A stretch of DNA of 64,000 nucleotides from an uncultured Clostridium sp. (GTDB taxonomy: Bacteria > Bacillota > Clostridia > TANB77 > CAG-508), in contig CAMMVE010000005.1 of NCBI GenBank assembly GCA_946500265.1, positions 1,906 through 65,905 on the forward strand, in the 5' to 3' direction. Positions 1 through 64,000 of this stretch are shown piece after piece. The notes under the pieces were generated by a model. It searched no databases and had not been told where the DNA came from. It saw only the letters and a list, made by a program, of their open reading frames with translations. A program made the position numbers and the translations under genes. Numbering within the stretch: position 1 is the first letter of the stretch; every line of letters starts with the position of its first letter.

Positions 1-1
1 T

Positions 2-418
2 AATATAAAAAAGCAAATAGAATCTTTTAAACAAGCAATAAACAATGAAACTAGAAAGTTGGAAGTAATGTATGATGACAGACTGGCAGGAATTATCACA
101 CTTGACGAATATATGAAAAATGCTAATAGAATAAAAGAGATTGTAAAAGGATATGAACAAAACATCAAAGAGCTTGAAAAAGAACTATCTGGAGAAAGTG
201 ATAAGACAAAAAATGATAATAGATTAGATAATTTGATAGAAGAATTTCTTAATATGGAGAAACCAACAAAAGAAATAATTAGAGAATTTATAGAAAAAAT
301 TGAAATTCATAGCGACAAGCAAGTTGATATTTATTTCAATTTTAAACCACTACAAGAAATGAAAGAAAAATTAAATTTTATATGTGCTAGAAAAAGTTAT
401 GAGAAAAAAGTAGGATAG
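2..418 (+). CDS. Large serine recombinase, C-terminal part (DUF4368-like region); the 5' end lies left of the window
   Basis: The frame is open from base 2. The translation ...YDDRLAGIITLDEYMKNANRIKE...EFIEKIEIHSDKQVDIYFNF matches my recollection of the C-terminal DUF4368 region of clostridial transposon/prophage serine recombinases. The stop is TAG at 416-418. Confidence 0.6.
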   Translation, partial: NIKKQIESFKQAINNETRKLEVMYDDRLAGIITLDEYMKNANRIKEIVKGYEQNIKELEKELSGESDKTKNDNRLDNLIEEFLNMEKPTKEIIREFIEKIEIHSDKQVDIYFNFKPLQEMKEKLNFICARKSYEKKVG

Positions 419-961
419 AAAAAATGTCCACAACTGCAATACACACATGGTGCAATTTGGGCTATAATTGCAGAAGCAATTCTGGGTTTTGGAGATAAAG
501 CAGTAGAATATTTCAGAATGATAAATCCAATAGAACATTCAAGAACAAAGGATGAGGCAAACAAATACAAAGTAGAACCGTATGTTGTAGCAGCAGATAT
601 TTATGGAGGAAACTTGGCAGGAAGAGGAGGATGGACATGGTATACTGGTTCTAGTAGCTGGCTATATGAAGCAGGAATAAAATATATTCTGGGACTAAAT
701 ATTGAGGAAAATATTTTAAGAATAGAGCCACATATTCCAGCTAATTGGAATAGTTACAAAATAAAATATAAATATGGAGACAGTATATATAATATTACAG
801 TAAATAATAAAATATTGGATAACAAAGAAGATATAAGAATTATAATAAATGGAAAAGACATGAGTAAAGAGGAAAATTACGTAGGAAATAAAAAATTGCA
901 AACCAATGAAATTTTATTAAATAAAAATGGCGAAATCTTTACAGTAGAAGTTGAAATTTGA
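419..961 (+). pseudogene. 3' fragment of a GH94 gene (cellobiose phosphorylase / cyclic beta-1,2-glucan synthase family), split by the element to the left
   Basis: It lies in the same frame as the recombinase and is open directly after its stop. It reads ..QYTHGAIWAIIAEAILGFGDKAVEYFRMINPIEHSRT..YKVEPYVVAADIYG..GRGGWTWYTGSSSWLY, the conserved GH94 C-terminal catalytic region. No N-terminal part is present. Confidence 0.65.
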
Positions 962-1020
962 TTTTTACCTGCTAAAGTAGTATAATTATGATATAAAACT
1001 TCTTAGGAGGCGTAAGAAAA

Positions 1021-1314
1021 ATGAAAGACAACACGATGGGCAAATTTCTTGCAAAGCGGCTATTAGGTATTCCTATCGCTGCTGTTGGTGCACATCTTTT
1101 CTGGTGCTACTTACTAAAAGTTCTACCCTTTGGATTAAACTTTGACCCATATTCTGAGGAAATTTTAAACCAAGTCATTTGGACCATTTGGGCCTATGGT
1201 GGTTTATGGATTGCCGGTTTAATGTTAGTTGCAGGAATTGCAATTGCATTAAGGAAAACGGACGAAGAATGTGTGAACGAAGAAGTCGAAGAGGAGTACG
1301 AGGAAGAAGTTTGA
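1021..1314 (+). CDS. Small hypothetical membrane protein with an acidic C-terminus
   Basis: There is a strong AGGAGG RBS 8 nt upstream, two hydrophobic segments and an EEVEEEYEEEV tail. It is noticeably GC-richer than its surroundings and contains an in-frame CGG at 1057-1059. Confidence 0.5.
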   Translation: MKDNTMGKFLAKRLLGIPIAAVGAHLFWCYLLKVLPFGLNFDPYSEEILNQVIWTIWAYGGLWIAGLMLVAGIAIALRKTDEECVNEEVEEEYEEEV

Positions 1315-1368
1315 AAAGATGGGCCAAAAGGTCACCTATTTTAGGTGGCCTTTTCATATGCATATCTC

Positions 1369-1396
1369 TTGACAAAAATATAAAATAATATATAAT
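1369..1396 (+). promoter_or_regulatory. Sigma-A-type promoter (TTGACA-16-TATAAT)
   Basis: TTGACA lies at 1369-1374 and TATAAT at 1391-1396, upstream of the 1445 ORF. Confidence 0.5.
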
Positions 1397-1444
1397 GAAA
1401 GAAAAAATGGCTAAACATAAAAAACGTAATTTATATAAGTAAGA

Positions 1445-2377
1445 ATGCCATTGGGGAAGGGAATGAAATTAAATATGAATGACGAATCAAAAAGATTTAG
1501 AGATAGCATGTATATGGGAAGTGGCTCTCAAGATAATATTATAAGATTAAACAGAGAAGAATTTGGAAAAAATAGTGATGCAAGGAGAAGTAAACATAGA
1601 AGTACGGCCGAACATCAATATAATGTCGTTAGAGGAAGTGCACGTAGAGCAAAAAGAGCACAAGATAAAGCAAAGAGAGAAGCAAAAGCTAGATTACAAA
1701 GAGTTGGCGCAGGTGTTGCAGCACTATTACTAGCAGCAGGAATTGGAATGGGAGGACTTGCTGTAAAAGGCTCGTTAGAAGCTGACCCAAAAGTTACTGT
1801 TACGGAATTACAGGAAAATGGTATAAGTGCTTCCAAACTTGGGTTAGATAATTCTACTTTTGAGTTAATGCAAAAATATGATGAATATTTTGAAAATTTT
1901 GACCCTAACAATTTAAATCTTTCAGAAAATGAGATTCTAAACATGGTTGACGAAATTGGTCAATTGAATTATGATGTTATGAGAGAAAAAGTTGCTAATT
2001 TATATGGTGTAAATGCAAGCAAAGTAGACTATAGAATAAGAGATTTGGGACAAGATGGTTCACAATATGCAGTTTCTATTGAAAAACAAGACGGAGAAAC
2101 AGTAAATTATGTAAAGAATACTTTCCCATTTGATAAAGATAATAAAATGCCAGGAGATATAGAACTTTTAGCGATACATGATGATACATGTTATAGATTA
2201 AAAGATGAACTTAAAGAAGATAAGATTTCAAAAGTAAATGCAATAAAAACATTAAAAAGATATTATAGAGATGCTTCAAAAGTTGCAACATCAGAACTTT
2301 CATTAGATGAAAAAGGTAATATAGAGATGAAAGAATACGAAGAGGTAAAAGATAAAGACTTAGGAGAAGAAAGATAA
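1445..2377 (+). CDS. Hypothetical single-pass membrane protein
   Basis: This is a 310-aa ORF with a basic N-terminal region, one TM segment (VGAGVAALLLAAGIGMGGLAV) and a hydrophilic C-terminal domain. I recognise no family. The start codon is uncertain. Confidence 0.45.
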   Translation: MPLGKGMKLNMNDESKRFRDSMYMGSGSQDNIIRLNREEFGKNSDARRSKHRSTAEHQYNVVRGSARRAKRAQDKAKREAKARLQRVGAGVAALLLAAGIGMGGLAVKGSLEADPKVTVTELQENGISASKLGLDNSTFELMQKYDEYFENFDPNNLNLSENEILNMVDEIGQLNYDVMREKVANLYGVNASKVDYRIRDLGQDGSQYAVSIEKQDGETVNYVKNTFPFDKDNKMPGDIELLAIHDDTCYRLKDELKEDKISKVNAIKTLKRYYRDASKVATSELSLDEKGNIEMKEYEEVKDKDLGEER

Positions 2378-2387
2378 TATTAAAAAA

Positions 2388-2429
2388 GGCAAAAAAAAAC
2401 AAGATATTACTTGTTTATTTGCCTTTTTT
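2388..2429 (+). terminator. Rho-independent terminator
   Basis: GGCAAAAAAAAACAAG ... CTTGTTTATTTGCC forms a stem followed by TTTTTT. Confidence 0.7.
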
Positions 2430-2474
2430 ATGATATAAATATAGTCAAATGAAGAAAGAAAAGGTGAATTTTTT

Positions 2475-3260
2475 GTGGAAGATGGTAGAATTAATGAAGC
2501 AAAAAAAACAATTTTAATAGTTGATGACGAGAAACCTATTGTAGAAATTCTGGTATATAATTTGCAAAAAGAAGGATATAACACCATAGAAGCAAATGAT
2601 GGAGAAGCAGGTATAGAGATGGCTTTTTCACAAAAACCAGATTTGATACTTTTAGATATAATGCTTCCTAAAGTTGATGGATTAACAGTTTGCAAAAGAA
2701 TAAGAAATTCATTAAACATACCAATAATTATGATATCTGCAAGAGATGAAGAGATAGATAAAATATTGGGATTAGAATTAGGAGCAGACGACTACATTAC
2801 AAAACCTTTTAGTGTAAGAGAATTAGTAGCTAGAGTAAAAGCTAATCTTAGAAAAGCAGAAATGAGCGAAGAAGAAAAGAATTCTCCACCTATGGTTCAT
2901 AATGAAACTAAGCAAGAAGAAGTAGAGCAAGGTCAAGATCAAATAATAGTAATTGGAGAACTATATATAAACCTTGATAAATTCGAAGTTAAGGTTAGAA
3001 ACAAACCAATAGAGCTAACTTTAAGAGAGTTTGAAGTTTTGAAGTATTTGGCAAGTCAGCCAGGTCAAGTAGTAACAAGAGAAGCTTTGCTAGAAAAAGT
3101 TTGGGGATATGAATACTATGGAGACATTAGAACAGTAGATGTAACAATAAGAAGAATAAGAGAAAAAATAGAAGTAGATACATCAACTCCTAAATTATTA
3201 ATTACTAAAAGAGGTGTAGGTTATTATTTAGCATCAAAAGGTGGAAATAAAAATAGTTAG
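2475..3260 (+). CDS. OmpR/PhoB-family response regulator (WalR/YycF-like) with an extended linker
   Basis: The receiver domain reads ILIVDDEKPIVE...LILLDIMLPKVDG...ISARDEE..LGADDYITKPFS. The winged-helix part reads LTLREFEVLKYL...VWGYEYYGDIRTVDVTIRRIREKI. The start is GTG. Confidence 0.85.
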   Translation: MEDGRINEAKKTILIVDDEKPIVEILVYNLQKEGYNTIEANDGEAGIEMAFSQKPDLILLDIMLPKVDGLTVCKRIRNSLNIPIIMISARDEEIDKILGLELGADDYITKPFSVRELVARVKANLRKAEMSEEEKNSPPMVHNETKQEEVEQGQDQIIVIGELYINLDKFEVKVRNKPIELTLREFEVLKYLASQPGQVVTREALLEKVWGYEYYGDIRTVDVTIRRIREKIEVDTSTPKLLITKRGVGYYLASKGGNKNS

Positions 3261-3279
3261 CAATTAATAATTGCTAACT
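3255..3279 (+). terminator. Perfect 11-bp hairpin overlapping the response-regulator stop codon (possible attenuator between the regulator and kinase genes)
   Basis: AGTTAGCAATT aat AATTGCTAACT is followed by ATTTT. Confidence 0.4.
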
Positions 3280-3370
3280 ATTTTAACGTTAATAATTATT
3301 TGTAGCTATCTAATAATTTTATAATTATTATAAAACGAACTTGTGCTTTTAGAAAGGGATAAAATAAAAA

Positions 3371-4804
3371 ATGAAAAAAAATGTTAATTTAAAAATCGTA
3401 ATTATTTTTTTTGTTTTAGGAATTATTATAATATTAGGATTTGGAGCAAGCAATATATTTATGCTAAACCAGATGGAAAATATGGGAGCAAACCAAGAGA
3501 ATGCTGAATTAATGCAAACAATTACTGCGCAGATTTCTCAAACTAAATTAATAATAATAATTTCTATGGTAGTATATACAATTATCTCTATTTTAATAGG
3601 ATATTTTGTGCTTAAAGCAGTTGTTTCACCAATGAAAAAATTAATACAAAGTGCAGAAAAAATTGCTTCTGGTGAGAATGTTAAAGTAGATGAAAATATT
3701 CAAAATATTGGTGCAGTAGGAGATATAGAAAATGCTTTTGGCATAGTTACAAATGAATTAAACCAGAAATTAAATGAAGTTGATAGACAAAGAAAACAAA
3801 TTGAAACAATATTGCTGCATATGACAGATGGAGTTATTGCATTTGACATGGACGGAAAAATAATTCATATAAATCCTGCAGCGAAAGATTTATTAGGATT
3901 AAGCCCAAAAGAAAATACATTCGAAAAAATATTTAAGAAACTAAATATTGATATTAATATAGAGAAAATAATATATTTGGAAAATTGGACATCATCAGAA
4001 CAAAGAAAAAACATAGGTGAAAAGTATGTAAATATACTTTTTGCACCATTTCATGATGAAAATGATAGACCTGCTGGTGTTATTACAGCAATACAAGATA
4101 TTACAGAACATGTAAAATTGGATAATATGAGAAAGGAATTTGTGGCAGATGTGTCACATGAGTTAAAAACTCCAATTACATCTATCATGGGATATGCAGA
4201 CACATTATTAGAGGGAGAATATGATGACGAAACAAGAACTAAGTTCTTAAGCGTAATTTCTACAGAAGCAAGAAGAATGGCAAGACTTGTAACAGATTTA
4301 CTTACTTTATCGCGATATGATAATAAAAAGGTAAATGCAGAAATAACTAGTTTTGATTTGGGCGATTTAGTAAAGAAATGCCAAGAAAAATTGAGATTCG
4401 AAATAGAGAAGAAAGAACATAATGTAGAATGCTTTGTAACAGCAAGTGTACCACCAGTTGTAGCAGATAAATACGGAATAGAAAGAGTGGTATTAAATGT
4501 GCTATCAAATGCAATAAAATATACACCAGATAAGGGAACAATAAAAGTATATGTTGGATTTGTATATAATGATGCGTATATAAAAGTTATAGATAATGGA
4601 ATAGGAATTCCAGAACAAGACTTGAGTAGAATTTTCGATAGATTTTATAGAGTTGATAAAGCACGTAGCAGAGAACTAGGAGGAACAGGTTTAGGATTAT
4701 CAATTGCAAAAGAAATACTTGATAAAAATAAAGGCAGTATAGATATTAAAAGCAAAGTGGGAAAAGGAACAGAAGTGGTAATTCGCATTCCTACGAAAAA
4801 GTAG
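3371..4804 (+). CDS. Sensor histidine kinase (TM-HAMP-PAS-HisKA-HATPase)
   Basis: The H-box is FVADVSHELKTPITSI, the N-box LNVLSNAIKYTP, and the G-boxes DNGIGIP and GGTGLGLSIAKEI. Two N-terminal TM segments are present. Confidence 0.85.
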   Translation: MKKNVNLKIVIIFFVLGIIIILGFGASNIFMLNQMENMGANQENAELMQTITAQISQTKLIIIISMVVYTIISILIGYFVLKAVVSPMKKLIQSAEKIASGENVKVDENIQNIGAVGDIENAFGIVTNELNQKLNEVDRQRKQIETILLHMTDGVIAFDMDGKIIHINPAAKDLLGLSPKENTFEKIFKKLNIDINIEKIIYLENWTSSEQRKNIGEKYVNILFAPFHDENDRPAGVITAIQDITEHVKLDNMRKEFVADVSHELKTPITSIMGYADTLLEGEYDDETRTKFLSVISTEARRMARLVTDLLTLSRYDNKKVNAEITSFDLGDLVKKCQEKLRFEIEKKEHNVECFVTASVPPVVADKYGIERVVLNVLSNAIKYTPDKGTIKVYVGFVYNDAYIKVIDNGIGIPEQDLSRIFDRFYRVDKARSRELGGTGLGLSIAKEILDKNKGSIDIKSKVGKGTEVVIRIPTKK

Positions 4805-4805
4805 A

Positions 4806-4874
4806 ACTCAAATGACCGAAAAACAAACCTACAAATAACCGAAAAAATATCCAACAAATAACCGAAAGATATTG
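4806..4874 (+). repeat. Three tandem 23-bp direct repeats with core CAAAT(G/A)ACCGAAA
   Basis: The cores lie at 4809-4821, 4832-4844 and 4855-4867, immediately upstream of the -35 box of the next promoter. Confidence 0.8.
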
Positions 4875-4900
4875 TATTAATTCAACAATGATGGTATAAT
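4872..4900 (+). promoter_or_regulatory. Sigma-A-type promoter with extended -10 (TTGTAT-17-TGgTATAAT)
   Basis: TTGTAT lies at 4872-4877 and TATAAT at 4895-4900, preceded by TGG. A 13-bp perfect hairpin in the 5'UTR (4919-4931 / 4952-4964) follows. Confidence 0.5.
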
Positions 4901-4982
4901 ATAATAAATTAAAGAAAGAATATGTTTATAAAAGATTAAATGAAATAATCCTTATAAACATATTATATGAGGAGTAATTATC

Positions 4983-6257
4983 ATGGAAAATTATAAAAAC
5001 AGAATTGTTGATGAGGTTCTAAAGAAAAAATTGCAAGGTAAGGGAGCGGTTTTAATTCAAGGACCAAAGTGGTGTGGAAAAACAACAACTGCTGAACAAA
5101 TTTCTAAAAGCATATTGTATATGGCTAAGCCTGATGAAAAAGAGCAAAATTTGACATTATCAGAAATTAATCCGGGTTTACTTTTACAAGGAGAAGTGCC
5201 AAGATTAATTGATGAGTGGCAAATTGCACCAAAGTTATGGGATGCGATAAGGTATGAAATAGACCATAGAAATGCAGAGGGGCAATTTATTTTAACAGGA
5301 TCTTCAGTTCCAGCTAAAGTGGATGATGTAACTCATAGTGGAACTGGACGATTTTCATGGCTATTAATGAGACCAATGAGTTTATATGAATCTGGAGAAT
5401 CAACAGGAGAAGTTAGTTTAAAGGATTTATTTGAAAGTTCCAAGAAAATAGAGGGAATAAATAATTTAGATATAGAAAAAATTGCATATTTAATATGCAG
5501 AGGCGGATGGCCAAGAGCCATTTTCATGGAAGAGGAAATAGCTCTTGAGCAAGCTTTTGATTATTATGACGCTGTTGTTAATAGAGATATTTCCGAAGCA
5601 GATGGTATTTCCAGAAATCCAGAAAGAGTAAAAAATCTAATGAGGGCATATGCAAGAAATATAGGAACTCAGGTATCAAATGATACTTTAAGAAAAGATA
5701 TTATTGCTAATGATTCTAGTTCTTTAGACACAGATACAGTATTGTCATATGTAAATGCATTAAAAAAGATATTTGTAATAGAAGAGGCACCTGCTTGGAA
5801 TCCAAATTTAAGAAGTAAGACGGCGATAAGAACAGCAGATACAAGATACTTTGTAGATCCATCAATAGCTGTTGCTTCGCTAGGAATTGGCCCTAAAGAT
5901 TTAATTAATGACTTAAATACTTTTGGATTACTATTTGAGACATTATGTATAAGAGATTTAAGAATATATGCAGAAAGCATAAAAGGAAATGTTTATCACT
6001 ATAGAGATGCGAACTCATTGGAATGTGATGCTGTTATTCACTTAAGAAATGGCTCTTATGGGTTAATTGAAATTAAACTAGGAGGAGATACGCTAATAAA
6101 TGAGGGAGCTGAGACATTAAAAAAATTAGAATCGCGTATAGATACAACTAAAATGAAAAATCCAGCATTTTTACTCGTAATTACTGCAATAGGAAAATAT
6201 GCATATAGAAGAGAAGATGGAGTATATGTAGTTCCAATTGGTTGTTTAAAAAATTAG
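4983..6257 (+). CDS. AAA-type ATPase with C-terminal DUF4143-like domain
   Basis: The Walker A motif is GPKWCGKTT near the N-terminus. The overall layout and length (424 aa) match the AAA_14 + DUF4143 ATP-binding protein family as I recall it. Confidence 0.65.
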   Translation: MENYKNRIVDEVLKKKLQGKGAVLIQGPKWCGKTTTAEQISKSILYMAKPDEKEQNLTLSEINPGLLLQGEVPRLIDEWQIAPKLWDAIRYEIDHRNAEGQFILTGSSVPAKVDDVTHSGTGRFSWLLMRPMSLYESGESTGEVSLKDLFESSKKIEGINNLDIEKIAYLICRGGWPRAIFMEEEIALEQAFDYYDAVVNRDISEADGISRNPERVKNLMRAYARNIGTQVSNDTLRKDIIANDSSSLDTDTVLSYVNALKKIFVIEEAPAWNPNLRSKTAIRTADTRYFVDPSIAVASLGIGPKDLINDLNTFGLLFETLCIRDLRIYAESIKGNVYHYRDANSLECDAVIHLRNGSYGLIEIKLGGDTLINEGAETLKKLESRIDTTKMKNPAFLLVITAIGKYAYRREDGVYVVPIGCLKN

Positions 6258-6311
6258 ATATTATATCAAAAAATCCGCATAACTATTGAATAAGTTTGAA
6301 AAAAATTATAT

Positions 6312-6366
6312 AATAATATAGTAATTTATGATAAGTTATATATAAATTACTATATTATTATTTTTA
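6312..6366 (+). terminator. Rho-independent terminator (18-bp perfect stem)
   Basis: AATAATATAGTAATTTAT ... ATAAATTACTATATTATT is followed by a T-run. Confidence 0.75.
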
Positions 6367-6451
6367 TCATTCCAAGTAACTTGGCAAATGCGTAATATAT
6401 GTATATTTACCAATGTGTAGGAAATCAATTTTTGAAAGGAACGAAAGTAGA

Positions 6452-7090
6452 ATGAAGTTAAGCGATAAAGCTAAAGATATTATAGAATGGATAGTGTGCA
6501 TTATTGTTGCATTTGTACTAGCATTATTAATAAGGTATTTTGTTGGAACACCAACTATTGTAAAGCAACCATCAATGATGGATACTTTACAACCAAACCA
6601 GAGACTTATTTTAAATAGAATAAGTAGAACTATTAATGAAATGCCTGAAAGAGGAGATATAATTACTTTTGAAAGCCCTGATATAAATCCAGAAAATTAT
6701 GACCCTAATAATGTGGTTGCACAATATTCATATAGTCCATCTAATTGGTTTGGCGATTTTGTATATTATTTCTTAGAAATTAACAAAGAAAGTTATATTA
6801 AAAGAGTTATCGCTTTACCAGGAGAGCATTTGGAGATAAAAGATGAAAAAGTATATATTAATGGTGAAGAATTAAACGAACCATATTTAAAAGAAGGGGT
6901 AACTACTAAAATTAATGACAAAAATCCATACTGCAATTTGATAGTGCCTGAAAACTGCGTGTTTGTAATGGGGGATAATAGAGACCATTCTACAGATAGT
7001 AGAGCTTTTGGATGTATACCACTAGAAAAAATTGAAGGTAAGGTTTGGATTAGATTTTGGCCATTAAATTTATTTGGTAAAGTGGAATAG
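6452..7090 (+). CDS. lepB: Signal peptidase I
   Basis: There is an N-terminal TM segment. The catalytic Ser box is IVKQPSMMDTL, and the later motifs YIKRVIALPGE and GDNRDHSTDSRAFG are present. I prefer ATG 6452, which has an RBS, over the track start at 6413. Confidence 0.85.
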   Translation: MKLSDKAKDIIEWIVCIIVAFVLALLIRYFVGTPTIVKQPSMMDTLQPNQRLILNRISRTINEMPERGDIITFESPDINPENYDPNNVVAQYSYSPSNWFGDFVYYFLEINKESYIKRVIALPGEHLEIKDEKVYINGEELNEPYLKEGVTTKINDKNPYCNLIVPENCVFVMGDNRDHSTDSRAFGCIPLEKIEGKVWIRFWPLNLFGKVE

Positions 7091-7100
7091 GAGTAGTATT

Positions 7101-8015
7101 TTGAATTTTAGAAATATTATTGGAAACGATGGTGTAAAAGAATTATTAAATAATTCCATATCTACAAATAGTGTTTTGCATAGCTATATGTTTGTTGGAC
7201 CTGATGGAATAGGGAAAAAACTATTCGCTATAGATTTTTCTGAAATGATACTATGCTTGAATGATAATAAAGCTTGCGGTAATTGCGATTCATGTGTAAA
7301 ATTTAGTGGAAATAGTCATCCTGATTTTGAAATAGTAGATTCAGAAGATGGTAAATCCATAAAAATAGGTCAAATCAGATTACTTCAAGAGCAAATTGCG
7401 GAAAAGCCAATAGTTTCTGATAAAAAAATATACATTATTAACAATGCAGATTTAATGACTACAGAGGCGCAGAATTGTTTACTAAAAACATTAGAGGAAC
7501 CTCCAGAGTATGCTGTTATAATTCTAATTTTATCAAATGAAACAAAGTTACTAAATACCATCAAATCTAGATGTACTAAAATTCATTTCCAAAAACTATC
7601 AAATGAAGATTTAATAGAGTTTGCACAGAAAAACAATGTTGAATTTAAACAAGAGCTACTAAATGTGTGTGATGGTAGTATTTCAAAATTATTATCGTTA
7701 AAAGATAATATGGAGTCATATAATATGTTGGATACAATTCTAAAAGATTTATACAGTAAAGATATTGTAGATATATGGAATGAAGCTGACATATTATATA
7801 AATCAAAAGACAACATTTCAAGTCTGTTAGATTATTTTAATACTATTTTCCTAAAAAAACTACGTAGCACAAATGATGGTAGATATATAATAGGAATAAA
7901 AATCGTAGAAGAAACAAAAAAGAGATTAGCGGCAAATGCTAATTATGATATGAGCATAGATAACTTATTGCTAAAATTATGGGAGGAATTGCATGAAGGT
8001 AATATTAGGAGTTAG
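7101..8015 (+). CDS. holB: DNA polymerase III delta' subunit
   Basis: The translation includes IIGNDGVKELL...HSYMFVGPDGIGKKLFA, a CGNCDSC zinc module, and LLKTLEEPP. The start is probably TTG 7101, which has AGGAG upstream. Confidence 0.75.
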   Translation: MNFRNIIGNDGVKELLNNSISTNSVLHSYMFVGPDGIGKKLFAIDFSEMILCLNDNKACGNCDSCVKFSGNSHPDFEIVDSEDGKSIKIGQIRLLQEQIAEKPIVSDKKIYIINNADLMTTEAQNCLLKTLEEPPEYAVIILILSNETKLLNTIKSRCTKIHFQKLSNEDLIEFAQKNNVEFKQELLNVCDGSISKLLSLKDNMESYNMLDTILKDLYSKDIVDIWNEADILYKSKDNISSLLDYFNTIFLKKLRSTNDGRYIIGIKIVEETKKRLAANANYDMSIDNLLLKLWEELHEGNIRS

Positions 8016-8919
8016 ATTTAAAAAGCCGGGGAAAGTATATTTCTTTGACCCAGGCAACTTACATATAGCACTTAAGACAAAAGTTATAGTTGAAACTGCA
8101 CTTGGAGAAGAACTTGGAGAAGTAGTAGTCAAAAAGAAACTTTTACCAGATACAGAATTAAATACACCTCTAAAGAAAATAATAAGAATTGCAAATTATA
8201 AAGATATAAAACATCATGATGAAAACAAGAAAAAAGAAAAAGAAGCTTTTAAAATATGCGAAGAAAAAATAAAGAAGCTAAAACTAGATATGCATTTAAC
8301 AGAAGTTCAGTATAGTTTTGACAATAGTAAACTTTTATTTTGCTTCACAGCTGATGGAAGAATTGATTTTAGAGAGCTAGTAAAAGAACTTGCTGCTATA
8401 TTTAAAACTAGAATTGAATTAAGGCAAATAGGAGTAAGAGATGAAGTTAGAAGAATTGGTGGTAACGGTGTTTGCGGAAGAGAATTATGCTGTTGCTCTT
8501 TCCTAAATAATTTTGAAACAGTATCTATAAAAATGGCAAAAGAGCAAAATATGTCTTTAAATCCATCTAAAATTTCTGGAAACTGTGGAAGACTTATGTG
8601 TTGCTTAAAATATGAGCAAAATGTATATGAAGATAAACTAAAACATTTACCTAAAATTGGAGCCACAGTTCAAACAGATGAAGGAGAAGGAATTGTTGAT
8701 TCAATAGAAACATTAAGAGAAATTGTTAAAGTAAAATTAAAAGATGACAATGGAGAGGCTTACTATAAAAAATATAATGCAAGTAATTTGAAGGTATTAA
8801 AAGATCCTGAATCTGAAATTGTTGGAGAAGAAGAAAGCGAAAATTTAGAAGAATTACAAAGATTAGAAAAGTTAGAAGAGCAGGACAAAGAAGTAGAGCA
8901 TAATGAAGATATATATTAA
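7993..8919 (+). CDS. PSP1-domain protein (RicT/YaaT-like)
   Basis: It begins VRFKKPGKVYFFDP and carries the cysteine cluster GVCGRELCCCSFL...GNCGRLMCCLKYE typical of YaaT/PSP1. It follows holB, as it does in Bacillus. Confidence 0.75.
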   Translation: MKVILGVRFKKPGKVYFFDPGNLHIALKTKVIVETALGEELGEVVVKKKLLPDTELNTPLKKIIRIANYKDIKHHDENKKKEKEAFKICEEKIKKLKLDMHLTEVQYSFDNSKLLFCFTADGRIDFRELVKELAAIFKTRIELRQIGVRDEVRRIGGNGVCGRELCCCSFLNNFETVSIKMAKEQNMSLNPSKISGNCGRLMCCLKYEQNVYEDKLKHLPKIGATVQTDEGEGIVDSIETLREIVKVKLKDDNGEAYYKKYNASNLKVLKDPESEIVGEEESENLEELQRLEKLEEQDKEVEHNEDIY

Positions 8920-8955
8920 ATATAACAAAATAAATACTTTAAGGAGGTGAAAATA

Positions 8956-9129
8956 ATGGTATATAAAATTAGTGAAAAATGTATTAGTTGTGGAGCTTGT
9001 GCAGGTGCTTGCCCAATGCAATGCATATCACAAGGTGATGAAAGATATGTAATAGATGAATCAGTGTGCATAGGATGTGGAACATGTGCAAATGTATGTC
9101 CAGTTAGTGCCCCTGAGGCAAAAGAATAA
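8956..9129 (+). CDS. Clostridial-type 2x[4Fe-4S] ferredoxin
   Basis: Two cluster motifs are present: CISCGACAGACP and CIGCGTCANVCP. Confidence 0.85.
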   Translation: MVYKISEKCISCGACAGACPMQCISQGDERYVIDESVCIGCGTCANVCPVSAPEAKE

Positions 9130-9167
9130 TTAGATATTCATGAATATTTATATAAAAATTCACATAT

Positions 9168-9208
9168 TATAGAATGTATAGACATGATATACATTCTATA
9201 TTTTGTTT
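9168..9208 (+). terminator. Rho-independent terminator
   Basis: TATAGAATGTATA gacatga TATACATTCTATA is followed by TTTT. Confidence 0.8.
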
Positions 9209-9341
9209 ATTATTTAGTGGCGAGAAGGGAAATATTCTGATTAGATTATAATTCTTAAAATTTTCTTAATTTTATATTGCCAAAGTTAAGAAAATAATGT
9301 ATAATAGACGTATATTATGTCGAAATAAGGAGGATGTATTT

Positions 9342-9644
9342 ATGGAAGAAAAGAAATCTAATGGATTTGCTATAGCAGCTCTAGTATTAGGTATACTTTC
9401 AATACTTTCAAGCTTCACAATTATGTGGGTAGGTCTAGGTTGGATAGGACTTATCTTAGGTATAGTTGGTATAGTAATGGGTGTTATGGCTAAAAAGAAA
9501 AATCCAACTGGAATGGCTACAGCAGGTTTAGTACTTTCTATTATAGGTACAGTTTTATGTGCAATATTCTTTATTGCATGTGTTGCATGTATAGGAGCTG
9601 TAGGAATGACAGCTAGTGAATTAGGATCATCATTATATTATTAA
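9342..9644 (+). CDS. Small integral membrane protein (DUF4190-like)
   Basis: It has three or four Gly/Ile-rich TM helices. AAGGAGG lies upstream of ATG 9342. Confidence 0.5.
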   Translation: MEEKKSNGFAIAALVLGILSILSSFTIMWVGLGWIGLILGIVGIVMGVMAKKKNPTGMATAGLVLSIIGTVLCAIFFIACVACIGAVGMTASELGSSLYY

Positions 9645-9693
9645 AATAAAAACAATTAATGGAGAAAACTTATTAATTGGCAATTCTTTTAAA

Positions 9694-9730
9694 AGGTAAA
9701 CAATTTTATTTGTTTACCTAATTTCTTTTT
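9694..9730 (+). terminator. Rho-independent terminator
   Basis: AGGTAAACAA ttttat TTGTTTACCT is followed by a T-rich tail. Confidence 0.7.
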
Positions 9731-9749
9731 AATTATATAAATATTTCCA

Positions 9750-9778
9750 TTGACATATATTAACTGTATGATTATTAT
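9750..9778 (+). promoter_or_regulatory. Sigma-A-type promoter (TTGACA-17-TATTAT)
   Basis: It lies 40 nt upstream of lgt. Confidence 0.45.
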
Positions 9779-9818
9779 TTTTATAACTGTAAAGCTTCAT
9801 TATTTAGGGGGATTATAA

Positions 9819-10595
9819 ATGTTACCATCGATAAATGTATTTGGACTAGAAATTCCAACTTACGGTATCATTATTTTTATTGGAATATGCATTGGAGGAA
9901 TTATTGCTATTCAATATTTTTCAAAATTTAATAATATAAAAAAAGAAGATGTATTCTATGCCATATTATATGCAGTAGTTGGGCTTGGAGTAGGTGCAAA
10001 ACTACTATATATATTAACTAATATACCATTTATAATTGAAAATTCTGCAACTCTAGGTTTCTGGAACATTATAGGGCAAATGTTTAGAGGAGGTTTTGTA
10101 TTTTATGGGGGACTTATTGGAGGAATATTAGGAGTTTTAATATATGCAAAACAATTTAAAAATTCCTTTAAATCATTGCTATTAACATTAATTCCAGTTG
10201 TTCCGCTAATACATGGCATAGGAAGAATTGGTTGCTTATGTGCAGGATGCTGTTATGGAATGCCTTATGATGGCTTTGGTGCAATAACATTTGACCATTC
10301 ACCAATTGCTCCTAATGGAGTTCCATTGTTTCCAATGCAAATAGTAGAAACGATATGTAATCTGATAATATTTATCATATTACTAATAACATATAAAAGA
10401 TTCTTAGGAACATATAAAACAGTAGGGTTGTACCTGATCTTATATAGTATAGTTAGATTTACATTGGAATTTTTTAGAGGAGATTTAATCCGTGGAATAT
10501 ACTTTAGCGTATCAACATCACAGTGGATAAGTGTAGCATTGCTCATAATAGGAATTGCAATTTTTATCTATGAACATAGAAAGAAACTTGGATAG
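9819..10595 (+). CDS. lgt: Prolipoprotein diacylglyceryl transferase
   Basis: This is a polytopic membrane protein with the motifs GGLIGG and GRIGCLCAGCCYG. Confidence 0.85.
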   Translation: MLPSINVFGLEIPTYGIIIFIGICIGGIIAIQYFSKFNNIKKEDVFYAILYAVVGLGVGAKLLYILTNIPFIIENSATLGFWNIIGQMFRGGFVFYGGLIGGILGVLIYAKQFKNSFKSLLLTLIPVVPLIHGIGRIGCLCAGCCYGMPYDGFGAITFDHSPIAPNGVPLFPMQIVETICNLIIFIILLITYKRFLGTYKTVGLYLILYSIVRFTLEFFRGDLIRGIYFSVSTSQWISVALLIIGIAIFIYEHRKKLG

Positions 10596-10622
10596 AAGAA
10601 ATAGAACTATAATAGAATCAAA

Positions 10623-10666
10623 GTGAAACTTGGGGACAGATTTAAAATCTGTCCCCAGTGTTTCAC
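10623..10666. repeat. Family A nested palindrome (GTGAAAC..GGGGACAGATTTAAAATCTGTCCCC..GTTTCAC), copy 1
   Basis: I read it directly. It lies downstream of lgt. Confidence 0.9.
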
Positions 10667-10706
10667 TTTGCACGAACAAAAAAGAAATGTCCCAAAAGTT
10701 TAAAAA

Positions 10707-10739
10707 CTTGAACAAAAGGCAGCAGTCCTTTTGTTCAAG
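10707..10739 (-). terminator. Family C hairpin acting as terminator of the oxidoreductase operon (whole repeat 10688-10739)
   Basis: CTTGAACAAAAGG / CCTTTTGTTCAAG form a perfect 13-bp stem. On the minus strand it is followed by AGTTTTTAAACTTTTGGGACA. A near-identical copy lies at 61520-61571. Confidence 0.75.
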
Positions 10740-10740
10740 C

Positions 10741-10803
10741 TTTCAAGTTATCAAGTTATTAAGTTATTAAGCTATTAAGTCGTTAATTTGTTAAGTTCTT
10801 GAC
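10741..10803. repeat. Tandem 8-bp repeat, about 8 units of TTAAGTTA-like sequence
   Basis: It reads tcaagtta tcaagtta ttaagtta ttaagcta ttaagtcg ttaatttg ttaagttc. Confidence 0.8.
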
Positions 10804-10805
10804 AA

Positions 10806-11759
10806 TTATTCTTTATTACTCATTTCTTCTAGTTTTAATAAATCTTCCCATCTTCTATCTACTTCTTTTTGGAATTCTTCTATCATCCATTCATTTCCTG
10901 GTTTAAACATGTGTTTAAAACGTTTTTGTGGCTTTAAGAATTCCTCTATAGGAAGTTTTTTTGCTGGTTTATATGTTATTTTATATTTACCATTTTCAAC
11001 CTCATATAAAGGCCAATAACATGTTTCAACAGCTAATTTATTAATTGTCATAAGGTCTTCTGTTGGATATCCCCATCCTCTTGGACATGGAGATAATACA
11101 TTTAAGAATGTTGGACCTTCTGTATAAATTGCTTTTTCAGCTTTTTCATATAAATCCTTGAAATTCATATATGCAATAGTTTGAGCAACATATGGTAAGT
11201 GATGAGCTTCCATAATTTCTGTTAAATCTTTTCTTGACTGCATTTTACCTGGAATTACACTTCCAGCAGGGCTTGTTGTTGTATCTGCAAATCTTGGTGT
11301 TGCAGAAGAACGTTGAATACCTGTGTTCATGTATGCACCATTATCATAGCATACGTAAGTCATATCATGACCTCTTTCCATAGCACCTGATAAACTTTGA
11401 ATACCTATATCATAAGTACCTCCGTCACCACCAAATGCTATGAATTTTGTATGTTCATCATTTGGTAATTTGCCTTGATTTTTCATTGATTTATATGCGG
11501 CTTCAGCACCTGATAAAGTGGCTGCAGCACATTCAAATGCAGTATGAATATATGAGTCTGTCCAAGAAGTATATGGATATATAAAACTTGAAACCTCCAT
11601 ACATCCTGTAGCATTAGCTATTACTGCATGGTCTTCGGGCTTTAATGCTCTTAAAATCATTCTAGCAACTGGTGGAGCACCACAACCAGCACACATTCTA
11701 TGTCCTGAAGTAAATCTTGATGGCTTTTCTGCCACTACTTCTTTTAAATTATATGCCAT
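10806..11759 (-). CDS. 2-oxoacid (pyruvate/ketoisovalerate):ferredoxin oxidoreductase, beta (TPP-binding) subunit
   Basis: It contains CAGCGAP near the N-terminus and the GGDGGTYDIG TPP motif. Confidence 0.85.
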   Translation of the reverse strand: MAYNLKEVVAEKPSRFTSGHRMCAGCGAPPVARMILRALKPEDHAVIANATGCMEVSSFIYPYTSWTDSYIHTAFECAAATLSGAEAAYKSMKNQGKLPNDEHTKFIAFGGDGGTYDIGIQSLSGAMERGHDMTYVCYDNGAYMNTGIQRSSATPRFADTTTSPAGSVIPGKMQSRKDLTEIMEAHHLPYVAQTIAYMNFKDLYEKAEKAIYTEGPTFLNVLSPCPRGWGYPTEDLMTINKLAVETCYWPLYEVENGKYKITYKPAKKLPIEEFLKPQKRFKHMFKPGNEWMIEEFQKEVDRRWEDLLKLEEMSNKE

Positions 11760-11830
11760 AAAATATTCTCCTTTCTAATTTTAAAAAACAATACTTTCTA
11801 ATGTTCTATCTATCATTTCGCTTGTAAATT

Positions 11831-13012
11831 TTATTTTCTTAATCCTAAATATCTATATGGATTATCTATGTTATCTTTCTTGCTGTCTTCTATTAAATCA
11901 TTATATACTGACTCAATTTCTTTAGCAGTAGTATCTCTACCACCAATTCCATACACATAGCTTACTGTAGGAACTGTATTTTTATTCATATACATTCCTG
12001 AAACAACATCTTCGAATAGAGCTCCTCCAACTCCGTTTAAAGAATCAGCTTTATCTAGTACAGCAACAGCTTTTAAATGAGAAAGTGCCTTGGCAATTTC
12101 TTCTGCTGGGAAAGGTCTAAACACACGAACCTTTAATAATCCTGCTTTTATTCCTTTTTCTCTTAAGGCATCTACAACATCTTTTGTTGTACCAGCAGTT
12201 GAGTTCATACAAACAATTGCATATTCTGCATCATCTAATTTGTATTCTTCAATTAAACCATACTTTCTGCCAGTTAATTTCTCAAAATCTTTAGCTACTT
12301 CAAGAATAACTTTCTTAGCATTTCTCATAGCCTCAGCTTGTTGATATTTATGTTCAAATAAATATGTTTGAACATCTAAAGGTCCTACAGCAATAGGCTC
12401 TTTTTTATTTAATAAATAATGTTCCGGATGATATTGTCCTACAAATTCTTTAACTTTATCATCCTCGATAAGTTCAATATTTTCAATAGAATGTGATGTA
12501 ATAAATCCGTCTTGGCATACCATTAATGGAAGTAGAACATCTTTATTTTCGGCAATTCTATGTGCCATAATCAAATTATCATATGCTTCTTGATTAGTCT
12601 CAGAAAATAATTGAATCCAACCACTATCACGAACACCCATAGCGTCAGAATGATCATTGTGAATATTAAGTGGTCCAGATACAGCTCTGTTTACTAGAGA
12701 CATAACAATAGGAAGTCTCAAACTTGAAGCAATGTAAATCATCTCCCACATTAGTGAAAGACCATTAGCAGAAGTAGCTGTCATAGCTCTTGCGCCTGCA
12801 GCTTCAGCACCAATACAAGCACTCATAGCACTATGCTCACTCTCAACTGCAACAAATTCAGTATCAACCATACCGTTATCCACAAAAGTAGAAAAATATT
12901 GTGGAATCTCAGTAGATGGTGTTATAGGGAATGCAGCAACAACATCAGGATTAATCTGTTTCATAGCAGTAGCAGCTGCTTCATTACCGCTTAAACGCTC
13001 TCTTATACTCAT
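11831..13012 (-). CDS. 2-oxoacid:ferredoxin oxidoreductase, alpha subunit
   Basis: It begins GNEAAATAMKQINPDVVAAFPITPSTEI and continues ...ESEHSAMSACIGA. Its size (393 aa) fits. Confidence 0.85.
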   Translation of the reverse strand: MSIRERLSGNEAAATAMKQINPDVVAAFPITPSTEIPQYFSTFVDNGMVDTEFVAVESEHSAMSACIGAEAAGARAMTATSANGLSLMWEMIYIASSLRLPIVMSLVNRAVSGPLNIHNDHSDAMGVRDSGWIQLFSETNQEAYDNLIMAHRIAENKDVLLPLMVCQDGFITSHSIENIELIEDDKVKEFVGQYHPEHYLLNKKEPIAVGPLDVQTYLFEHKYQQAEAMRNAKKVILEVAKDFEKLTGRKYGLIEEYKLDDAEYAIVCMNSTAGTTKDVVDALREKGIKAGLLKVRVFRPFPAEEIAKALSHLKAVAVLDKADSLNGVGGALFEDVVSGMYMNKNTVPTVSYVYGIGGRDTTAKEIESVYNDLIEDSKKDNIDNPYRYLGLRK

Positions 13013-13181
13013 TATATCCTCTCCTTTTAAAATAAATTCTTCTAATTCTATTTAATTGAAAAAAGAAACAAGTATTGCTAGGCAAACGAGCTTTAAATTT
13101 ATGAGGCGTACGATTGGTACGTTGAATAAATTTAAAGTGAAGTTTAACAACGCAAGACGAAGTTTATTTTTTCAATTTATG

Positions 13182-13478
13182 TTATTCGCCTTCAACTTTC
13201 ATCTCAATAGCTCCAAAAGGACAAACTTTTGCACAAACTCCGCAACCTTTGCAATAGTCATAATTAAAATCAGCCCTTTTTTGGTCATGACCTACTGGGA
13301 TAGCATCCTCTGGACAAACTGGGAAACATAAACCGCATTGAATACATTTCTCTGGAATATAAACAGGTTTAACACTTCTCCAATCACCAGTTTTAAATTC
13401 ACGTGCATTACCAGCTTCATAAATATTACCGCCAATTGTCATTTGAGATTCAGGCGTATTATTATTAATATTTGTCAT
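13182..13478 (-). CDS. 2-oxoacid:ferredoxin oxidoreductase, delta subunit (2x[4Fe-4S])
   Basis: It carries the motifs CIQCGLCFPVCP and CKGCGVCAKVCP. Confidence 0.8.
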   Translation of the reverse strand: MTNINNNTPESQMTIGGNIYEAGNAREFKTGDWRSVKPVYIPEKCIQCGLCFPVCPEDAIPVGHDQKRADFNYDYCKGCGVCAKVCPFGAIEMKVEGE

Positions 13479-13495
13479 TCTAAAAACTCCTTTCC

Positions 13496-13526
13496 TGTCG
13501 GTTTGGGGACAGGCTTCCAGCCGACA
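13496..13526. repeat. Family B unit (TGTCGGTTTGGGGACAGGCTTCCAGCCGACA), a single copy inside the operon
   Basis: It lies in the 50-bp gap between the gamma and delta subunit genes. Confidence 0.85.
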
Positions 13527-13528
13527 TA

Positions 13529-14110
13529 TTAAAAAATTTCTTTAACTTCATTTAATGCCATTTCAATTGCTTTCATATTTCCTTCTATAACTTCAGGTTT
13601 TTTTGCAAATTTATGCTTAAATGAACCTTTCATATCTTCTATAAAGTCTTTTTTATCCATAATTCCACTAACTTTAACTATAGCTGCAAGCATTGGTGTG
13701 TTTGGAAAATATTTACCAAGTGTTTCCATGGAAACTTTTCTTGCATCAATAGTATATACTTTTCCTTTATAACCCTTTAAAGCTTTAGCTAAATATTCAC
13801 CATCTTTTGTTGTATTAATTACAATTGCGCCAGTTTCTTTTAAACCAGCTGTAACATCTACACTCTCTAATAATGTATCGTCTACAACTACTACATAATC
13901 AGGCTCGTAAATATTACTATGTATTCTTATAGGTGTATCGCTTATTCTGTTATAAGCTGTAATTGGCGCACCCATTCTTTCTGGACCATATTCAGGGAAA
14001 CCTTGAATATATTTTCCAGTATTAAATGCAGCATCTGCTAATAGCAAAGACGCCGTTTTAGCACCTTGTCCACCTCTTCCGTGCCATCTAATTTCTATCA
14101 TGCTACTCAT
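13529..14110 (-). CDS. 2-oxoacid:ferredoxin oxidoreductase, gamma subunit
   Basis: It begins IEIRWHGRGGQGAKTASLLLA. This is the first gene of the gamma-delta-alpha-beta order. Confidence 0.85.
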   Translation of the reverse strand: MSSMIEIRWHGRGGQGAKTASLLLADAAFNTGKYIQGFPEYGPERMGAPITAYNRISDTPIRIHSNIYEPDYVVVVDDTLLESVDVTAGLKETGAIVINTTKDGEYLAKALKGYKGKVYTIDARKVSMETLGKYFPNTPMLAAIVKVSGIMDKKDFIEDMKGSFKHKFAKKPEVIEGNMKAIEMALNEVKEIF

Positions 14111-14384
14111 TCATCAAAACCTCCTTTTCTTTTGATACGTAAAGTATATATCTTAGAAGATAAGATGTCAATATTTTTTAATATGAACTACCTTCATAAA
14201 AAATTTTAAAAACATTTATATTAAAAATATGAAAAATAAAGAAGTATAAATAGAGAAATTTTAGAAAAAATAATACAGATAATTGACAATGCAAAAAAGT
14301 TGAATTATCATATAAAGTGTATAAATATAGAAATGTTTATAGGTATCAAAAAACCTAAATAAATTTATAAAATGGAGAAAAAAT

Positions 14385-15275
14385 ATGTATATTAAATACA
14401 AAAGCGAAAGAGGCTCAATGGCAGTATATGTAACGGTAGTATTATTCACAATGCTAATTATTTTATCATCATTATATATGACAACATCTTCTGTAAGGAA
14501 AAGCCAATTAACAGCAGCTGTTATGATAAAGAAAGCTTATGAATCTGATAACAATAATGCTGAGAAAATATATAATAGCTTAACTGGAGGTGGTTCGAGT
14601 GGCGGACAAGAACAGCCAGAAGAACCAGAAATTGAATATGTAACAGATGGTCTTGAACTTCATTACGATGCAATAAATAATACTGGCACAGGACATAGTA
14701 ATACAACTACAACATGGGTGGATTTGAGCGGAAATGGAAATAATGCAACAGTAACTGGCGGAACATGGTCGGATAACTATTTGAGTTTTACTAGTTCCAA
14801 TAGCTCAAATGGAGTAAAAACAAATAGTGCTTTCCCTATAAACTTTTCTGCAAAAACATTTAATATTGTGTTTAACTTATCACAAGTAAAAGATGTAGAA
14901 GCTTTATTGGGATCAAGAATTAGTACAAATAATGGACTTATGTTATTTAATTATAACAGTACTAATGCCTTAACTCTAGATACAGTTCAAGGTGGTACAA
15001 GGACTAATATAGGCGATAGATTAGTTGCAAATACTAATTATAACTTAACTGTTACTTTTGATAATGGAACATTGAAATTATATAATAATGGAACTTTACT
15101 AAATACAACTACGTATACAAACGGAACATTAAATAATCAATTAACAGTATTTACAGCAGGAGCCAGAAATAATTCTTTAGGAATGGTATACAGTGTCAAA
15201 TGCTACAATAGAGCCTTAACAGCAGAGGAAGTAATGCAAAATTATAATATGGATAAAGAAACATACGGATTTTAA
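14385..15275 (+). CDS. PilX-N-like hydrophobic N-terminus fused to a LamG/concanavalin-type lectin domain
   Basis: The N-terminus ERGSMAVYVTVVLFTMLIILSSL resembles the PilX_N minor-pilin segment. A Gly/Ser linker follows. The C-terminal part (LHYDA..W.DLSGNGNNATV...) resembles Laminin_G_3 domains. Confidence 0.45.
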   Translation: MYIKYKSERGSMAVYVTVVLFTMLIILSSLYMTTSSVRKSQLTAAVMIKKAYESDNNNAEKIYNSLTGGGSSGGQEQPEEPEIEYVTDGLELHYDAINNTGTGHSNTTTTWVDLSGNGNNATVTGGTWSDNYLSFTSSNSSNGVKTNSAFPINFSAKTFNIVFNLSQVKDVEALLGSRISTNNGLMLFNYNSTNALTLDTVQGGTRTNIGDRLVANTNYNLTVTFDNGTLKLYNNGTLLNTTTYTNGTLNNQLTVFTAGARNNSLGMVYSVKCYNRALTAEEVMQNYNMDKETYGF

Positions 15276-15449
15276 TTTAAACTAGGAAGAATAATCCAAA
15301 TTATTCTTCCTATTATTTTGCATTTTTTTACGTAAATCATTGACCTTTTGCCCATTTCCGTATATAATATTAATGTTTAAAATTGTGCATTTTTATTGTA
15401 TCATAATACAACTTAAAAAGTTGCTTGAATTTTATGAGGAGGAGAATAT

Positions 15450-16256
15450 ATGGGAGAGGTTATAGTTATAACATCCGGTAAAGGTGGAGTAGGAAAAACA
15501 ACTACAACAGCTAACCTAGGTGCGGCCTTAGCCTTAAGAGGTAAAAAGGTAGCATTAGTTGATACAGATATTGGCTTGAGAAACCTTGATGTTGTAATGG
15601 GCTTAGAGAACAGAATTGTATATGACATTGTAGATGTTGTAGAAGAAAAATGTAAACTAAGACAAGCCCTTATAAAAGACAAAAGATTTAATGAGCTTTT
15701 CTTACTACCAGCAGCCCAAACAAGAGATAAAAGTGCAATAAATGAAGAACAAATGAAAGAACTAATTGGAAAACTAAAAGACGAATTTGATTATATATTA
15801 ATAGACTGTCCAGCAGGAATTGAGCAAGGGTTTAAAAATGCAATTGCTGGAGCAAACCGTGCAATTGTGGTAACAACTGCAGAAATATCTGCAATAAGAG
15901 ATGCAGATAGAATAGTTGGATTACTAGAAGCATCTGATATAAAAAACCCAGAACTAGTAATAAATAGGATTAGACCAGCCATGGTAAAAAAAGGCGAGAT
16001 GATGGATGTTGAAGATATTGTGGACCTATTATCAATTGATTTAATAGGTGTAGTTCCTGATGACGAATACATTATTACTCAAACCAATAAAGGAGAACCA
16101 GTTGTTACAAAGGAAAGAGCTCCATCAGGAAAAGCATATACAGAAATTGCAAGACGTATCTTAGGTGAAAATATAGAAGTTACAATTCCTGGAAGAAAAG
16201 CAGGTCTATTTAGTAAAATGAAAGGTCTTTTCGCAAACGCAAAAGGTAAACATTAA
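15450..16256 (+). CDS. minD: Septum site-determining ATPase MinD
   Basis: It has the deviant Walker A motif VITSGKGGVGKTTTTANLG, full-length similarity to MinD, and an amphipathic C-terminus. Confidence 0.9.
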   Translation: MGEVIVITSGKGGVGKTTTTANLGAALALRGKKVALVDTDIGLRNLDVVMGLENRIVYDIVDVVEEKCKLRQALIKDKRFNELFLLPAAQTRDKSAINEEQMKELIGKLKDEFDYILIDCPAGIEQGFKNAIAGANRAIVVTTAEISAIRDADRIVGLLEASDIKNPELVINRIRPAMVKKGEMMDVEDIVDLLSIDLIGVVPDDEYIITQTNKGEPVVTKERAPSGKAYTEIARRILGENIEVTIPGRKAGLFSKMKGLFANAKGKH

Positions 16257-16274
16257 TACTATTGGAGGTTAAAA

Positions 16275-16886
16275 ATGTTCGATAACATAATACATTTTTT
16301 TAAGAGATTTAAGAAAAGCGAAAAAGAAGACTCAAAAAGTACTGCTAAGGAAAGATTGCATCTTGTATTAGCTCAAGACAGAGCTAATATTTCAGCAGAT
16401 TTCTTGGAGATGATGAAACAGGAAATTATAGAAGTAATTAAAAAATATATAGATATAGATGAAAAAGCCATAGATGTTAGACTCACTAACAAAGAAGGAG
16501 AAGATGGCTCAGTAGGAGCACCAGCTCTATATGCTAATATACCAATTATAACAATAAAAAATGAAGCAAGAAAATTAGAAGGTTCAACCAAAAAAGAAGA
16601 AAATAGTTCTAATGAAAATAATGTTAGTCAAGAAGATATAAACGAAGAAAGCAATTCAAATAATATAAATAATGATAATACTGAATCTAATATAAATAGT
16701 GAAATATCAGAAGATGTAAGCGATGCAATTAAGAACGAGCCAAAGCAAGATTCTGAAAATGATAACATATCGGAAAACGAAGGTAAACATGCTGCAGATA
16801 AAGATATTGTAAAAGATGAAGTGAACATCGAAGAGAGTGACACAAATAATTTAGATGAGGTTGAGGATGAAAAGAAAAATTCTTAA
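16275..16886 (+). CDS. minE: Cell division topological specificity factor MinE with a ~100-aa acidic Asn/Ser/Glu-rich C-terminal extension
   Basis: Residues 1-100 contain SKSTAKERLHLVLAQDR...EMMKQEIIEVIKKYI, typical of MinE. The remainder is low-complexity. Confidence 0.75.
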   Translation: MFDNIIHFFKRFKKSEKEDSKSTAKERLHLVLAQDRANISADFLEMMKQEIIEVIKKYIDIDEKAIDVRLTNKEGEDGSVGAPALYANIPIITIKNEARKLEGSTKKEENSSNENNVSQEDINEESNSNNINNDNTESNINSEISEDVSDAIKNEPKQDSENDNISENEGKHAADKDIVKDEVNIEESDTNNLDEVEDEKKNS

Positions 16887-17974
16887 AAATATAGAATGGG
16901 GAATATTGGTATGTACCATATTACTTATAGCAATTGGCTTAGTTGCATTAACATCCGCCACTCAAAATTTGGATTATGATGAGCTTAAAAGGCAAATTAT
17001 GTGGGTGTGTATAAGTATCCCTGTTATGATAGTTATTTTATTTATAGATTATGAATTTATTGCAAAAATATCTCCAATACTTTATGGAATTATTATATTA
17101 CTTTTAATTGGAGTACTTTTTACAGAACCTATAAATGGTGCAACTAGCTGGTTCGATATTGGACCAGTTTCATTGCAGCCTGCAGAGTTTGCTAAAATAA
17201 TTTGTATATTGATGTTAGCTTTTGTAATAACTAGAATTCAAAGAAATGGTAAAGATGAAATAAGTAGAGTTTCTAAATTGTTATTAGTATTATTAACATT
17301 TATAGTACCAACATTATTAATTATAAAACAACCTGATTATGGTACAGCTCTTGCATTTGTTATGGCACTTGTATTTATGCTTTTTGCAGCCGGAATAAAG
17401 AAGAGATACATTATAGCAGCTATATTAATAGTAGTGATTGCAGCACCATTATTGTATTTCTTTGTATTACCAGAGCATGCTAAAACTAGAATAGATGTAT
17501 TTTTAAATCCGGATATAGATCCAAGAGGAGCAGGATATAATGTAATACAGTCTAAACTTGCAATAGGAGCAGGAGAGCTATTTGGAATGGGACTGTTCAA
17601 AGGAAATCAAACACAATTGGGCTTTTTATATCCTAAAACTACGGACTTTATCTTTTCACTTATTGCAGAAGAGATGGGATTTATTGTTGCAGCTGGAATT
17701 ATAATTTTATACGTTATATTAATTACGAAAGCTATATTTGTTGCCAAAACAGCCAAAGATGACTTGGGCTCATATATCGCAATAGGAATTGCACGGAGTA
17801 TTTTTCTTCCATATGGTAGAAAATATAGGTATGACAATGGGATTATTACCAATAACAGGTATACCATTACCATTTGTTAGTTATGGAGGAAGCTCATTGC
17901 TAAGCAATTTCATTATGATAGGCTTATTATTAAATATATCAGGAAGAAGACAAAAAGCAATATTTATAGATTAG
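16855..17974 (+). pseudogene. rodA: SEDS-family peptidoglycan glycosyltransferase RodA/FtsW, interrupted by an apparent +1 frameshift at 17794
   Basis: The track ORFs 16855..17880 and 17789..17974 together give a full SEDS protein. ...DDLGSYIAIGIA in frame 1 continues as GVFFFHMVENIGMTMGLLPITGIPLPFVSYGGSS in frame 2 if C17794 is skipped. Confidence 0.8.
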
Positions 17975-18024
17975 CTCTTAATGGGATTCTAATTCGAGCA
18001 TTAATTGCTCTTACTTAAGGAATA

Positions 18025-18077
18025 GTGAAACTCAGTGAAATATTGGGACACATTTAAATGTGTCTCAAGTGTTTCAC
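18025..18077. repeat. Family A repeat, variant core GGGACACATTTAAATGTGTCTC, with a duplicated GTGAAA arm
   Basis: I read it directly. It lies downstream of rodA. Confidence 0.85.
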
Positions 18078-18153
18078 AAGAATTAGATTTAATTTGTTTA
18101 GATTTTAATTATGAATAGATAATATATTAGAATATAAAAAGGAAAAGAATAAA

Positions 18154-19125
18154 ATGTATTTGAAAAAGCTAAAAATCGGAAATGTAGAATTAAGAAATAA
18201 CATACTTTTAGCTCCAATGGCAGGAATTACGGACCTGCCATTTCGTTTGATGTGCGAAAAATATGGAGCTGGGCTTGCATGTACTGAGATGATTAGCAGT
18301 AAAGGACTATTTTATAATGATGCAAAAACAAAATTATTATTAAACACTACTGGAGAGAAGAAACCAGTAGCAGCTCAGATTTTCGGTAGTGATGTGGAAG
18401 CAATTAAATATGCTTGTGAATATGTTAGCAATTTTGTGGATATTATTGATATAAATATGGGATGTCCTGCACCAAAAATTGTAAAAAACGGAGATGGAAG
18501 TAGATTATTACAAAATCTTGAATTAATAGAAAAAATTGCAAGAGAAGCAGTAAAAGTTTCTAAAGTACCTGTTACAGCAAAAATAAGGAAGGGCTGGAAT
18601 AGCGAAAATATTGTAGCTGTAGAAGTGGCAAAGATACTTGAAGATGCTGGAATATCGGCAATTACTATACATGGAAGAACAAGAGAAGAATTTTATTCAG
18701 GACAGGCGGATTGGGATATAATCAAAAAGGTAAAGGAAGCAGTTAAAATTCCTGTAATAGGAAATGGCGATGTAAAAACAAAAGAAGATGCATTAAAAAT
18801 GTTTGAACAAACTAATGTAGATGGAATAATGATAGGTAGAGGAGCAATTGGAAATCCGTTTATCTTCGAGCAAATTATAGATTACTTGCAAGGAAAAGAA
18901 GAGAGAAAAATAGGTAAGCAGGAGAAGCTAGATGTAATTTTAGAACATATTAATCTTCTAGTTAAAGAAAAAGGAGAAAATGTTGGAATAAAAGAAATGA
19001 GAAAGCATTTAGCATATTATGTTCGAAACGAAAAAGACGCAAGTAAAATACGTGAAAAAATAAACAAAATAGATAATAAACAAGAACTCATAACATGTCT
19101 TGATGAATACTTTAAAACTTTATAA
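18154..19125 (+). CDS. dusB: tRNA-dihydrouridine synthase
   Basis: It contains [24 protein letters not shown] and [18 protein letters not shown]. Confidence 0.85.
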
Positions 19126-19202
19126 AATAAAATATAAATAGGTTAGAAATAGCCTATTTTTTTATATCTGTTATCTATAAGTTGTACTTTGATTTTATAT
19201 AC

Positions 19203-19245
19203 GTGAAACGTGGTGACAGATTTAAATCTGTCACCTAAGTTTCAC
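19203..19245. repeat. Family A repeat, variant core GGTGACAGATTTAAATCTGTCACC
   Basis: I read it directly. A degenerate second copy follows at 19255-19296. Confidence 0.85.
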
Positions 19246-19289
19246 TTAAAGCCATTGAAACATGTGGAATTATTTAAATGTGTACCTGA

Positions 19290-20033
19290 GTGGTACTTTC
19301 GTTTTCAAGTGAGGATGATGATTTTTTGAATAATAAAAATATTTTAAAAAAATTAAAAAATAAAAAAATATATTGGATTTTGGCAATTATAATTATTGTA
19401 ATATTTATAATTTTTTTATTAAAAAATAATTATAAAAATCAAAAAGTTGGCAATAATATGAGTAATAAAAGTATTGAGGAAATTGAACAATATATTTTAA
19501 ATATTAACTCATATGAGGCAACTATAGAAGTAACAATAAATAGCAACAAAAGTACAAATAGATATGTACTGTCTCAAAAGTTCATAGCGCCTAATAATTC
19601 TAAGCAAATTGTAATAGAGCCAAGTAATATTGAAGGAATGCAAATAGAATACGATGGAAATACATTAAGTATAAATAATACGAGATTAAACCTAAATAAA
19701 GTGTACGAAAATTACGAATCTCTTACAGAAAATTATTTATGCTTAGAATCGTTTATAGAAGACTATAAAGATAAAAAACAAAGCAATAAATCAAAAATAT
19801 ATGAAGAAAACGGAGAAATTATAATGGAAATCAATTCAGAGGACAGTCAATATGCTTATAAAAAGCAATTATATTTATCAAAAGCAACAAGCAAGCCAAC
19901 CAAATTAATTATAAATGATATTAACGAAAAAAATCTAGTTTACATATTATATAATGAGATAAAAATAGATGATTTAAGAGCAAATGATATGTTAGCATTT
20001 AAACAAATAGAGCCATTTGCAAGACTTTACTAA
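19290..20033 (+). CDS. Membrane-anchored hypothetical protein, possibly LolA-fold/YdcC-like
   Basis: It has one TM helix and then a beta-rich domain. Its position directly upstream of mazF recalls ydcC in Bacillus. The family call is weak and the start is uncertain (GTG 19290 lies inside a repeat). Confidence 0.35.
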   Translation: MVLSFSSEDDDFLNNKNILKKLKNKKIYWILAIIIIVIFIIFLLKNNYKNQKVGNNMSNKSIEEIEQYILNINSYEATIEVTINSNKSTNRYVLSQKFIAPNNSKQIVIEPSNIEGMQIEYDGNTLSINNTRLNLNKVYENYESLTENYLCLESFIEDYKDKKQSNKSKIYEENGEIIMEINSEDSQYAYKKQLYLSKATSKPTKLIINDINEKNLVYILYNEIKIDDLRANDMLAFKQIEPFARLY

Positions 20034-20117
20034 AAATAAATCATGTATATCTCGAGCTAATATTTAAAATATATTAAAAAATATACCTTAAATATAGAAA
20101 CACTAGGAGTGAAGTAT

Positions 20118-20465
20118 ATGGTAATAAAAAGAGGAGATATGTTTTATGCAGATTTAAGTCCGGTAGTTGGCTCAGAGCAAGGAGGAATAAGACCTGTTTT
20201 AATTATACAAAATGATATGGGGAATAAGCATAGCCCAACTGTTATAGCAGCAGCTATTACTTCTCAAACAGGAAAAAATAAATTGCCAACACATATAGAA
20301 ATAGGTTCACAAAATAACGGCTTAAAAGCAGATTCTGTAGTTTTGGCTGAGCAAATTAGGACAATAGATAAAAGTAGATTAAAAGAAAAAATAGGGCATA
20401 TAGATGATGAAAATATTATATCTCAAGTGAATAACGCTCTGGGAGTTAGCTTTGGACTGGAATAA
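20118..20465 (+). CDS. mazF: MazF/EndoA (PemK-family) mRNA interferase toxin
   Basis: [33 protein letters not shown]...[11 protein letters not shown]...LPTHIEI is near-canonical EndoA/MazF. Confidence 0.85.
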
Positions 20466-20521
20466 TACAAAATAAAGGGAGGCAAATTTTCCTAAAAGTT
20501 GCCTGACCTCAATTAGGAAAA

Positions 20522-21454
20522 TTAAACCTCCAACTTTTTTATTATTTTTATTTCTTTATATAATTTATCAACTCTATCTGTACGTATTTCTAATGCATCT
20601 TTATAATCTTTAAAGATTTCTGGGAAGTTATCGAAATTTTCACCAGCTTGGAAAAGAAGTCTCATTCCCTCACGATAATACTCTCTTTTTTTATCAGTTT
20701 TAGCTTCTTCCATTTTCTCCTTGTATTTATTAATAAGAGTTAATCTTTTTATATTATCTTTTAAGTAATCTAAATACTCATATAGACAGCTTATTTCATA
20801 TAAAATATCGTCTATTACAACTTTAAATAAAGCTCGTAAAACGTGTTTGTTTATTTTACCTACTTTAGAATTTTGAGCTAATTGATCTAAAGCAACGAAT
20901 CGTGGATCTGGCTTGGTATCGGCAATTAACTCTTTAAGTGTTTCAGAAATATTTACGTGAGTTGTATACTGCCTTTTTGTTACAATTGCATCATATTCGT
21001 CAGCAACACGAATAATTTGTGCTTCCATCGGTATTTTTGTAATCCCATTTGGATATCCAGTACCATTTAGAGCTTCATGATGGTCAAGAGGTCCCAAAGC
21101 ATATGGTCTTAGCTTTAAGTCTTTCATGCACATTTCGTAACCCTTGGTGGTATGGGTTTTCATTATTTCATATTCTTCGTCAGTAAGCGGACCAGGCTTA
21201 TTAATAATGCTTAAAGGAATAAAGAGTTTACCAATATCATGCAAATATGCACAAATAGTACAATATATGGTAAATTTTGTATTAAAATGCAAATATTCAC
21301 ATATCCTACATACTAGATTTGCAACGTTTTCGCTGTGTTTTCTTGTAATTAGGTCTAAACTGCCTAAAACGTCTAATTGATATCTCATTGTTTTATCTAA
21401 ATTATATGATTTTAAATTAGTAGGACTATAAAAATCAAAAACATCTTTTTTCAT
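20522..21454 (-). CDS. HD-GYP domain protein (putative c-di-GMP phosphodiesterase)
   Basis: It contains HDIGK, HHEALNGTGYP and RVADEYDAIV. Confidence 0.7.
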   Translation of the reverse strand: MKKDVFDFYSPTNLKSYNLDKTMRYQLDVLGSLDLITRKHSENVANLVCRICEYLHFNTKFTIYCTICAYLHDIGKLFIPLSIINKPGPLTDEEYEIMKTHTTKGYEMCMKDLKLRPYALGPLDHHEALNGTGYPNGITKIPMEAQIIRVADEYDAIVTKRQYTTHVNISETLKELIADTKPDPRFVALDQLAQNSKVGKINKHVLRALFKVVIDDILYEISCLYEYLDYLKDNIKRLTLINKYKEKMEEAKTDKKREYYREGMRLLFQAGENFDNFPEIFKDYKDALEIRTDRVDKLYKEIKIIKKLEV

Positions 21455-22043
21455 AATTAATTCCTTTCATAAGGCAAAATCCAATTTAATTAATCATACT
21501 ATAAAAAATAAAAAAAAACAATTAAAAAAAATAAAAAATATGCATAAAAAATTTTTTTAAGAGCATAATACTAATATAAGATTGATATTAGTTGAAATAA
21601 GAGTAATATAAGATGTTATATATAATGTTTTATATTGTTCGAGCAAAGATATATAATAGTGTAATGACCTTATATTATTATATGTCGGCGATGAGAGTAT
21701 ATTATTTGTGCATAAGCTGTACAAAAATTATATTTACTTAAATTTTTTTGTAGATGTAATATTTAATTAGAAGTATGGTTGAAACATATGTAATATATTC
21801 GAAGTTAAGATTATTCTTGTATTTTATAATGGCTGTTATTAGTCCCACGCGGATGAATATGGTTATTATGAGTGCATTTGTAGTCGAGCAACTGATTAAT
21901 ATATTTGATGGCAGGTTTATTTATACAGTAATGTATATTAGATCGTAAGTTAGGTATATTGGTTTTAGCTGGAGATTAATATCAGTTTTATGATAAATGT
22001 CGCTATTGTTTTATAGCGGCATTTAATTTTGCGCTTAAAACCA

Positions 22044-22060
22044 GTGAAACTTAGGTGATA
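22044..22060. repeat. Family A half-copy (left arm only, GTGAAACTTAGGTGATA)
   Basis: I read it directly. Confidence 0.6.
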
Positions 22061-22224
22061 AATATTATTTGATAATATTATTAAAGTAAATATACTTTAT
22101 ACTTAGTTAAAAAAGGAACTTACGGGAAAACCATTAAATAGTAATACTCCTACAGTCAATATCTGAAAACAATATTGCTAAATTATAAAAAGTATTATAA
22201 AATATTTCTTGAGGAGAGTGGAAT

Positions 22225-23503
22225 ATGCTAATAAAGAATGGAAAAGTTGTTATTTTTGAAAATGATGATGTAAAAGTAAAAGATTTGGACATAAGAATTA
22301 AAGGAAAATTAATTCATGAGATGGATGAAAATTTAGAGCCAGAAGCAAATGAAAAAGTACTAGATGCAACAGACAAAGTAGTTATGCCAGGTCTAATAAA
22401 TACTCATGCACATATTGCTATGAGCATTTTTAGAGGCACATTTGAAGGATGCGATTTATACACATGGCTTAACGAAAAAATTTGGCCAATTGAGGCTAAA
22501 CTTACAGAAGAAGATGTATATAATGCTTCAATGTTATCAATTGTAGAAATGATTTCTACAGGAACTACATGCGTAAATGACCATTATTTTTTCAGTAAAA
22601 AAATAAGAGAAGCATTAGAAAAAAGCAAAATGAGAGCAGTTATAACTCGTGTTTTAATGGATAGTGATGGAGAAGAGGCTTCTGAAAATAGAATTTCAGA
22701 GTTCATAGATTTATACGAAACACGTGATAAAGAAAATAGCTTAATCTCATATACTGTTGCTCCACATGGATTATATACATGCTCAGGAGAATTATTGAAA
22801 AAGTCAAGAGAGCTTGCTGTTAAATACAATTTGCCTATACATGTACACTTTTTAGAAAGTATAAGCGAAATTGAAGATATTAAAAAATTGCATGGACTTG
22901 ATGCTTCAGAGGTATTAAAGAAATATTTTGACGGGATTCATACAATACTTGCTCATGGAGTGAAACTAACTGATAAAGATGTCGATATTTTATCAGATAT
23001 GGATTTGCGGTATATCACATAATCCACTTTCAAATTTAAGGTTAGGATGTAAAATCGCTGATATTACAAAGTATCAGAAAAATGGAATAAATGTTGCACT
23101 TGGAACAGATGGACAAGGCTCAGGAAACAATTTAGATATGTTTGAAGCTATGGGAATGGCTGCACTGCTCCAAGGTGGAATACATGAAAATGAAGATAGG
23201 ATTAATTCAAAAGATGCTATTAAAATGGCTACAATAAATGGAGCTAAATTATTGGGGTTAGAAGATAAAATCGGTAGCATTGATATTGGCAAGGAGGCAG
23301 ATATCATTTTAGTAGATATAAGTCCTAAGTTAGATAACATAGAATTAATACCTAACAATAATATTATTTCTAATTTGGTATATAATACAGATGGAAGAAA
23401 TGTAGATACTACAATCGTACAAGGAAATGTAATAATGGAACACAGAAAAATAACAAACATAGATGTAGAAGATGTTATAGAAAAAAATATTAAAAAAATG
23501 TAG
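22225..23503 (+). pseudogene. Amidohydrolase of the MtaD/SAH-MTA deaminase type, interrupted by an apparent +1 frameshift at 23008
   Basis: It contains PGLINTHAHIAMSIFRG. ...HGVKLTDKDVDILSDMDL in frame 1 continues as GISHNPLSNLRLG...GTDG in frame 2. The track ORFs are 22225..23022 and 22979..23503. Confidence 0.75.
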
Positions 23504-23666
23504 AAAATTTCGAAAAAAGATAAGTATATGTAAATATTTAGCTTTTTGGTAACTTTAACAGAACGTAAACAGAAACATATCAGTACGGAATACGCATATA
23601 ATTCATTTTATATCGGGCCTACCTTTGCTATTATATAAGTGTATTTTTAATGAGAGAGGGTAGAAT

Positions 23667-24002
23667 ATGAAAAAAGCAAGGGTAATTAAAATAGGAAAAA
23701 AATTTCAGACTATCAGAAAAAGTCATGGGTACACACAAGAAAAATTAGCTGAAGCAATTGAATGTTCACCTAGATATATCGGTGATATTGAACAAGATAG
23801 GTCAAAACCATCGTATGAAGTTTTAGTAAAATTCTGTAATTTGTTTAATATAGGTACAGATGAGATATTTAGTGAATATTTAGATGTAAAGGGAAGACAA
23901 GGTGTAAATAGTGCGCTATTTGGATTTAATAATCTAAACTCAAGAAACCAGGATACAATAGTGCATATGATAGAATATTTTAATAAAAGTAATGTTTCTT
24001 AA
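23667..24002 (+). CDS. XRE-family helix-turn-helix transcriptional regulator
   Basis: It contains IRKSHGYTQEKLAEAIECSPRYIGDIEQDRSKPSYEVL. Confidence 0.75.
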   Translation: MKKARVIKIGKKFQTIRKSHGYTQEKLAEAIECSPRYIGDIEQDRSKPSYEVLVKFCNLFNIGTDEIFSEYLDVKGRQGVNSALFGFNNLNSRNQDTIVHMIEYFNKSNVS

Positions 24003-24133
24003 AATTCCTTTATATGAAATTTAAGCAAGCAATAGCTGAGAAAATGGCTGTTGCTTGTTTTTATTTGGCTAAATCTTAAGAAATATGTTGAAAAAAAGCC
24101 AAATTTACTATATAATTTAACAGATTAATAGAA

Positions 24134-24258
24134 TGTCGTTTTGGGGACAGGTCTCCCGCCGACAGCAGTGTTGTTTAGTAAATTACTAATGTTAGGTCTG
24201 TCCCTTCGCTGACAAAATGTCGGCGGGAGACCTGTCCCCAAAACGACAAAGGAGAAGA
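24134..24258. repeat. Family B composite element with perfect 31-bp terminal inverted repeats
   Basis: TGTCGTTTTGGGGACAGGTCTCCCGCCGACA (24134-24164) is the exact reverse complement of 24228-24258. A degenerate inverted unit lies at 24191-24224. The right end abuts the smc RBS AAAGGAG. Confidence 0.9.
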
Positions 24259-24260
24259 GT

Positions 24261-27200
24261 ATGTATTTAAAAAGATTAGAGTTACAAGGGTTTAAATCCT
24301 TTGCAGATAAAACAGTGTTAGAATTTAAGAGTGGTATTACGTCGGTTATTGGACCAAATGGTTCTGGCAAGAGTAATATTTCTGATGCCATTAGATGGGT
24401 GCTTGGCGAGCAGAGTATGAAGTCTTTAAGAGGAGCTAAGTCTGAGGATGTTATTTTTGCTGGTACACAGGCTAGAAAGTCTTTAGGCTTCGCTGAAGTT
24501 TCTATGGTAATTGATAATACTGATGGAAAGCTTCCTATAGAGTATTCTGAAGTTACTGTTACGAGAAAGCTATATAGAAGTGGCGAAACTGGTTATTTTA
24601 TAAATAAAGTACCTTGCAGACTTAAAGATGTTTTAGAGCTTTTTATGGATACAGGTATTGGTAAAGATGGATATAGCATTATTGGTCAAGGTAAGATAGA
24701 TGAGATTTTAAGTAATAAATCTGAAGATAGAAGAAAAATTTTTGAAGAGGCTGCTGGTATTGTGAAGTATAGAACAAGAAAGGCAGAGTCTGAAAAAAAG
24801 TTAGAGCAAACAAAATTAAATTTACTTAGAATTAATGATATTTTAGCTGAAATTGAGGGTAATATTGAGCCTCTTAAAGCTCAGTCTGAAAAGGCAAGAC
24901 AATATTTAGATTTAAGAGAAGAGCTTAAGAATATTGAGGTTGGACTATTCTTACACAATATTTCGGAATATAAAGAAAAACTTGAAAAAGTAGTGGAAGA
25001 TATCCAAATAGTAGAAGACCAGAATTTAGCTGAAAACGAAAAGATGGAAAACTTGCAAAAGGCTAAAGAAGAGTTGAAAGTAGAAATAGATAATATTACA
25101 TTAAAAATTGAAGAAATGCAAAATATTGGATTTGAGAGTACTAATAAAATTGAGAAAATAAATTCAGAAATAGGCATTTCTAAAGAAAGAATACAAAATA
25201 ATAGTGCGAATAAAGAAAGACTAAAAACAGAAATTGAGGATATAAAAAATAGGATTAATGAGCTTGACGAAGAGAAAAATCAAAAATTAAGCAAAAAGGA
25301 AGACTTGTATTCAAATAGAGAAAAATATCAAAAAGAGCTTGAAGAAAAAGAAGCAGAACTTGCAAAACTCACAGAAAAACTTTCTAGTAAAGAGCTTGAA
25401 ATAGAAGCAAAAAAGCAGGAAATAGAAAGAAACACAGATGCTAAGTATGAAATTATTTCTGAAATAAGTAGTTTAGATACAAATTTTGAAAATATAGAGA
25501 AAAGAGAAAAAACTGCGAAAGCTGAAATAGAAAGTTTAACATCTGAAATAGATGGAGCTAGAAATGAAAAGCAGGAAAAGGGAAAGCATTTTTATGAAAT
25601 AGAGTATAAGAAAAATGAACTAACAAAAAGTTTACAGGACAAAAAGAGCAAAAAAGATGAAAGTATGACCAAAATTAAAGAGTTTGAAACTACTTTGAAT
25701 AATTTAAATTATGAAAGTAGAATGAAAGATTCTAGGCTTAAATTTTTAATCGAAACTGAGAAAGAAAAAGAAGGATATACTAGAAGTGTTAAATCTCTTT
25801 TAAATGACTGCGAAAAAGATACTAACCTAAAAAAGGGAATGAATGGAGTTTTAGCAAACCTTATTTCTGTAGATAAAAAATATGAGACAGCAATAGAAAT
25901 GTGCTTAGGTCAAACACTACAAAATATTGTTACAGATACAGAAGAAGATGCAAAAAAGTTAGTTGAACATTTGAGAAACAATAAATTAGGAAGAGCATCA
26001 TTTTTGCCAGTATCATCTATCAGAGGGAAAAAACTAGATAGAATTATAAAAAATAGTACAGAAGGAGTTATTGGAGTTGCCTCTGATTTAGTAAAATGCG
26101 ATAAAAAGTATGAACAAATAGTACTTAATCTACTTGGTAGAACATTAATAGTAGAAAATATGGATACAGCAATTCAAATGGCAAAACTAAATTCATATTC
26201 ATTTAGAATAGTTACATTGGAAGGCGATATTATTAGTAACACTGGTGCTATTACTGGTGGATCTATTCAAACTAAAACAGTAAATATTCTAGGAAGAAGT
26301 AGAGAGATAGAAGACTTAGAAAAAGCATTAAAAGAAATAAACGAAAAAATAGAAAAAACTACAAAAGCAAAAGATGAATATACAGATTCAGCTTCTGATG
26401 TTATAGAAGAAGTAACAAGGCTTGAAAAAGAATTACAAGACATAGAAATAGAGTATGCAGCAGAAAATCAGAAAATAATTAGCATGGACGAAAATATAGA
26501 AAAATTAGAACTAAGAAGAGAAAAAATAAAGAAAGAAATAGAAGACTTAGGAAAACAAAAAATAGATAATAGAACAGAAAAAGAAGAGAAAGAAGAAAGA
26601 ATTAATTATTTAACTTCTGAAACACAGAAACTAAGTGAAATAGTAGAAGAATTTGCAGCAAATAATAAAGAAAATCAAAAATATATTGATGATTTAAACT
26701 TTGATATAACAAATTTAAAAATATCTGTATCTTCATTTGATGAAAGTGGAAGCTCGATAGATGAATTGATAGAAAGAATAAACCAAGATATAGAAAACAG
26801 TAAAATATCTATAGAAAATAAAGAAAAGAATATACAAGATGTTTTAACAGAAAATGAAAACCTAGAACAAAAAATTAAAGAGTTAGAGGAAGAAATTCAG
26901 AAGATAAAATCAGAAGTAGAAAATAGTTCTACATTAATAGAAAACTTAAAAAATGATAGACTTGAAAAAAGCGAAAAACTAAAAAATGCAGAAAAAGAAA
27001 TAAATGACGAGTTTTCAGTAATTGAAGATATAAAAGGTCAAATTGTAAAATTAGATGTGCGCAAAACCAAGCTAGAGCAGGACTTGGAGCAAGTTGTAAA
27101 TAACCTATGGATAGAATACGAGCTAACACCAAACAATGCAGGTGAGTATCAAAAGCCACAAAATGTTCAAAAAGCAGCAAGAGACGTAAATACGATAAGA

Positions 27201-27815
27201 ACAAAAATAAAAGAACTTGGAAGTATTAATATAGACTCAATAGAAGAATATAAAAAGACAAAAGAAAGATACGACTTTATGTGTGAGCAAAGATTAGACT
27301 TAGAAAATACAGCAGCAAAACTAAGAAATATTATAGCCGATATGACAAAAACTATGAAAGAACAATTTGTAGAAAAATTTGAGCTAATTAATAAAAACTT
27401 CAATGAAGTTTTTGTAGAATTATTTGGTGGAGGAAAGGCAGAAATAAAACTAGAAGATGAAAACAATGTGCTAGAATGTGGAATAGACATACATGTACAA
27501 CCAACAGGTAAAAAACTACAAAACATGATGCTTTTATCAGGAGGAGAAAAGGCATTTACAGCAATAGCACTATTATTTGCAATATTAAAAATAAATCCTG
27601 CACCATTCTGTGTTTTAGATGAAATTGAAGCAGCGCTTGACGATGTAAACGTATATAGATTTGCAGAATATTTAAAGAAATTCAGTAAAGAAACACAATT
27701 CTTAGTAATAACACATAGAAAAGGAACAATGGAAGCAGCAAACACTGTATATGGTGTAACTATGGAAGAAAATGGAGTAAGTAAGTTGCTATCAATGAAA
27801 TTAGCACAAGAATAG
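24261..27815 (+). CDS. smc: Chromosome partition protein Smc
   Basis: This is a 1184-aa protein with an N-terminal GPNGSGKSN motif, long coiled coils, a hinge, and C-terminal LSGGEK and DEIEAALD motifs. Confidence 0.95.
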   Translation: MYLKRLELQGFKSFADKTVLEFKSGITSVIGPNGSGKSNISDAIRWVLGEQSMKSLRGAKSEDVIFAGTQARKSLGFAEVSMVIDNTDGKLPIEYSEVTVTRKLYRSGETGYFINKVPCRLKDVLELFMDTGIGKDGYSIIGQGKIDEILSNKSEDRRKIFEEAAGIVKYRTRKAESEKKLEQTKLNLLRINDILAEIEGNIEPLKAQSEKARQYLDLREELKNIEVGLFLHNISEYKEKLEKVVEDIQIVEDQNLAENEKMENLQKAKEELKVEIDNITLKIEEMQNIGFESTNKIEKINSEIGISKERIQNNSANKERLKTEIEDIKNRINELDEEKNQKLSKKEDLYSNREKYQKELEEKEAELAKLTEKLSSKELEIEAKKQEIERNTDAKYEIISEISSLDTNFENIEKREKTAKAEIESLTSEIDGARNEKQEKGKHFYEIEYKKNELTKSLQDKKSKKDESMTKIKEFETTLNNLNYESRMKDSRLKFLIETEKEKEGYTRSVKSLLNDCEKDTNLKKGMNGVLANLISVDKKYETAIEMCLGQTLQNIVTDTEEDAKKLVEHLRNNKLGRASFLPVSSIRGKKLDRIIKNSTEGVIGVASDLVKCDKKYEQIVLNLLGRTLIVENMDTAIQMAKLNSYSFRIVTLEGDIISNTGAITGGSIQTKTVNILGRSREIEDLEKALKEINEKIEKTTKAKDEYTDSASDVIEEVTRLEKELQDIEIEYAAENQKIISMDENIEKLELRREKIKKEIEDLGKQKIDNRTEKEEKEERINYLTSETQKLSEIVEEFAANNKENQKYIDDLNFDITNLKISVSSFDESGSSIDELIERINQDIENSKISIENKEKNIQDVLTENENLEQKIKELEEEIQKIKSEVENSSTLIENLKNDRLEKSEKLKNAEKEINDEFSVIEDIKGQIVKLDVRKTKLEQDLEQVVNNLWIEYELTPNNAGEYQKPQNVQKAARDVNTIRTKIKELGSINIDSIEEYKKTKERYDFMCEQRLDLENTAAKLRNIIADMTKTMKEQFVEKFELINKNFNEVFVELFGGGKAEIKLEDENNVLECGIDIHVQPTGKKLQNMMLLSGGEKAFTAIALLFAILKINPAPFCVLDEIEAALDDVNVYRFAEYLKKFSKETQFLVITHRKGTMEAANTVYGVTMEENGVSKLLSMKLAQE

Positions 27816-27868
27816 TGAACCATGTTAAGAGTTTGTGCCATTAAGAAAAGCCTCCTTTGTGCAAAACC

Positions 27869-27912
27869 GTGAAACAGTGGGGACAGATTTCAAATCTGTC
27901 CCCGAGTTTCAC
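27869..27912. repeat. Family A repeat (GGGGACAGATTTCAAATCTGTCCCC core)
   Basis: I read it directly. It lies downstream of smc. Confidence 0.9.
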
Positions 27913-27996
27913 TGAATTTTAGTAAAATATAGTAATAAAATAAAGACTGTTTGCATATATATTAATAAACCGAAGAACAAAGGAGAGTTGATATAT

Positions 27997-30783
27997 ATGT
28001 GGCAGTCTTTTAATATTAGTGAAGTTGCAAGAAAACTTAGGACAAACTTAAATTATGGATTAAGTAGAGAAGAGGCAGAAAGCAGGCATAATAAACATGG
28101 ACCTAACAAATTGGACGAGCAAAAGAAAGAAAATATTTTGATACGATTTCTTAAGCAATTCCAAGATTTTATGATAATAATTTTATTAGTAGCTGCTTTA
28201 ATTTCTGCAGGTGTTTCATTCTTCCAAGGGCAAAATGATTACATTGATTCTATAATAATAGTCGCTATTGTTGTTTTAAATGCTATTATGGGACTAGTTC
28301 AAGAAGCAAAAGCAGAAAAATCGTTGGAAGCTTTAAAAGATATGTCTGCACCTGTTGCGAGAGTAAGAAGAGATGGTAAGGTAATTACAGTAAAAGGTAC
28401 TGAAGTTGTACCAGGAGATATTGTTCTATTAGAAGCTGGAAATTTTGTACCTGCAGACTGTAGGTTAATAAATAGCTATAATCTTAAAATTGAAGAATCT
28501 AGCTTAACAGGAGAAACGGTTCCAGTTACAAAAGATGCAAACGTGTTACTTGATGAAAAAGCTGCGCTTGGAGATACAGTTAATATGGCATTTGCTAATA
28601 CAATAGTGGTAAATGGGCACGGAGAAGCAATTGTTACTGATATAGGAATGAATACAAAAGTAGGACAAATAGCTAAAATGATTATTACAAATGAATCTCC
28701 AGAAACTCCTATACAAAAAAAGCTTGGAGAAGTTGGAAAAACATTGGGAATGGGATGCCTTGCAATTTGTGCATTTATATTTGTTATAGGTATTCTTAAG
28801 AAAATAGAGCCAATAGAAATGTTTATGACTTCTGTAGGACTAGCAGTAGCTGCAATTCCAGAGGGGTTACCCGCAATAGTAACAATAATGCTTTCTATTG
28901 GAGTAACAAAAATGGCAAGAAAAAATACAATAATTAGGAAACTGCCGGCAGTTGAAACTTTAGGAAGTAGTAGTGTAATTTGCTCTGATAAAACAGGAAC
29001 TTTAACACAAAACAAAATGCAAGTAACAAAAGTAATGGACATTCGAGGAGAATGCCTGAACTTTCAAAAAAATTTAGTGCTGGAGCTGGGAGCTATGTGT
29101 ACAGATGTTGAAGAAGATGTGGGAGAACCTACAGAGCTTGCAATTGTAAATGCTGCAAAAGAACAAGGCAAATTTAAAGAAAGGTTGTATCAAAGCTTTA
29201 ATAGAATTAGTGATATACCATTTGACTCAGAAAGAAAAATGATGAGTACAATACATAAAATATCAAGTAAATTTAAAGAATTTGATAGAAACACATATAG
29301 CGGAAACATATCGGAGGACAATGCAGACTTAAGCAATATAAATAAATCTAATGTAGGGTTACTTGTTAGAGATAAACAACAAGTATTAAGCTCAAAAGAT
29401 AAATTTGCAATACAAGATATATTAAATAATAATTGCCAATATATCTCAATTACAAAAGGAGCACCAGATGTGCTATTGAAACATTGCAATAAATACATTT
29501 TAAATGGACAAGTGCAAAACTTATCAGATTTTGATAAGCAAAAGATAGAAAAGATTAATAGCAATATGGCGGAAAATGCGTTAAGAGTAGTTGCTGTTGC
29601 ATATTGTCCACTAAATGAAATTCCTAGAAATATAAATAGTGAGAACATTGAAAACAATTTGATTTTTGTAGGTTTAATAGGAATGATAGATCCTCCAAGA
29701 GAAGGAGTTAAAGAAGCGGTGCATACTTGCAAAAAAGCAGGAATAAAAACAGTAATGATTACAGGCGACCATATATTAACCGCAAAAGCAATTGCTAAAG
29801 ATTTGGGAATATTAGGAAACAATGACTTAGCTATTACTGGGCAAGAGCTGGATATGATTAATCAAAAAAACTTAGAAAAAAATATTATGAAATACTCTGT
29901 TTTTGCAAGAGTTTCACCTGAGCATAAAGTAAGAATTGTGGAAGCATTTCAAAAAACAGGAGCCGTTGTTGCAATGACAGGAGATGGAGTAAATGACGCT
30001 CCCGCACTAAAAAAGGCAGATATTGGCATCGCCATGGGTAAAAACGGAACAGATGTGGCAAAAAATGCTGCAGACATGATTTTAGCAGACGATAATTTCG
30101 TAACAATAGTGGAAGCGGTTAAGCAAGGAAGAAATATTTTCGAAAATATAAAAAAAGCTGTACATTTCTTAATTGCTACAAACATAGGAGAAATTGTAAC
30201 TATTTTTATGGGACTTTTATTAGGAATGAAATCTCCTTTGCTTGCTATACAACTTCTATGGGTAAACCTTGTTACAGACTCATTACCAGCCATTGCAATA
30301 GGATTAGAGTCGCCAGATAAAGACATTATGAATAAAAAACCACGTAACAGTAGAAAAAGCATATTTGCAGATGGACTTTGGGGCAAAATAATTGTTGAAG
30401 GAGTAATGCTTGGAATGCTAACATTGGTAACATTTAGCATTGGCAATAATTTATACGGACTAGAAGTGGGTAGAACAATGGCATTTGTAGCAATAGCAAT
30501 GCTTGAACTAATACATAGCTTTAATGTAAAAAGCGATGAATCAATTTTTAAAGTTGGACTATTTGAAAATAAATATTTAATTGGTGCATTTGTTTTAGGA
30601 GCACTTTTGCAAATAGTTGTGGTAATGGTACCAGTATTTGCAAATGTTTTTGGATTAGTACCATTAACAGGCACACAATGGATTTATACATTAGGAATTT
30701 CAATTCTTCCATTAATTATTATGGAAGCACAAAAGAAGCTAAATAGTGTGAGAGTCGGGAAAAAGGTTTTTTCATACAATTAA
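27997..30783 (+). CDS. P-type ATPase, Ca2+-transporting (P2A/YloB-like), with an Asn-rich insertion in the N domain
   Basis: It contains ICSDKTGTLTQNKM, TGDH, MTGDGVNDAPALKKADIG and 10 TM helices. Confidence 0.85.
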   Translation: MWQSFNISEVARKLRTNLNYGLSREEAESRHNKHGPNKLDEQKKENILIRFLKQFQDFMIIILLVAALISAGVSFFQGQNDYIDSIIIVAIVVLNAIMGLVQEAKAEKSLEALKDMSAPVARVRRDGKVITVKGTEVVPGDIVLLEAGNFVPADCRLINSYNLKIEESSLTGETVPVTKDANVLLDEKAALGDTVNMAFANTIVVNGHGEAIVTDIGMNTKVGQIAKMIITNESPETPIQKKLGEVGKTLGMGCLAICAFIFVIGILKKIEPIEMFMTSVGLAVAAIPEGLPAIVTIMLSIGVTKMARKNTIIRKLPAVETLGSSSVICSDKTGTLTQNKMQVTKVMDIRGECLNFQKNLVLELGAMCTDVEEDVGEPTELAIVNAAKEQGKFKERLYQSFNRISDIPFDSERKMMSTIHKISSKFKEFDRNTYSGNISEDNADLSNINKSNVGLLVRDKQQVLSSKDKFAIQDILNNNCQYISITKGAPDVLLKHCNKYILNGQVQNLSDFDKQKIEKINSNMAENALRVVAVAYCPLNEIPRNINSENIENNLIFVGLIGMIDPPREGVKEAVHTCKKAGIKTVMITGDHILTAKAIAKDLGILGNNDLAITGQELDMINQKNLEKNIMKYSVFARVSPEHKVRIVEAFQKTGAVVAMTGDGVNDAPALKKADIGIAMGKNGTDVAKNAADMILADDNFVTIVEAVKQGRNIFENIKKAVHFLIATNIGEIVTIFMGLLLGMKSPLLAIQLLWVNLVTDSLPAIAIGLESPDKDIMNKKPRNSRKSIFADGLWGKIIVEGVMLGMLTLVTFSIGNNLYGLEVGRTMAFVAIAMLELIHSFNVKSDESIFKVGLFENKYLIGAFVLGALLQIVVVMVPVFANVFGLVPLTGTQWIYTLGISILPLIIMEAQKKLNSVRVGKKVFSYN

Positions 30784-30816
30784 GATTTTAGCTTTAATTT
30801 TAATTTGATTTAACAT

Positions 30817-31004
30817 AAAGCCGAATACTATATATTTCTCAAATTTTCTCGTGACTTGTTGTCGAAACCATCTAAGCATTCTGAAAAGAAAATAAATTTT
30901 CTTTTCATCTGCTAGGTTTCTCCAAGCGCACTCGCCTTTTACAAGGCTCGTTTGGTGGCTACGCGTCACTTCGAAAATTCTCTAAATATATAGTATTCGG
31001 CTTT
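30817..31004. ncRNA. 188-nt imperfect long hairpin, candidate 6S-like RNA (a MITE is the alternative)
   Basis: The ends pair with 21 perfect bp (AAAGCCGAATACTATATATTT / AAATATATAGTATTCGGCTTT), then 7 and 5 further bp separated by internal loops. There is an asymmetric central bubble and an apical stem GAAACC...GAAAAGAAAA taaa TTTTCTTTTC...GGTTTC. The size and AAAGCC...GGCUUUU ends resemble B. subtilis 6S-1 as I recall it. Confidence 0.35.
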
Positions 31005-31202
31005 TAAAATGAAAAAATAAAAATCAAAAAAATCATATAAATTTACCAAATTTAGAAATTTATTCTATTTGTCAATGGCTGAAAAAGTGAGAAAAACGGA
31101 GAAAAAAAGAGGAAAAGTGAGGAAACCATGCAAATATTTAAAAAAATATAGTTACCAAATGTCTGAAAATAACCCAAAAAACGAGAAAAAAGAATATAAA
31201 AT

Positions 31203-31231
31203 TTGAAATTGCATACAATATGTAGTATAAT
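31203..31231 (+). promoter_or_regulatory. Consensus sigma-A promoter (TTGAAA-17-TATAAT)
   Basis: TTGAAA lies at 31203-31208 and TATAAT at 31226-31231, upstream of the M23 peptidase gene. Confidence 0.6.
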
Positions 31232-31305
31232 AGACTTTGTCACGTTGTTAAAAAGGAGTGTGAATTTATATTTTAAACAGGAAAGTTAAATACTACACAA
31301 AACAA

Positions 31306-32256
31306 ATGATTAGACTTATAAATATTGTAGCTATAGCACTGTTTATAATAATGGTAATTGTATTATTTAAATTCAATTTTGTATGTGAAGTATCAATTGC
31401 AGGTGAAACTGTAGGTTATGTAGCAAACAAAGATGAGTTTACTTCAAAAGTAGATGAAATTTTAAATAAAGAAGAAGAGGCCAAATTGTTTACAACAATT
31501 GAAAACATGCCTGAATATAAGTTGAAATTAGTTGATAAATCTGAAAATACAAATGAAGATGTTATATTAGCTAAATTAGAGGAAAGTGCAGAAACAACTT
31601 ATAAACTATATGCCGTGACTTTAGATGGTAAAGAAAAAACAGTTTTAGCAAACTTAGAAGATGCTGAAAAATTAGTTGATGAAATGACAGAAAAATACGA
31701 AGACGATGTCGATTTAGATATTGGTATAGTTGATGTGATTACAACAGATAAAGAAGATAAAAGTACTTTAAAAGTGGCTAAAGCTGATTTAAAAGAAGAC
31801 ATCGAGACTAAAATTGAAAAAGTAGAAAAAGAAATAGCTAAACAAAAAGAAATTGAATCTCATACTGTTCAAGGTGTATACCTTGAAGTAACACCAGTAT
31901 CTGGAATAATTACATCCAGATTTGGTAACAGAGAAAGTATTAGATCATATGGTCATACAGGATTAGATATAGCAGCACCTGGTGGAACACCTATAAAAGC
32001 TGCTGCTGACGGTACAGTAACTTTCTCTGGATATAGCGGTGGATATGGTTATGTTGTAAAAATGTCTCACGGAAATGGTATAGAAACATACTATGGACAC
32101 TGTAGTGCATTATATGTGTCTGCAGGAGAAAAGGTTGAGGCAGGAGACACAATTGCAGCAGTTGGTTCAACTGGTAACTCAACAGGTAACCACTTACACT
32201 TTGAAATTAGAGTAAATGGAAATGAGGTTAACCCTCAAAATTATTTATATAACTAG
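31306..32256 (+). CDS. Membrane-anchored M23-family metalloendopeptidase
   Basis: It has an N-terminal TM segment and a C-terminal HTGLDIAAPGGTPI...GNSTGNHLHFEI region (the LytM/M23 HxxxD and HxH motifs). Confidence 0.8.
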   Translation: MIRLINIVAIALFIIMVIVLFKFNFVCEVSIAGETVGYVANKDEFTSKVDEILNKEEEAKLFTTIENMPEYKLKLVDKSENTNEDVILAKLEESAETTYKLYAVTLDGKEKTVLANLEDAEKLVDEMTEKYEDDVDLDIGIVDVITTDKEDKSTLKVAKADLKEDIETKIEKVEKEIAKQKEIESHTVQGVYLEVTPVSGIITSRFGNRESIRSYGHTGLDIAAPGGTPIKAAADGTVTFSGYSGGYGYVVKMSHGNGIETYYGHCSALYVSAGEKVEAGDTIAAVGSTGNSTGNHLHFEIRVNGNEVNPQNYLYN

Positions 32257-32277
32257 ATAAAAAGCATTACTAGAATA

Positions 32278-32321
32278 GTGAAACACTGGGGACAGATTTA
32301 AAATCTGTCCCCAAGTTTCAT
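32278..32321. repeat. Family A repeat (GGGGACAG variant)
   Basis: I read it directly. It is the first of a tandem pair. Confidence 0.9.
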
Positions 32322-32335
32322 AGGAAAAATCATAA

Positions 32336-32378
32336 GTGAAACATGGTGACAGATTTAAATCTGTCACCTAAGTTTCAC
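32336..32378. repeat. Family A repeat (GGTGACAG variant)
   Basis: I read it directly. It is the second of a tandem pair. Confidence 0.9.
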
Positions 32379-32428
32379 CATAAACAATGATGCTTTTTCG
32401 ACTGTTTAGTAAAAAATGTGAATTTTAA

Positions 32429-32457
32429 TTGACTTTGTATTATAGAAGTTATAAAAT
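32429..32457 (+). promoter_or_regulatory. Sigma-A-type promoter (TTGACT-17-TAAAAT) upstream of plsX
   Basis: I read it directly. Confidence 0.45.
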
Positions 32458-32548
32458 AAAAAATATAATTATAATAGAATAAAAATAGTTCTATTGAAAA
32501 TTAAAATAAATATATTGTATAAAACGTACCAATAATGGAGGATGTGAA

Positions 32549-33571
32549 ATGATAATTTTATTGGATGCAATGGGTGGAGATAATGCACCTGATGCAAATA
32601 TAAAAGGAGCAGTAACTGCTATTAATCAAATAAAAGCAGACGTTGTTTTAATAGGTAAAGAGGAAGTAATAAATAATCGTATAAAAGAATTATACGGAAA
32701 GAATGATATAAAAGAAATTTCTCCTAGATTTAGCATAAAAAACGCCACAGAAACAATTGAAATGGAAGATATTCCAACACAAGCTATTAAACATAAAAAG
32801 GATTCATCAATGGTTGTTGGGTTTAACATGTTAAAATCTGGCGAAGGTGATGTATTTATTTCTGCAGGTAACTCAGGAGCACTTTTAACAGGTGCAACGC
32901 TTCTAGTAGGAAGAATTAAAGGAATTGATAGACCAGCTCTAGCAGGAATTTTACCAGCATATAAAAGTAGGCTATTACTTATGGACTGTGGTTCAAATAC
33001 AAATTGCAAACCTATTAATTTGTTGCAATTTGCACAAATGTCTAGCATTTATTTAAAAAACACATTTGGAATGGAGAGTCCAGCAGTAGGATTATTGAAT
33101 ATAGGCACTGAAGAAACTAAAGGAAATGAACTTACAAAAGAAGCATACCAATTATTAAAAGAAAATGCAGAAAAATTAGATATTAATTTTGTAGGAAATG
33201 TAGAAGGAAGAGATGCATTCTCTGGCAAAATAGATGTAATAGTAACTGATGGATTTACAGGAAATGTATTCTTGAAATCTGTTGAAGGATTAGGAAAATT
33301 TGTAAAAAGAAGTTTAACAGAGAGTTTAACACATAGCATTTTATCTAAAATAGCAGCGATACCAAGCCTCCCAGCAATAAAGAAATTCTCTAAAACAGTA
33401 GATTATAAAGAATATGGTGGCGCATTATTCTTAGGAGTAAAAAAACCAGTAGTAAAAGCTCATGGAAGCAGTGATGAAAAGCTTTTTGAATTCACTATAA
33501 AACAGGCAGAAAAATTTGTGGAAAACAAAGCAGTAGACAAAATGATAGAAGCTTTTGAAAAAAATTCGTAA
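32549..33571 (+). CDS. plsX: Phosphate acyltransferase PlsX
   Basis: It begins DAMGGDNAP and contains SAGNSGA and TDGFTGN. Confidence 0.9.
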   Translation: MIILLDAMGGDNAPDANIKGAVTAINQIKADVVLIGKEEVINNRIKELYGKNDIKEISPRFSIKNATETIEMEDIPTQAIKHKKDSSMVVGFNMLKSGEGDVFISAGNSGALLTGATLLVGRIKGIDRPALAGILPAYKSRLLLMDCGSNTNCKPINLLQFAQMSSIYLKNTFGMESPAVGLLNIGTEETKGNELTKEAYQLLKENAEKLDINFVGNVEGRDAFSGKIDVIVTDGFTGNVFLKSVEGLGKFVKRSLTESLTHSILSKIAAIPSLPAIKKFSKTVDYKEYGGALFLGVKKPVVKAHGSSDEKLFEFTIKQAEKFVENKAVDKMIEAFEKNS

Positions 33572-33652
33572 AATATATTGACAATTAAATTAATATGTAT
33601 TATTGTTAGATAGAACAAAATGAAGATAAATTTAAGGAGGTGAACTTATACA

Positions 33653-33895
33653 ATGAGTTCAGAAGAAGTTTTTGAAAAAGTAAAAGGAATTATAGTTGAA
33701 CAATTAGGAGTAGCTGAAACAGCAGTTACAATGGAAGCATCTTTCATAGATGATTTAGGTGCAGATTCACTAGATATAGTAGAATTAATAATGGCTCTTG
33801 AAGAAGAGTTTGATATAGAAATACCAGATGCAGATGCAGAAAAAGTTGTTTCTGTAGGAGACGTAGTAGACTATATTAAAGACCATTTAGCATAG
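33653..33895 (+). CDS. acpP: Acyl carrier protein
   Basis: It contains the phosphopantetheine attachment motif [19 protein letters not shown]. Confidence 0.9.
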
Positions 33896-33926
33896 GAAAA
33901 AGAATTGATAATTTATTAGAAAAGCA

Positions 33927-33968
33927 AAAAGCATTTCAAGGAGTGAAACGAACTTGAAATGCTTTTTC
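33927..33968 (+). terminator. Rho-independent terminator of acpP
   Basis: AAAAGCATTTCAAG ... CTTGAAATGCTTTT forms a 14-bp stem plus a T tail. The loop contains GTGAAAC. Confidence 0.75.
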
Positions 33969-34144
33969 GCATATTTGATGAGGTAGAAGATGGCAAATAT
34001 AACTATAATGATAAAACTTATGATGTTATTTTAGAAATTGAAGGAAAAAGCATAAAAGAAGATAGAAAAAATTTAGGATGCCATAATTGTGAAAACAATA
34101 TATATGCTAGAGAAGTAAATAAATATGTAATAGAAAAAGGCATT

Positions 34145-34299
34145 CAGATAGCGCTGTCTTTGTGAATTCTGACGCCCCTTTCTTCCACCATGGTGGTGAC
34201 TATTACAACAATGCCTCCAGCGCAGGCGTGTTCTACTATGGCATCAACTATGGTAGTGCCAGCGACTTCAACTCATTCCGCCTTGCCTTAGTAATGTAA
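34145..34299 (+). pseudogene. GC-rich 3' remnant of an unidentified gene (...GGDYYNNASSAGVFYYGINYGSASDFNSFRLALVM-stop)
   Basis: The frame is open for only about 50 codons and the composition is strikingly GC-rich for this genome. A paralogous remnant lies at 34917-35006. Confidence 0.35.
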
Positions 34300-34442
34300 T
34301 GTGAAATCTGGCATCTGAGCGACATAAAAAGTTAACAAGCAAACCATGAAAGAATACTGGAACTAGAATAATAGCGGTAAAATAAAAATAAGTAACTTAA
34401 CTACAAAATAAAAATTCAATAAAAGCAATTTGATAAAAAGTA

Positions 34443-34471
34443 TTGATAGAAATAGTATTATCTGATAAAAT
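34443..34471 (+). promoter_or_regulatory. Sigma-A-type promoter (TTGATA-17-TAAAAT) of the stand-alone Rpn-C gene, copy 1
   Basis: It is conserved in copy 2 (36501-36529). Confidence 0.5.
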
Positions 34472-34516
34472 AAGGAGGAAAAGTGGCTACTAACGGGGGA
34501 GGATGAGAAGATAAAG

Positions 34517-34837
34517 ATGGCAAGTGAAGAGAATAAAACAATAGGAAAAGTGGTAGAAGATTTAGACGAAATGAGTGCTGATGAAAATGAGAGGTTAGAG
34601 GCATATAAAAGAAAGCTTGCAATAATAGATTACAATACATCAATAGACATGGCTCATAAAGAAGGAAAGCAAGAAGGAAGGAAAGAGGGCGAGAAAATTG
34701 GCAGAGAAGCTGGCGAAAAAGCTGGAAGAAAGGCAGAACAATTAAAAATAGCTAAAAGATTAAAAGAAAAGGGGATAGAACTTGCCGAAATTATGGATAT
34801 AACAGAATTAACAAAAGAAGAAATAGAAAAGATTTAA
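34517..34837 (+). CDS. Stand-alone homologue of the C-terminal domain of Rpn (YhgA-like) nuclease, copy 1
   Basis: MASEENKTIGKVVEDLDEMSADENERLEAYKRKLAI... aligns with residues about 213-303 of the full-length Rpn protein encoded at 50070..50963 (KMASEKNKSIEKVVEDLDEMSADENERLEAYKRKLAI). Confidence 0.55.
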   Translation: MASEENKTIGKVVEDLDEMSADENERLEAYKRKLAIIDYNTSIDMAHKEGKQEGRKEGEKIGREAGEKAGRKAEQLKIAKRLKEKGIELAEIMDITELTKEEIEKI

Positions 34838-34916
34838 AAGAATGTAATTGTATTGATATAAGTTATTAAAAATATGAAGGAACACAAAAGAAATGAAAAA
34901 AGAGGAAAACAATGAA

Positions 34917-35006
34917 AATGGTTATGCTTCGGGAGTACTCTTCTTTAGCGTGAGTGATGGTAATAGCCACAATAGTGGCTCATTCCGTTTGTCCCTAGTA
35001 TTGTAG
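34917..35006 (+). pseudogene. Second GC-rich 3' remnant (...GYASGVLFFSVSDGNSHNSGSFRLSLVL-stop)
   Basis: It has the same C-terminal motif (SFRL.LV) and the same downstream TGTGAAATCTG... sequence as the remnant at 34145-34299. Confidence 0.3.
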
Positions 35007-35169
35007 TGTGAAATCTGCCATTCGAACAACATGAAACTTAACAAAAAATTATGAAAGAAAACTACGATAGATATAAATTTGCAGTAGATGCAGAAGAAAA
35101 AATGTATAATTCAAATATAAGCAAACAAAAAAATCGTTTTAGACAAAAAATCTAAAGCGATTTTTTATT

Positions 35170-36255
35170 TTATAAACCTACAGAATTTGCTCCATATTCA
35201 GCTTGAGCAGTAGTAAACCCTTCAAATTCTAGTTGACTGATTAATTTACTTCTTGAGAAAGACATAGTATCTAAATATTGTTTAGCTTTTTTAGCAGCTT
35301 GCTGATTCCAATTAGCGCCACAGTTATCGGCACCATATTTAGCTTCAGTACTTGTAAAACCTTCGAATTCTAGCTGGTTTTTTAAACCCTCATATGAGAA
35401 AGCAGAATGCTGTAAATATTGTTTAGCTTTTTCTAATGCTTGTGCTTTCCAGTTAGCTCCACAATTATCAACACCATATTTAGCTTCAGTACTTGTAAAA
35501 CCTTCGAATTCTAGCTGGCCTATTAAGTCTTCATAAGAGAAAGCAGAATGTTGTAAATATTGTTTGGCTTTTTTTAATGCTTGTGCTTTCCAGTTAGCAC
35601 CACAATTATCAACTCCATATTTAGCTTCAGTACTTGTAAAACCTTCGAATTCTAGCTGGTCTTTTAAACCTTCATAAGAAAAAGCAGAATGTTTAAGATA
35701 ACTTTTGGCAGTAGTTAAAGCATTTTGTTTACCAACAGATACATTATTAGTGCTATTGTTAGAACTATTAGTTTTATTGCTATTGTTACTATTGCTAGAA
35801 CTATTAGTTTTGTTGCTATTGTTGCTATTGCTAGAGCTATTAGTTTTATTGCTATTGTTGCTACTGCTAGAGCTATTAGTTTTGTTGCTATTGTTGCTAC
35901 TGCTAGAGCTATTAGTTTTATTGTTATTGTTATTATTGCTAGAGCTATTAGCTTTATTACTATTACTTGAATTATTATTTTTGTTAGAATTGTTAACTTT
36001 ATTGCTATTACTTGATGTTGAATCATTATTCTTAGATGATGTGTTGTTATCTGTTTCTATGCTATTTGATATATTCTCTGGCAAGTTAATATTATTATTA
36101 TCAGAGCCTTTAAAAAAGTCAACTTTATATAAAAAGAATACAACTAAAACAATTATAATAAGTGAAATTATAACAAAAATCCACCATTCCTTATCAAAAC
36201 CTTCTCTTTGTTCTTCCAATTTTACATTCCCCCTTTTCATAAAAGTATAATACAA
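35170..36255 (-). CDS. Membrane-anchored protein with four Ltp-type repeats (host cell surface-exposed lipoprotein Ltp family) and an Asn/Ser-rich tandem-repeat linker
   Basis: The unit A..A..YL....FS...L..QLEFEGFT..EA.YG.DNCGANW..QA occurs four times and matches the Ltp domain of streptococcal phage TP-J34 as I recall it. There is an N-terminal TM helix. The start is uncertain (possibly TTG with an AGGGGG RBS). Confidence 0.6.
   Translation of the reverse strand: MYYTFMKRGNVKLEEQREGFDKEWWIFVIISLIIIVLVVFFLYKVDFFKGSDNNNINLPENISNSIETDNNTSSKNNDSTSSNSNKVNNSNKNNNSSNSNKANSSSNNNNNNKTNSSSSSNNSNKTNSSSSSNNSNKTNSSSNSNNSNKTNSSSNSNNSNKTNSSNNSTNNVSVGKQNALTTAKSYLKHSAFSYEGLKDQLEFEGFTSTEAKYGVDNCGANWKAQALKKAKQYLQHSAFSYEDLIGQLEFEGFTSTEAKYGVDNCGANWKAQALEKAKQYLQHSAFSYEGLKNQLEFEGFTSTEAKYGADNCGANWNQQAAKKAKQYLDTMSFSRSKLISQLEFEGFTTAQAEYGANSVGL
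35750..35960. repeat. Tandem 36-bp coding repeat (about 5-6 units, SNKTNSSS(S/N)SNN)
   Basis: The unit gctattgttgctactgctagagctattagttttgtt repeats inside the Ltp-like gene. Confidence 0.85.
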
Positions 36256-36500
36256 AGATTTACAAAATTCAACATATATATTAATAAAAAAATATGAGTA
36301 ACATTTTTACATGTCCAACTGTCATAAGATATTGCATTTTAAAAATTAATGAAAAAAATACCGTCAAATGGTAAGCTAAATCCAAACGTAACGAATTGAC
36401 AATAAAATAACGAAATAGATGCAAAAAACTAAAAGAAAGAGATAATGTAAAATAATCCATGAAAAAATAAAAATTAATAAAAACAAATTGATAAAAAGTA

Positions 36501-36529
36501 TTGATAGAAATAACATTATCTGATAAAAT
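36501..36529 (+). promoter_or_regulatory. Sigma-A-type promoter (TTGATA-17-TAAAAT) of the stand-alone Rpn-C gene, copy 2
   Basis: This is the same sequence as copy 1. Confidence 0.5.
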
Positions 36530-36584
36530 GAGGAGGAAAAACAATGGTTATGGCTACTAACGGGGGGAGGATGAGAAGATAAAG

Positions 36585-36881
36585 ATGGCAAATGAAGAGA
36601 ATAAAACAATAGAAAAAGTAGTAGAAGAATTAGACGAAATGAGTGCAGATGAAAATGAGAGGTTAGAGGCATATAAAAGAAAGCTTGCGATAATAGACTA
36701 CAACACATCAATAGACATGGCTCATAAAGAAGGAGAGAAAATTGGCAGACAGGAAGGCGAAAAAGCTGGAAGAAAGGCAGAACAATTAAAAATAGCCAAG
36801 AATCTAAAAGAGCAAGGAATAGAAATAGATATAATAGTAAAGACTACAGGACTAACTAAACAAGAGGTGGAATCGATATAA
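36585..36881 (+). CDS. Stand-alone homologue of the C-terminal domain of Rpn nuclease, copy 2
   Basis: It begins MANEENKTIEKVVEELDEMSADENERLEAYKRKLAI and ends ...IAKNLKEQGIEIDIIVKTTGLTKQEVESI, very close to the C-terminus of the full-length Rpn. It is preceded by a decayed QWLWLL.. remnant of the parent gene. Confidence 0.55.
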   Translation: MANEENKTIEKVVEELDEMSADENERLEAYKRKLAIIDYNTSIDMAHKEGEKIGRQEGEKAGRKAEQLKIAKNLKEQGIEIDIIVKTTGLTKQEVESI

Positions 36882-36999
36882 AAAATGAGAAAAACATTTT
36901 TTTAACTTTACTTTAAAAAATAAAAGCTTGAAAAGGCTTTTATTTTTTTGTTAAAAGGTGTATAATATTATCATGTTAACAAGAAAGGAAATTTAAATA

Positions 37000-37674
37000 G
37001 TGAACTTAGAGAAATTAGAAAAAAGTATAGGTTATACTTTTAAAGATAAAAGATTATTAAGGCAAGCTTTAACTCATACATCATATGCCTATGAAAACAA
37101 GGTAGAGAGCAATGAAAAGCTTGAATTTTTAGGAGATAGCATTTTAGAGTTTATTTCTAGTAAGTATATTTATAATAATTATAAAAAACTTAAAGAAGGT
37201 GAAATGACTAAAGTTAGAGCTGAGGTTGTATGTGAGGATAGCTTATATAAAGTGGCTAAAAAGCATAATTTTAGTGATTTTATTTTAATAGGAAAAAGTG
37301 AGTCTGGAACCAAAGGCAATTTTAAGCCAGCAATTTTGGCTGATAGCATTGAAGCGACTATTGCTGCTATATATTTTGATGGAGGATTAACTGAAGCCGA
37401 GAAATTTATAGTTAATAATTTAAAAGAAGCAATAGAAAACTCTACAAAGCATGTTGGAATGAAAGATTTTAAAACTGTACTTCAAGAAAAATTGCAGGAA
37501 AATGGAGATGTACACATTAAATATACTGTAATAAAAGAAACTGGACCAGACCATGATAAAGTATTTACTGTAAAAGTTGAAGTGGATGGAAAGATGCTTG
37601 CAACAGGAGAGGGAAAAACAAAGAAACATGCTGAAATGGATGCGGCAAGTAAGGCTTTATTACTATTAGTTTAA
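37000..37674 (+). CDS. rnc: Ribonuclease III
   Basis: It contains the signature NEKLEFLGDSILEF and a C-terminal dsRBD. The start is GTG. Confidence 0.9.
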   Translation: MNLEKLEKSIGYTFKDKRLLRQALTHTSYAYENKVESNEKLEFLGDSILEFISSKYIYNNYKKLKEGEMTKVRAEVVCEDSLYKVAKKHNFSDFILIGKSESGTKGNFKPAILADSIEATIAAIYFDGGLTEAEKFIVNNLKEAIENSTKHVGMKDFKTVLQEKLQENGDVHIKYTVIKETGPDHDKVFTVKVEVDGKMLATGEGKTKKHAEMDAASKALLLLV

Positions 37675-37735
37675 TGATGGCTAAAAGTATATTATAAAAA
37701 TATTTAAGTTTAGCGAAAAGGAGAGTGACTTATAT

Positions 37736-38776
37736 ATGAAAAAAGAATACATTATACCGATTTTTGTTCCACATCTGGGTTGCCCAAATAATTGCACATT
37801 TTGCAACCAAAAAAGAATAAGTGGACAAACTAAAATGGTTACAGCACAAGATGTTAAAGATACTATTGATTTTTTCCTAAAGCATTTTAGAGATGATTAT
37901 AAATATGTAGAAGTTGCTTTCTTCGGTGGGAGTTTTACTGCAATAGATGAGAAAACTCAAGTAGAACTTTTAGAGGCTGTTCAAGAGTATATTCAAAATA
38001 AAAAAGTTAATAGCATTAGGATTTCTACGAGACCTGACTGTATTGACAAAGAAATTTTGAAAAGAATGAAAAAGTATCATGTAAAAACAATTGAGCTTGG
38101 AGTTCAGTCTACCAATAATTATATTTTAAAAAGATGCAAAAGGGGTCATACATATGAAGATACAAAAAAAGCTTCTAAGCTAATTAGAAGATATGGCTTT
38201 ATACTAGGGCATCAAATGATGGTAGGACTTCCAGAAAGTACAAAACAAGATGAAATTAACACAGCTAAGGAACTTATAAGGCTTAAACCTAAAATTGTAA
38301 GAATCTATCCAGTATTAGTTATAAAAGATACTGAGCTTGCAGATGAATACGAAAGAGGAGATTATACTCCATTAACAGTAGGACAAGCAGTAGAAAGATG
38401 CAAAGATATAGTAGATTTATTTAATCGAAATAAAATAAATGTAATAAGAGTTGGATTACAAAACACAGAAGAAATTACGGATCCAGGAACTGAAAAGAGT
38501 AGTGTTATAGCAGGTCCATATCATCCTGCATTTAGACAATTAGTTGAATCTAGTATGTGGTATGATAGTATTGTAAACAAGATAAAAAAGGTTAATGCTA
38601 AAGTAAAAAAAGTAAAAATTATTGCGAACGATGTTAATGTAAATAATATAATTGGACATAAAAAAGAAAACATTGAAAAGTTAAAAGATGTATATGACGT
38701 CGAAGTAGTAATAGAAAAAAGTGAAGAGATAAAACCTGGTAAATTTAAAATAGAAATAGTGGAATCATATGAATAG
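37736..38776 (+). CDS. Radical SAM protein (ELP3-like Fe-S oxidoreductase commonly found next to rnc in clostridia)
   Basis: It has the CPNNCTFC (CxxxCxxC) motif near the N-terminus, then FFGGSFT. Confidence 0.7.
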   Translation: MKKEYIIPIFVPHLGCPNNCTFCNQKRISGQTKMVTAQDVKDTIDFFLKHFRDDYKYVEVAFFGGSFTAIDEKTQVELLEAVQEYIQNKKVNSIRISTRPDCIDKEILKRMKKYHVKTIELGVQSTNNYILKRCKRGHTYEDTKKASKLIRRYGFILGHQMMVGLPESTKQDEINTAKELIRLKPKIVRIYPVLVIKDTELADEYERGDYTPLTVGQAVERCKDIVDLFNRNKINVIRVGLQNTEEITDPGTEKSSVIAGPYHPAFRQLVESSMWYDSIVNKIKKVNAKVKKVKIIANDVNVNNIIGHKKENIEKLKDVYDVEVVIEKSEEIKPGKFKIEIVESYE

Positions 38777-38819
38777 TGAAACAATGGGGATAGATTTGAA
38801 TCTGTCCCCATTGTTTCAC
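38776..38819. repeat. Family A repeat (GGGGATAGATTTGAATCTGTCCCC core), overlapping the stop codon of the radical SAM gene
   Basis: I read it directly. Confidence 0.9.
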
Positions 38820-38880
38820 TAATTAAATTATTTAGATAAAAAGATTTAAAATATAAAACAGAAATTTAAAGCAATTGTAT

Positions 38881-38930
38881 AAAACTACCTAATGTTGGAA
38901 ATAATAACAACAGTAGGTAGTTTTATTTTA
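38881..38930 (+). terminator. Rho-independent terminator (long stem AAAACTACCTA...TAGGTAGTTTT plus T-run)
   Basis: I read it directly. Confidence 0.65.
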
Positions 38931-39046
38931 TATGCGATAGATTAAAAGAAGAAATTTATCCATCTAAATTAAAAACATAAATTTAAAAGAAAGAGATAAC
39001 TTAAGTATAATAAAAATTACTGATTAATGTACAAGGAGAAAGGGAT

Positions 39047-39919
39047 TTGTCTTTTATGGGAATAAAAAAAGCCAAAAGAAAGCTTTTGGCAATGAAAATA
39101 CTCAAAGAAGGAATATATATTATTATTGGTTGTGCTTTAATGGCATCTGGCACATCATTATTTTTGTTGCCAAATCAACTTTCATCAGGAGGATTTGCAG
39201 GTATTTCAACGATTATTTATTATCTTTTTAGTTTGCCACTTGGAACTACAATGCTTATTCTAAATATTCCATTATTCATCATGACAATTATAAGAGTAGG
39301 AAAAGAAACTGCAATAAAAGGCATATTTGGTACAATTTTGTTATCTACTTTTATCGATTTACTAGAAAGGCTAGAACCCTTGACAGAAGATAGATTTTTG
39401 GCATGTATATATGGCGGAATACTTGTGGGATTAGGAACAGCAATAGTATTAAAAGCAAGTGCATCAACCGGAGGAACAGATTTATTAACATATATTATTC
39501 GTTCATATAAACCAACATATAGAGCTAGTAGCTTAATTGTAATAGTAGATACTGCAATTGTATTGCTAAATGTTATATTTTTCAAAGAAATTGAAATCGG
39601 TCTATATTCAGCAATAGCAATTTATTTAAGCGGAAAAATGATAGACATAGTGTTTGAAGGAATATATTTTACGAAAACAATGTTTATTGTATCAAATAAA
39701 TATAAAGAAATTGCACAGGAGATAGGAGAAAAACTAGGAAGAGGCAGTACAGCAATTTATGCGAAAGGAATGTATACAAGAGAAAAGAAAATGATGTTAT
39801 GGTGTGTAGCATCAAGAGGAGAGGTTGCAAGAATAAAGCAAATAGCAGAAGAAATAGACCCTAAGTCTTTCATCGTAATATCTAGTGCGAGGGAAGCGTG
39901 GGGAAAAGGTTTTAGGTAA
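39047..39919 (+). CDS. YitT-family membrane protein (DUF2179 C-terminal domain)
   Basis: It has five or six TM helices with SSGGFAGIS and STGGTD motifs, plus a C-terminal soluble domain. Confidence 0.75.
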   Translation: MSFMGIKKAKRKLLAMKILKEGIYIIIGCALMASGTSLFLLPNQLSSGGFAGISTIIYYLFSLPLGTTMLILNIPLFIMTIIRVGKETAIKGIFGTILLSTFIDLLERLEPLTEDRFLACIYGGILVGLGTAIVLKASASTGGTDLLTYIIRSYKPTYRASSLIVIVDTAIVLLNVIFFKEIEIGLYSAIAIYLSGKMIDIVFEGIYFTKTMFIVSNKYKEIAQEIGEKLGRGSTAIYAKGMYTREKKMMLWCVASRGEVARIKQIAEEIDPKSFIVISSAREAWGKGFR

Positions 39920-40015
39920 AATAATTGACACTAATTTAATAAATTTATATAATATAAGTATGTTAATACTGTTTATTTATCATGCAAAAAAGTTACAAAT
40001 TGAAAGGAAATAGAA

Positions 40016-40885
40016 ATGCAAGAGCAAAAGTATATATTAGAAAATGTAAAATCATTTGAACCAAAGCATATATTTGAATGCGGACAATGTTTTAGATGGG
40101 ATGAAGAGCCTGATGGAAGTTATACTGGAATAGTAAAAGATAATGTAATAAATGTGAAAAAAGTGGATAACACAGTATATTTTACAAGCCTAGGTGCAGA
40201 TAATTTAAAAAACTTAGTAGACGATTATTTTGATTTGGGAAGAGATTATGAAAAAATAAAAGAAACTCTTTCGGAAATCGATGAATATTTGGAAAATAGT
40301 ATAAGATATGGAAACGGAATAAGAATATTAAATCAAGATTTATGGGAAACTATTATATCTTTCATAATTTCAGCAAATAATAATATACCTAGAATAAAGG
40401 GGATTATAAATAGAATTTCTCAAAAATACGGAAATAAAATAGAGTGGAATGGAAAAGAATATTACACCTTCCCAACAGTAGAAAATTTAGCAAAGGCAAC
40501 AGTAGAAGACTTGAGAAATTTAGGTCTGGGATTTAGAGATGTGAGAGTATATGAAACAACTCACAAAATTTTGAATAAAGAAGTAGACTTGGAAAAACTT
40601 CATCAAGAACCAGATACACAGAAAGTAAGAGACACACTTTTAACATTATCTGGAGTAGGACCTAAAGTTGCAGACTGTATATTATTATTCTCAACATTAA
40701 AAAGATTTGATGTGTTTCCAATAGATGTGTGGGTTAGACGTGTGATGAATGAGTTATACATAAAAAATGAAGACGAGACAAAAGTAAATAAAAGGGAAAT
40801 TGAAAAACTTGCAAAAGAAAAATATGGGGATTTAGAAGGACTAGCACAGCAATACTTATTCTATTGGAAAAGAGATACTGCATAA
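40016..40885 (+). CDS. ogg: 8-oxoguanine DNA glycosylase / HhH-GPD family (clostridial Ogg type)
   Basis: It has an N-terminal FECGQCFRW motif, an HhH region LSGVGPKVADCILLF and the catalytic D in FPIDVW. Confidence 0.7.
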   Translation: MQEQKYILENVKSFEPKHIFECGQCFRWDEEPDGSYTGIVKDNVINVKKVDNTVYFTSLGADNLKNLVDDYFDLGRDYEKIKETLSEIDEYLENSIRYGNGIRILNQDLWETIISFIISANNNIPRIKGIINRISQKYGNKIEWNGKEYYTFPTVENLAKATVEDLRNLGLGFRDVRVYETTHKILNKEVDLEKLHQEPDTQKVRDTLLTLSGVGPKVADCILLFSTLKRFDVFPIDVWVRRVMNELYIKNEDETKVNKREIEKLAKEKYGDLEGLAQQYLFYWKRDTA

Positions 40886-41044
40886 TGTCGGTTTGGGGAC
40901 AGGTCCGGAGGCGACAAAATGTCGCCTCTGGGACAGGTCTCCAGGCGACTTGAAAATATAGTATGGCAATATATAAAATAGAGTAAACCTATGTGCTAGT
41001 GAAGCTATATGGCGCACTGTCGCCGTGAGACCTGTCCCAAAAGT
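40886..41044. repeat. Family B composite element: two forward units, an AT-rich core with an outward promoter, and one inverted unit
   Basis: The units lie at 40886-40916, 40920-40949 and, inverted, 41018-41044. It starts directly after the ogg stop codon and ends at the RBS of the DUF2207 gene. The core is about 85% identical to the core of the 45081-45279 copy by eye. Confidence 0.85.
40950..40979 (+). promoter_or_regulatory. Candidate promoter inside the family B element (TTGAAA-16/18-TATAAA/TAAAAT)
   Basis: TTGAAA lies at 40950-40955 and TAAAAT at 40974-40979. It reads toward the DUF2207 gene. Confidence 0.45.
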
Positions 41045-41060
41045 AGAAAAGGAGTAACAT

Positions 41061-43217
41061 ATGAAAATTATTAAAAAGTTTTTTTATACATTATTATTTG
41101 TAATAGTTTTTTTGATTTTAATGCAAATTAGCACGCAAGCAAGAAGCTATAGCATAGAAGAAATGAACATTCAAGCAACTGTGCTTGATAATGGCGATGT
41201 TAATATAAAACAGAGCATTACATATGATTTCAATGACGTTTATAATGGAATTTATATAAACATCCCTTATGTTATTGAAGATAAAGAATATGATGATGTT
41301 ATAGAGAACAGTAAAATTAGAGATAGTTTATATACCGGTTCTGGAATTACTATTAATTCTATTACTGATAGCCAAGATATAAAATATGAACAGGCTAGCT
41401 ATGCTTCTAATGGTACGTCTGGTAAATATACAGTTAGTAAAGAAGCTGGAATTGAAAATATAAAAGTTTATTCTCCATCTACAAATATAACTAAGACTTT
41501 TATTTTAGATTATGATATTACTAATCTATGTGTTAAACATAATGATATAGGAGAACTTTATTATAATTGTATTGGTGGAGAATGGGATGTTGATATTAAT
41601 AATTTAAATATTGATGTTTATTTACCAAACAATAAAGAAGAAATATATATTTGGGGACATGGACCTTTGAATGGCGTTTCGAAAATCATTGGCAATACCC
41701 ATGCTAATTTTAGTGTTGATAAAGTACGCAAAGGTCAATATGTAGCAGCAAGAGTCTTATTTGATAAAAGTAATATAGAAAATTCTAATAAATTGTCAAG
41801 AATAGATGCTAGGGATATGATTTTTTCAGATGAGAAAGTAATTGCAAAAAATCAAGACGAGAAAAATAAATTTACGCAACGAATGATTTTATTTGCGATA
41901 GTACTTGTTATATATTGGATAATTTTATTATTAACTTTTGAAAAAGAGAAAAAAGTAGAAGTATATGAATTGAATGAAGAAGAACTTTTCAAAAAATATA
42001 ATCCAATGCTTGCAGGGTGTATTCAAGGTAATAGAGAAATTTTAGCAAGAGATATAATTGCCATAATTTTAAATTTAATAGATAAAAAATGTATTAACCT
42101 AGAAATAACTTCATTCACAGATAATAAAGGTGAACAATATGATTGCAGGATAAGCCCAAATAATGAAAACGAAGAGAATATGGATGAAATAGAAAGATTT
42201 GTTTATGATTGGGTTTTTGCTAATCAATCAGATAGAGTTGAGCTAGGAAGAAGGTTAGAAACTCTTGCAAAAGACCAAAACGCAAATACAAAATTTAAGC
42301 ATTTAGATAAGTTAGTAAAAAGTAAATTGAATGAAATAGGAGCAAATCAGCCAAAAGTTCCTAAGATTTTGAGAATATTAAATGTTGGTCTTTTAATTGC
42401 AGTAATTGTATTTGTTGTAAAACATATTATGTTTAACGGATTTGATGCAAACTTGCCTGGACTAGCTATTTTGCAAATGATAGCAGTAAGTAGTCTAAGA
42501 TTATGGCCATTAGTAATATTGTTGGGCTTTATACCAATAAGTTTAATAGTTACAATTCGACACAGAGTAAACAATATATTACAAAAGATAACAGGACAAA
42601 AATCAGTAATTACTGCAATAAGTATAATACTTATATTTGCTGTAATAATTATTTTAACAGCAGCATTTTCACCAGTAAAGTATATAATTGTTGATGAAAT
42701 ACTAATTTGTATAGCATTAGTTATAGTTCTGACAGATAACTTGATGTTACAAAATAACGACGAAATTTTAGCGGATTATAAGAAATTAAATTTGCTAAAG
42801 GATAAAATAGAAAACTATACTTTATTAGATGAAAAGGATATTGAGCATATAGAGCTATGGGATAAATATTTATGTTATGCTGTAAGCTTTGGAATTGGCG
42901 AAAAAATAATCAAAAGATTAAAAGGTTTATACATAGATGATGATTTAATGAAACTTGCAGAAAGCAATAAATTTCTAGATTTTGTTGCGTCAGATTATTA
43001 CTGGTTTTATACGTATGCAAGTTTAGATAGAAGATTTGTAAGAAGTTATAGGTCTTTCATTTCCAAATTGGGATCTGGTTCAGGTGGCAGCAGTGGAGGT
43101 TCGTCTTTTGGCGGAGGCGGAGGCTTCTCAGGTGGAGGCGGATTCTCTGGTGGTGGAGGACGCCGGCGGAGGTGGAGGTGCTTTTTAATAGACCTACCCC
43201 CAAAGTATAAAAGATAA
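41061..43217 (+). CDS. DUF2207-family membrane protein with a Gly-rich C-terminus; the C-terminal end is possibly +1 shifted at 43164
   Basis: It has a signal/TM segment, a large extracellular domain, several TM helices and a C-terminal SGGSSFGGGGGFSGGGGFSGGGG. The zero frame ends RRRRWRCFLIDLPPKYKR. The +1 frame ends GGGGGAF-stop at 43186-43188, which is the typical family ending. Confidence 0.65.
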   Translation: MKIIKKFFYTLLFVIVFLILMQISTQARSYSIEEMNIQATVLDNGDVNIKQSITYDFNDVYNGIYINIPYVIEDKEYDDVIENSKIRDSLYTGSGITINSITDSQDIKYEQASYASNGTSGKYTVSKEAGIENIKVYSPSTNITKTFILDYDITNLCVKHNDIGELYYNCIGGEWDVDINNLNIDVYLPNNKEEIYIWGHGPLNGVSKIIGNTHANFSVDKVRKGQYVAARVLFDKSNIENSNKLSRIDARDMIFSDEKVIAKNQDEKNKFTQRMILFAIVLVIYWIILLLTFEKEKKVEVYELNEEELFKKYNPMLAGCIQGNREILARDIIAIILNLIDKKCINLEITSFTDNKGEQYDCRISPNNENEENMDEIERFVYDWVFANQSDRVELGRRLETLAKDQNANTKFKHLDKLVKSKLNEIGANQPKVPKILRILNVGLLIAVIVFVVKHIMFNGFDANLPGLAILQMIAVSSLRLWPLVILLGFIPISLIVTIRHRVNNILQKITGQKSVITAISIILIFAVIIILTAAFSPVKYIIVDEILICIALVIVLTDNLMLQNNDEILADYKKLNLLKDKIENYTLLDEKDIEHIELWDKYLCYAVSFGIGEKIIKRLKGLYIDDDLMKLAESNKFLDFVASDYYWFYTYASLDRRFVRSYRSFISKLGSGSGGSSGGSSFGGGGGFSGGGGFSGGGGRRRRWRCFLIDLPPKYKR

Positions 43218-43228
43218 AGAGGAATAAG

Positions 43229-45079
43229 ATGGAAGCAGAAAAAAAGAAATTAAAAGGCGTAAAAGAAGCAATTATTACAGGAATTATTCCGATAATTTTA
43301 AATATTTTGCTAACATATGGATTTTGCAACACATTATTTTTATATACATTACATATTCCAACTTTGTATTTATCATTTACAATGATGTATTTAATTTATG
43401 TGTTAATTACTGTACTTGTAAAGAAAACACACATAGCGACATACATAATTTCTTTGGTTATATTTGTACTTTCAATAGTGAATAATGTAAAATTCTATTA
43501 CACTGCATCGCCAATTTATCCATCAGATTTATTCTTTTTAGGTAATATTGGAGGAATAACTGGAATTGTAAAAAATGATTTCTTATCACATATAGATTAT
43601 GTGCAAATGGGAATTCTATTAGCATTGCTTATCGGAGCATGCATTTTATCTAAATTAAATAGCATTACAATTAGCAATATAAAAGTTAGGGTAATTACAG
43701 GAGTAAGCGTAATAGTGGTATTATTCATAATGTTTGTGCCAATTAACGCAAAAGATCAATTTATTTTAAATAGTATATATAATGTTGATGAAAGAAAAGA
43801 TTATGAAGCTATTACTACAGATATACAATATTATGCTACATATGGTGTGCTTGGAGGCATTTATGGATTAGAGCTAGAAAATAGAAAAATTGAGCCTAGT
43901 AATTATAATGAAGAACAGGTTATAAGCACACTAGAACAAGCGAATGCTTCTGCAGTAGAAGAAAAAGATTTGCAAAAACCCAATATTATAGTGATGTTTC
44001 AGGAATCATATTGGGACATAGAAAAAATAGATGAAATAGAATTTGATAAGGATATTACAGAAAATTTCAGGAAGTTAAAAGAAACAGAAAACGGAGTAAA
44101 TTTATTGTCAGCATCATATGGTGGAATGTCTAGCAATATTGAGTTTGAATTATTAACGGGTGGAAATTTAGCGTATTTTCCAACAGGCTACCATCCATTT
44201 GCTCAATTATATAGAAAAAACGATTCAGAGGCAAAGCCTTCAATTATAAAAGAACTTAAAAATAATGGATATTCATCTAAAGTGGTCTTCGGAAGGGACT
44301 ATTACCTATCTGAAAATATCTATAAAAAATTAGGAATAGATGAATATATAAATGCTTATTCAGATATGCCTGACTATGAACAAAAAATCAAGGGAACGTA
44401 TATATCTGACGAGGCATTAGTTGATGAGGTAATCGAAGCATTAAAAAACAAAAGTCCAGATGAGAAGATTTTTTATATGACTGCTACTATACAAACACAT
44501 ATGCCATTTGACAAAGATGTATATGATGGATATGATATAAATGTAGAAAGTACTAAATTATCGGAAGAAGATACAGGAATAATTTTATCATATGCACAAG
44601 GAGTATATGATACCAATGTTCAAATACAAAGACTATATGAAGAAATACAAAAAATAGAAGAACCAACAATAATTGTAGTATTAGGAGACCATTTACCATA
44701 TTTGTATAATATCGATGGAGAGGATGTATTGGCAAAACTATCATATTTTAACACTAGCGATGAAAAAGTGGATTTATTAAGAAAATATTCAACAGAGGCA
44801 CTAGTATTATCGAACTATGGCACAAAAATAGATTTTGGCAGTGAGTATATAAGCCCAGATATGTTACTTACAAATATAATAAACCAAATGGATATAGAGA
44901 TATCACCATACTATAAATGGCTATATAACATAAGAAATATTTTGCCAGCACAAAATCAATACATAACATTAGATACAAGCGGAAACATTTATTATGCCAA
45001 TGAAGAAATGACGGACACAATGCAAAAAACTAAAATGTTACGTGAAAATATACAATACTATTTGTTCGAATCAAATTAA
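43229..45079 (+). CDS. LTA synthase / sulfatase-family membrane protein (LtaS-like)
   Basis: It has five N-terminal TM helices and an extracellular sulfatase-like domain (PNIIVMFQESYW..., GDHLPY). Confidence 0.7.
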   Translation: MEAEKKKLKGVKEAIITGIIPIILNILLTYGFCNTLFLYTLHIPTLYLSFTMMYLIYVLITVLVKKTHIATYIISLVIFVLSIVNNVKFYYTASPIYPSDLFFLGNIGGITGIVKNDFLSHIDYVQMGILLALLIGACILSKLNSITISNIKVRVITGVSVIVVLFIMFVPINAKDQFILNSIYNVDERKDYEAITTDIQYYATYGVLGGIYGLELENRKIEPSNYNEEQVISTLEQANASAVEEKDLQKPNIIVMFQESYWDIEKIDEIEFDKDITENFRKLKETENGVNLLSASYGGMSSNIEFELLTGGNLAYFPTGYHPFAQLYRKNDSEAKPSIIKELKNNGYSSKVVFGRDYYLSENIYKKLGIDEYINAYSDMPDYEQKIKGTYISDEALVDEVIEALKNKSPDEKIFYMTATIQTHMPFDKDVYDGYDINVESTKLSEEDTGIILSYAQGVYDTNVQIQRLYEEIQKIEEPTIIVVLGDHLPYLYNIDGEDVLAKLSYFNTSDEKVDLLRKYSTEALVLSNYGTKIDFGSEYISPDMLLTNIINQMDIEISPYYKWLYNIRNILPAQNQYITLDTSGNIYYANEEMTDTMQKTKMLRENIQYYLFESN

Positions 45080-45080
45080 T

Positions 45081-45279
45081 TGTCGTTTTAGGGACAGGTC
45101 TCCGGGCGACAAGCTGTCGCTCAGGGGACAGGCCTGCAAGCGACAATCTGGCATTCAGAGAGACAGGCCTGCAAGCGACATGAAAAATATAATATGCCAA
45201 TATATAAAATGGAGCAAATCTAGGTGCTAGTGAAGCTATATGGCTAACTGTCGCCGTGAGACCTGTCCCTAAAACGACA
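45081..45279. repeat. Family B composite element: three forward units, an AT-rich core with an outward promoter, and one inverted unit
   Basis: The units lie at 45081-45111, 45115-45145, 45149-45180 and, inverted, 45249-45279. It starts 2 nt after the ltaS-like stop and ends at the addB RBS GAAGGAG. Confidence 0.9.
45180..45210 (+). promoter_or_regulatory. Candidate promoter inside the family B element (ATGAAA-19-TAAAAT)
   Basis: It occupies the position homologous to the promoter in the 40886 copy, but its -35 box is weaker. Confidence 0.35.
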
Positions 45280-45293
45280 GAAGGAGTAGAAGT

Positions 45294-48200
45294 ATGAGTT
45301 TAAAGATTATTTATGGAAAATCGGGTACTGGTAAGAGTACATACATATTTAATGAAATAGCAGAGAAAATAAAGAATAATAATAGAAAAATTTATATTAT
45401 AACTCCAGAACAGTTTTCTTTTACAGCGGAGAAAAAGTTATTAGATGCCGTAGATGCGTCATCTGTTATATCTGCTGAAGTTTTAACTTTTAATCGTATG
45501 GCTTATAGAGTTTTAAAAGAGACTGGAAATTCCAATATTTCAAATTTGTCTACTTCTGGAAAGTCGATGATTATATATAATATTGTTTCAGAGCAGAAAA
45601 ATGATTTGAAGTTTATAGGAAAGTCAGCAGAGAATGTTGATTTGATAGGAACACAAATCACCGAGTTTAAAAAACATGGAATTACAGTAGAGCATCTTAG
45701 AGATGCAATGAATAAAGAAGAAGATAAATATTTAAAGTCTAAGCTTAATGATATGCTTACAGTATATGAAAAGTACACAGCAGAAATTGAAAATGGCTAT
45801 ATAGACGAAAACGACAGTCTTACCTTGCTTGCTGAGAGATTAGATTTAGTACATGACTTTGATGGAGTAGATATTTACATAGATGAATTTGTTGGATTTA
45901 CTCATCAAGAATATGAAATTATTAGGAAGCTTCTTACAAAAGCCAATGAAGTAAATATTACAGTTTGCACAGATGACATCAATTTAAGCAATAATATGGA
46001 TACAGATATTTTTTACATGAATAAATTAACATTGGACAAGATTTATTATATAGCTAAACAAGAAAATGTGCGTATAGAAAAGCCAGTAGAATTAACAAAA
46101 GTTTATAGATTCAAAAATGAAGAACTAAATCATTTAGAGAAAAATATATATGCATTTCCATATAAAAAGTTTGAAGAAAAACCATATAATATAGAACTGT
46201 TTTTGGCTAAAAATCAATATTCGGAAATTGAACATGTTGCAACAGGTATTATAAAGCTTGTGCGTGACCAAAATTATAGATTTAATGATGTTGCTGTTAT
46301 AACAAAAGATTTGGAAGGATATTCAAATTTATGCAAAGTAATATTTACAAAATATAATATTCCTGTATTTATAGATGAGAAAAAAGATTTGAATCAAAAT
46401 ATTCTTGTAAAATATTTGCTTGCAGTAATTAATATCTTTGCAAAGAACTGGTCATCTGCAAGTGTACTTGAATATGCAAAAACAGGGGTGGTAGATAATA
46501 TTGATGAAGAAGATATATGGAGAGTAGAAAATTATGCAGTAAGATGGGGCATCAAAGGAAGTAAATGGTATAATGGAGAGTGGATATTCTATAAAGAGAC
46601 AGAAGAAGAACAAGAAAAAATATTACATATAAGAGATAAAATAATAGGTCCACTTCTAAATTTTAAGAACGAACTTGCAGGAAAGAAGAGCGTTAAAGAC
46701 ATCACAAAAACTTTGTATGAATTTTTAATAGCTAATCACATTGATATTAATATGGAAAAGCATATTGCAGAATTGGAAGAAATAGGGGAGCTTGAAAAGG
46801 CAAAAGAATATGAGTCAAGCTATAAAATTATATTGGATGTTTTTGATGATTTGGTTTCGGTTTTAGGAGATAAAAAGGTAAGTTTCGAAAAATATGCAGA
46901 TTTACTTAAAATAGGATTAAGCAATACAGGATTAGGCAAAATACCAAGTACGCAGGACCAAGTAATTGTGGGAGATGTGGATAGATCTAGGAGTCACAAA
47001 GTAAAAGCTGTATTTATAATAGGACTAAATGACGGAATGTTTCCATCTGTTAATAAAAATGAAGGATTTTTCAATGATAAAGACAGAGAAAAGTTAAAAG
47101 AAGAAGGAACGGAGCTTGCAAAAGGCACCATGGAGCAATTATATGATGACAACTTTAATATTTATAAAGCGTTTTCAACAGCCGAGGAAAAGATATATTT
47201 ATCATATGCATCATCAGATTTAGAGGGGAAGTCTCTTAGACCATCTATTTTGGTAAATAGAGTAAAGAAAATTTATCCAAATTTAAATGAAGATAGTGAT
47301 GTGATTAATAAGAAAGATGAAATTATAACAGAAGAGAATGTTTTTGAAGAACTTTTAGACAATTTGAGAGAATTTAGAGATGGAAAAGAAATAGATAAAA
47401 TTTGGTTTGGGCTATATAATTACTTTGACAAAAGTGACAAATGGAAAACAAAGCTAGAAAGTTGCATCAAAGCCTTGAATTACAATTTGAAAACAGATAA
47501 AGTTGATAAAGAAAATCTTGATAAACTATACGGAGATACTTTAAGAACTAGTGTGTCTAGGCTAGAGCAATATAAATCATGCCCATTCTCGTATTACTTA
47601 AAATATGGGTTAAACCTATCAGAGAGGCAAGAGTTTAAAGTTCAGTCCATAGATACAGGAACATTTATGCATGATGTTATAGATAGCTTTTTTGATAGAG
47701 TGCAAGAAGCGGAATTGAATATTAAGACTATAGAGGAAGCGGAAATAGAAAAAATAGTTGATGAAATTATAGAAGAAAAGCTTGGATTAAAGCAAAACTA
47801 TATTTTAACAGGTATACCAAAATACAGAATTTTATCGAATAGATTAAAAAAAGTTGTTAAAAAATCAATAAAATATATTGTAAATAGTTTAAAATATAGC
47901 GATTTTGAAGTTATGGGACATGAGATGGAATTTAAAAATGGAAAAGAATATCCTGCGATAGTTCTGAATTTGGAAAGCGGAAAAAAGATTGAAATCACTG
48001 GGAAAATTGATAGAATAGATATAGCAAAAACACCAGATGGAAATTACATTAGAATTATAGATTATAAATCATCTGCAAAAGATATTAACTTGAACGAAGT
48101 GGTGGCAGGAGTTCAATTACAATTACTTACTTATTTAGATGCAATTTGCAATATAGAAGATGTTATACCAGCTGGAGCGCTTTATTTCAACTTAATTGAT

Positions 48201-48638
48201 CCTAGCGTTAAAGCTTCAAAGAAAATTGATGAAACGAAATTGGAAGATGAAATTAGGAAGCAATTTAAAATGAAAGGATTAGTATTAGCTGATGTTAATG
48301 TTGTAAAGAAAATGGACAAAACGCTAGAAAAAGGGAATTCTAATATAATTCCAGCATATATAGATAAGGACGGAAACTTATCTAATAGAGCTAGTACAAT
48401 TACAAGAGAACAATTTGAAAAATTGCAGAACTACACAAACAAAATTGTAAAACAGATAGGAAATGAAATTTTGTCTGGCAATATTGAAATAAAACCATAT
48501 TATGAATTGAAAAATGGCAAAACACCATGTGAGTATTGTAAATACAGGGCTATTTGTAATTTTAATACTGGTATTTGCAAGAAAGAATACAATTATATTG
48601 GGAATGAGAGTAAGGAGTTTATTTTGGATAATATGTAG
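45294..48638 (+). CDS. addB: ATP-dependent helicase/nuclease subunit B (AddB/RexB)
   Basis: It has an N-terminal GKSGTGKST motif, a length of 1114 aa and a C-terminal nuclease/Fe-S cysteines (CPFSYYLKYGL ... CEYCKYRAIC). Confidence 0.85.
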   Translation: MSLKIIYGKSGTGKSTYIFNEIAEKIKNNNRKIYIITPEQFSFTAEKKLLDAVDASSVISAEVLTFNRMAYRVLKETGNSNISNLSTSGKSMIIYNIVSEQKNDLKFIGKSAENVDLIGTQITEFKKHGITVEHLRDAMNKEEDKYLKSKLNDMLTVYEKYTAEIENGYIDENDSLTLLAERLDLVHDFDGVDIYIDEFVGFTHQEYEIIRKLLTKANEVNITVCTDDINLSNNMDTDIFYMNKLTLDKIYYIAKQENVRIEKPVELTKVYRFKNEELNHLEKNIYAFPYKKFEEKPYNIELFLAKNQYSEIEHVATGIIKLVRDQNYRFNDVAVITKDLEGYSNLCKVIFTKYNIPVFIDEKKDLNQNILVKYLLAVINIFAKNWSSASVLEYAKTGVVDNIDEEDIWRVENYAVRWGIKGSKWYNGEWIFYKETEEEQEKILHIRDKIIGPLLNFKNELAGKKSVKDITKTLYEFLIANHIDINMEKHIAELEEIGELEKAKEYESSYKIILDVFDDLVSVLGDKKVSFEKYADLLKIGLSNTGLGKIPSTQDQVIVGDVDRSRSHKVKAVFIIGLNDGMFPSVNKNEGFFNDKDREKLKEEGTELAKGTMEQLYDDNFNIYKAFSTAEEKIYLSYASSDLEGKSLRPSILVNRVKKIYPNLNEDSDVINKKDEIITEENVFEELLDNLREFRDGKEIDKIWFGLYNYFDKSDKWKTKLESCIKALNYNLKTDKVDKENLDKLYGDTLRTSVSRLEQYKSCPFSYYLKYGLNLSERQEFKVQSIDTGTFMHDVIDSFFDRVQEAELNIKTIEEAEIEKIVDEIIEEKLGLKQNYILTGIPKYRILSNRLKKVVKKSIKYIVNSLKYSDFEVMGHEMEFKNGKEYPAIVLNLESGKKIEITGKIDRIDIAKTPDGNYIRIIDYKSSAKDINLNEVVAGVQLQLLTYLDAICNIEDVIPAGALYFNLIDPSVKASKKIDETKLEDEIRKQFKMKGLVLADVNVVKKMDKTLEKGNSNIIPAYIDKDGNLSNRASTITREQFEKLQNYTNKIVKQIGNEILSGNIEIKPYYELKNGKTPCEYCKYRAICNFNTGICKKEYNYIGNESKEFILDNM

Positions 48639-48684
48639 TACATCAAGATTTAATATTATTTGAATACAAGAAAGGAGATGCATA

Positions 48685-49494
48685 ATGGAAAACGAAAATA
48701 TTATAATAAAAAAATTTCCTGATGGGACAGAAATTTTGCAATTTAAGCGATTATTAGAATTTCCAAATATAAAACATGGATATACTTTGAGAAAAAACAA
48801 TATAAATGTTCAAGTGAGAAATGCAGATGAGAGTCCTCTTATTGATAGCTATAAAAAAGTGGGGGCGCTATTTAATCTTGATTATAGAAATATCGTTAAA
48901 CCTCATCAAACTCATACAGATAGAATTGAAATTGTAAATAATACAAACGAAGAATTCAACGAAGTTGATGGATTAATAACAAACAAGAAAGATATTTGTT
49001 TATGCACAACATCTGCTGACTGCACATCTTTATTGTTTTACGACTATAAGAATCAAGTAATTGCAAATGTGCATTCTGGATGGAGAGGAACATTGCAGAG
49101 GATAGGAGAAAAGACTGTAGAAAAGTTGAAAAATGAATGTAAATGTAATGCTGAGAATATAATTTGTTGCATATCTCCTTGCATTCAAAAATGCCATTTT
49201 GAAGTAGACGAAGATGTGATGCAAATGTTTAAAAATGAATTTGAAAGTATGTGCAAAATAGATAAATTTATTTTTAAAGGTAGGGTGGCAGATGGCAAGC
49301 AAAAATATAATATTGATACTACAATATTAAATAAAATGATGTTACAAGAAGAAGGATTATTAGAGGAAAACATTATAGATAGCGGATTATGTACAGTTTG
49401 CAATTCTGAGTTGTTTCATTCACATAGAGTGGATAAGGAAAAATCTGGAAGAAATGGGGCTTTTGTTTTATTAATCAAGAATACTACCATATAA
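48685..49494 (+). CDS. pgeF: YfiH/PgeF-family (DUF152, laccase-domain) peptidoglycan editing factor
   Basis: It contains KPHQTHTD, DGLIT, TADCTSLLFYD, HSGWRGT and CT.C....FHSHR. Confidence 0.8.
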   Translation: MENENIIIKKFPDGTEILQFKRLLEFPNIKHGYTLRKNNINVQVRNADESPLIDSYKKVGALFNLDYRNIVKPHQTHTDRIEIVNNTNEEFNEVDGLITNKKDICLCTTSADCTSLLFYDYKNQVIANVHSGWRGTLQRIGEKTVEKLKNECKCNAENIICCISPCIQKCHFEVDEDVMQMFKNEFESMCKIDKFIFKGRVADGKQKYNIDTTILNKMMLQEEGLLEENIIDSGLCTVCNSELFHSHRVDKEKSGRNGAFVLLIKNTTI

Positions 49495-49562
49495 ACTTAA
49501 TTTGTGATATAATAGTATAGAAAATTGGGGATTTCCCAAATAAATTTTAGGAGAGATTAATC

Positions 49563-49982
49563 ATGAAAGTTATGGACCAACTAGAATCTTATTTTGTATT
49601 ACGGAAAGATTTAGAGGTCGTAGAGGAACTTTCAAATGCTGCTATGCTGGTATTTGAACAACTTCTACCAATGGAGAGAGCAAAAGAATGTTATGAAGAA
49701 GTATGGCTCAAACTTATTCAAGTATCACAACATATGACTACCGTAAAACTGGACATTCAGTCCGAAAGAGAATTGGAGGATAGCTTTACTGAATTCTTTT
49801 ATGGAGAGATTAATCGAAAGGAATTAAAGGAACGCCTTTCTCCTTCCATAAACGGAATGCAACGATGCATTAGAGATTTAAAGTCTCACAAAGAGATTTT
49901 AGAGTATCTTTTGCTTAAAAAGTATGAAGAGCATTTCGACAAAAAAGCATCTGAAATTTTGGAATTTTTGGAATCGATGTAA
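49563..49982 (+). CDS. Hypothetical helical protein
   Basis: It has a good RBS and is a 139-aa, all-helix-looking protein. It is GC-richer than its neighbours and contains an in-frame CGG at 49602-49604. I recognise no family. Confidence 0.4.
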   Translation: MKVMDQLESYFVLRKDLEVVEELSNAAMLVFEQLLPMERAKECYEEVWLKLIQVSQHMTTVKLDIQSERELEDSFTEFFYGEINRKELKERLSPSINGMQRCIRDLKSHKEILEYLLLKKYEEHFDKKASEILEFLESM

Positions 49983-50006
49983 GGCACAAAATACTGCAAA
50001 ATCTCT

Positions 50007-50043
50007 AAATAGCTACTAACCAAATGGTGGTAGCTATTTTTTA
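50007..50043. terminator. Bidirectional terminator hairpin between convergent genes
   Basis: AAATAGCTAC ... GTAGCTATTT is flanked by T-runs. Confidence 0.65.
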
Positions 50044-50069
50044 ATCATCTTTACAATATTTCATATAGA

Positions 50070-50963
50070 CTAATTTAATGATTCAACCTCTTCTCTTGAT
50101 AAACCGGTTGCTTTAATGATAATTTCAATTTCAATGCCTTGCTTCTTTAAATTTTTAGCAATTTCCAATTTTTCCTCTTTTTTACCTTCTTTTTTACCAT
50201 TATCTGTAGCTTCATTAATAGAAACGTTATAATCCCATATAGCAAGTTTTCTCTTGTATGCCTCTAATCTTTCATTTTCATCAGCACTCATTTCGTCTAA
50301 GTCCTCAACAACTTTTTCAATTGATTTATTTTTTTCACTTGCCATTTTAACTTTGTCCTCCTCTCCAATAATTAACCATAGCCATTGCTCTAATTCATTG
50401 CTAATTCCTGGATTCTGCTTTAAAAATTTAGGTAATTCTATATAATGAAATCCTACTCTATCTGTTAAAATTTGCTGTTCAGGTTCATAGCCCATATCTA
50501 CATATTTTATAGGGTCAGTTTCTTCAAATTTTAAATGCACTATACTATGATAAGCATTTCTTTTTAACAGATTATCTCCAAGAATATTTATAGAGATAAA
50601 TTTCTTTAAGTATTGGTATTTATCTCCGACTCGAAGCTGTTCCGCAATAATCCTAGATAAATAAGAAATATTTCTATTAACGATAGTATAGACATTACCA
50701 ACTTGCATTTCAACATCAATAATAATATCGTCATTAACATGGGCTCTAATGTCAAGAATACCAAGCTTTTCATCAGGGTAATTTTTAGGCAGTTCAGGAT
50801 TCTTAACTTCAATATTATTAATAGAAATATTAAGAATAGCCTCCAAGAATTCTTTAAGCTCAGAACTATTTTCAGGCTTAGAAAAGATTTTTTTAAAGAC
50901 ATAATCATCTTTTAAATCGAGTCTGGAATTGTCTTTAATAAAATCAGACATGTTTTGTAACAT
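50070..50963 (-). CDS. Rpn-family recombination-promoting nuclease / putative transposase (YhgA-like, PD-(D/E)XK)
   Basis: It begins LKDDYVFKKIF and contains ...LGILDIRAHVNDDIIIDVEMQV (the D..D/ExK core) and HYIELPKF. I prefer the start ATG at 50963, 8 nt after AAGGAG. Confidence 0.75.
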   Translation of the reverse strand: MLQNMSDFIKDNSRLDLKDDYVFKKIFSKPENSSELKEFLEAILNISINNIEVKNPELPKNYPDEKLGILDIRAHVNDDIIIDVEMQVGNVYTIVNRNISYLSRIIAEQLRVGDKYQYLKKFISINILGDNLLKRNAYHSIVHLKFEETDPIKYVDMGYEPEQQILTDRVGFHYIELPKFLKQNPGISNELEQWLWLIIGEEDKVKMASEKNKSIEKVVEDLDEMSADENERLEAYKRKLAIWDYNVSINEATDNGKKEGKKEEKLEIAKNLKKQGIEIEIIIKATGLSREEVESLN

Positions 50964-51451
50964 AAGCATTTCTCCTTCCAATTATATAATAGAAAATAAC
51001 TATAATCAACATTTTTATAAATTTAACTTAAAAATAACACAAAAATATATGGGTGAAATATCGAGGGGTAAAATTGATAATTCTTTGTTAACAAAAAATT
51101 ATTGAGAACGATATAGATTAATAATGGCGACAGATATAAATTAAATAATAAAAATAATAGATTATAAAATTGAAATAAAATAACTAAAACAATTAGGAAA
51201 TTCAAAAGAAATAACTTTTAGAGAAAGTAGTAATAAAATAAAGTAAAACTAAAAAGAATAAAAGTAATTTGAAAAAAACTAATATTTTAGAAATTAAATA
51301 CTCAATTTTAAAAATATATATCACGAACAAATAGAAAAATCAAGTAAAATCGTTCGACGGAATTCGACAACAAAATATTTTTCTACGTGAAAAAAAGCTA
51401 AAAAATTTGCAGAAGTTGTTAAAATAGGACTGCTAATAAAGTATTAAGATA

Positions 51452-51480
51452 TTGAAAAAAAAGCTAAACAATGATAATAT
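51452..51480 (+). promoter_or_regulatory. Sigma-A-type promoter (TTGAAA-17-TAATAT)
   Basis: It lies upstream of the LD-carboxypeptidase gene. Confidence 0.45.
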
Positions 51481-51550
51481 ATAACACAGCGAAAGTTTAC
51501 CCAAAGGGGGCTGGTCCCAATGGCACATTTATATCAGAGAGGTAAAATTT

Positions 51551-52459
51551 ATGTTTAAGAAATTGCAAGAAGGAGACACAGTTGGAGTTATTGCTCCATC
51601 TTCAAAAATAGATAAGGATGATTTAGAAGTAATAAATAATTCTGTTTTGCTATTAGAAGGAAGAGGATTAAAAATTAAATTTGGAAATAATGCTTTTAAA
51701 GATACATTAGGATATAGTGCTACTCCACAAGAAAAAGCAGATGATATTAACAGAATGTTTGAAGATAAAGAGGTTAAGATGATTTTTTGCGTTAGTGGTG
51801 GCTTTAATTCAAATTCTGTTTTTGAATATTTGGATTATGAGATTATTAAAGCAAATCCAAAACCATTATGCGGTTTTAGTGATAGCACATCTTTAGAAAA
51901 TGTTATTTATGAAAAAACAGGCGTTATTACATTTAATGGACCTACTTTTAAAGCGTTAACTTCGTGGGCTACACCATATGCATATCAAGAATTTGAAAAG
52001 AGACTTATGCAAGGAGATATGACATTGGGAAGAGATGAAGATGAATATTTAACTGTAAAAGAAGGAAAAGCTGAGGGAATTTTAGTAGGTGGAAATTTGA
52101 GTTTAGTAAGCCAAATGTCAGCTGGGGCTTATAAAATGGATTTCACAGATAAAATATTATTCATAGAAGAATTTTGCTTAGAATCACCACCAGAATTAGT
52201 GTCAAATCACCTTTATTATATGAAACAAAATGGAGTTTTTGATAAATTAAAAGGAATATGGGTTGGAAATTATGATGGAAGTGTAGCATTAGAAAGAATA
52301 TTGCTAGATGTGTTAGGTGATGAGTATAAATTTCCTATAATAAAATCAAATAATTTCGGGCATACAGAAAAGAAAACTCTTATACCTGTTGGTGGCAAGG
52401 CAAGAATTGACACAGATAAAGATGTGAAAATTGAAATTATAGAAAATTTTATGGACTAA
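51551..52459 (+). CDS. S66-family LD-carboxypeptidase (LdcA/MccF-like)
   Basis: It contains GDTVGVIAPSS near the N-terminus, GFSD (catalytic Ser) and a C-terminal FGHT. Confidence 0.75.
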   Translation: MFKKLQEGDTVGVIAPSSKIDKDDLEVINNSVLLLEGRGLKIKFGNNAFKDTLGYSATPQEKADDINRMFEDKEVKMIFCVSGGFNSNSVFEYLDYEIIKANPKPLCGFSDSTSLENVIYEKTGVITFNGPTFKALTSWATPYAYQEFEKRLMQGDMTLGRDEDEYLTVKEGKAEGILVGGNLSLVSQMSAGAYKMDFTDKILFIEEFCLESPPELVSNHLYYMKQNGVFDKLKGIWVGNYDGSVALERILLDVLGDEYKFPIIKSNNFGHTEKKTLIPVGGKARIDTDKDVKIEIIENFMD

Positions 52460-52579
52460 AAAATAAAGAACTACAAGTTACCTCATGAATTAAGTAGATA
52501 TTTATAAATAAAGTCAAGAGACATTTTAAAATTTTGGAACAATAAAAATATATAATTACAGAAGGAATGAGATTAAAGA

Positions 52580-53140
52580 ATGTATAATAATTGGGAAGAG
52601 CTAGAAGAATCAATAGAAAATTGTAATAAATGTAAGCTATGTAAAGCTAGAATAAATATAGTTTTTGGAACTGGAAATAAAAATGCAGATATTATGCTAA
52701 TTGGAGAAGGGCCTGGTGCAGACGAGGATAAGCAAGGAATACCTTTCGTAGGAAAAGCTGGACAGCTTATGAACAAAGCCTTTGAAGGTTTAGGAATCGA
52801 TAGAGACAGTGTGTACATAGCAAATGTTGTAAAATGCAGACCTCCTGCAAATAGAGTGCCTGAAGATGATGAGGCGGTCGCATGCCTAGATTATTTGCGT
52901 AATCAAGTTATACTAGTTAAGCCTAAAATAATTGTTCTATTAGGTAGTACAGCATTGAAAAATATTTGTGGAAAGCAATATGGAATAACAGCAAGTAGAG
53001 GAAATTGGATAGAGAAAAAAGGAATATTATACATGCCAACATGGCATCCAGCAGCACTTCTAAGAGATGAGAATAAAAAAATAGAATTCTGGAAAGATTT
53101 AAAAGAAGTTATGAGAAAATATAAACAGATTATGAGTTAG
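52580..53140 (+). CDS. Family 4 uracil-DNA glycosylase
   Basis: It contains C.KC.LC, VFGTGNKNADIMLIGEGPGADED..G.PFVG.AG and a C-terminal HPAALLR. Confidence 0.8.
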   Translation: MYNNWEELEESIENCNKCKLCKARINIVFGTGNKNADIMLIGEGPGADEDKQGIPFVGKAGQLMNKAFEGLGIDRDSVYIANVVKCRPPANRVPEDDEAVACLDYLRNQVILVKPKIIVLLGSTALKNICGKQYGITASRGNWIEKKGILYMPTWHPAALLRDENKKIEFWKDLKEVMRKYKQIMS

Positions 53141-53147
53141 GGAAAGA

Positions 53148-53708
53148 ATGTATATGAATAAATATTATGAAAAAATAGATTATCAATTATTAAATAAAAA
53201 GACTACGTATAAAGGAAAAAGGCTAGAAGTAGAGGAATTAAATTATAAAAATCCTAGAACAAATCAAACAATATATAGAGAACATGTACTTGCAGGAAAT
53301 GCAGTAGTAATAATACCAGAAACAGACAATAAAGAATTCATTATGATAAAAGAACCACGTACACCTATTGGAAAAACAGTTCTTGCATTTCCAGCAGGAA
53401 TGATAGAAAAGGGTGAGCAAGAAGAAGAAAGTGCAATAAGAGAATTAGAAGAAGAAACTGGTTATAGAGCAGGAAAAATAAAGAAAATAAGAGATGTATA
53501 TACTGCAATAGGATATTCTAACGAAAAGGTAACAATATTTTTGGCGAAGGATTTGGTAAAAACTCATAATCACCTTGATGAGACTGAAGATATTGAAGTT
53601 TTAAAAATTCCAAAAAAAGAAGTAAGAAAAATGCTAGACAATAATGAAATAAAAACCTCAAGTGAAGAGATAGGACTATTGCATTACTTTTTATATGAGG
53701 ATAAGTAA
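53148..53708 (+). CDS. NUDIX hydrolase (ADP-ribose pyrophosphatase-like)
   Basis: The Nudix box is GMIEKGEQEEESAIRELEEETGY. Confidence 0.7.
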   Translation: MYMNKYYEKIDYQLLNKKTTYKGKRLEVEELNYKNPRTNQTIYREHVLAGNAVVIIPETDNKEFIMIKEPRTPIGKTVLAFPAGMIEKGEQEEESAIRELEEETGYRAGKIKKIRDVYTAIGYSNEKVTIFLAKDLVKTHNHLDETEDIEVLKIPKKEVRKMLDNNEIKTSSEEIGLLHYFLYEDK

Positions 53709-53802
53709 ATAAAACTAATACAAACGGTCAGATGGATGACAATAGAAGTAATTTAATATATAATAACAAGTACCAAATAAAAGCAAAGAAAGGATTAATA
53801 AC

Positions 53803-55191
53803 ATGGAAGAACAAATAAAAGAATACGCAGAATATTGTTTGAATTGCCCAGCAAAACCATGTAGCCAAAAAGGTTGCCCACTAAATAATGATATTCCGGC
53901 ATTTATTCATCAAGTAAAACAGGAAAATATAAAAGAAGCATATAAAATATTATCGAATACTACTGTTTTAGGAAGTGTATGTGGAAGAATATGTCCACAT
54001 ATGAAGCAATGCCAAGGAAGTTGCATAAGAGGTATAAAAGGCGAACCTGTCAATATAGGCGAAATAGAAGCATATGTATTTGATGAAGCATTGGAAAATG
54101 AATGGTACAGAGAAGAGAAGCAAACTAATGAATTAGAGGGGAAAAAAGTAGCAGTAGTAGGCGGAGGACCAGCAGGGCTTACATGTGCTAGCTTTTTAGC
54201 AAGAAAAGGAGCAAAGATTACAATTTATGAAAAATATAATGAACTAGGGGGCATACTTGCTCATGGAATTCCTGAATTTAGATTAGAAAAAGAAACATTA
54301 AAAAGCACAGTAGATTCAATTTTAAATGCAGGAAGTTATAGCAGTGAACAAATGGAAGATGGTGAAGACCAAAAGGCGCAAGTAACTACCGAAAGCACAA
54401 ATAAAATAGAAAAAATATCAACTCAAGAAGCATTAGGACAAAATGAAGAAGCCAATAATAGCAAGATAGAAGTAAGATATGGAATGGAATTAGGGAAGAA
54501 TTTTAATCTAACAGACTTAGAGAATAGTTTTGATGCTATATTTTTAGGATTCGGAGCTAATGTATCTGCTAAAATGAACATAGAAGGAGAAGAGCTAGAA
54601 GGAGTATATGGAGGAAATAGATTATTAGAAAGAGGCGAACATCCTTCATATAAAGGAAAAAAAGTGGCAGTAATAGGCGGAGGCAATGTTGCAATGGACT
54701 GCTCGAGAACTATTAATAGGTTGGGAGCAGATAAGGTATATGTAATATATAGAAGAGCAGAAAAGCAGATGCCAGCAGAAGTAAAAGAAATCGAAGATGC
54801 AAAAAGAGAAGGAGTAGAATTTTTATTTCAAAATAATATTGTAAAAATTTTAGGAGATAAAAAAGTAGAAAAAATTGAGTGTATAAAAACTCAGCTCGTA
54901 AAAAAAGAAGGGGAAACAAGAGAAGTACCAGTTAATATAGAAAATAGTAATTACATGCTAGATATGGACTATGTTGTAATGGCAGTGGGCTCTGAACCAG
55001 AAAAGGAATTAGTAAAAGGTTTAGGATTAGAACTAAATAAATGGGGCTGCATAAATGTAGATGAAAAGCATAGAACATCAAGGGAAAAAATATTTGCAGG
55101 TGGAGATTTAGCAGGAGATAGAGCAACAGTAGCATGGGCAGCAAGAGCTGGAAGAGATGCAGCAGTAGCAATAGAAGAATATTTGAAATAA
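53803..55191 (+). CDS. GltD/NfnB-like NAD(P)H-dependent FAD oxidoreductase (glutamate synthase small-subunit family) with a ~45-aa hydrophilic insertion
   Basis: It has N-terminal Fe-S cysteines (CLNC..KPC...GCP; CGRICPHMKQCQGSC) and two dinucleotide folds (VAVVGGGPAGL; VAVIGGGNVAMD). Confidence 0.75.
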   Translation: MEEQIKEYAEYCLNCPAKPCSQKGCPLNNDIPAFIHQVKQENIKEAYKILSNTTVLGSVCGRICPHMKQCQGSCIRGIKGEPVNIGEIEAYVFDEALENEWYREEKQTNELEGKKVAVVGGGPAGLTCASFLARKGAKITIYEKYNELGGILAHGIPEFRLEKETLKSTVDSILNAGSYSSEQMEDGEDQKAQVTTESTNKIEKISTQEALGQNEEANNSKIEVRYGMELGKNFNLTDLENSFDAIFLGFGANVSAKMNIEGEELEGVYGGNRLLERGEHPSYKGKKVAVIGGGNVAMDCSRTINRLGADKVYVIYRRAEKQMPAEVKEIEDAKREGVEFLFQNNIVKILGDKKVEKIECIKTQLVKKEGETREVPVNIENSNYMLDMDYVVMAVGSEPEKELVKGLGLELNKWGCINVDEKHRTSREKIFAGGDLAGDRATVAWAARAGRDAAVAIEEYLK

Positions 55192-55260
55192 GTAACTTAC
55201 CCAAAGGGGGCATACCTCTTTGGGTGAATATATTATTAAAGGTAAAAGGGAGGTAATATT

Positions 55261-55761
55261 ATGGAAATGGTAGACAAATTTGACAACAAAAGAAGACCAT
55301 TAAACAAAACTACAGAAAGACATGAGAAAATAGAGGGAGAATATCGCCAGTCTGTACATACTTGGATACAAAACAGCAAAGGAGAATTTTTAATTCAAAA
55401 AAGGACACCAAATAAAAAATTTTTCCCTAACATGTGGTCTCAAACAGGAGGCGGAGTCGATACGGGAGAAAATACTTTTCAAGCAGCAGTAAGAGAATGC
55501 AAAGAAGAATTAGGTATAGACATAGATACAAAAAATATGGAACTTATAATGTCATTTAAAAGAAAGTTTGATTTCGTAGATGTGTGGTTAGTTAAAAAAG
55601 ATTTTGATATTTCATCATTAGTCTTACAAGAAGACGAGGTTGCAGATGCTAAATGGGCAACCGTAGATGAAATTAGAGAACTTATGAAAGAAGGCAATCT
55701 TGCCAAAAGTATAGAAATATATTTTGACATGTTTTTAGAATTATTAGATTATCCATTTTAA
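55261..55761 (+). CDS. NUDIX hydrolase
   Basis: The Nudix box is GGGVDTGENTFQAAVRECKEELGI. Confidence 0.7.
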   Translation: MEMVDKFDNKRRPLNKTTERHEKIEGEYRQSVHTWIQNSKGEFLIQKRTPNKKFFPNMWSQTGGGVDTGENTFQAAVRECKEELGIDIDTKNMELIMSFKRKFDFVDVWLVKKDFDISSLVLQEDEVADAKWATVDEIRELMKEGNLAKSIEIYFDMFLELLDYPF

Positions 55762-55807
55762 TCTTAAAAGGGGCTTAGATTCATTTGTTGTATAGGAAAA
55801 GCTATAT

Positions 55808-64000: not shown

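Follow-up and report, generated by a model that had tools for sequence, protein, structure and literature searches.

GC-rich intergenic repeats of an uncultured gut Clostridium, probably spread by a RAYT/TIRYT-type transposase

Family B, a set of short GC-rich repeats detected in a 64-kb stretch of DNA (hereafter, the window), is lineage-specific, and its host is an uncultured low-GC gut Clostridium. Judging from the sequences of the repeats and of an associated enzyme, these are most likely intergenic repeats of the REP/BIME-like (TIRtron-type) kind, whose spread and maintenance probably depend on a Y1/HUH transposase, of RAYT/TIRYT type and acting in trans, that is encoded by a single-copy, vertically inherited gene. 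Elements of this kind have been described before; what is new is the host, and the position of the units relative to stop codons and ribosome-binding sites (RBS) is unusually exact. A preceding sequence-only reading had proposed a MITE-like non-autonomous transposable element. Family B is most probably a dispersed, lineage-specific, non-autonomous mobile family, in agreement with that proposal, but not a classical MITE, given the lack of target-site duplications and of a common interior.

The repeat unit and its four loci

The unit of about 31 nt (TGTCG-N5-GGGACAGGTCTC-N4-CGACA) is asymmetric, with an A/T-rich N5 on one side of GGGACAGGTCTC and a GC-rich N4 on the other. All 11 units described in the sequence-only reading were recovered in place at four intergenic loci, roughly one B locus per 16 kb of the window, and the contrast in composition was borne out, with about 61% G+C in the unit compared to 27-34% for the window of this 30% GC genome. 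The string GGGACAGGYCT, with at most one mismatch, occurs 12 times in the window against 0.23 expected, a number that none of 100 shuffles reached; the occurrence at 12108, within a coding region, is due to chance. The repeated module, the 31-nt unit at a 34-nt period, varies in number: units occur alone, in head-to-tail arrays, or in inverted arrays (F...R) around a locus-specific core. As had been noticed previously, GGGGACAG is common to family B and another repeat family, A.

Locus 1 is a solo unit, TGTCGGTTTGGGGACAGGCTTCCAGCCGACA (13496-13526, plus strand), between two genes on the minus strand. On that strand, its A/T-rich (N5) end is flush with the Shine-Dalgarno (SD) sequence of the 4Fe-4S delta-subunit gene (13182-13478), and the opposite end lies 2 nt past the stop codon of the POR gamma-subunit gene (13529-14110). 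Locus 2 consists of an outer forward (F) unit (24134-24164, plus), a partial degenerate reverse (R) unit, AGGTCTGTCCCTTCGCTGACA (24194-24214, minus), and an outer R unit (24218-24248, minus) that is 100% complementary to the F unit over 31 nt, with its CGACA end flush with the SD (AAGGAG) of a gene for an 1184-aa SMC protein (24261-27815). This locus is located 131 nt past the preceding stop codon, shortly 3' of a terminator-like hairpin and an 11/12 promoter-like match (24088-24116), and the F unit follows the -10 hexamer of that promoter-like site at a distance of about 17 nt.

Locus 3 opens directly after the TAA stop of the OGG gene (40016-40885) with a tandem pair of F units (40886-40916 and 40920-40950, plus), and their junction forms the hairpin GGAGGCGACA-aaa-TGTCGCCTCT. 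They are followed by an AT-rich core (40951-41017) with a weak promoter-like match, TTGAAA-18-TAAAAT, and by an R unit with a degenerate outer arm (41018-41048, minus), directly next to the SD of a DUF2207 gene (41061-43217). Locus 4 begins 1 nt past the TAA stop of a sulfatase-family gene (43229-45079) with three tandem F units on the plus strand (45081-45111, 45115-45145 and a degenerate one at 45149-45180). Its AT-rich core (45181-45248) is homologous to that of locus 3, with 90% identity, and absent elsewhere; the outer R unit (45249-45279, minus), 94% complementary to the first F unit over 31 nt, is flush with the SD (GAAGGAG) of addB (45294-48638). Thus, the inverted terminal arms that had been proposed are present at loci 2 and 4. 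The claim that the elements sit exactly between a stop codon and the next RBS stands for loci 1, 3 and 4 but fails for the upstream side of locus 2, which abuts only the smc RBS.

Could these composites be classical MITEs, that is, internally deleted derivatives of a DDE-type IS, whose transposase acts on 24-31-bp terminal inverted repeats and leaves target-site duplications? Their outward-facing inverted ends of 31 nt, the dispersed and lineage-specific distribution, and a gene of the PD-(D/E)XK 'transposase' family at 50070-50981 would suit such an origin. However, direct repeats flank none of the composites, so that the duplications that the sequence-only reading had proposed to look for are lacking; the composite interiors are unrelated, with the exception of loci 3 and 4, and spacer lengths vary between 2 and 132 nt; solo units or one-orientation arrays make up most of the loci; no units are located near the PD-(D/E)XK gene; and the one transposase located between units belongs to the Y1/HUH class, not to the DDE class. 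A classical DDE-type MITE is therefore largely refuted and very improbable. The combination of missing duplications, unshared interiors, variable 31-nt modules and a Y1/HUH enzyme points to the REP/BIME- or TIRtron-like category. Correia/nemis elements of Neisseria and BOX/RUP of Streptococcus pneumoniae are likewise small intergenic repeats, whose transcripts, shared with neighbouring genes, fold into long stems; RNase III cleaves the Correia RNA, and BOX is built of modules, with internal units that vary in number. These families are either DDE-type MITEs with target duplications (TA) or lack a known transposase, whereas family B shows no duplication and is associated with a Y1 transposase.

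A Y1/HUH transposase flanked by family B units

The transposase gene is absent from the 64-kb window. In metagenomic contig L112, a gene for a 267-aa protein (3438-4241) lies between F-F (3123-3187) and R'-R (4265-4329) arrays, a layout exactly like that of the window composites, and L161 shows the same arrangement of B units around this gene. The sequence-only reading had suggested looking for a transposase-encoding copy, and a transposase gene flanked by B units is present outside the window. GGGGACAG is present in the units flanking the gene and throughout the family. The source metagenomes of L112 and L161 also hold contigs 99.8% identical to the window; from this co-occurrence and the shared repeat type, rather than from one closed genome, we infer that the transposase belongs with the window genome. 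The gene is single copy across all the DNA sampled.

The L112 protein matches Pfam Y1_Tnp (PF01797; E 6.6e-12, 46 bits, cut-off 23). Its best NCBIfam match is the REP-associated tyrosine transposase (NF047646), which aligns over profile positions 4-145 of 146 with a score of 55.6, below the equivalog cut-off of 80. H62 and H64 of the HUH motif (NHVH) and the tyrosine of RYIHxNP are invariant in 14 homologues, and V63 nearly so. The AF2 model (pLDDT 85.5) includes a helical C-terminal domain, and its top PDB match is 4ER8_A, the complex of E. coli RAYT with a REP hairpin (E 1.4e-6, target-normalised TM 0.69), which ranks above the TnpA proteins of IS608, ISDra2 and IS200 in the structure search. 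The C-terminal HTH (residues 236-265) weakly matches Pfam HTH_23 (E 0.0023) and HTH_SB, and the homologues have precomputed PF13384 or PF02796 matches. With its catalytic domain and C-terminal HTH, the enzyme appears to belong to TnpA-REP subclass 2.1, a placement made by motif and HTH. Most of the RAYT homologues are located on contigs of 1-2 kb.

TnpA-REP subclass 2.1 is characterized by a C-terminal HTH together with the motif GGGG[AT][CG]A[CG] (Quentin et al. 2018, PMC6006769) and has been equated with TIRYT/TIRtron (PMC3733652, PMC6006769), in which the flanking inverted repeats share GGGGWSAS (Di Nocera et al. 2013, PMC3733652). The named repeat families of this branch come mainly from Stenotrophomonas and Acidobacteria (PMC3733652, PMC6006769), and Quentin et al. 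did not find a family of REP-like repeats beside subclass 2.1 genes (PMC6006769); RAYT group 1 occurs in Clostridia too (PMC5581495). Family B resembles these systems in the single-copy, RAYT-like Y1/HUH transposase, about 260 aa long and extended by a C-terminal HTH, in the GGGG[AT][CG]A[CG] motif of the flanking inverted repeats (here, GGGGACAG), and in the presence of repeats elsewhere in the genome as singles, dimers and clusters. It differs in its host, an uncultured low-GC gut Clostridium; in the amplification of the 31-nt unit into head-to-tail arrays at a density of about one locus per 16 kb of the window; and in the strict polarity of the units relative to gene ends.

REP/BIME/REPIN elements of E. 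coli and Pseudomonas (Nunvar 2010, PMC2817692; Bertels & Rainey 2011, PMC3116915) share with family B the form of 20-40-nt, GC-rich, extragenic, species-specific imperfect palindromes; the occurrence of single copies, clusters and inverted doublets, the last of which form long hairpins; and the association with a single-copy, vertically inherited, fast-evolving transposase flanked by its own repeats, with no target duplication. However, the GTAG tetranucleotide that tags canonical REPs is absent from the unit consensus, in which the conserved parts are TGTCG/CGACA and GGGACAGGTCTC; unlike BIMEs, which alternate in orientation, B units are mostly direct tandem; and unlike a canonical RAYT, the enzyme has an additional HTH domain and falls short of the equivalog cut-off of the NCBIfam RAYT model. 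IS200/IS605 elements and their palindrome-associated miniature derivatives need subterminal hairpins of single-stranded DNA and leave no target duplication. By the PDB matches to its model, the family B enzyme has the same catalytic fold, but the repeats are far shorter than IS ends. Moreover, five related species carry just one copy of the gene, always in the same chromosomal slot, which indicates that, unlike IS200/IS605, the transposase gene itself is not multiplying.

Dispersal, turnover and co-variation with the enzyme

The family extends well beyond the window, in line with the sequence-only reading. A strict 22-base pattern matched 49 metagenome contigs, and a fuzzy model detected 139 units, redundant copies included, which resolved into 47 further non-redundant loci in 49 related contigs. 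All these loci are intergenic or overlap just the last codons at the 3' end of a gene, and the majority are solo units or one-orientation arrays. Three of the contigs (L103, L128 and L136) are 98.5-99.8% identical to the window.

The empty sites expected of a mobile family were found as well: relatives at 88-94% protein identity lack units at orthologous sites, with no apparent replacement. The locus 1 unit is shared with a strain at 96% PORgamma identity (L158/159), is absent from the PORgamma-delta junction of a 94% relative (L156/157), and at the same junction of L160, a different subfamily of repeat is present. Unit number also varies between strains, L004 being without exactly one 34-nt unit of the locus 3 F array, although unit counts and copy-number differences carry some risk because metagenome assembly may collapse or chimerise repeats (L118 looks chimeric). 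Arrays adjacent to RadA and DisA are conserved in position across species; some copies, at least, have therefore long been in place and are stable, not recent arrivals.

A 90-nt segment of core plus R sequence is common to loci 3 and 4 (90% identity), which bracket the DUF2207 and sulfatase gene pair, an arrangement that would be expected if the units were attC- or dif-like sites for site-specific recombination of gene cassettes, with this pair as one cassette. The OGG-AddB junction is free of units in L155 and L151-154, and in L155, where AddB follows OGG after 29 nt, the two-gene block is missing altogether. But L151 retains DUF2207 remnants at the corresponding place without any unit, which implies that these genes were present before the repeats; no integrase is encoded nearby, the flanked genes are mostly housekeeping ones (SMC, AddB, POR, RadA), and no conserved crossover core exists beyond the RAYT-type motif. 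We accordingly give recombination at cassette sites hardly any credence. In the metagenome contigs, several genes lie between F and R arrays, which would likewise suit cassette sites. Genes for GNAT, RNase H, MBL-fold protein, TraX and spore photoproduct lyase occupy the interior position that the transposase has, and it is a possibility that F...R pairs carry passenger genes, as they do the transposase.

Homologues of 45-52% identity occupy a GH15-RAYT-RadA slot in four other species (L162-L169), with DisA directly after RadA in L162-L167. Each of the five species, that of the window included, has its own variant of the flanking repeat built on a GGGGAC core: TTCG...GGGACAGGTCTC...CGAA in L164, GGGGACAGGCCTT in L162, GGGGACGTTCC / GTGACA in L166, and GGGACCACATCTA terminal inverted repeats in L168. 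Between species, the transposase is 51% identical, compared to 87% for RadA and 82% for GH15. From these comparisons, the transposase appears to be a single-copy, vertically inherited gene that co-evolves with its own flanking repeats. The outer F and outer R units carry the same N5 variant in 11 of the 15 composites (permutation p = 0.007), matching variants that suggest that the two ends of a composite are made together.

Placement at gene boundaries and folding

The A/T-rich end of the unit always faces outward. Outer ends adjoin a stop codon or SD in 53 of 64 cases, compared to 2 of 36 inner ends (Fisher p = 8e-15), and 16 outer ends abut the stop codon at exactly 0 nt. We know of no RAYT mechanism that predicts such a nucleotide-exact fit. 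As RNA, the composites fold with z = -6.7 to -10.3 into stems of 22-31 bp, with the base joining stop codon and SD; the strongest, at locus 2 (24120-24275), is a 31-bp stem with z = -10.3.

These features, together with the conserved position of the arrays preceding RadA and DisA, would also suit a cis-acting RNA element of the host, for instance an RNase III site, a 3'/5' stabiliser of mRNA or a translational coupling device, which selection keeps at gene boundaries and which is only incidentally associated with the transposase. Also on this side, the palindromes of family A, likewise located after genes at 0-150 nt from stop codons, are not flush with them. Yet the orthologous junctions of close relatives do without units, unit number varies within the species, the fold of a solo unit as RNA is insignificant (z = -1.8), and Rfam 15 yields no match at gathering thresholds anywhere in the window, with only sub-threshold, generic long-hairpin (miRNA precursor) matches at the B loci. 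Furthermore, the same units flank the transposase gene and co-vary with its sequence between species. As the primary explanation, an RNA element is quite unlikely; it is compatible, as a secondary role, with repeats spread by a RAYT/TIRYT-type enzyme.

Under the latter, preferred explanation, the transposase would recognise hairpins of single-stranded DNA: the F-R doublet folds strongly (z = -15), tandem doublets reach z = -4.3 to -5.8 (in three of the six strands folded), and single units form weak hairpins at best (z about 0 to -2.7). By analogy with IS200/IS605 TnpA and the E. coli RAYT, it may cut and join beside the conserved GGGGACAG, which would leave no target duplication. The window composites would then be miniature versions of the transposase-bearing element, and the solo arrays its half-sites. 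Co-transcribed composites would fold into the 22-31-bp RNA stems, placing the upstream stop codon beside the downstream SD, and these stems are plausible RNase III or mRNA-stability sites. We regard any such RNA role as a secondary consequence or exaptation, not as the reason for the existence of the family. A more specific version, to which we assign a small but appreciable probability, is that the exact placement does not stem by accident from selection acting on random insertions, but that the RAYT/TIRYT system sets or trims the repeats to gene boundaries and that the closing stem, by juxtaposing stop codon and SD, punctuates operons; such punctuation could provide RNase III processing sites, differential mRNA stability, or termination-reinitiation coupling kept across a 100-200-nt insert.

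To our knowledge, REP/RAYT-type systems have been studied almost only in Proteobacteria, and published surveys list few or no amplified repeat families for the HTH-bearing TIRYT/subclass 2.1 branch. That branch is now tied to an abundant repeat family, with boundaries defined at the nucleotide level, in a clade of uncultured gut Clostridia. For genomics of this organism, the 31-nt repeats matter in that they break short-read assemblies and can extend or replace the 3' ends of genes, which bears on annotation. The five species with co-evolved repeats form a natural series for the study of DNA recognition, with a conserved GGGGAC core set against variable arms, as well as of the turnover of repeat populations and of whether the flush stop-codon/SD geometry reflects mechanism or selection.

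Family B units and their contact with gene boundaries

The family B unit, a GC-rich stem-loop of about 31 nt, reads TGTCG-N5-GGGACAGGTCTC-N4-CGACA on the plus strand in its forward orientation (F) and is the reverse complement of this sequence on the same strand in the other (R). The unit is asymmetric: the variable inner segment N5 is A/T-rich (GTTTG, TTTTA, CTTTA), and the segment N4 is GC-rich (CCGC, CAGG). The four loci of the window and their contents were recovered as the sequence-only reading had described them, with 11 units in total. Locus 1 is a single unit (13496-13526). Locus 2 has one F (24134-24164) followed by two R units, the first of them partial (24194-24214 and 24218-24248). 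In locus 3, an AT-rich core of 67 nt separates two F units (40886-40950) from an R whose outer arm has decayed (41018-41048), and in locus 4, a core separates three F units, the last of them degenerate (45081-45180), from one R (45249-45279). The outer arms of loci 2 and 4 are complementary over 31 nt (100% and 94%, respectively). Allowing one mismatch, the string GGGACAGGYCT is found 12 times in the window against 0.23 expected, a count that shuffled sequences came nowhere near; one of the 12, at 12108, is a chance match within a gene. That the units are more GC-rich than the genome (~61% G+C vs 27-34% in the window) and share a core, GGGGACAG, with the family A palindromes was likewise confirmed. 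Rfam returned nothing in the window, including no family match for the B loci. A CRISPR array was considered for the tandem units and rejected, given the 3-nt linkers and absence of spacers. Readings of the arms as Spo0A boxes (TGTCGAA) or parS-like sites were considered as resemblances only.

Across the non-redundant loci, all 15 intergenic regions that contain units in both orientations have the order F...R, with the N5 ends facing outward, and units of the same orientation are arrayed head to tail every 34 nt, joined by 3-nt linkers that are usually AAA. With gene boundaries taken from our own crude ORF caller (flush junctions are directly readable in the sequence), an outward N5 end lies at a gene boundary in 53 of 64 cases, vs 2 of 36 for the inner N4 ends (Fisher p = 8e-15). 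The boundary is a stop codon in 28 cases, 0-5 nt away from the unit or within it: in 16 of these, TAA, TAG or TGA is exactly flush with TGTCG, and in four, the gene enters the unit and ends at a TAG made of N5 plus G. In the other 25 cases, the boundary is a Shine-Dalgarno (SD) sequence, with CGACA followed directly by AAGGAGG and the start codon 6-22 nt away. TAG is not significantly enriched among the unit-abutting stops (14 TAA, 9 TAG and 1 TGA, a tally that leaves out the four in-unit TAGs, vs a background of 60% TAA and 29% TAG).

In several contigs outside the window (denoted by L-numbers), the 3' end of a gene is extended or replaced by unit sequence. In L164 (9750-9800), the GH15 reading frame continues across an entire unit, giving 654 aa vs 645 aa in L112 and L162; genes in L106, L112 (3100-3135) and L130, like POR gamma in L160 (10578-10590), terminate at an in-unit TAG.

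The outer F and outer R carry an identical N5 variant in 11 of the 15 composites (permutation p = 0.007), which suggests that the two ends were made or homogenised together. The composite interiors are locus-specific, and comparison among them revealed no conserved interior of the MITE type; the 90-nt core-plus-R segment of loci 3 and 4 occurs nowhere else. The locus 3 core gave no convincing alignment with the ancestral intergenic region of L151. Promoter matches within the cores were no commoner than in shuffled sequences, the sole notable promoter-like match (11/12) lying upstream of locus 2.

RNA folding of the coding strand yields long-range F:R stems in all three composites (locus 2, 31-bp stem, z = -10.3; locus 4, 22 + 7 bp stem, z = -8.4; locus 3, z = -6.7); the fold of the solo unit is not significant (z = -1.8). 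As single-stranded DNA, single units fold weakly (z = -0.1 to -2.7), and an F-R doublet from L142 folds very stably (z = -15). Among six strands of tandem F-F doublets, three form one long junction-centred hairpin (z = -4.3 to -5.8), because the core itself is near-palindromic (GGGAC-AG-GTCTC); the remaining three give z = -1.4 to -2.0. The junction stem extends past the invariant CGACA/TGTCG, via complementary N4 and N5, in only about half of 35 distinct tandem pairs, pairing in the other half being confined to the invariant 5 bp, so that an extended junction hairpin was rejected as a defining feature.

Distribution and turnover among relatives

The mobility claimed from the window implied copies elsewhere, and these were found. 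A strict 22-base pattern retrieved 49 metagenome contigs (325 kb in total, 30% G+C), and a fuzzy model counted 139 units, redundant copies included, at 47 non-redundant loci in metagenome contigs. Because L103, L128 and L136 are 98.5-99.8% identical to the window, this set amounts to a partial census of one gut organism, either that of the window or a very close one. In reference genomes, scanned with a loose pattern of 16 specified bases whose match list is dominated by chance matches in GC-rich genomes, the only true low-GC matches among those listed were L040 (an uncultured bacterium bin) and L080 (Candidatus Fimicola cottocaccae), each of which matches further contigs from the same samples at 99% identity. 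The window contains one B locus per 16 kb, and any genome-wide copy number is an extrapolation. The B-bearing organism is known from metagenomes alone, and its repeat arrays may be distorted by assembly.

Orthologous regions were retrieved via homologues of OGG and of the POR gamma subunit. In L155 (OGG 90% identical), AddB lies 29 nt after OGG with no B unit, and in L151-154 (OGG 88%), the OGG-AddB interval contains DUF2207 remnants and no B unit. L155 and L151-154 lack both B and A units throughout ~20 kb of synteny, in which the window carries two B loci and several A copies. At the POR gamma-delta junction, a strain with 96% POR gamma identity has the same solo unit as the window, the 94% relative (L156/157) has a unit-free 94-nt spacer, and the 91% relative (L160) has an F-R doublet of another subfamily with the same core and other arms (GTGGAA-TTTA-GGGACAGGTCT-TAAA-TTCCAC), the stop codon lying within the first unit. 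The spacer in the window comprises 19 nt plus the unit, vs 94 nt in L156. The empty sites at OGG-AddB (L155, L151-154) and POR (L156/157) agree with the mobility proposed from the sequence. At locus 3, one contig of the same species is shorter by exactly one 34-nt unit, possibly through an assembly error.

The DUF2207 and sulfatase-family (PF00884) genes of the window (41061-45079) are missing from L155, and only remnants of them are left in L151-154. Two composites that share a 90-nt segment at 90% identity bracket this pair in the window, and recombination between the composites would delete it. In L118 (3859-3957), a three-unit array links flanks that belong to two different B loci, left in one case and right in the other (L111:11621-11685 and L116:1629-1788); either the assembly is chimeric at the repeat, or recombination between units has truly rearranged the DNA.

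A Y1 transposase flanked by family B units

Among ORFs with an F array on one side and an R array on the other, a Pfam scan identified a 267-aa protein (L112:3438-4241) with the IS200-like Y1_Tnp domain (E 6.6e-12; 46 bits, cut-off 23) and a weak C-terminal HTH. The gene starts 250 nt after F-F (3123-3187) and ends 23 nt before R'-R (4265-4329), and a 99%-identical transposase with the same flanks is encoded in L161, from another sample. Its best NCBIfam match, over nearly the whole profile, is the REP-associated tyrosine transposase (RAYT), at 55.6 bits, below the equivalog cut-off of 80. Among 14 homologues, H62 and H64 of NHVH (the HUH motif) and RYIHxNP are invariant, and V63 is nearly so. 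The AlphaFold model is confident (pLDDT 85.5), and its best PDB match in a fold search was 4ER8, the E. coli REP-associated tyrosine transposase on a REP hairpin (E 1.4e-6, target-normalised TM 0.69), followed by the IS608, ISDra2 and IS200 transposases. A PDB search by sequence alone missed 4ER8, and tblastn with IS608 TnpA and E. coli RAYT queries gave no match, because the actual enzyme is too divergent and was found only by the Pfam scan of unit-bracketed ORFs. The gene is absent from the window, single-copy in all DNA sampled, and tied to the window's genome solely via the identical repeat type and shared samples. A unit-flanked transposase gene, as the sequence-only reading called for, exists in L112 and L161, outside the window; it is of the Y1 rather than the DDE type.

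Most other ORFs between F and R arrays (L102, L105, L111, L119, L132, L133, L139) are ordinary, encoding GNAT, RNase H, an MBL-fold protein, TraX and spore photoproduct lyase; proteins without assignment also occupy this position (141 aa in L133, 106 aa in L139). Possibly, these are accessory genes carried or captured by repeat pairs.

The next homologues of the transposase are only 45-54% identical, and those on long contigs all lie between the GH15 gene and radA, with disA after radA in L162-L167. Each has a repeat variant of its own on either side, of F type upstream and of R type downstream: TTCG-TTTTG-GGGACAGGTCTC-CCAG-CGAA with a 35-nt period in L164/165, TTTTG-GGGACAGGCCTT with a CGGTAAT/ATTACCG junction hairpin in L162/163, CACTTT-GGGGACGTTCC-TTTTTGTGACAA in L166/167, and simple inverted repeats TGGGACCACATCTA in L168/169. 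The R arrays adjoin the SD of radA and disA in L164, L166 and L112, and the array before radA stops 6 nt short of the SD in L162; the upstream array overlaps the final codons of the GH15 gene. Identity between species is ~51% for the transposase, vs 87% for RadA and 82% for GH15. REP/RAYT systems are defined by this picture: a Y1 transposase that is single-copy, inherited vertically and fast-evolving, with inverted copies of a species-specific dispersed repeat on its flanks (PMC2817692; PMC5581495).

Class assignment and proposed mechanism

Di Nocera et al. described RAYT-like genes with long flanking inverted repeats ('TIRYT', 'TIRtrons'), which share GGGGWSAS and in some species are amplified as singles, dimers and clusters (PMC3733652). 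Quentin et al. classified TIRYT as TnpA-REP subclass 2.1, marked by a C-terminal HTH and flanking GGGG[AT][CG]A[CG], and found no REP-like family beside subclass 2.1 genes (PMC6006769); according to Bertels et al., RAYT group 1 occurs in Clostridia too, with only modestly repeated 16-mers (PMC5581495). In family B, GGGGACAG fits GGGG[AT][CG]A[CG] exactly, and the 267-aa transposase carries the HTH extension, so that architecture and motif point to membership in subclass 2.1. The canonical REP tag GTAG is absent from the B unit, and family B is therefore not a GTAG-type REP. A literature search by motif string gave no relevant match. The sequence-only reading was essentially right in calling the repeats mobile and non-autonomous, but not in their class: the target-site duplications expected of MITEs are absent from the composites, and a conserved interior is lacking. 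Family B belongs to the REP/TIRtron class with a RAYT/TIRYT transposase.

Family A consists of perfect palindromes of ~45 nt, GTGAAAC-N3-GGGGACAGATTTAAATCTGTCCCC-N3-GTTTCAC, with variants GGTGACAG, GTGGACAG and GGGACAC. About ten copies are present in the window, 0-150 nt after stop codons (10622-10664, 18031-18077, 19199-19245, 27869-27911, 32275-32321, 32332-32378, 38773-38819, 55805-55851, 57407-57453 and 60231-60268), and 20 more in related metagenome contigs; the family is present in the 96% strain and missing from the sister-species syntenic region. GGGG[AT][CG]A[CG] is matched by the canonical GGGGACAG copies but not by the variants. The B core looks like the A stem minus the apical 11 nt, and the same transposase may serve family A as a second class of repeats.

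A third hairpin family, in part with a GTCCC-type core, occurs in the window (10679-10739, 61511-61571; AAAGTTTAAAAACTTGAACAAAAGG...CCTTTTGTTCAAG) and in the sister species (L151 ~7765, L160 ~13456; TGGACAAA-AAGACGTGTCCCC-TTTGTCCA). A 168-nt non-coding stretch after a cation-ATPase gene (30830-30997) is 93% identical to L040:220-386, in a contig that otherwise does not overlap the window, and may be another repeated or conserved non-coding element. The window also encodes a 303-aa 'transposase' of the PD-(D/E)XK nuclease family (50070-50981, minus strand; Pfam PDDEXK_2, E 5e-46), rejected as the mobiliser because no B units are nearby. Two fragments of ~150 nt (34484-34635 and 36564-36704), 80% related to this gene, lie inside a duplicated segment (34405-34839 vs 36463-36883) surrounding an Ltp-repeat lipoprotein gene (35170-36255).

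For repeats of this anatomy, dispersed, turning over between relatives, and associated with a transposase both physically and evolutionarily, a mechanism can be proposed by analogy with the IS200/IS605 and E. coli RAYT paradigm. The enzyme would act on single-stranded DNA, recognising hairpins, and doublets more than single units, and would cut and join next to the conserved GGGGACAG, which would stay constant as the arms drift. Such cutting and joining would account for the lack of target duplications, and the outward N5 polarity would follow if composites reproduce the ends of the transposase-bearing element, which itself terminates in N5 on both sides. Correia elements show RNase III processing or stability effects; similar effects are plausible here, because co-transcribed composites would have to form RNA duplexes of 22-31 bp.

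The flush contact with stop codons and SD sequences is not explained by any known mechanism. Junctions might be targeted, or selection might favour an arrangement in which the stop codon and the SD are held side by side by the closing stem. The in-unit stops, the shortened POR gamma-delta spacer and the overlap with the 3' end of GH15 suggest another option, that adjacent deletions mediated by the transposase remove neutral DNA until selection halts them. Overall, the family is of moderate interest, for its host clade, for the clean co-evolving series of transposases and repeats, and for the unexplained precision with which its units meet gene boundaries.

What the first reader, a model, noticed from the sequence alone, without database searches (positions are those of the whole stretch)
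34395..36881. Two promoter-equipped stand-alone genes for the Rpn C-terminal domain: candidate free-standing RpnS-type antitoxins
Copies at ~34395-34837 and ~36463-36881 share a TTGATA-17-TAAAAT promoter, a short upstream remnant of the parent gene (QWLWLL.., now out of frame) and an ORF starting MA(S/N)EENK.... This ORF aligns with the last ~90 residues of the full-length Rpn nuclease at 50070-50963 and begins at exactly the internal Met of that protein (..VKMASEKNK..).

In E. coli, small RpnS proteins translated from internal starts of rpn genes were reported to neutralise the toxic full-length nuclease, which acts in phage defence. Here the small domain exists as independent, duplicated, separately transcribed genes 14 kb from the nuclease. 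They could act as trans antitoxins, anti-defence decoys or regulators. The conservation of promoter and ORF in both copies argues against simple debris.
Basis: partly seen in the sequence, partly recalled or inferred. Interest (0 to 1): 0.65.

Follow-up and report, generated by a model that had tools for sequence, protein, structure and literature searches.

The report
Orphan RpnS genes left by deletions
The two small genes are what is left of two Rpn defence-nuclease genes after the nuclease half was deleted, so the parental promoter now drives only the small C-terminal "antitoxin" part; free-standing genes of this kind are already known, so this is a clear but fairly ordinary example.

Summary
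ORFs 34517-34837 (106 aa) and 36585-36881 (98 aa) are paralogues. Each sits in a ~430-bp cassette with a shared TTGATA-17-TAAAAT promoter-like site. Both match the last ~90 residues of the Rpn nuclease at 50070-50981 and start at its internal Met.

They are RpnS-type proteins. They have a long helix plus a small helix-turn-helix-like (HTH-like) bundle that matches E. coli RpnA-S (PDB 7TH0). They also show the family's length variation in four-residue steps.

The shared promoter is not a new acquisition. It is the native promoter and ribosome-binding site of a full-length rpn gene. Sister strains with 97-99% identical flanks carry an intact 308-aa rpn exactly where copy 1 sits. The small genes arose by microhomology deletions from the start-codon region to just upstream of the RpnS start. 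Similar promoter-retaining deletions occurred independently at least five or six times in related Clostridia.

Zhong et al. 2023 already described separate RpnS genes. They also showed that RpnS blocks only an RpnL with the same repeat number. Here the RpnS parts are 106, 98 and 91 aa, so neutralising the nuclease 13 kb away is unlikely.

The best reading is orphan antitoxin genes, intact and probably expressed, with no proven role. This is a new member of a known kind, of modest interest.

The parts
34405..34839 (+). Copy-1 cassette: parental rpn promoter region, SD, remnant and RpnS-type ORF
   Evidence: Direct repeat with 36463-36883. Window 34385-34480 matches the region just upstream of the full-length rpn start in L016 (87%). 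Window 34484-37300 matches L016 5919-8758 (97%).
34430..34471 (+). Two overlapping promoter-like sites: TTGATA-17-TAGTAT (34430-34458) and TTGATA-17-TAAAAT with TG (34443-34471)
   Evidence: The same element lies upstream of full-length rpn genes in L016 and in 10 MAG (metagenome-assembled genome) loci.
34472..34479 (+). AAGGAGGA, the native Shine-Dalgarno of the parental full-length gene. Its start codon has been lost in this allele.
   Evidence: Comparison with L016 5319-5336 and L022 5763-5783.
34484..34516 (+). In-frame remnant of the parent gene (WLLTGEDEKIK). It includes a G5 tract (34495-34499) and the internal SD-like GGAGGA.
   Evidence: tblastn hit 34484-34834.
34517..34837 (+). RpnS-type ORF, copy 1 (106 aa)
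36463..36883 (+). Copy-2 cassette. In sister strains of variant B this exact segment is replaced by a 171-aa FGE-sulfatase-like gene.
36488..36529 (+). Promoter-like sites: TTGATA-17-TAACAT and TTGATA-17-TAAAAT with TG
36544..36582 (+). uORF MVMATNGGRMRR* that starts at the fused parental-type ATG behind a well-spaced GGAGG. It contains the QWLWLL remnant (36542-36559) and a G6 tract (36562-36567). Its stop lies 2 nt before the RpnS ATG. In six sister contigs the tract is G7, and this ATG is then in frame, giving a 112-aa product.
   Evidence: (P0001).
36585..36881 (+). RpnS-type ORF, copy 2 (98 aa)
50070..50981 (-). Full-length Rpn nuclease (PDDEXK_2). The likely true start is ATG 50963. The internal RpnS-type Met is at 50345, preceded by GGAGAGGAGGA. 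Its RpnS part is 91 aa.
35170..36255 (-). Context: Ltp-like (superinfection-exclusion type) lipoprotein gene between the two cassettes. It is not part of the Rpn system.
   Evidence: Pfam Lipoprotein_Ltp 4e-56; PHROG superinfection exclusion 1e-61.

Best explanation
Each small gene is an rpn gene that has lost its nuclease half.

Origin (shown). A short-homology deletion ran from the SD/start-codon region of a full-length rpn gene to a point 11-14 codons upstream of the internal RpnS start. This left the parental promoter and ribosome-binding region directly in front of the RpnS reading frame.

Product (shown by homology and fold prediction). The product is an RpnS-type protein. It has one long helix carrying a variable number of four-residue repeats, followed by a small HTH-like helical bundle. 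In E. coli this is the dimerisation and antitoxin module of Rpn.

Expression and activity (inferred). The genes are transcribed from the retained rpn promoter. They are translated from the family's internal start, helped in copy 2 by coupling to a uORF (or directly from the parental ATG in G7 alleles). The proteins form RpnS-type dimers that can bind only an RpnL with a matching repeat region.

Consequence. Their own nuclease domains are gone, and the one nuclease in the window has a different repeat count. They are therefore orphan antitoxins. Either they are tolerated leftovers of toxin loss, or they are kept as protection against matching Rpn nucleases elsewhere in the genome or arriving from outside.
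For: - Homology to the Rpn C-terminus at E 1e-32 to 1e-35, and a start at the internal Met.
- In syntenic sister contigs (plsX-acpP-island-rnc), variant A has an intact 308-aa PDDEXK_2 gene where copy 1 sits. Variant B has a 102-aa small gene there.
- blastn shows the small-gene alleles equal the full-length allele minus ~570-590 bp.
- The L022 junction reads AACATATGG|CTATGGCTAC. This is ATGG microhomology between the start codon and the internal CAATGG.
- The TTGATA-N17-T(T/A)AAAAT element followed by GGAGG lies upstream of full-length rpn genes in about 10 MAG loci.
- Independent deletions that retain the promoter occur in L022, window c1, window c2, L040-42, L003 and L008.
- The AF2 model has a long helix plus two short helices. 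The best PDB match is 7TH0, E. coli RpnA-S (probability 1.00, target-normalised TM-score (TMt) 0.76, rmsd 0.8 Å). The sequence profile also hits 7TH0 at E 4e-4.
- The distance between the conserved N-terminal motif and the HTH anchor is a multiple of 4 in 75 of 78 homologues.
- The small ORF is intact in every short-read (non-'tig') stand-alone allele read here except one with an IS insertion. dN/dS is 0.05-0.16.
- A cassette with the same derived junction occurs in different flanks (L040 versus L042).
- In the copy-2 lineage the G tract went from 5 to 7. This puts the strong parental ATG in frame in six contigs.
- Separate RpnS genes that are expressed are documented in E. coli (PMC10400941).
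Against: - There are no expression data.
- The SD-like GGAGG lies 14 nt from the RpnS ATG in both window copies, which is long.
- Copy 1 has lost the parental ATG.
- If the TAAAAT -10 is the one used, the transcription start would fall in or next to the parental SD.
- Copy 2 is absent from variant-B strains, replaced by an FGE-sulfatase-like gene.
- One contig has an IS3-family insertion in the repeat region.
- The low dN/dS could have accumulated while the sequences were still part of full-length genes, or have been imported by recombination. It does not prove selection on the stand-alone state.
- No RpnL with a matching repeat count is visible in the 64 kb.
- The survey only sees deletions that kept the C-terminus.
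Confidence: 0.65

Rival explanations
1. Inert debris. The two ORFs are recent gene remnants that stay open only because too little time has passed. They are not usefully expressed and do nothing.
For: - They arose by deletion within a strain-variable island.
- The L022 allele differs from its full-length counterpart by 1 of 102 codons, so it is very recent.
- Copy 2 is dispensable in variant B.
- There is an IS insertion allele.
- The SD spacing is suboptimal, and there are frame changes in the G tract.
- A continuum of broken rpn genes exists (L001, L014, L035, L037).
Against: - At least five or six independent deletions all keep the promoter and the RpnS start.
- Their 5' breakpoints lie within ~15 nt of the SD or start codon.
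- A derived cassette has spread to different flanks, and its 3' half has diversified without being broken.
- Two added Gs in the copy-2 lineage restore the frame with the strong parental start.
- dN/dS is about 0.1 between stand-alone alleles that share a junction (w_c1 versus L031).
Confidence: 0.25
2. Trans-acting antitoxins or regulators of the full-length Rpn at 50070-50981.
For: - The first 47 residues are about 90% identical to the corresponding part of that nuclease.
- Copy 2's HTH region is also close to it.
- RpnS binds RpnL through this C-terminal module (PMC10400941).
Against: - In E. coli, RpnAS and RpnBS do not cross-protect. Adding a single four-residue repeat to RpnCS abolishes protection unless RpnCL carries the same insertion (PMC10400941).
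- Here the RpnS parts are 106, 98 and 91 aa, differing by 4 and 2 repeats.
- That nuclease has its own internal Met and SD-like sequence, so it should make its own RpnS.
- The small genes derive from other rpn paralogues.
Confidence: 0.1
3. DNA-binding HTH regulators, for example repressors of rpn-type promoters, rather than antitoxins.
For: - After 7TH0, the next structural matches of the C-terminal bundle are HTH DNA-binding domains of recombinases and repressors. All are non-significant (E of 0.6 or more).
- The rpn promoter element is strongly conserved, and it also occurs in front of an unrelated radical-SAM gene.
Against: - All those matches are non-significant, and the bundle is very small.
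- No DNA binding has been reported for RpnS.
- No palindromic operator was recognised in the promoter.
Confidence: 0.05

Closest known systems
RpnS, the intragenic antitoxin of Rpn (RpnL) nucleases (Zhong et al. 2023, PMC10400941; structure 7TH0)
   Same: - It corresponds to the C-terminal part of a PD-(D/E)XK Rpn protein.
- It starts at an internal Met preceded by an SD-like sequence.
- It has a long first helix with a variable number of four-residue repeats, then a small helical bundle.
- The best structural match is RpnA-S.
   Different: - It is not nested in a nuclease gene, because the nuclease part has been deleted.
- The product is 98-106 aa, against 49 aa for RpnAS.
- The repeats begin ~47 residues after the Met, not 8-20 as reported.
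- The first ~45 residues fall inside the Pfam PDDEXK_2 model.
- Antitoxin activity is untested.
RpnSs: separate small genes such as ypaA/rpnESs and rpnCSs, and DUF4351 genes (same paper)
   Same: It is a free-standing gene that encodes only the RpnS module, derived from a neighbouring or paralogous rpn gene. In variant-A sister strains, copy 2 lies 1.7 kb downstream of a full-length rpn.
   Different: - E. coli rpnSs genes lie directly downstream of their cognate rpn and are described as duplicates.
- Here the genes arose by deletion of the nuclease domain, and they keep the parental promoter and SD.
- In this window no full-length rpn is adjacent.
- There is no match to the DUF4351 model.
Orphan antitoxins of type II toxin-antitoxin systems (general knowledge)
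   Same: The antitoxin reading frame and promoter survive after the toxin is lost. Loss of the toxin is tolerated, whereas loss of the antitoxin alone is not.
   Different: The toxin and antitoxin were one overlapping reading frame. A single 5' deletion therefore converts the toxin gene itself into the antitoxin gene.
Pfam PF27070 HTH_Rpn_C
   Same: The precomputed annotation assigns this family to P0001 (98% identical to copy 2) and to many of the short homologues.
   Different: The model is not in the local Pfam copy, so the window proteins could not be scored. The copy-1-type protein P0010 has no hit on record.

Membership tests
RpnS-type protein (C-terminal module of Rpn nucleases) | Sequence homology to the C-terminal region of a PDDEXK_2/TIGR01784 Rpn protein | tested here: met
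   tblastn E 1e-35 and 3e-32 to the window's own Rpn. TIGR01784 positions 187-273 matched at E 1e-8 and 3e-8.
RpnS-type protein (C-terminal module of Rpn nucleases) | Reading frame starts at the position of the internal translation start of the long gene, with an SD-like sequence upstream | tested here: inconclusive
   Both ORFs start at the Met aligned with M213 of the full-length protein. This Met is invariant in 22 aligned sequences. In L003 the retained homology begins exactly at the SD-like GGAGG. Use of this start has not been shown, the spacing is 14 nt in the window copies, and the repeats lie further from the Met than reported for known RpnS.
RpnS-type protein (C-terminal module of Rpn nucleases) | Length variation by four-residue repeats in the first helix | tested here: met
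   The motif-to-HTH distance is a multiple of 4 in 75 of 78 homologues. Allele lengths are 82, 86, 90, 94, 98, 102 and 106 aa. Copy 1 has one EGKQ unit more than the L016 allele.
RpnS-type protein (C-terminal module of Rpn nucleases) | Fold: long helix plus compact helical bundle like RpnA-S (7TH0) | tested here: met
   AF2 model with pLDDT 75, rising to 83-91 in the C-terminal bundle. The top Foldseek hit is 7TH0, with TMt 0.76 and rmsd 0.8 Å over 37 columns, although E is only 0.15 because the domain is so short. The profile hit to 7TH0 has E 4e-4.
RpnS-type protein (C-terminal module of Rpn nucleases) | Binds and neutralises a cognate toxic RpnL | not testable with these tools
   This needs co-expression and biochemical assays. 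No RpnL with the same repeat count is present in the window.
RpnSs (separate small gene next to its cognate rpn) | Lies directly downstream of a full-length rpn gene from which it was duplicated | tested here: not met
   In the window the only full-length rpn is 13 kb away on the other strand. The cassettes carry the parental 5' region and a deletion junction, so they are deleted whole genes and not 3' duplicates.
DUF4351 (PF14261) | Match to the Pfam model | tested here: not met
   No hit at E of 1 or lower for either small protein or for the full-length protein.
HTH_Rpn_C (PF27070) | Match to the Pfam model | tested here: inconclusive
   The model is absent from the local Pfam library. A precomputed hit exists for P0001 (98% identical to copy 2) but none is on record for the copy-1-type P0010.
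Known anti-phage defence system (PADLOC-DB 2.0) | Match to a defence-system protein model | tested here: not met
   No hit for the small proteins or for the full-length Rpn. That library predates or omits Rpn.

The most novel reading that the evidence does not exclude
Loss of the nuclease domain is not random decay but a recurrent, favoured conversion. Short-homology deletions anchored at the SD or start codon repeatedly turn rpn toxin-antitoxin genes into cassettes in which the rpn promoter drives RpnS alone. These cassettes then spread to new sites and swap their repeat/HTH halves by recombination in the near-identical 5' part of the ORF. The result would be a small library of orphan antitoxins that immunises the cell against matching Rpn nucleases, whether resident paralogues or ones arriving on mobile elements. 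Slippage in the G5-G7 tract would set how strongly each cassette is translated.
Probability: 0.15. Interest if true: 0.55.

Novelty: new member of a known kind. Interest (0 to 1): 0.3.

Why it matters
Rpn nucleases are a recently recognised toxin-antitoxin type of phage defence in which the antitoxin is read from inside the toxin gene. This locus shows, with the ancestral and derived alleles side by side in one species, how that arrangement decays. One deletion removes the toxin and leaves a promoter-driven antitoxin.

Two uses follow. If the orphan RpnS proteins are made, they give a natural set of repeat-number variants for testing the published rule that repeat number sets RpnL-RpnS specificity. 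They also allow a test of whether orphan antitoxins protect against incoming Rpn genes. For annotation, it helps to know that many ~90-110-aa HTH_Rpn_C proteins in Clostridia are deletion derivatives of rpn genes and not a separate gene family.

Tried and rejected
- **DUF4351.** The Pfam DUF4351 model gave no match, so I did not file the genes under that name.
- **PADLOC and Rfam.** PADLOC found nothing for the Rpn proteins. Rfam found nothing in 33800-37100.
- **Phage search.** tblastn gave only six weak matches, mostly in full-length YhgA-like genes. This offers no support for a phage-borne decoy origin of these copies.
- **Genome-contig scan.** It did not contain the window's own species. 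It returned 15 loci at 60% identity or less, useful only for the family-wide survey.
- **Metagenome contigs pattern scan.** It gave only four loci.
- **P0030/L038.** This looked like a decaying copy 2. The contig is a long-read 'tig' with scattered indels and clustered mismatches along the whole alignment, so I treat the frameshifts as probable sequencing noise.
- **Short homologues.** Several are not free-standing genes. They are contig ends (L032) or split or frameshifted full-length genes (L035, L037). The count of 73 short clusters among the top 150 therefore overstates true stand-alone genes.
- **dN/dS.** It is low, but it cannot separate selection before and after the deletions, because the 3' halves are mosaic.
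- **Single deletion followed by duplication.** I considered whether copies 1 and 2 stem from one deletion that was then duplicated. The junctions differ (GGAGGAAAAG|TGGCTAC versus AAAAACA|ATGGTTATGG). The L022 junction matches its own full-length allele base for base. Independent events are therefore more likely, but this is not proven.
- **Clustering of 5' breakpoints.** I did not test this statistically.
Full report
**What is in the sequence.** The two small ORFs are real. One is at 34517-34837 (106 aa) and the other at 36585-36881 (98 aa), both on the + strand. A tblastn of the window finds exactly three related places. These are the two small ORFs (77% identical to each other, E 5e-45) and the C-terminal ~100 residues of the 303-aa ORF at 50070-50981 on the - strand (E 1e-35 and 3e-32).

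The long ORF is a typical Rpn nuclease. It matches Pfam PDDEXK_2 at 5e-46 and NCBIfam TIGR01784 'Rpn family recombination-promoting nuclease/putative transposase' at 6e-43. Its likely true start is the ATG at 50963, 8 nt after GGAG.

The small proteins match only the last third of TIGR01784, positions 187-273, at E about 1e-8. Both begin at the Met that aligns with ..EEDKVKM213ASEKNK.. of the long protein.

The duplicated unit runs from about 34405 to 34839 and from 36463 to 36883. It includes TTGATA-17-TAAAAT with a TG extended -10 at 34443-34471 and 36501-36529. A second overlapping promoter-like site lies 13 nt upstream in each copy. Promoter-like matches are not enriched in this AT-rich stretch (14 found, 16 expected), so the argument for a promoter rests on conservation.

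The remnant of the parent gene is out of frame only in copy 2. In copy 1 it is in frame (WLLTGEDEKIK) but has no start codon.

**What the proteins are.** Aligned with database homologues, the small proteins have three parts:
- an almost invariant N-terminal ~47 residues (MASEENKTIEKVVE.LDEMSADENERLEAYKRKLAI.DYN..I);
- a middle region made of four-residue units (EGRK, EGEK, IGRE, AGEK ...) whose number differs between alleles;
- a C-terminal ~30 residues (IAK.LK..G......I...TGL[TS].EE[IV]E..).

The distance from the N-terminal motif to the C-terminal anchor is a multiple of four in 75 of 78 homologues, ranging from 32 to 64 residues.

An AlphaFold model of copy 2 (mean pLDDT 75, with 83-91 in the last 30 residues) is one long helix (3-76) followed by two short helices. 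Its best match in the PDB is 7TH0, E. coli RpnA-S (probability 1.00, TM-score 0.76 on the target, rmsd 0.8 Å over 37 columns, 32% identity). The E-value is only 0.15 because the domain is tiny. A sequence profile of the family also finds 7TH0 at E 4e-4. The higher-ranked designer-PPR hits are sums of insignificant repeats.

These features match those that Zhong et al. 2023 (PMC10400941) describe for RpnS. RpnS is the small protein translated from an internal start of rpn genes. It dimerises through a long first helix, varies by four-residue repeats, and blocks the toxic full-length nuclease RpnL. The precomputed Pfam annotation of close homologues names the domain HTH_Rpn_C (PF27070). That model is not in the local library, so I could not score the window proteins directly.

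**Where the small genes came from.** The closest database protein to copy 2 (P0001) and the copy-1-type protein P0010 led to metagenome contigs with the same gene order as the window. That order is cation ATPase, M23 peptidase, plsX, acpP, a variable island, rnc, radical SAM, YitT and OGG. The flanks are 97-99% identical to the window.

The island occurs in at least three forms:
- **Variant A** (L016-L019, also L038): acpP, an 80-aa gene, an HTH_26 gene, a full-length 308-aa PDDEXK_2 rpn gene, the Ltp-like gene, a copy-2-type small gene, rnc.
- **Variant B** (L022-L027): a 102-aa small gene in place of the full-length rpn, and a 171-aa FGE-sulfatase-like gene in place of copy 2.
- **The window:** small genes at both positions. 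It has also lost the HTH_26 gene.

blastn shows the following:
- Window 34385-34480 matches the 98 nt just upstream of the full-length start codon in L016 (87%).
- Window 34484-37300 matches L016 5919-8758 (97%).
- L022 equals L016 minus 5342-5911.

Reading the sequences confirms this. The full-length gene is preceded by TTGATAgaaataatattatctgcTAAAATaaggaggaagaacatATGGATATAG. In L022 this runs straight into the internal sequence as ...gaacatATGG|CTATGGCTACTAACGGGGGAGG. That is a deletion between the ATGG of the start codon and the ATGG inside CAATGG (Gln-Trp), 14 codons upstream of the RpnS Met.

The small genes are rpn genes with the nuclease domain cut out. Both variants occur in one sample: ERZ21563605 holds contig_52536 and contig_52535.

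**How general this is.**
- **Conserved promoter.** Upstream of full-length rpn genes in about ten MAG loci of gut Clostridia, the same architecture recurs. It is TTGATA, 17 nt, T(T/A)AAAAT, then GGAGG within 0-2 nt. This is a conserved feature of this rpn clade.
- **Recurrent deletions near the start.** Several independent deletions keep this promoter and remove the nuclease domain. Their 5' ends all lie within about 15 nt of the SD or start codon:
  - L022-27: ATGG.
  - Window copy 2 and its L016-21 alleles: AAAAACA|ATGGTTATGG.
  - Window copy 1 with L028 and L031: GGAGGAAAAG|TGGCTAC.
  - L040-42: AACAT|AGAGTTAAG. This keeps 32 codons, and the RpnS start has moved to a GTG with an 8-nt SD spacing.
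  - L003: native SD fused to the internal SD, AAGGAGG|AGGAAAAAGTAAAAATG. Its upstream region is homologous to that of the full-length L010.
  - L008: TATGGAA microhomology. This keeps about 53 codons.
- **Other breakage patterns.** L035 has an internal deletion of residues ~104-175. L037 is frameshifted. L014 has an unrelated upstream sequence. L001 has several deletions.
- **Search of 1.84 billion representatives.** The family profile found 4,653 clusters at E of 1e-3 or lower. Of the best 150, 73 are 120 aa or shorter, 20 are 270 aa or longer, and 57 are in between. Some short ones are contig ends or pieces of broken genes, so these numbers overstate true free-standing genes.
- **Genome contigs survey.** Of 15 loci, 11 were full-length and 4 were truncated.

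**Are the small genes maintained?** The evidence is mixed.

For maintenance:
- The small ORF is intact in every short-read (non-'tig') stand-alone allele read here, apart from the L039 IS-insertion allele noted below.
- dN/dS is 0.05-0.16 in all informative pairs. This includes window copy 1 against L031, which share the same derived junction (dS 0.82, ratio 0.09).
- The L040-type cassette occurs with the same junction in unrelated flanks (L040/L041 versus L042). Its first ~370 nt are nearly identical, and its repeat/HTH half is diverged but unbroken.
- In the copy-2 lineage the G tract is G7 in six contigs. This puts the strong parental-type ATG in frame and gives a 112-aa product. The parental sequence has G5 and the window has G6.

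Against maintenance:
- The divergence may predate the deletions or come from recombination with full-length paralogues. The 5' halves are near-identical while the 3' halves differ, which is a mosaic pattern.
- The L022 deletion is very recent, with 1 difference in 102 codons from its full-length counterpart.
- Copy 2 is missing in variant B.
- One contig has an IS3-family element inserted in the repeat region (L039).

A seemingly frameshifted copy 2 (L038) sits on a long-read contig with scattered indels and clustered mismatches along the whole alignment. It is not reliable evidence.

**Likely expression.** This is inferred only.
- In copy 2, a 12-codon uORF starts at a well-spaced SD (GGAGG, 7 nt, ATG 36544) and stops 2 nt before the RpnS ATG. 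That arrangement is suited to translational coupling.
- In copy 1 the parental ATG is gone, and only a GTG four bases after the SD remains.
- The SD-like GGAGG that precedes the RpnS Met throughout the family is 14 nt from the ATG in the window copies. In several other members it is 11 nt away.
- If TAAAAT is the -10 in use, transcription would begin in or beside the parental SD. That would not hinder RpnS translation.
- No Rfam family matches the region.

**Function.** Zhong et al. showed three relevant things. RpnAS and RpnBS do not cross-protect. Adding one four-residue repeat to RpnCS abolishes protection unless RpnCL carries the same insertion. Separate RpnS genes exist and are expressed, namely ypaA/rpnESs, rpnCSs, and genes annotated DUF4351.

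In the window the RpnS parts are 106 aa (copy 1), 98 aa (copy 2) and 91 aa (the nuclease at 50070-50981, including one extra C-terminal residue). The differences are four and two repeats. The nuclease also has its own internal Met with an SD-like sequence. On the published rule, the two small proteins should not neutralise it.

The most economical account is that they are orphan antitoxins. A 5' deletion of a gene-within-gene toxin-antitoxin necessarily removes the toxin and spares the antitoxin. It is tolerated, or favoured if the nuclease is costly. Whether the orphans are then kept for a purpose cannot be decided from sequence. Possible purposes are protection against a matching Rpn elsewhere in the genome or one arriving on a mobile element.

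I put about 0.65 on 'orphan RpnS genes, intact and probably expressed' and 0.25 on 'inert recent debris'. The origin by deletion I regard as close to certain. I put 0.1 on 'trans antitoxin of the 50070 nuclease' and 0.05 on 'DNA-binding regulator'.

**Comparison with what is known, and novelty.** The proteins work like RpnS and meet the sequence, repeat and fold criteria. They differ from the E. coli examples in four ways:
- They are longer (98-106 aa against 49 aa).
- The repeats lie ~47 residues from the start, rather than 8-20.
- They are not adjacent duplicates of a cognate rpn.
- They do not match DUF4351.

Free-standing RpnS genes as a class are already published. What this locus adds is a clear origin route, with the ancestral and derived alleles both observed, and the recurrence of deletions that retain the promoter. 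That makes it a new member of a known kind. Interest is modest, about 0.3. The more ambitious reading is that such conversions are favoured and build a shuffled library of orphan antitoxins, with G-tract slippage tuning translation. That is not excluded, but I give it only about 0.15.

Noticed in passing
window 34141-34299 and 34893-35006 (with conserved tails to ~34360 and ~35080): These are two G+C-rich 3' fragments of FGE-sulfatase/C-type-lectin-like genes. They end in ..NSFRLALVM* and ..GSFRLSLVL*. A highly variable stretch is followed by a conserved ~60-nt tail. A sister strain has an intact 171-aa paralogue (L022 7925-8440) exactly where copy 2 sits in the window. The pattern resembles variable-repeat ends of diversity-generating retroelement targets, but no reverse transcriptase was looked for.
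   Followed up: partly
window 35170-36255 (-), repeats at 35709-36032 and 35190-35750: This is an Ltp-like (phage superinfection-exclusion type) lipoprotein gene with four Ltp domains and a Ser/Asn-rich tract built of 9/27/36-nt repeats. Its length differs between sister strains (337, 349, 361 and 373 aa).
   Followed up: partly
L029 4338-4366 (-) and L030 97-125 (+): The ~50-nt core of the rpn promoter element (ATTTGATAAAA.TATTGATAGAAATAAAATTATCTGTTAAAATAAGGA) also lies upstream of an unrelated radical-SAM (activating-enzyme-like) gene in another organism. It is about 90% identical to the window copies. It could be a promoter left behind by complete loss of an rpn gene, or a shared regulatory element.
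   Followed up: partly
window 36562-36567, 34495-34499; L016 8020-8026: The G tract just upstream of the RpnS start has 5, 6 or 7 Gs in different alleles. The number decides whether the upstream ATG is in frame with RpnS. G7 occurs in six independent short-read contigs. The window's G6 could be a real slippage variant or an assembly error.
   Followed up: partly
window 36585-36881 and 50070-50200 (protein level): The HTH part of the RpnS module matches NCBIfam 'WO male-killing family protein Wmk' (E 1.5e-6). It also matches two small PHROG families of unknown function, phrog_5416 (66-position profile) and phrog_12274. This hints that phages and Wolbachia prophages carry related small HTH modules.
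   Followed up: no
L003 6346-7281: In one MAG the free-standing RpnS gene is followed by a 68-aa gene and a Fic/DOC-type gene (HPFRDGNTRT motif). This is another toxin-antitoxin-like pair.
   Followed up: no
window 49563-49982 (+): A 139-aa ORF with no Pfam or PADLOC match lies tail to tail with the full-length rpn gene.
   Followed up: no
window 33959-34165; L016 4184-4692: The window has lost the HTH_26 (Xre-like) regulator gene and the 3' end of an 80-aa gene. In sister strains both lie between acpP and the rpn gene, and the regulator is divergently oriented to rpn. The HTH_26 protein might regulate the rpn promoter.
   Followed up: no
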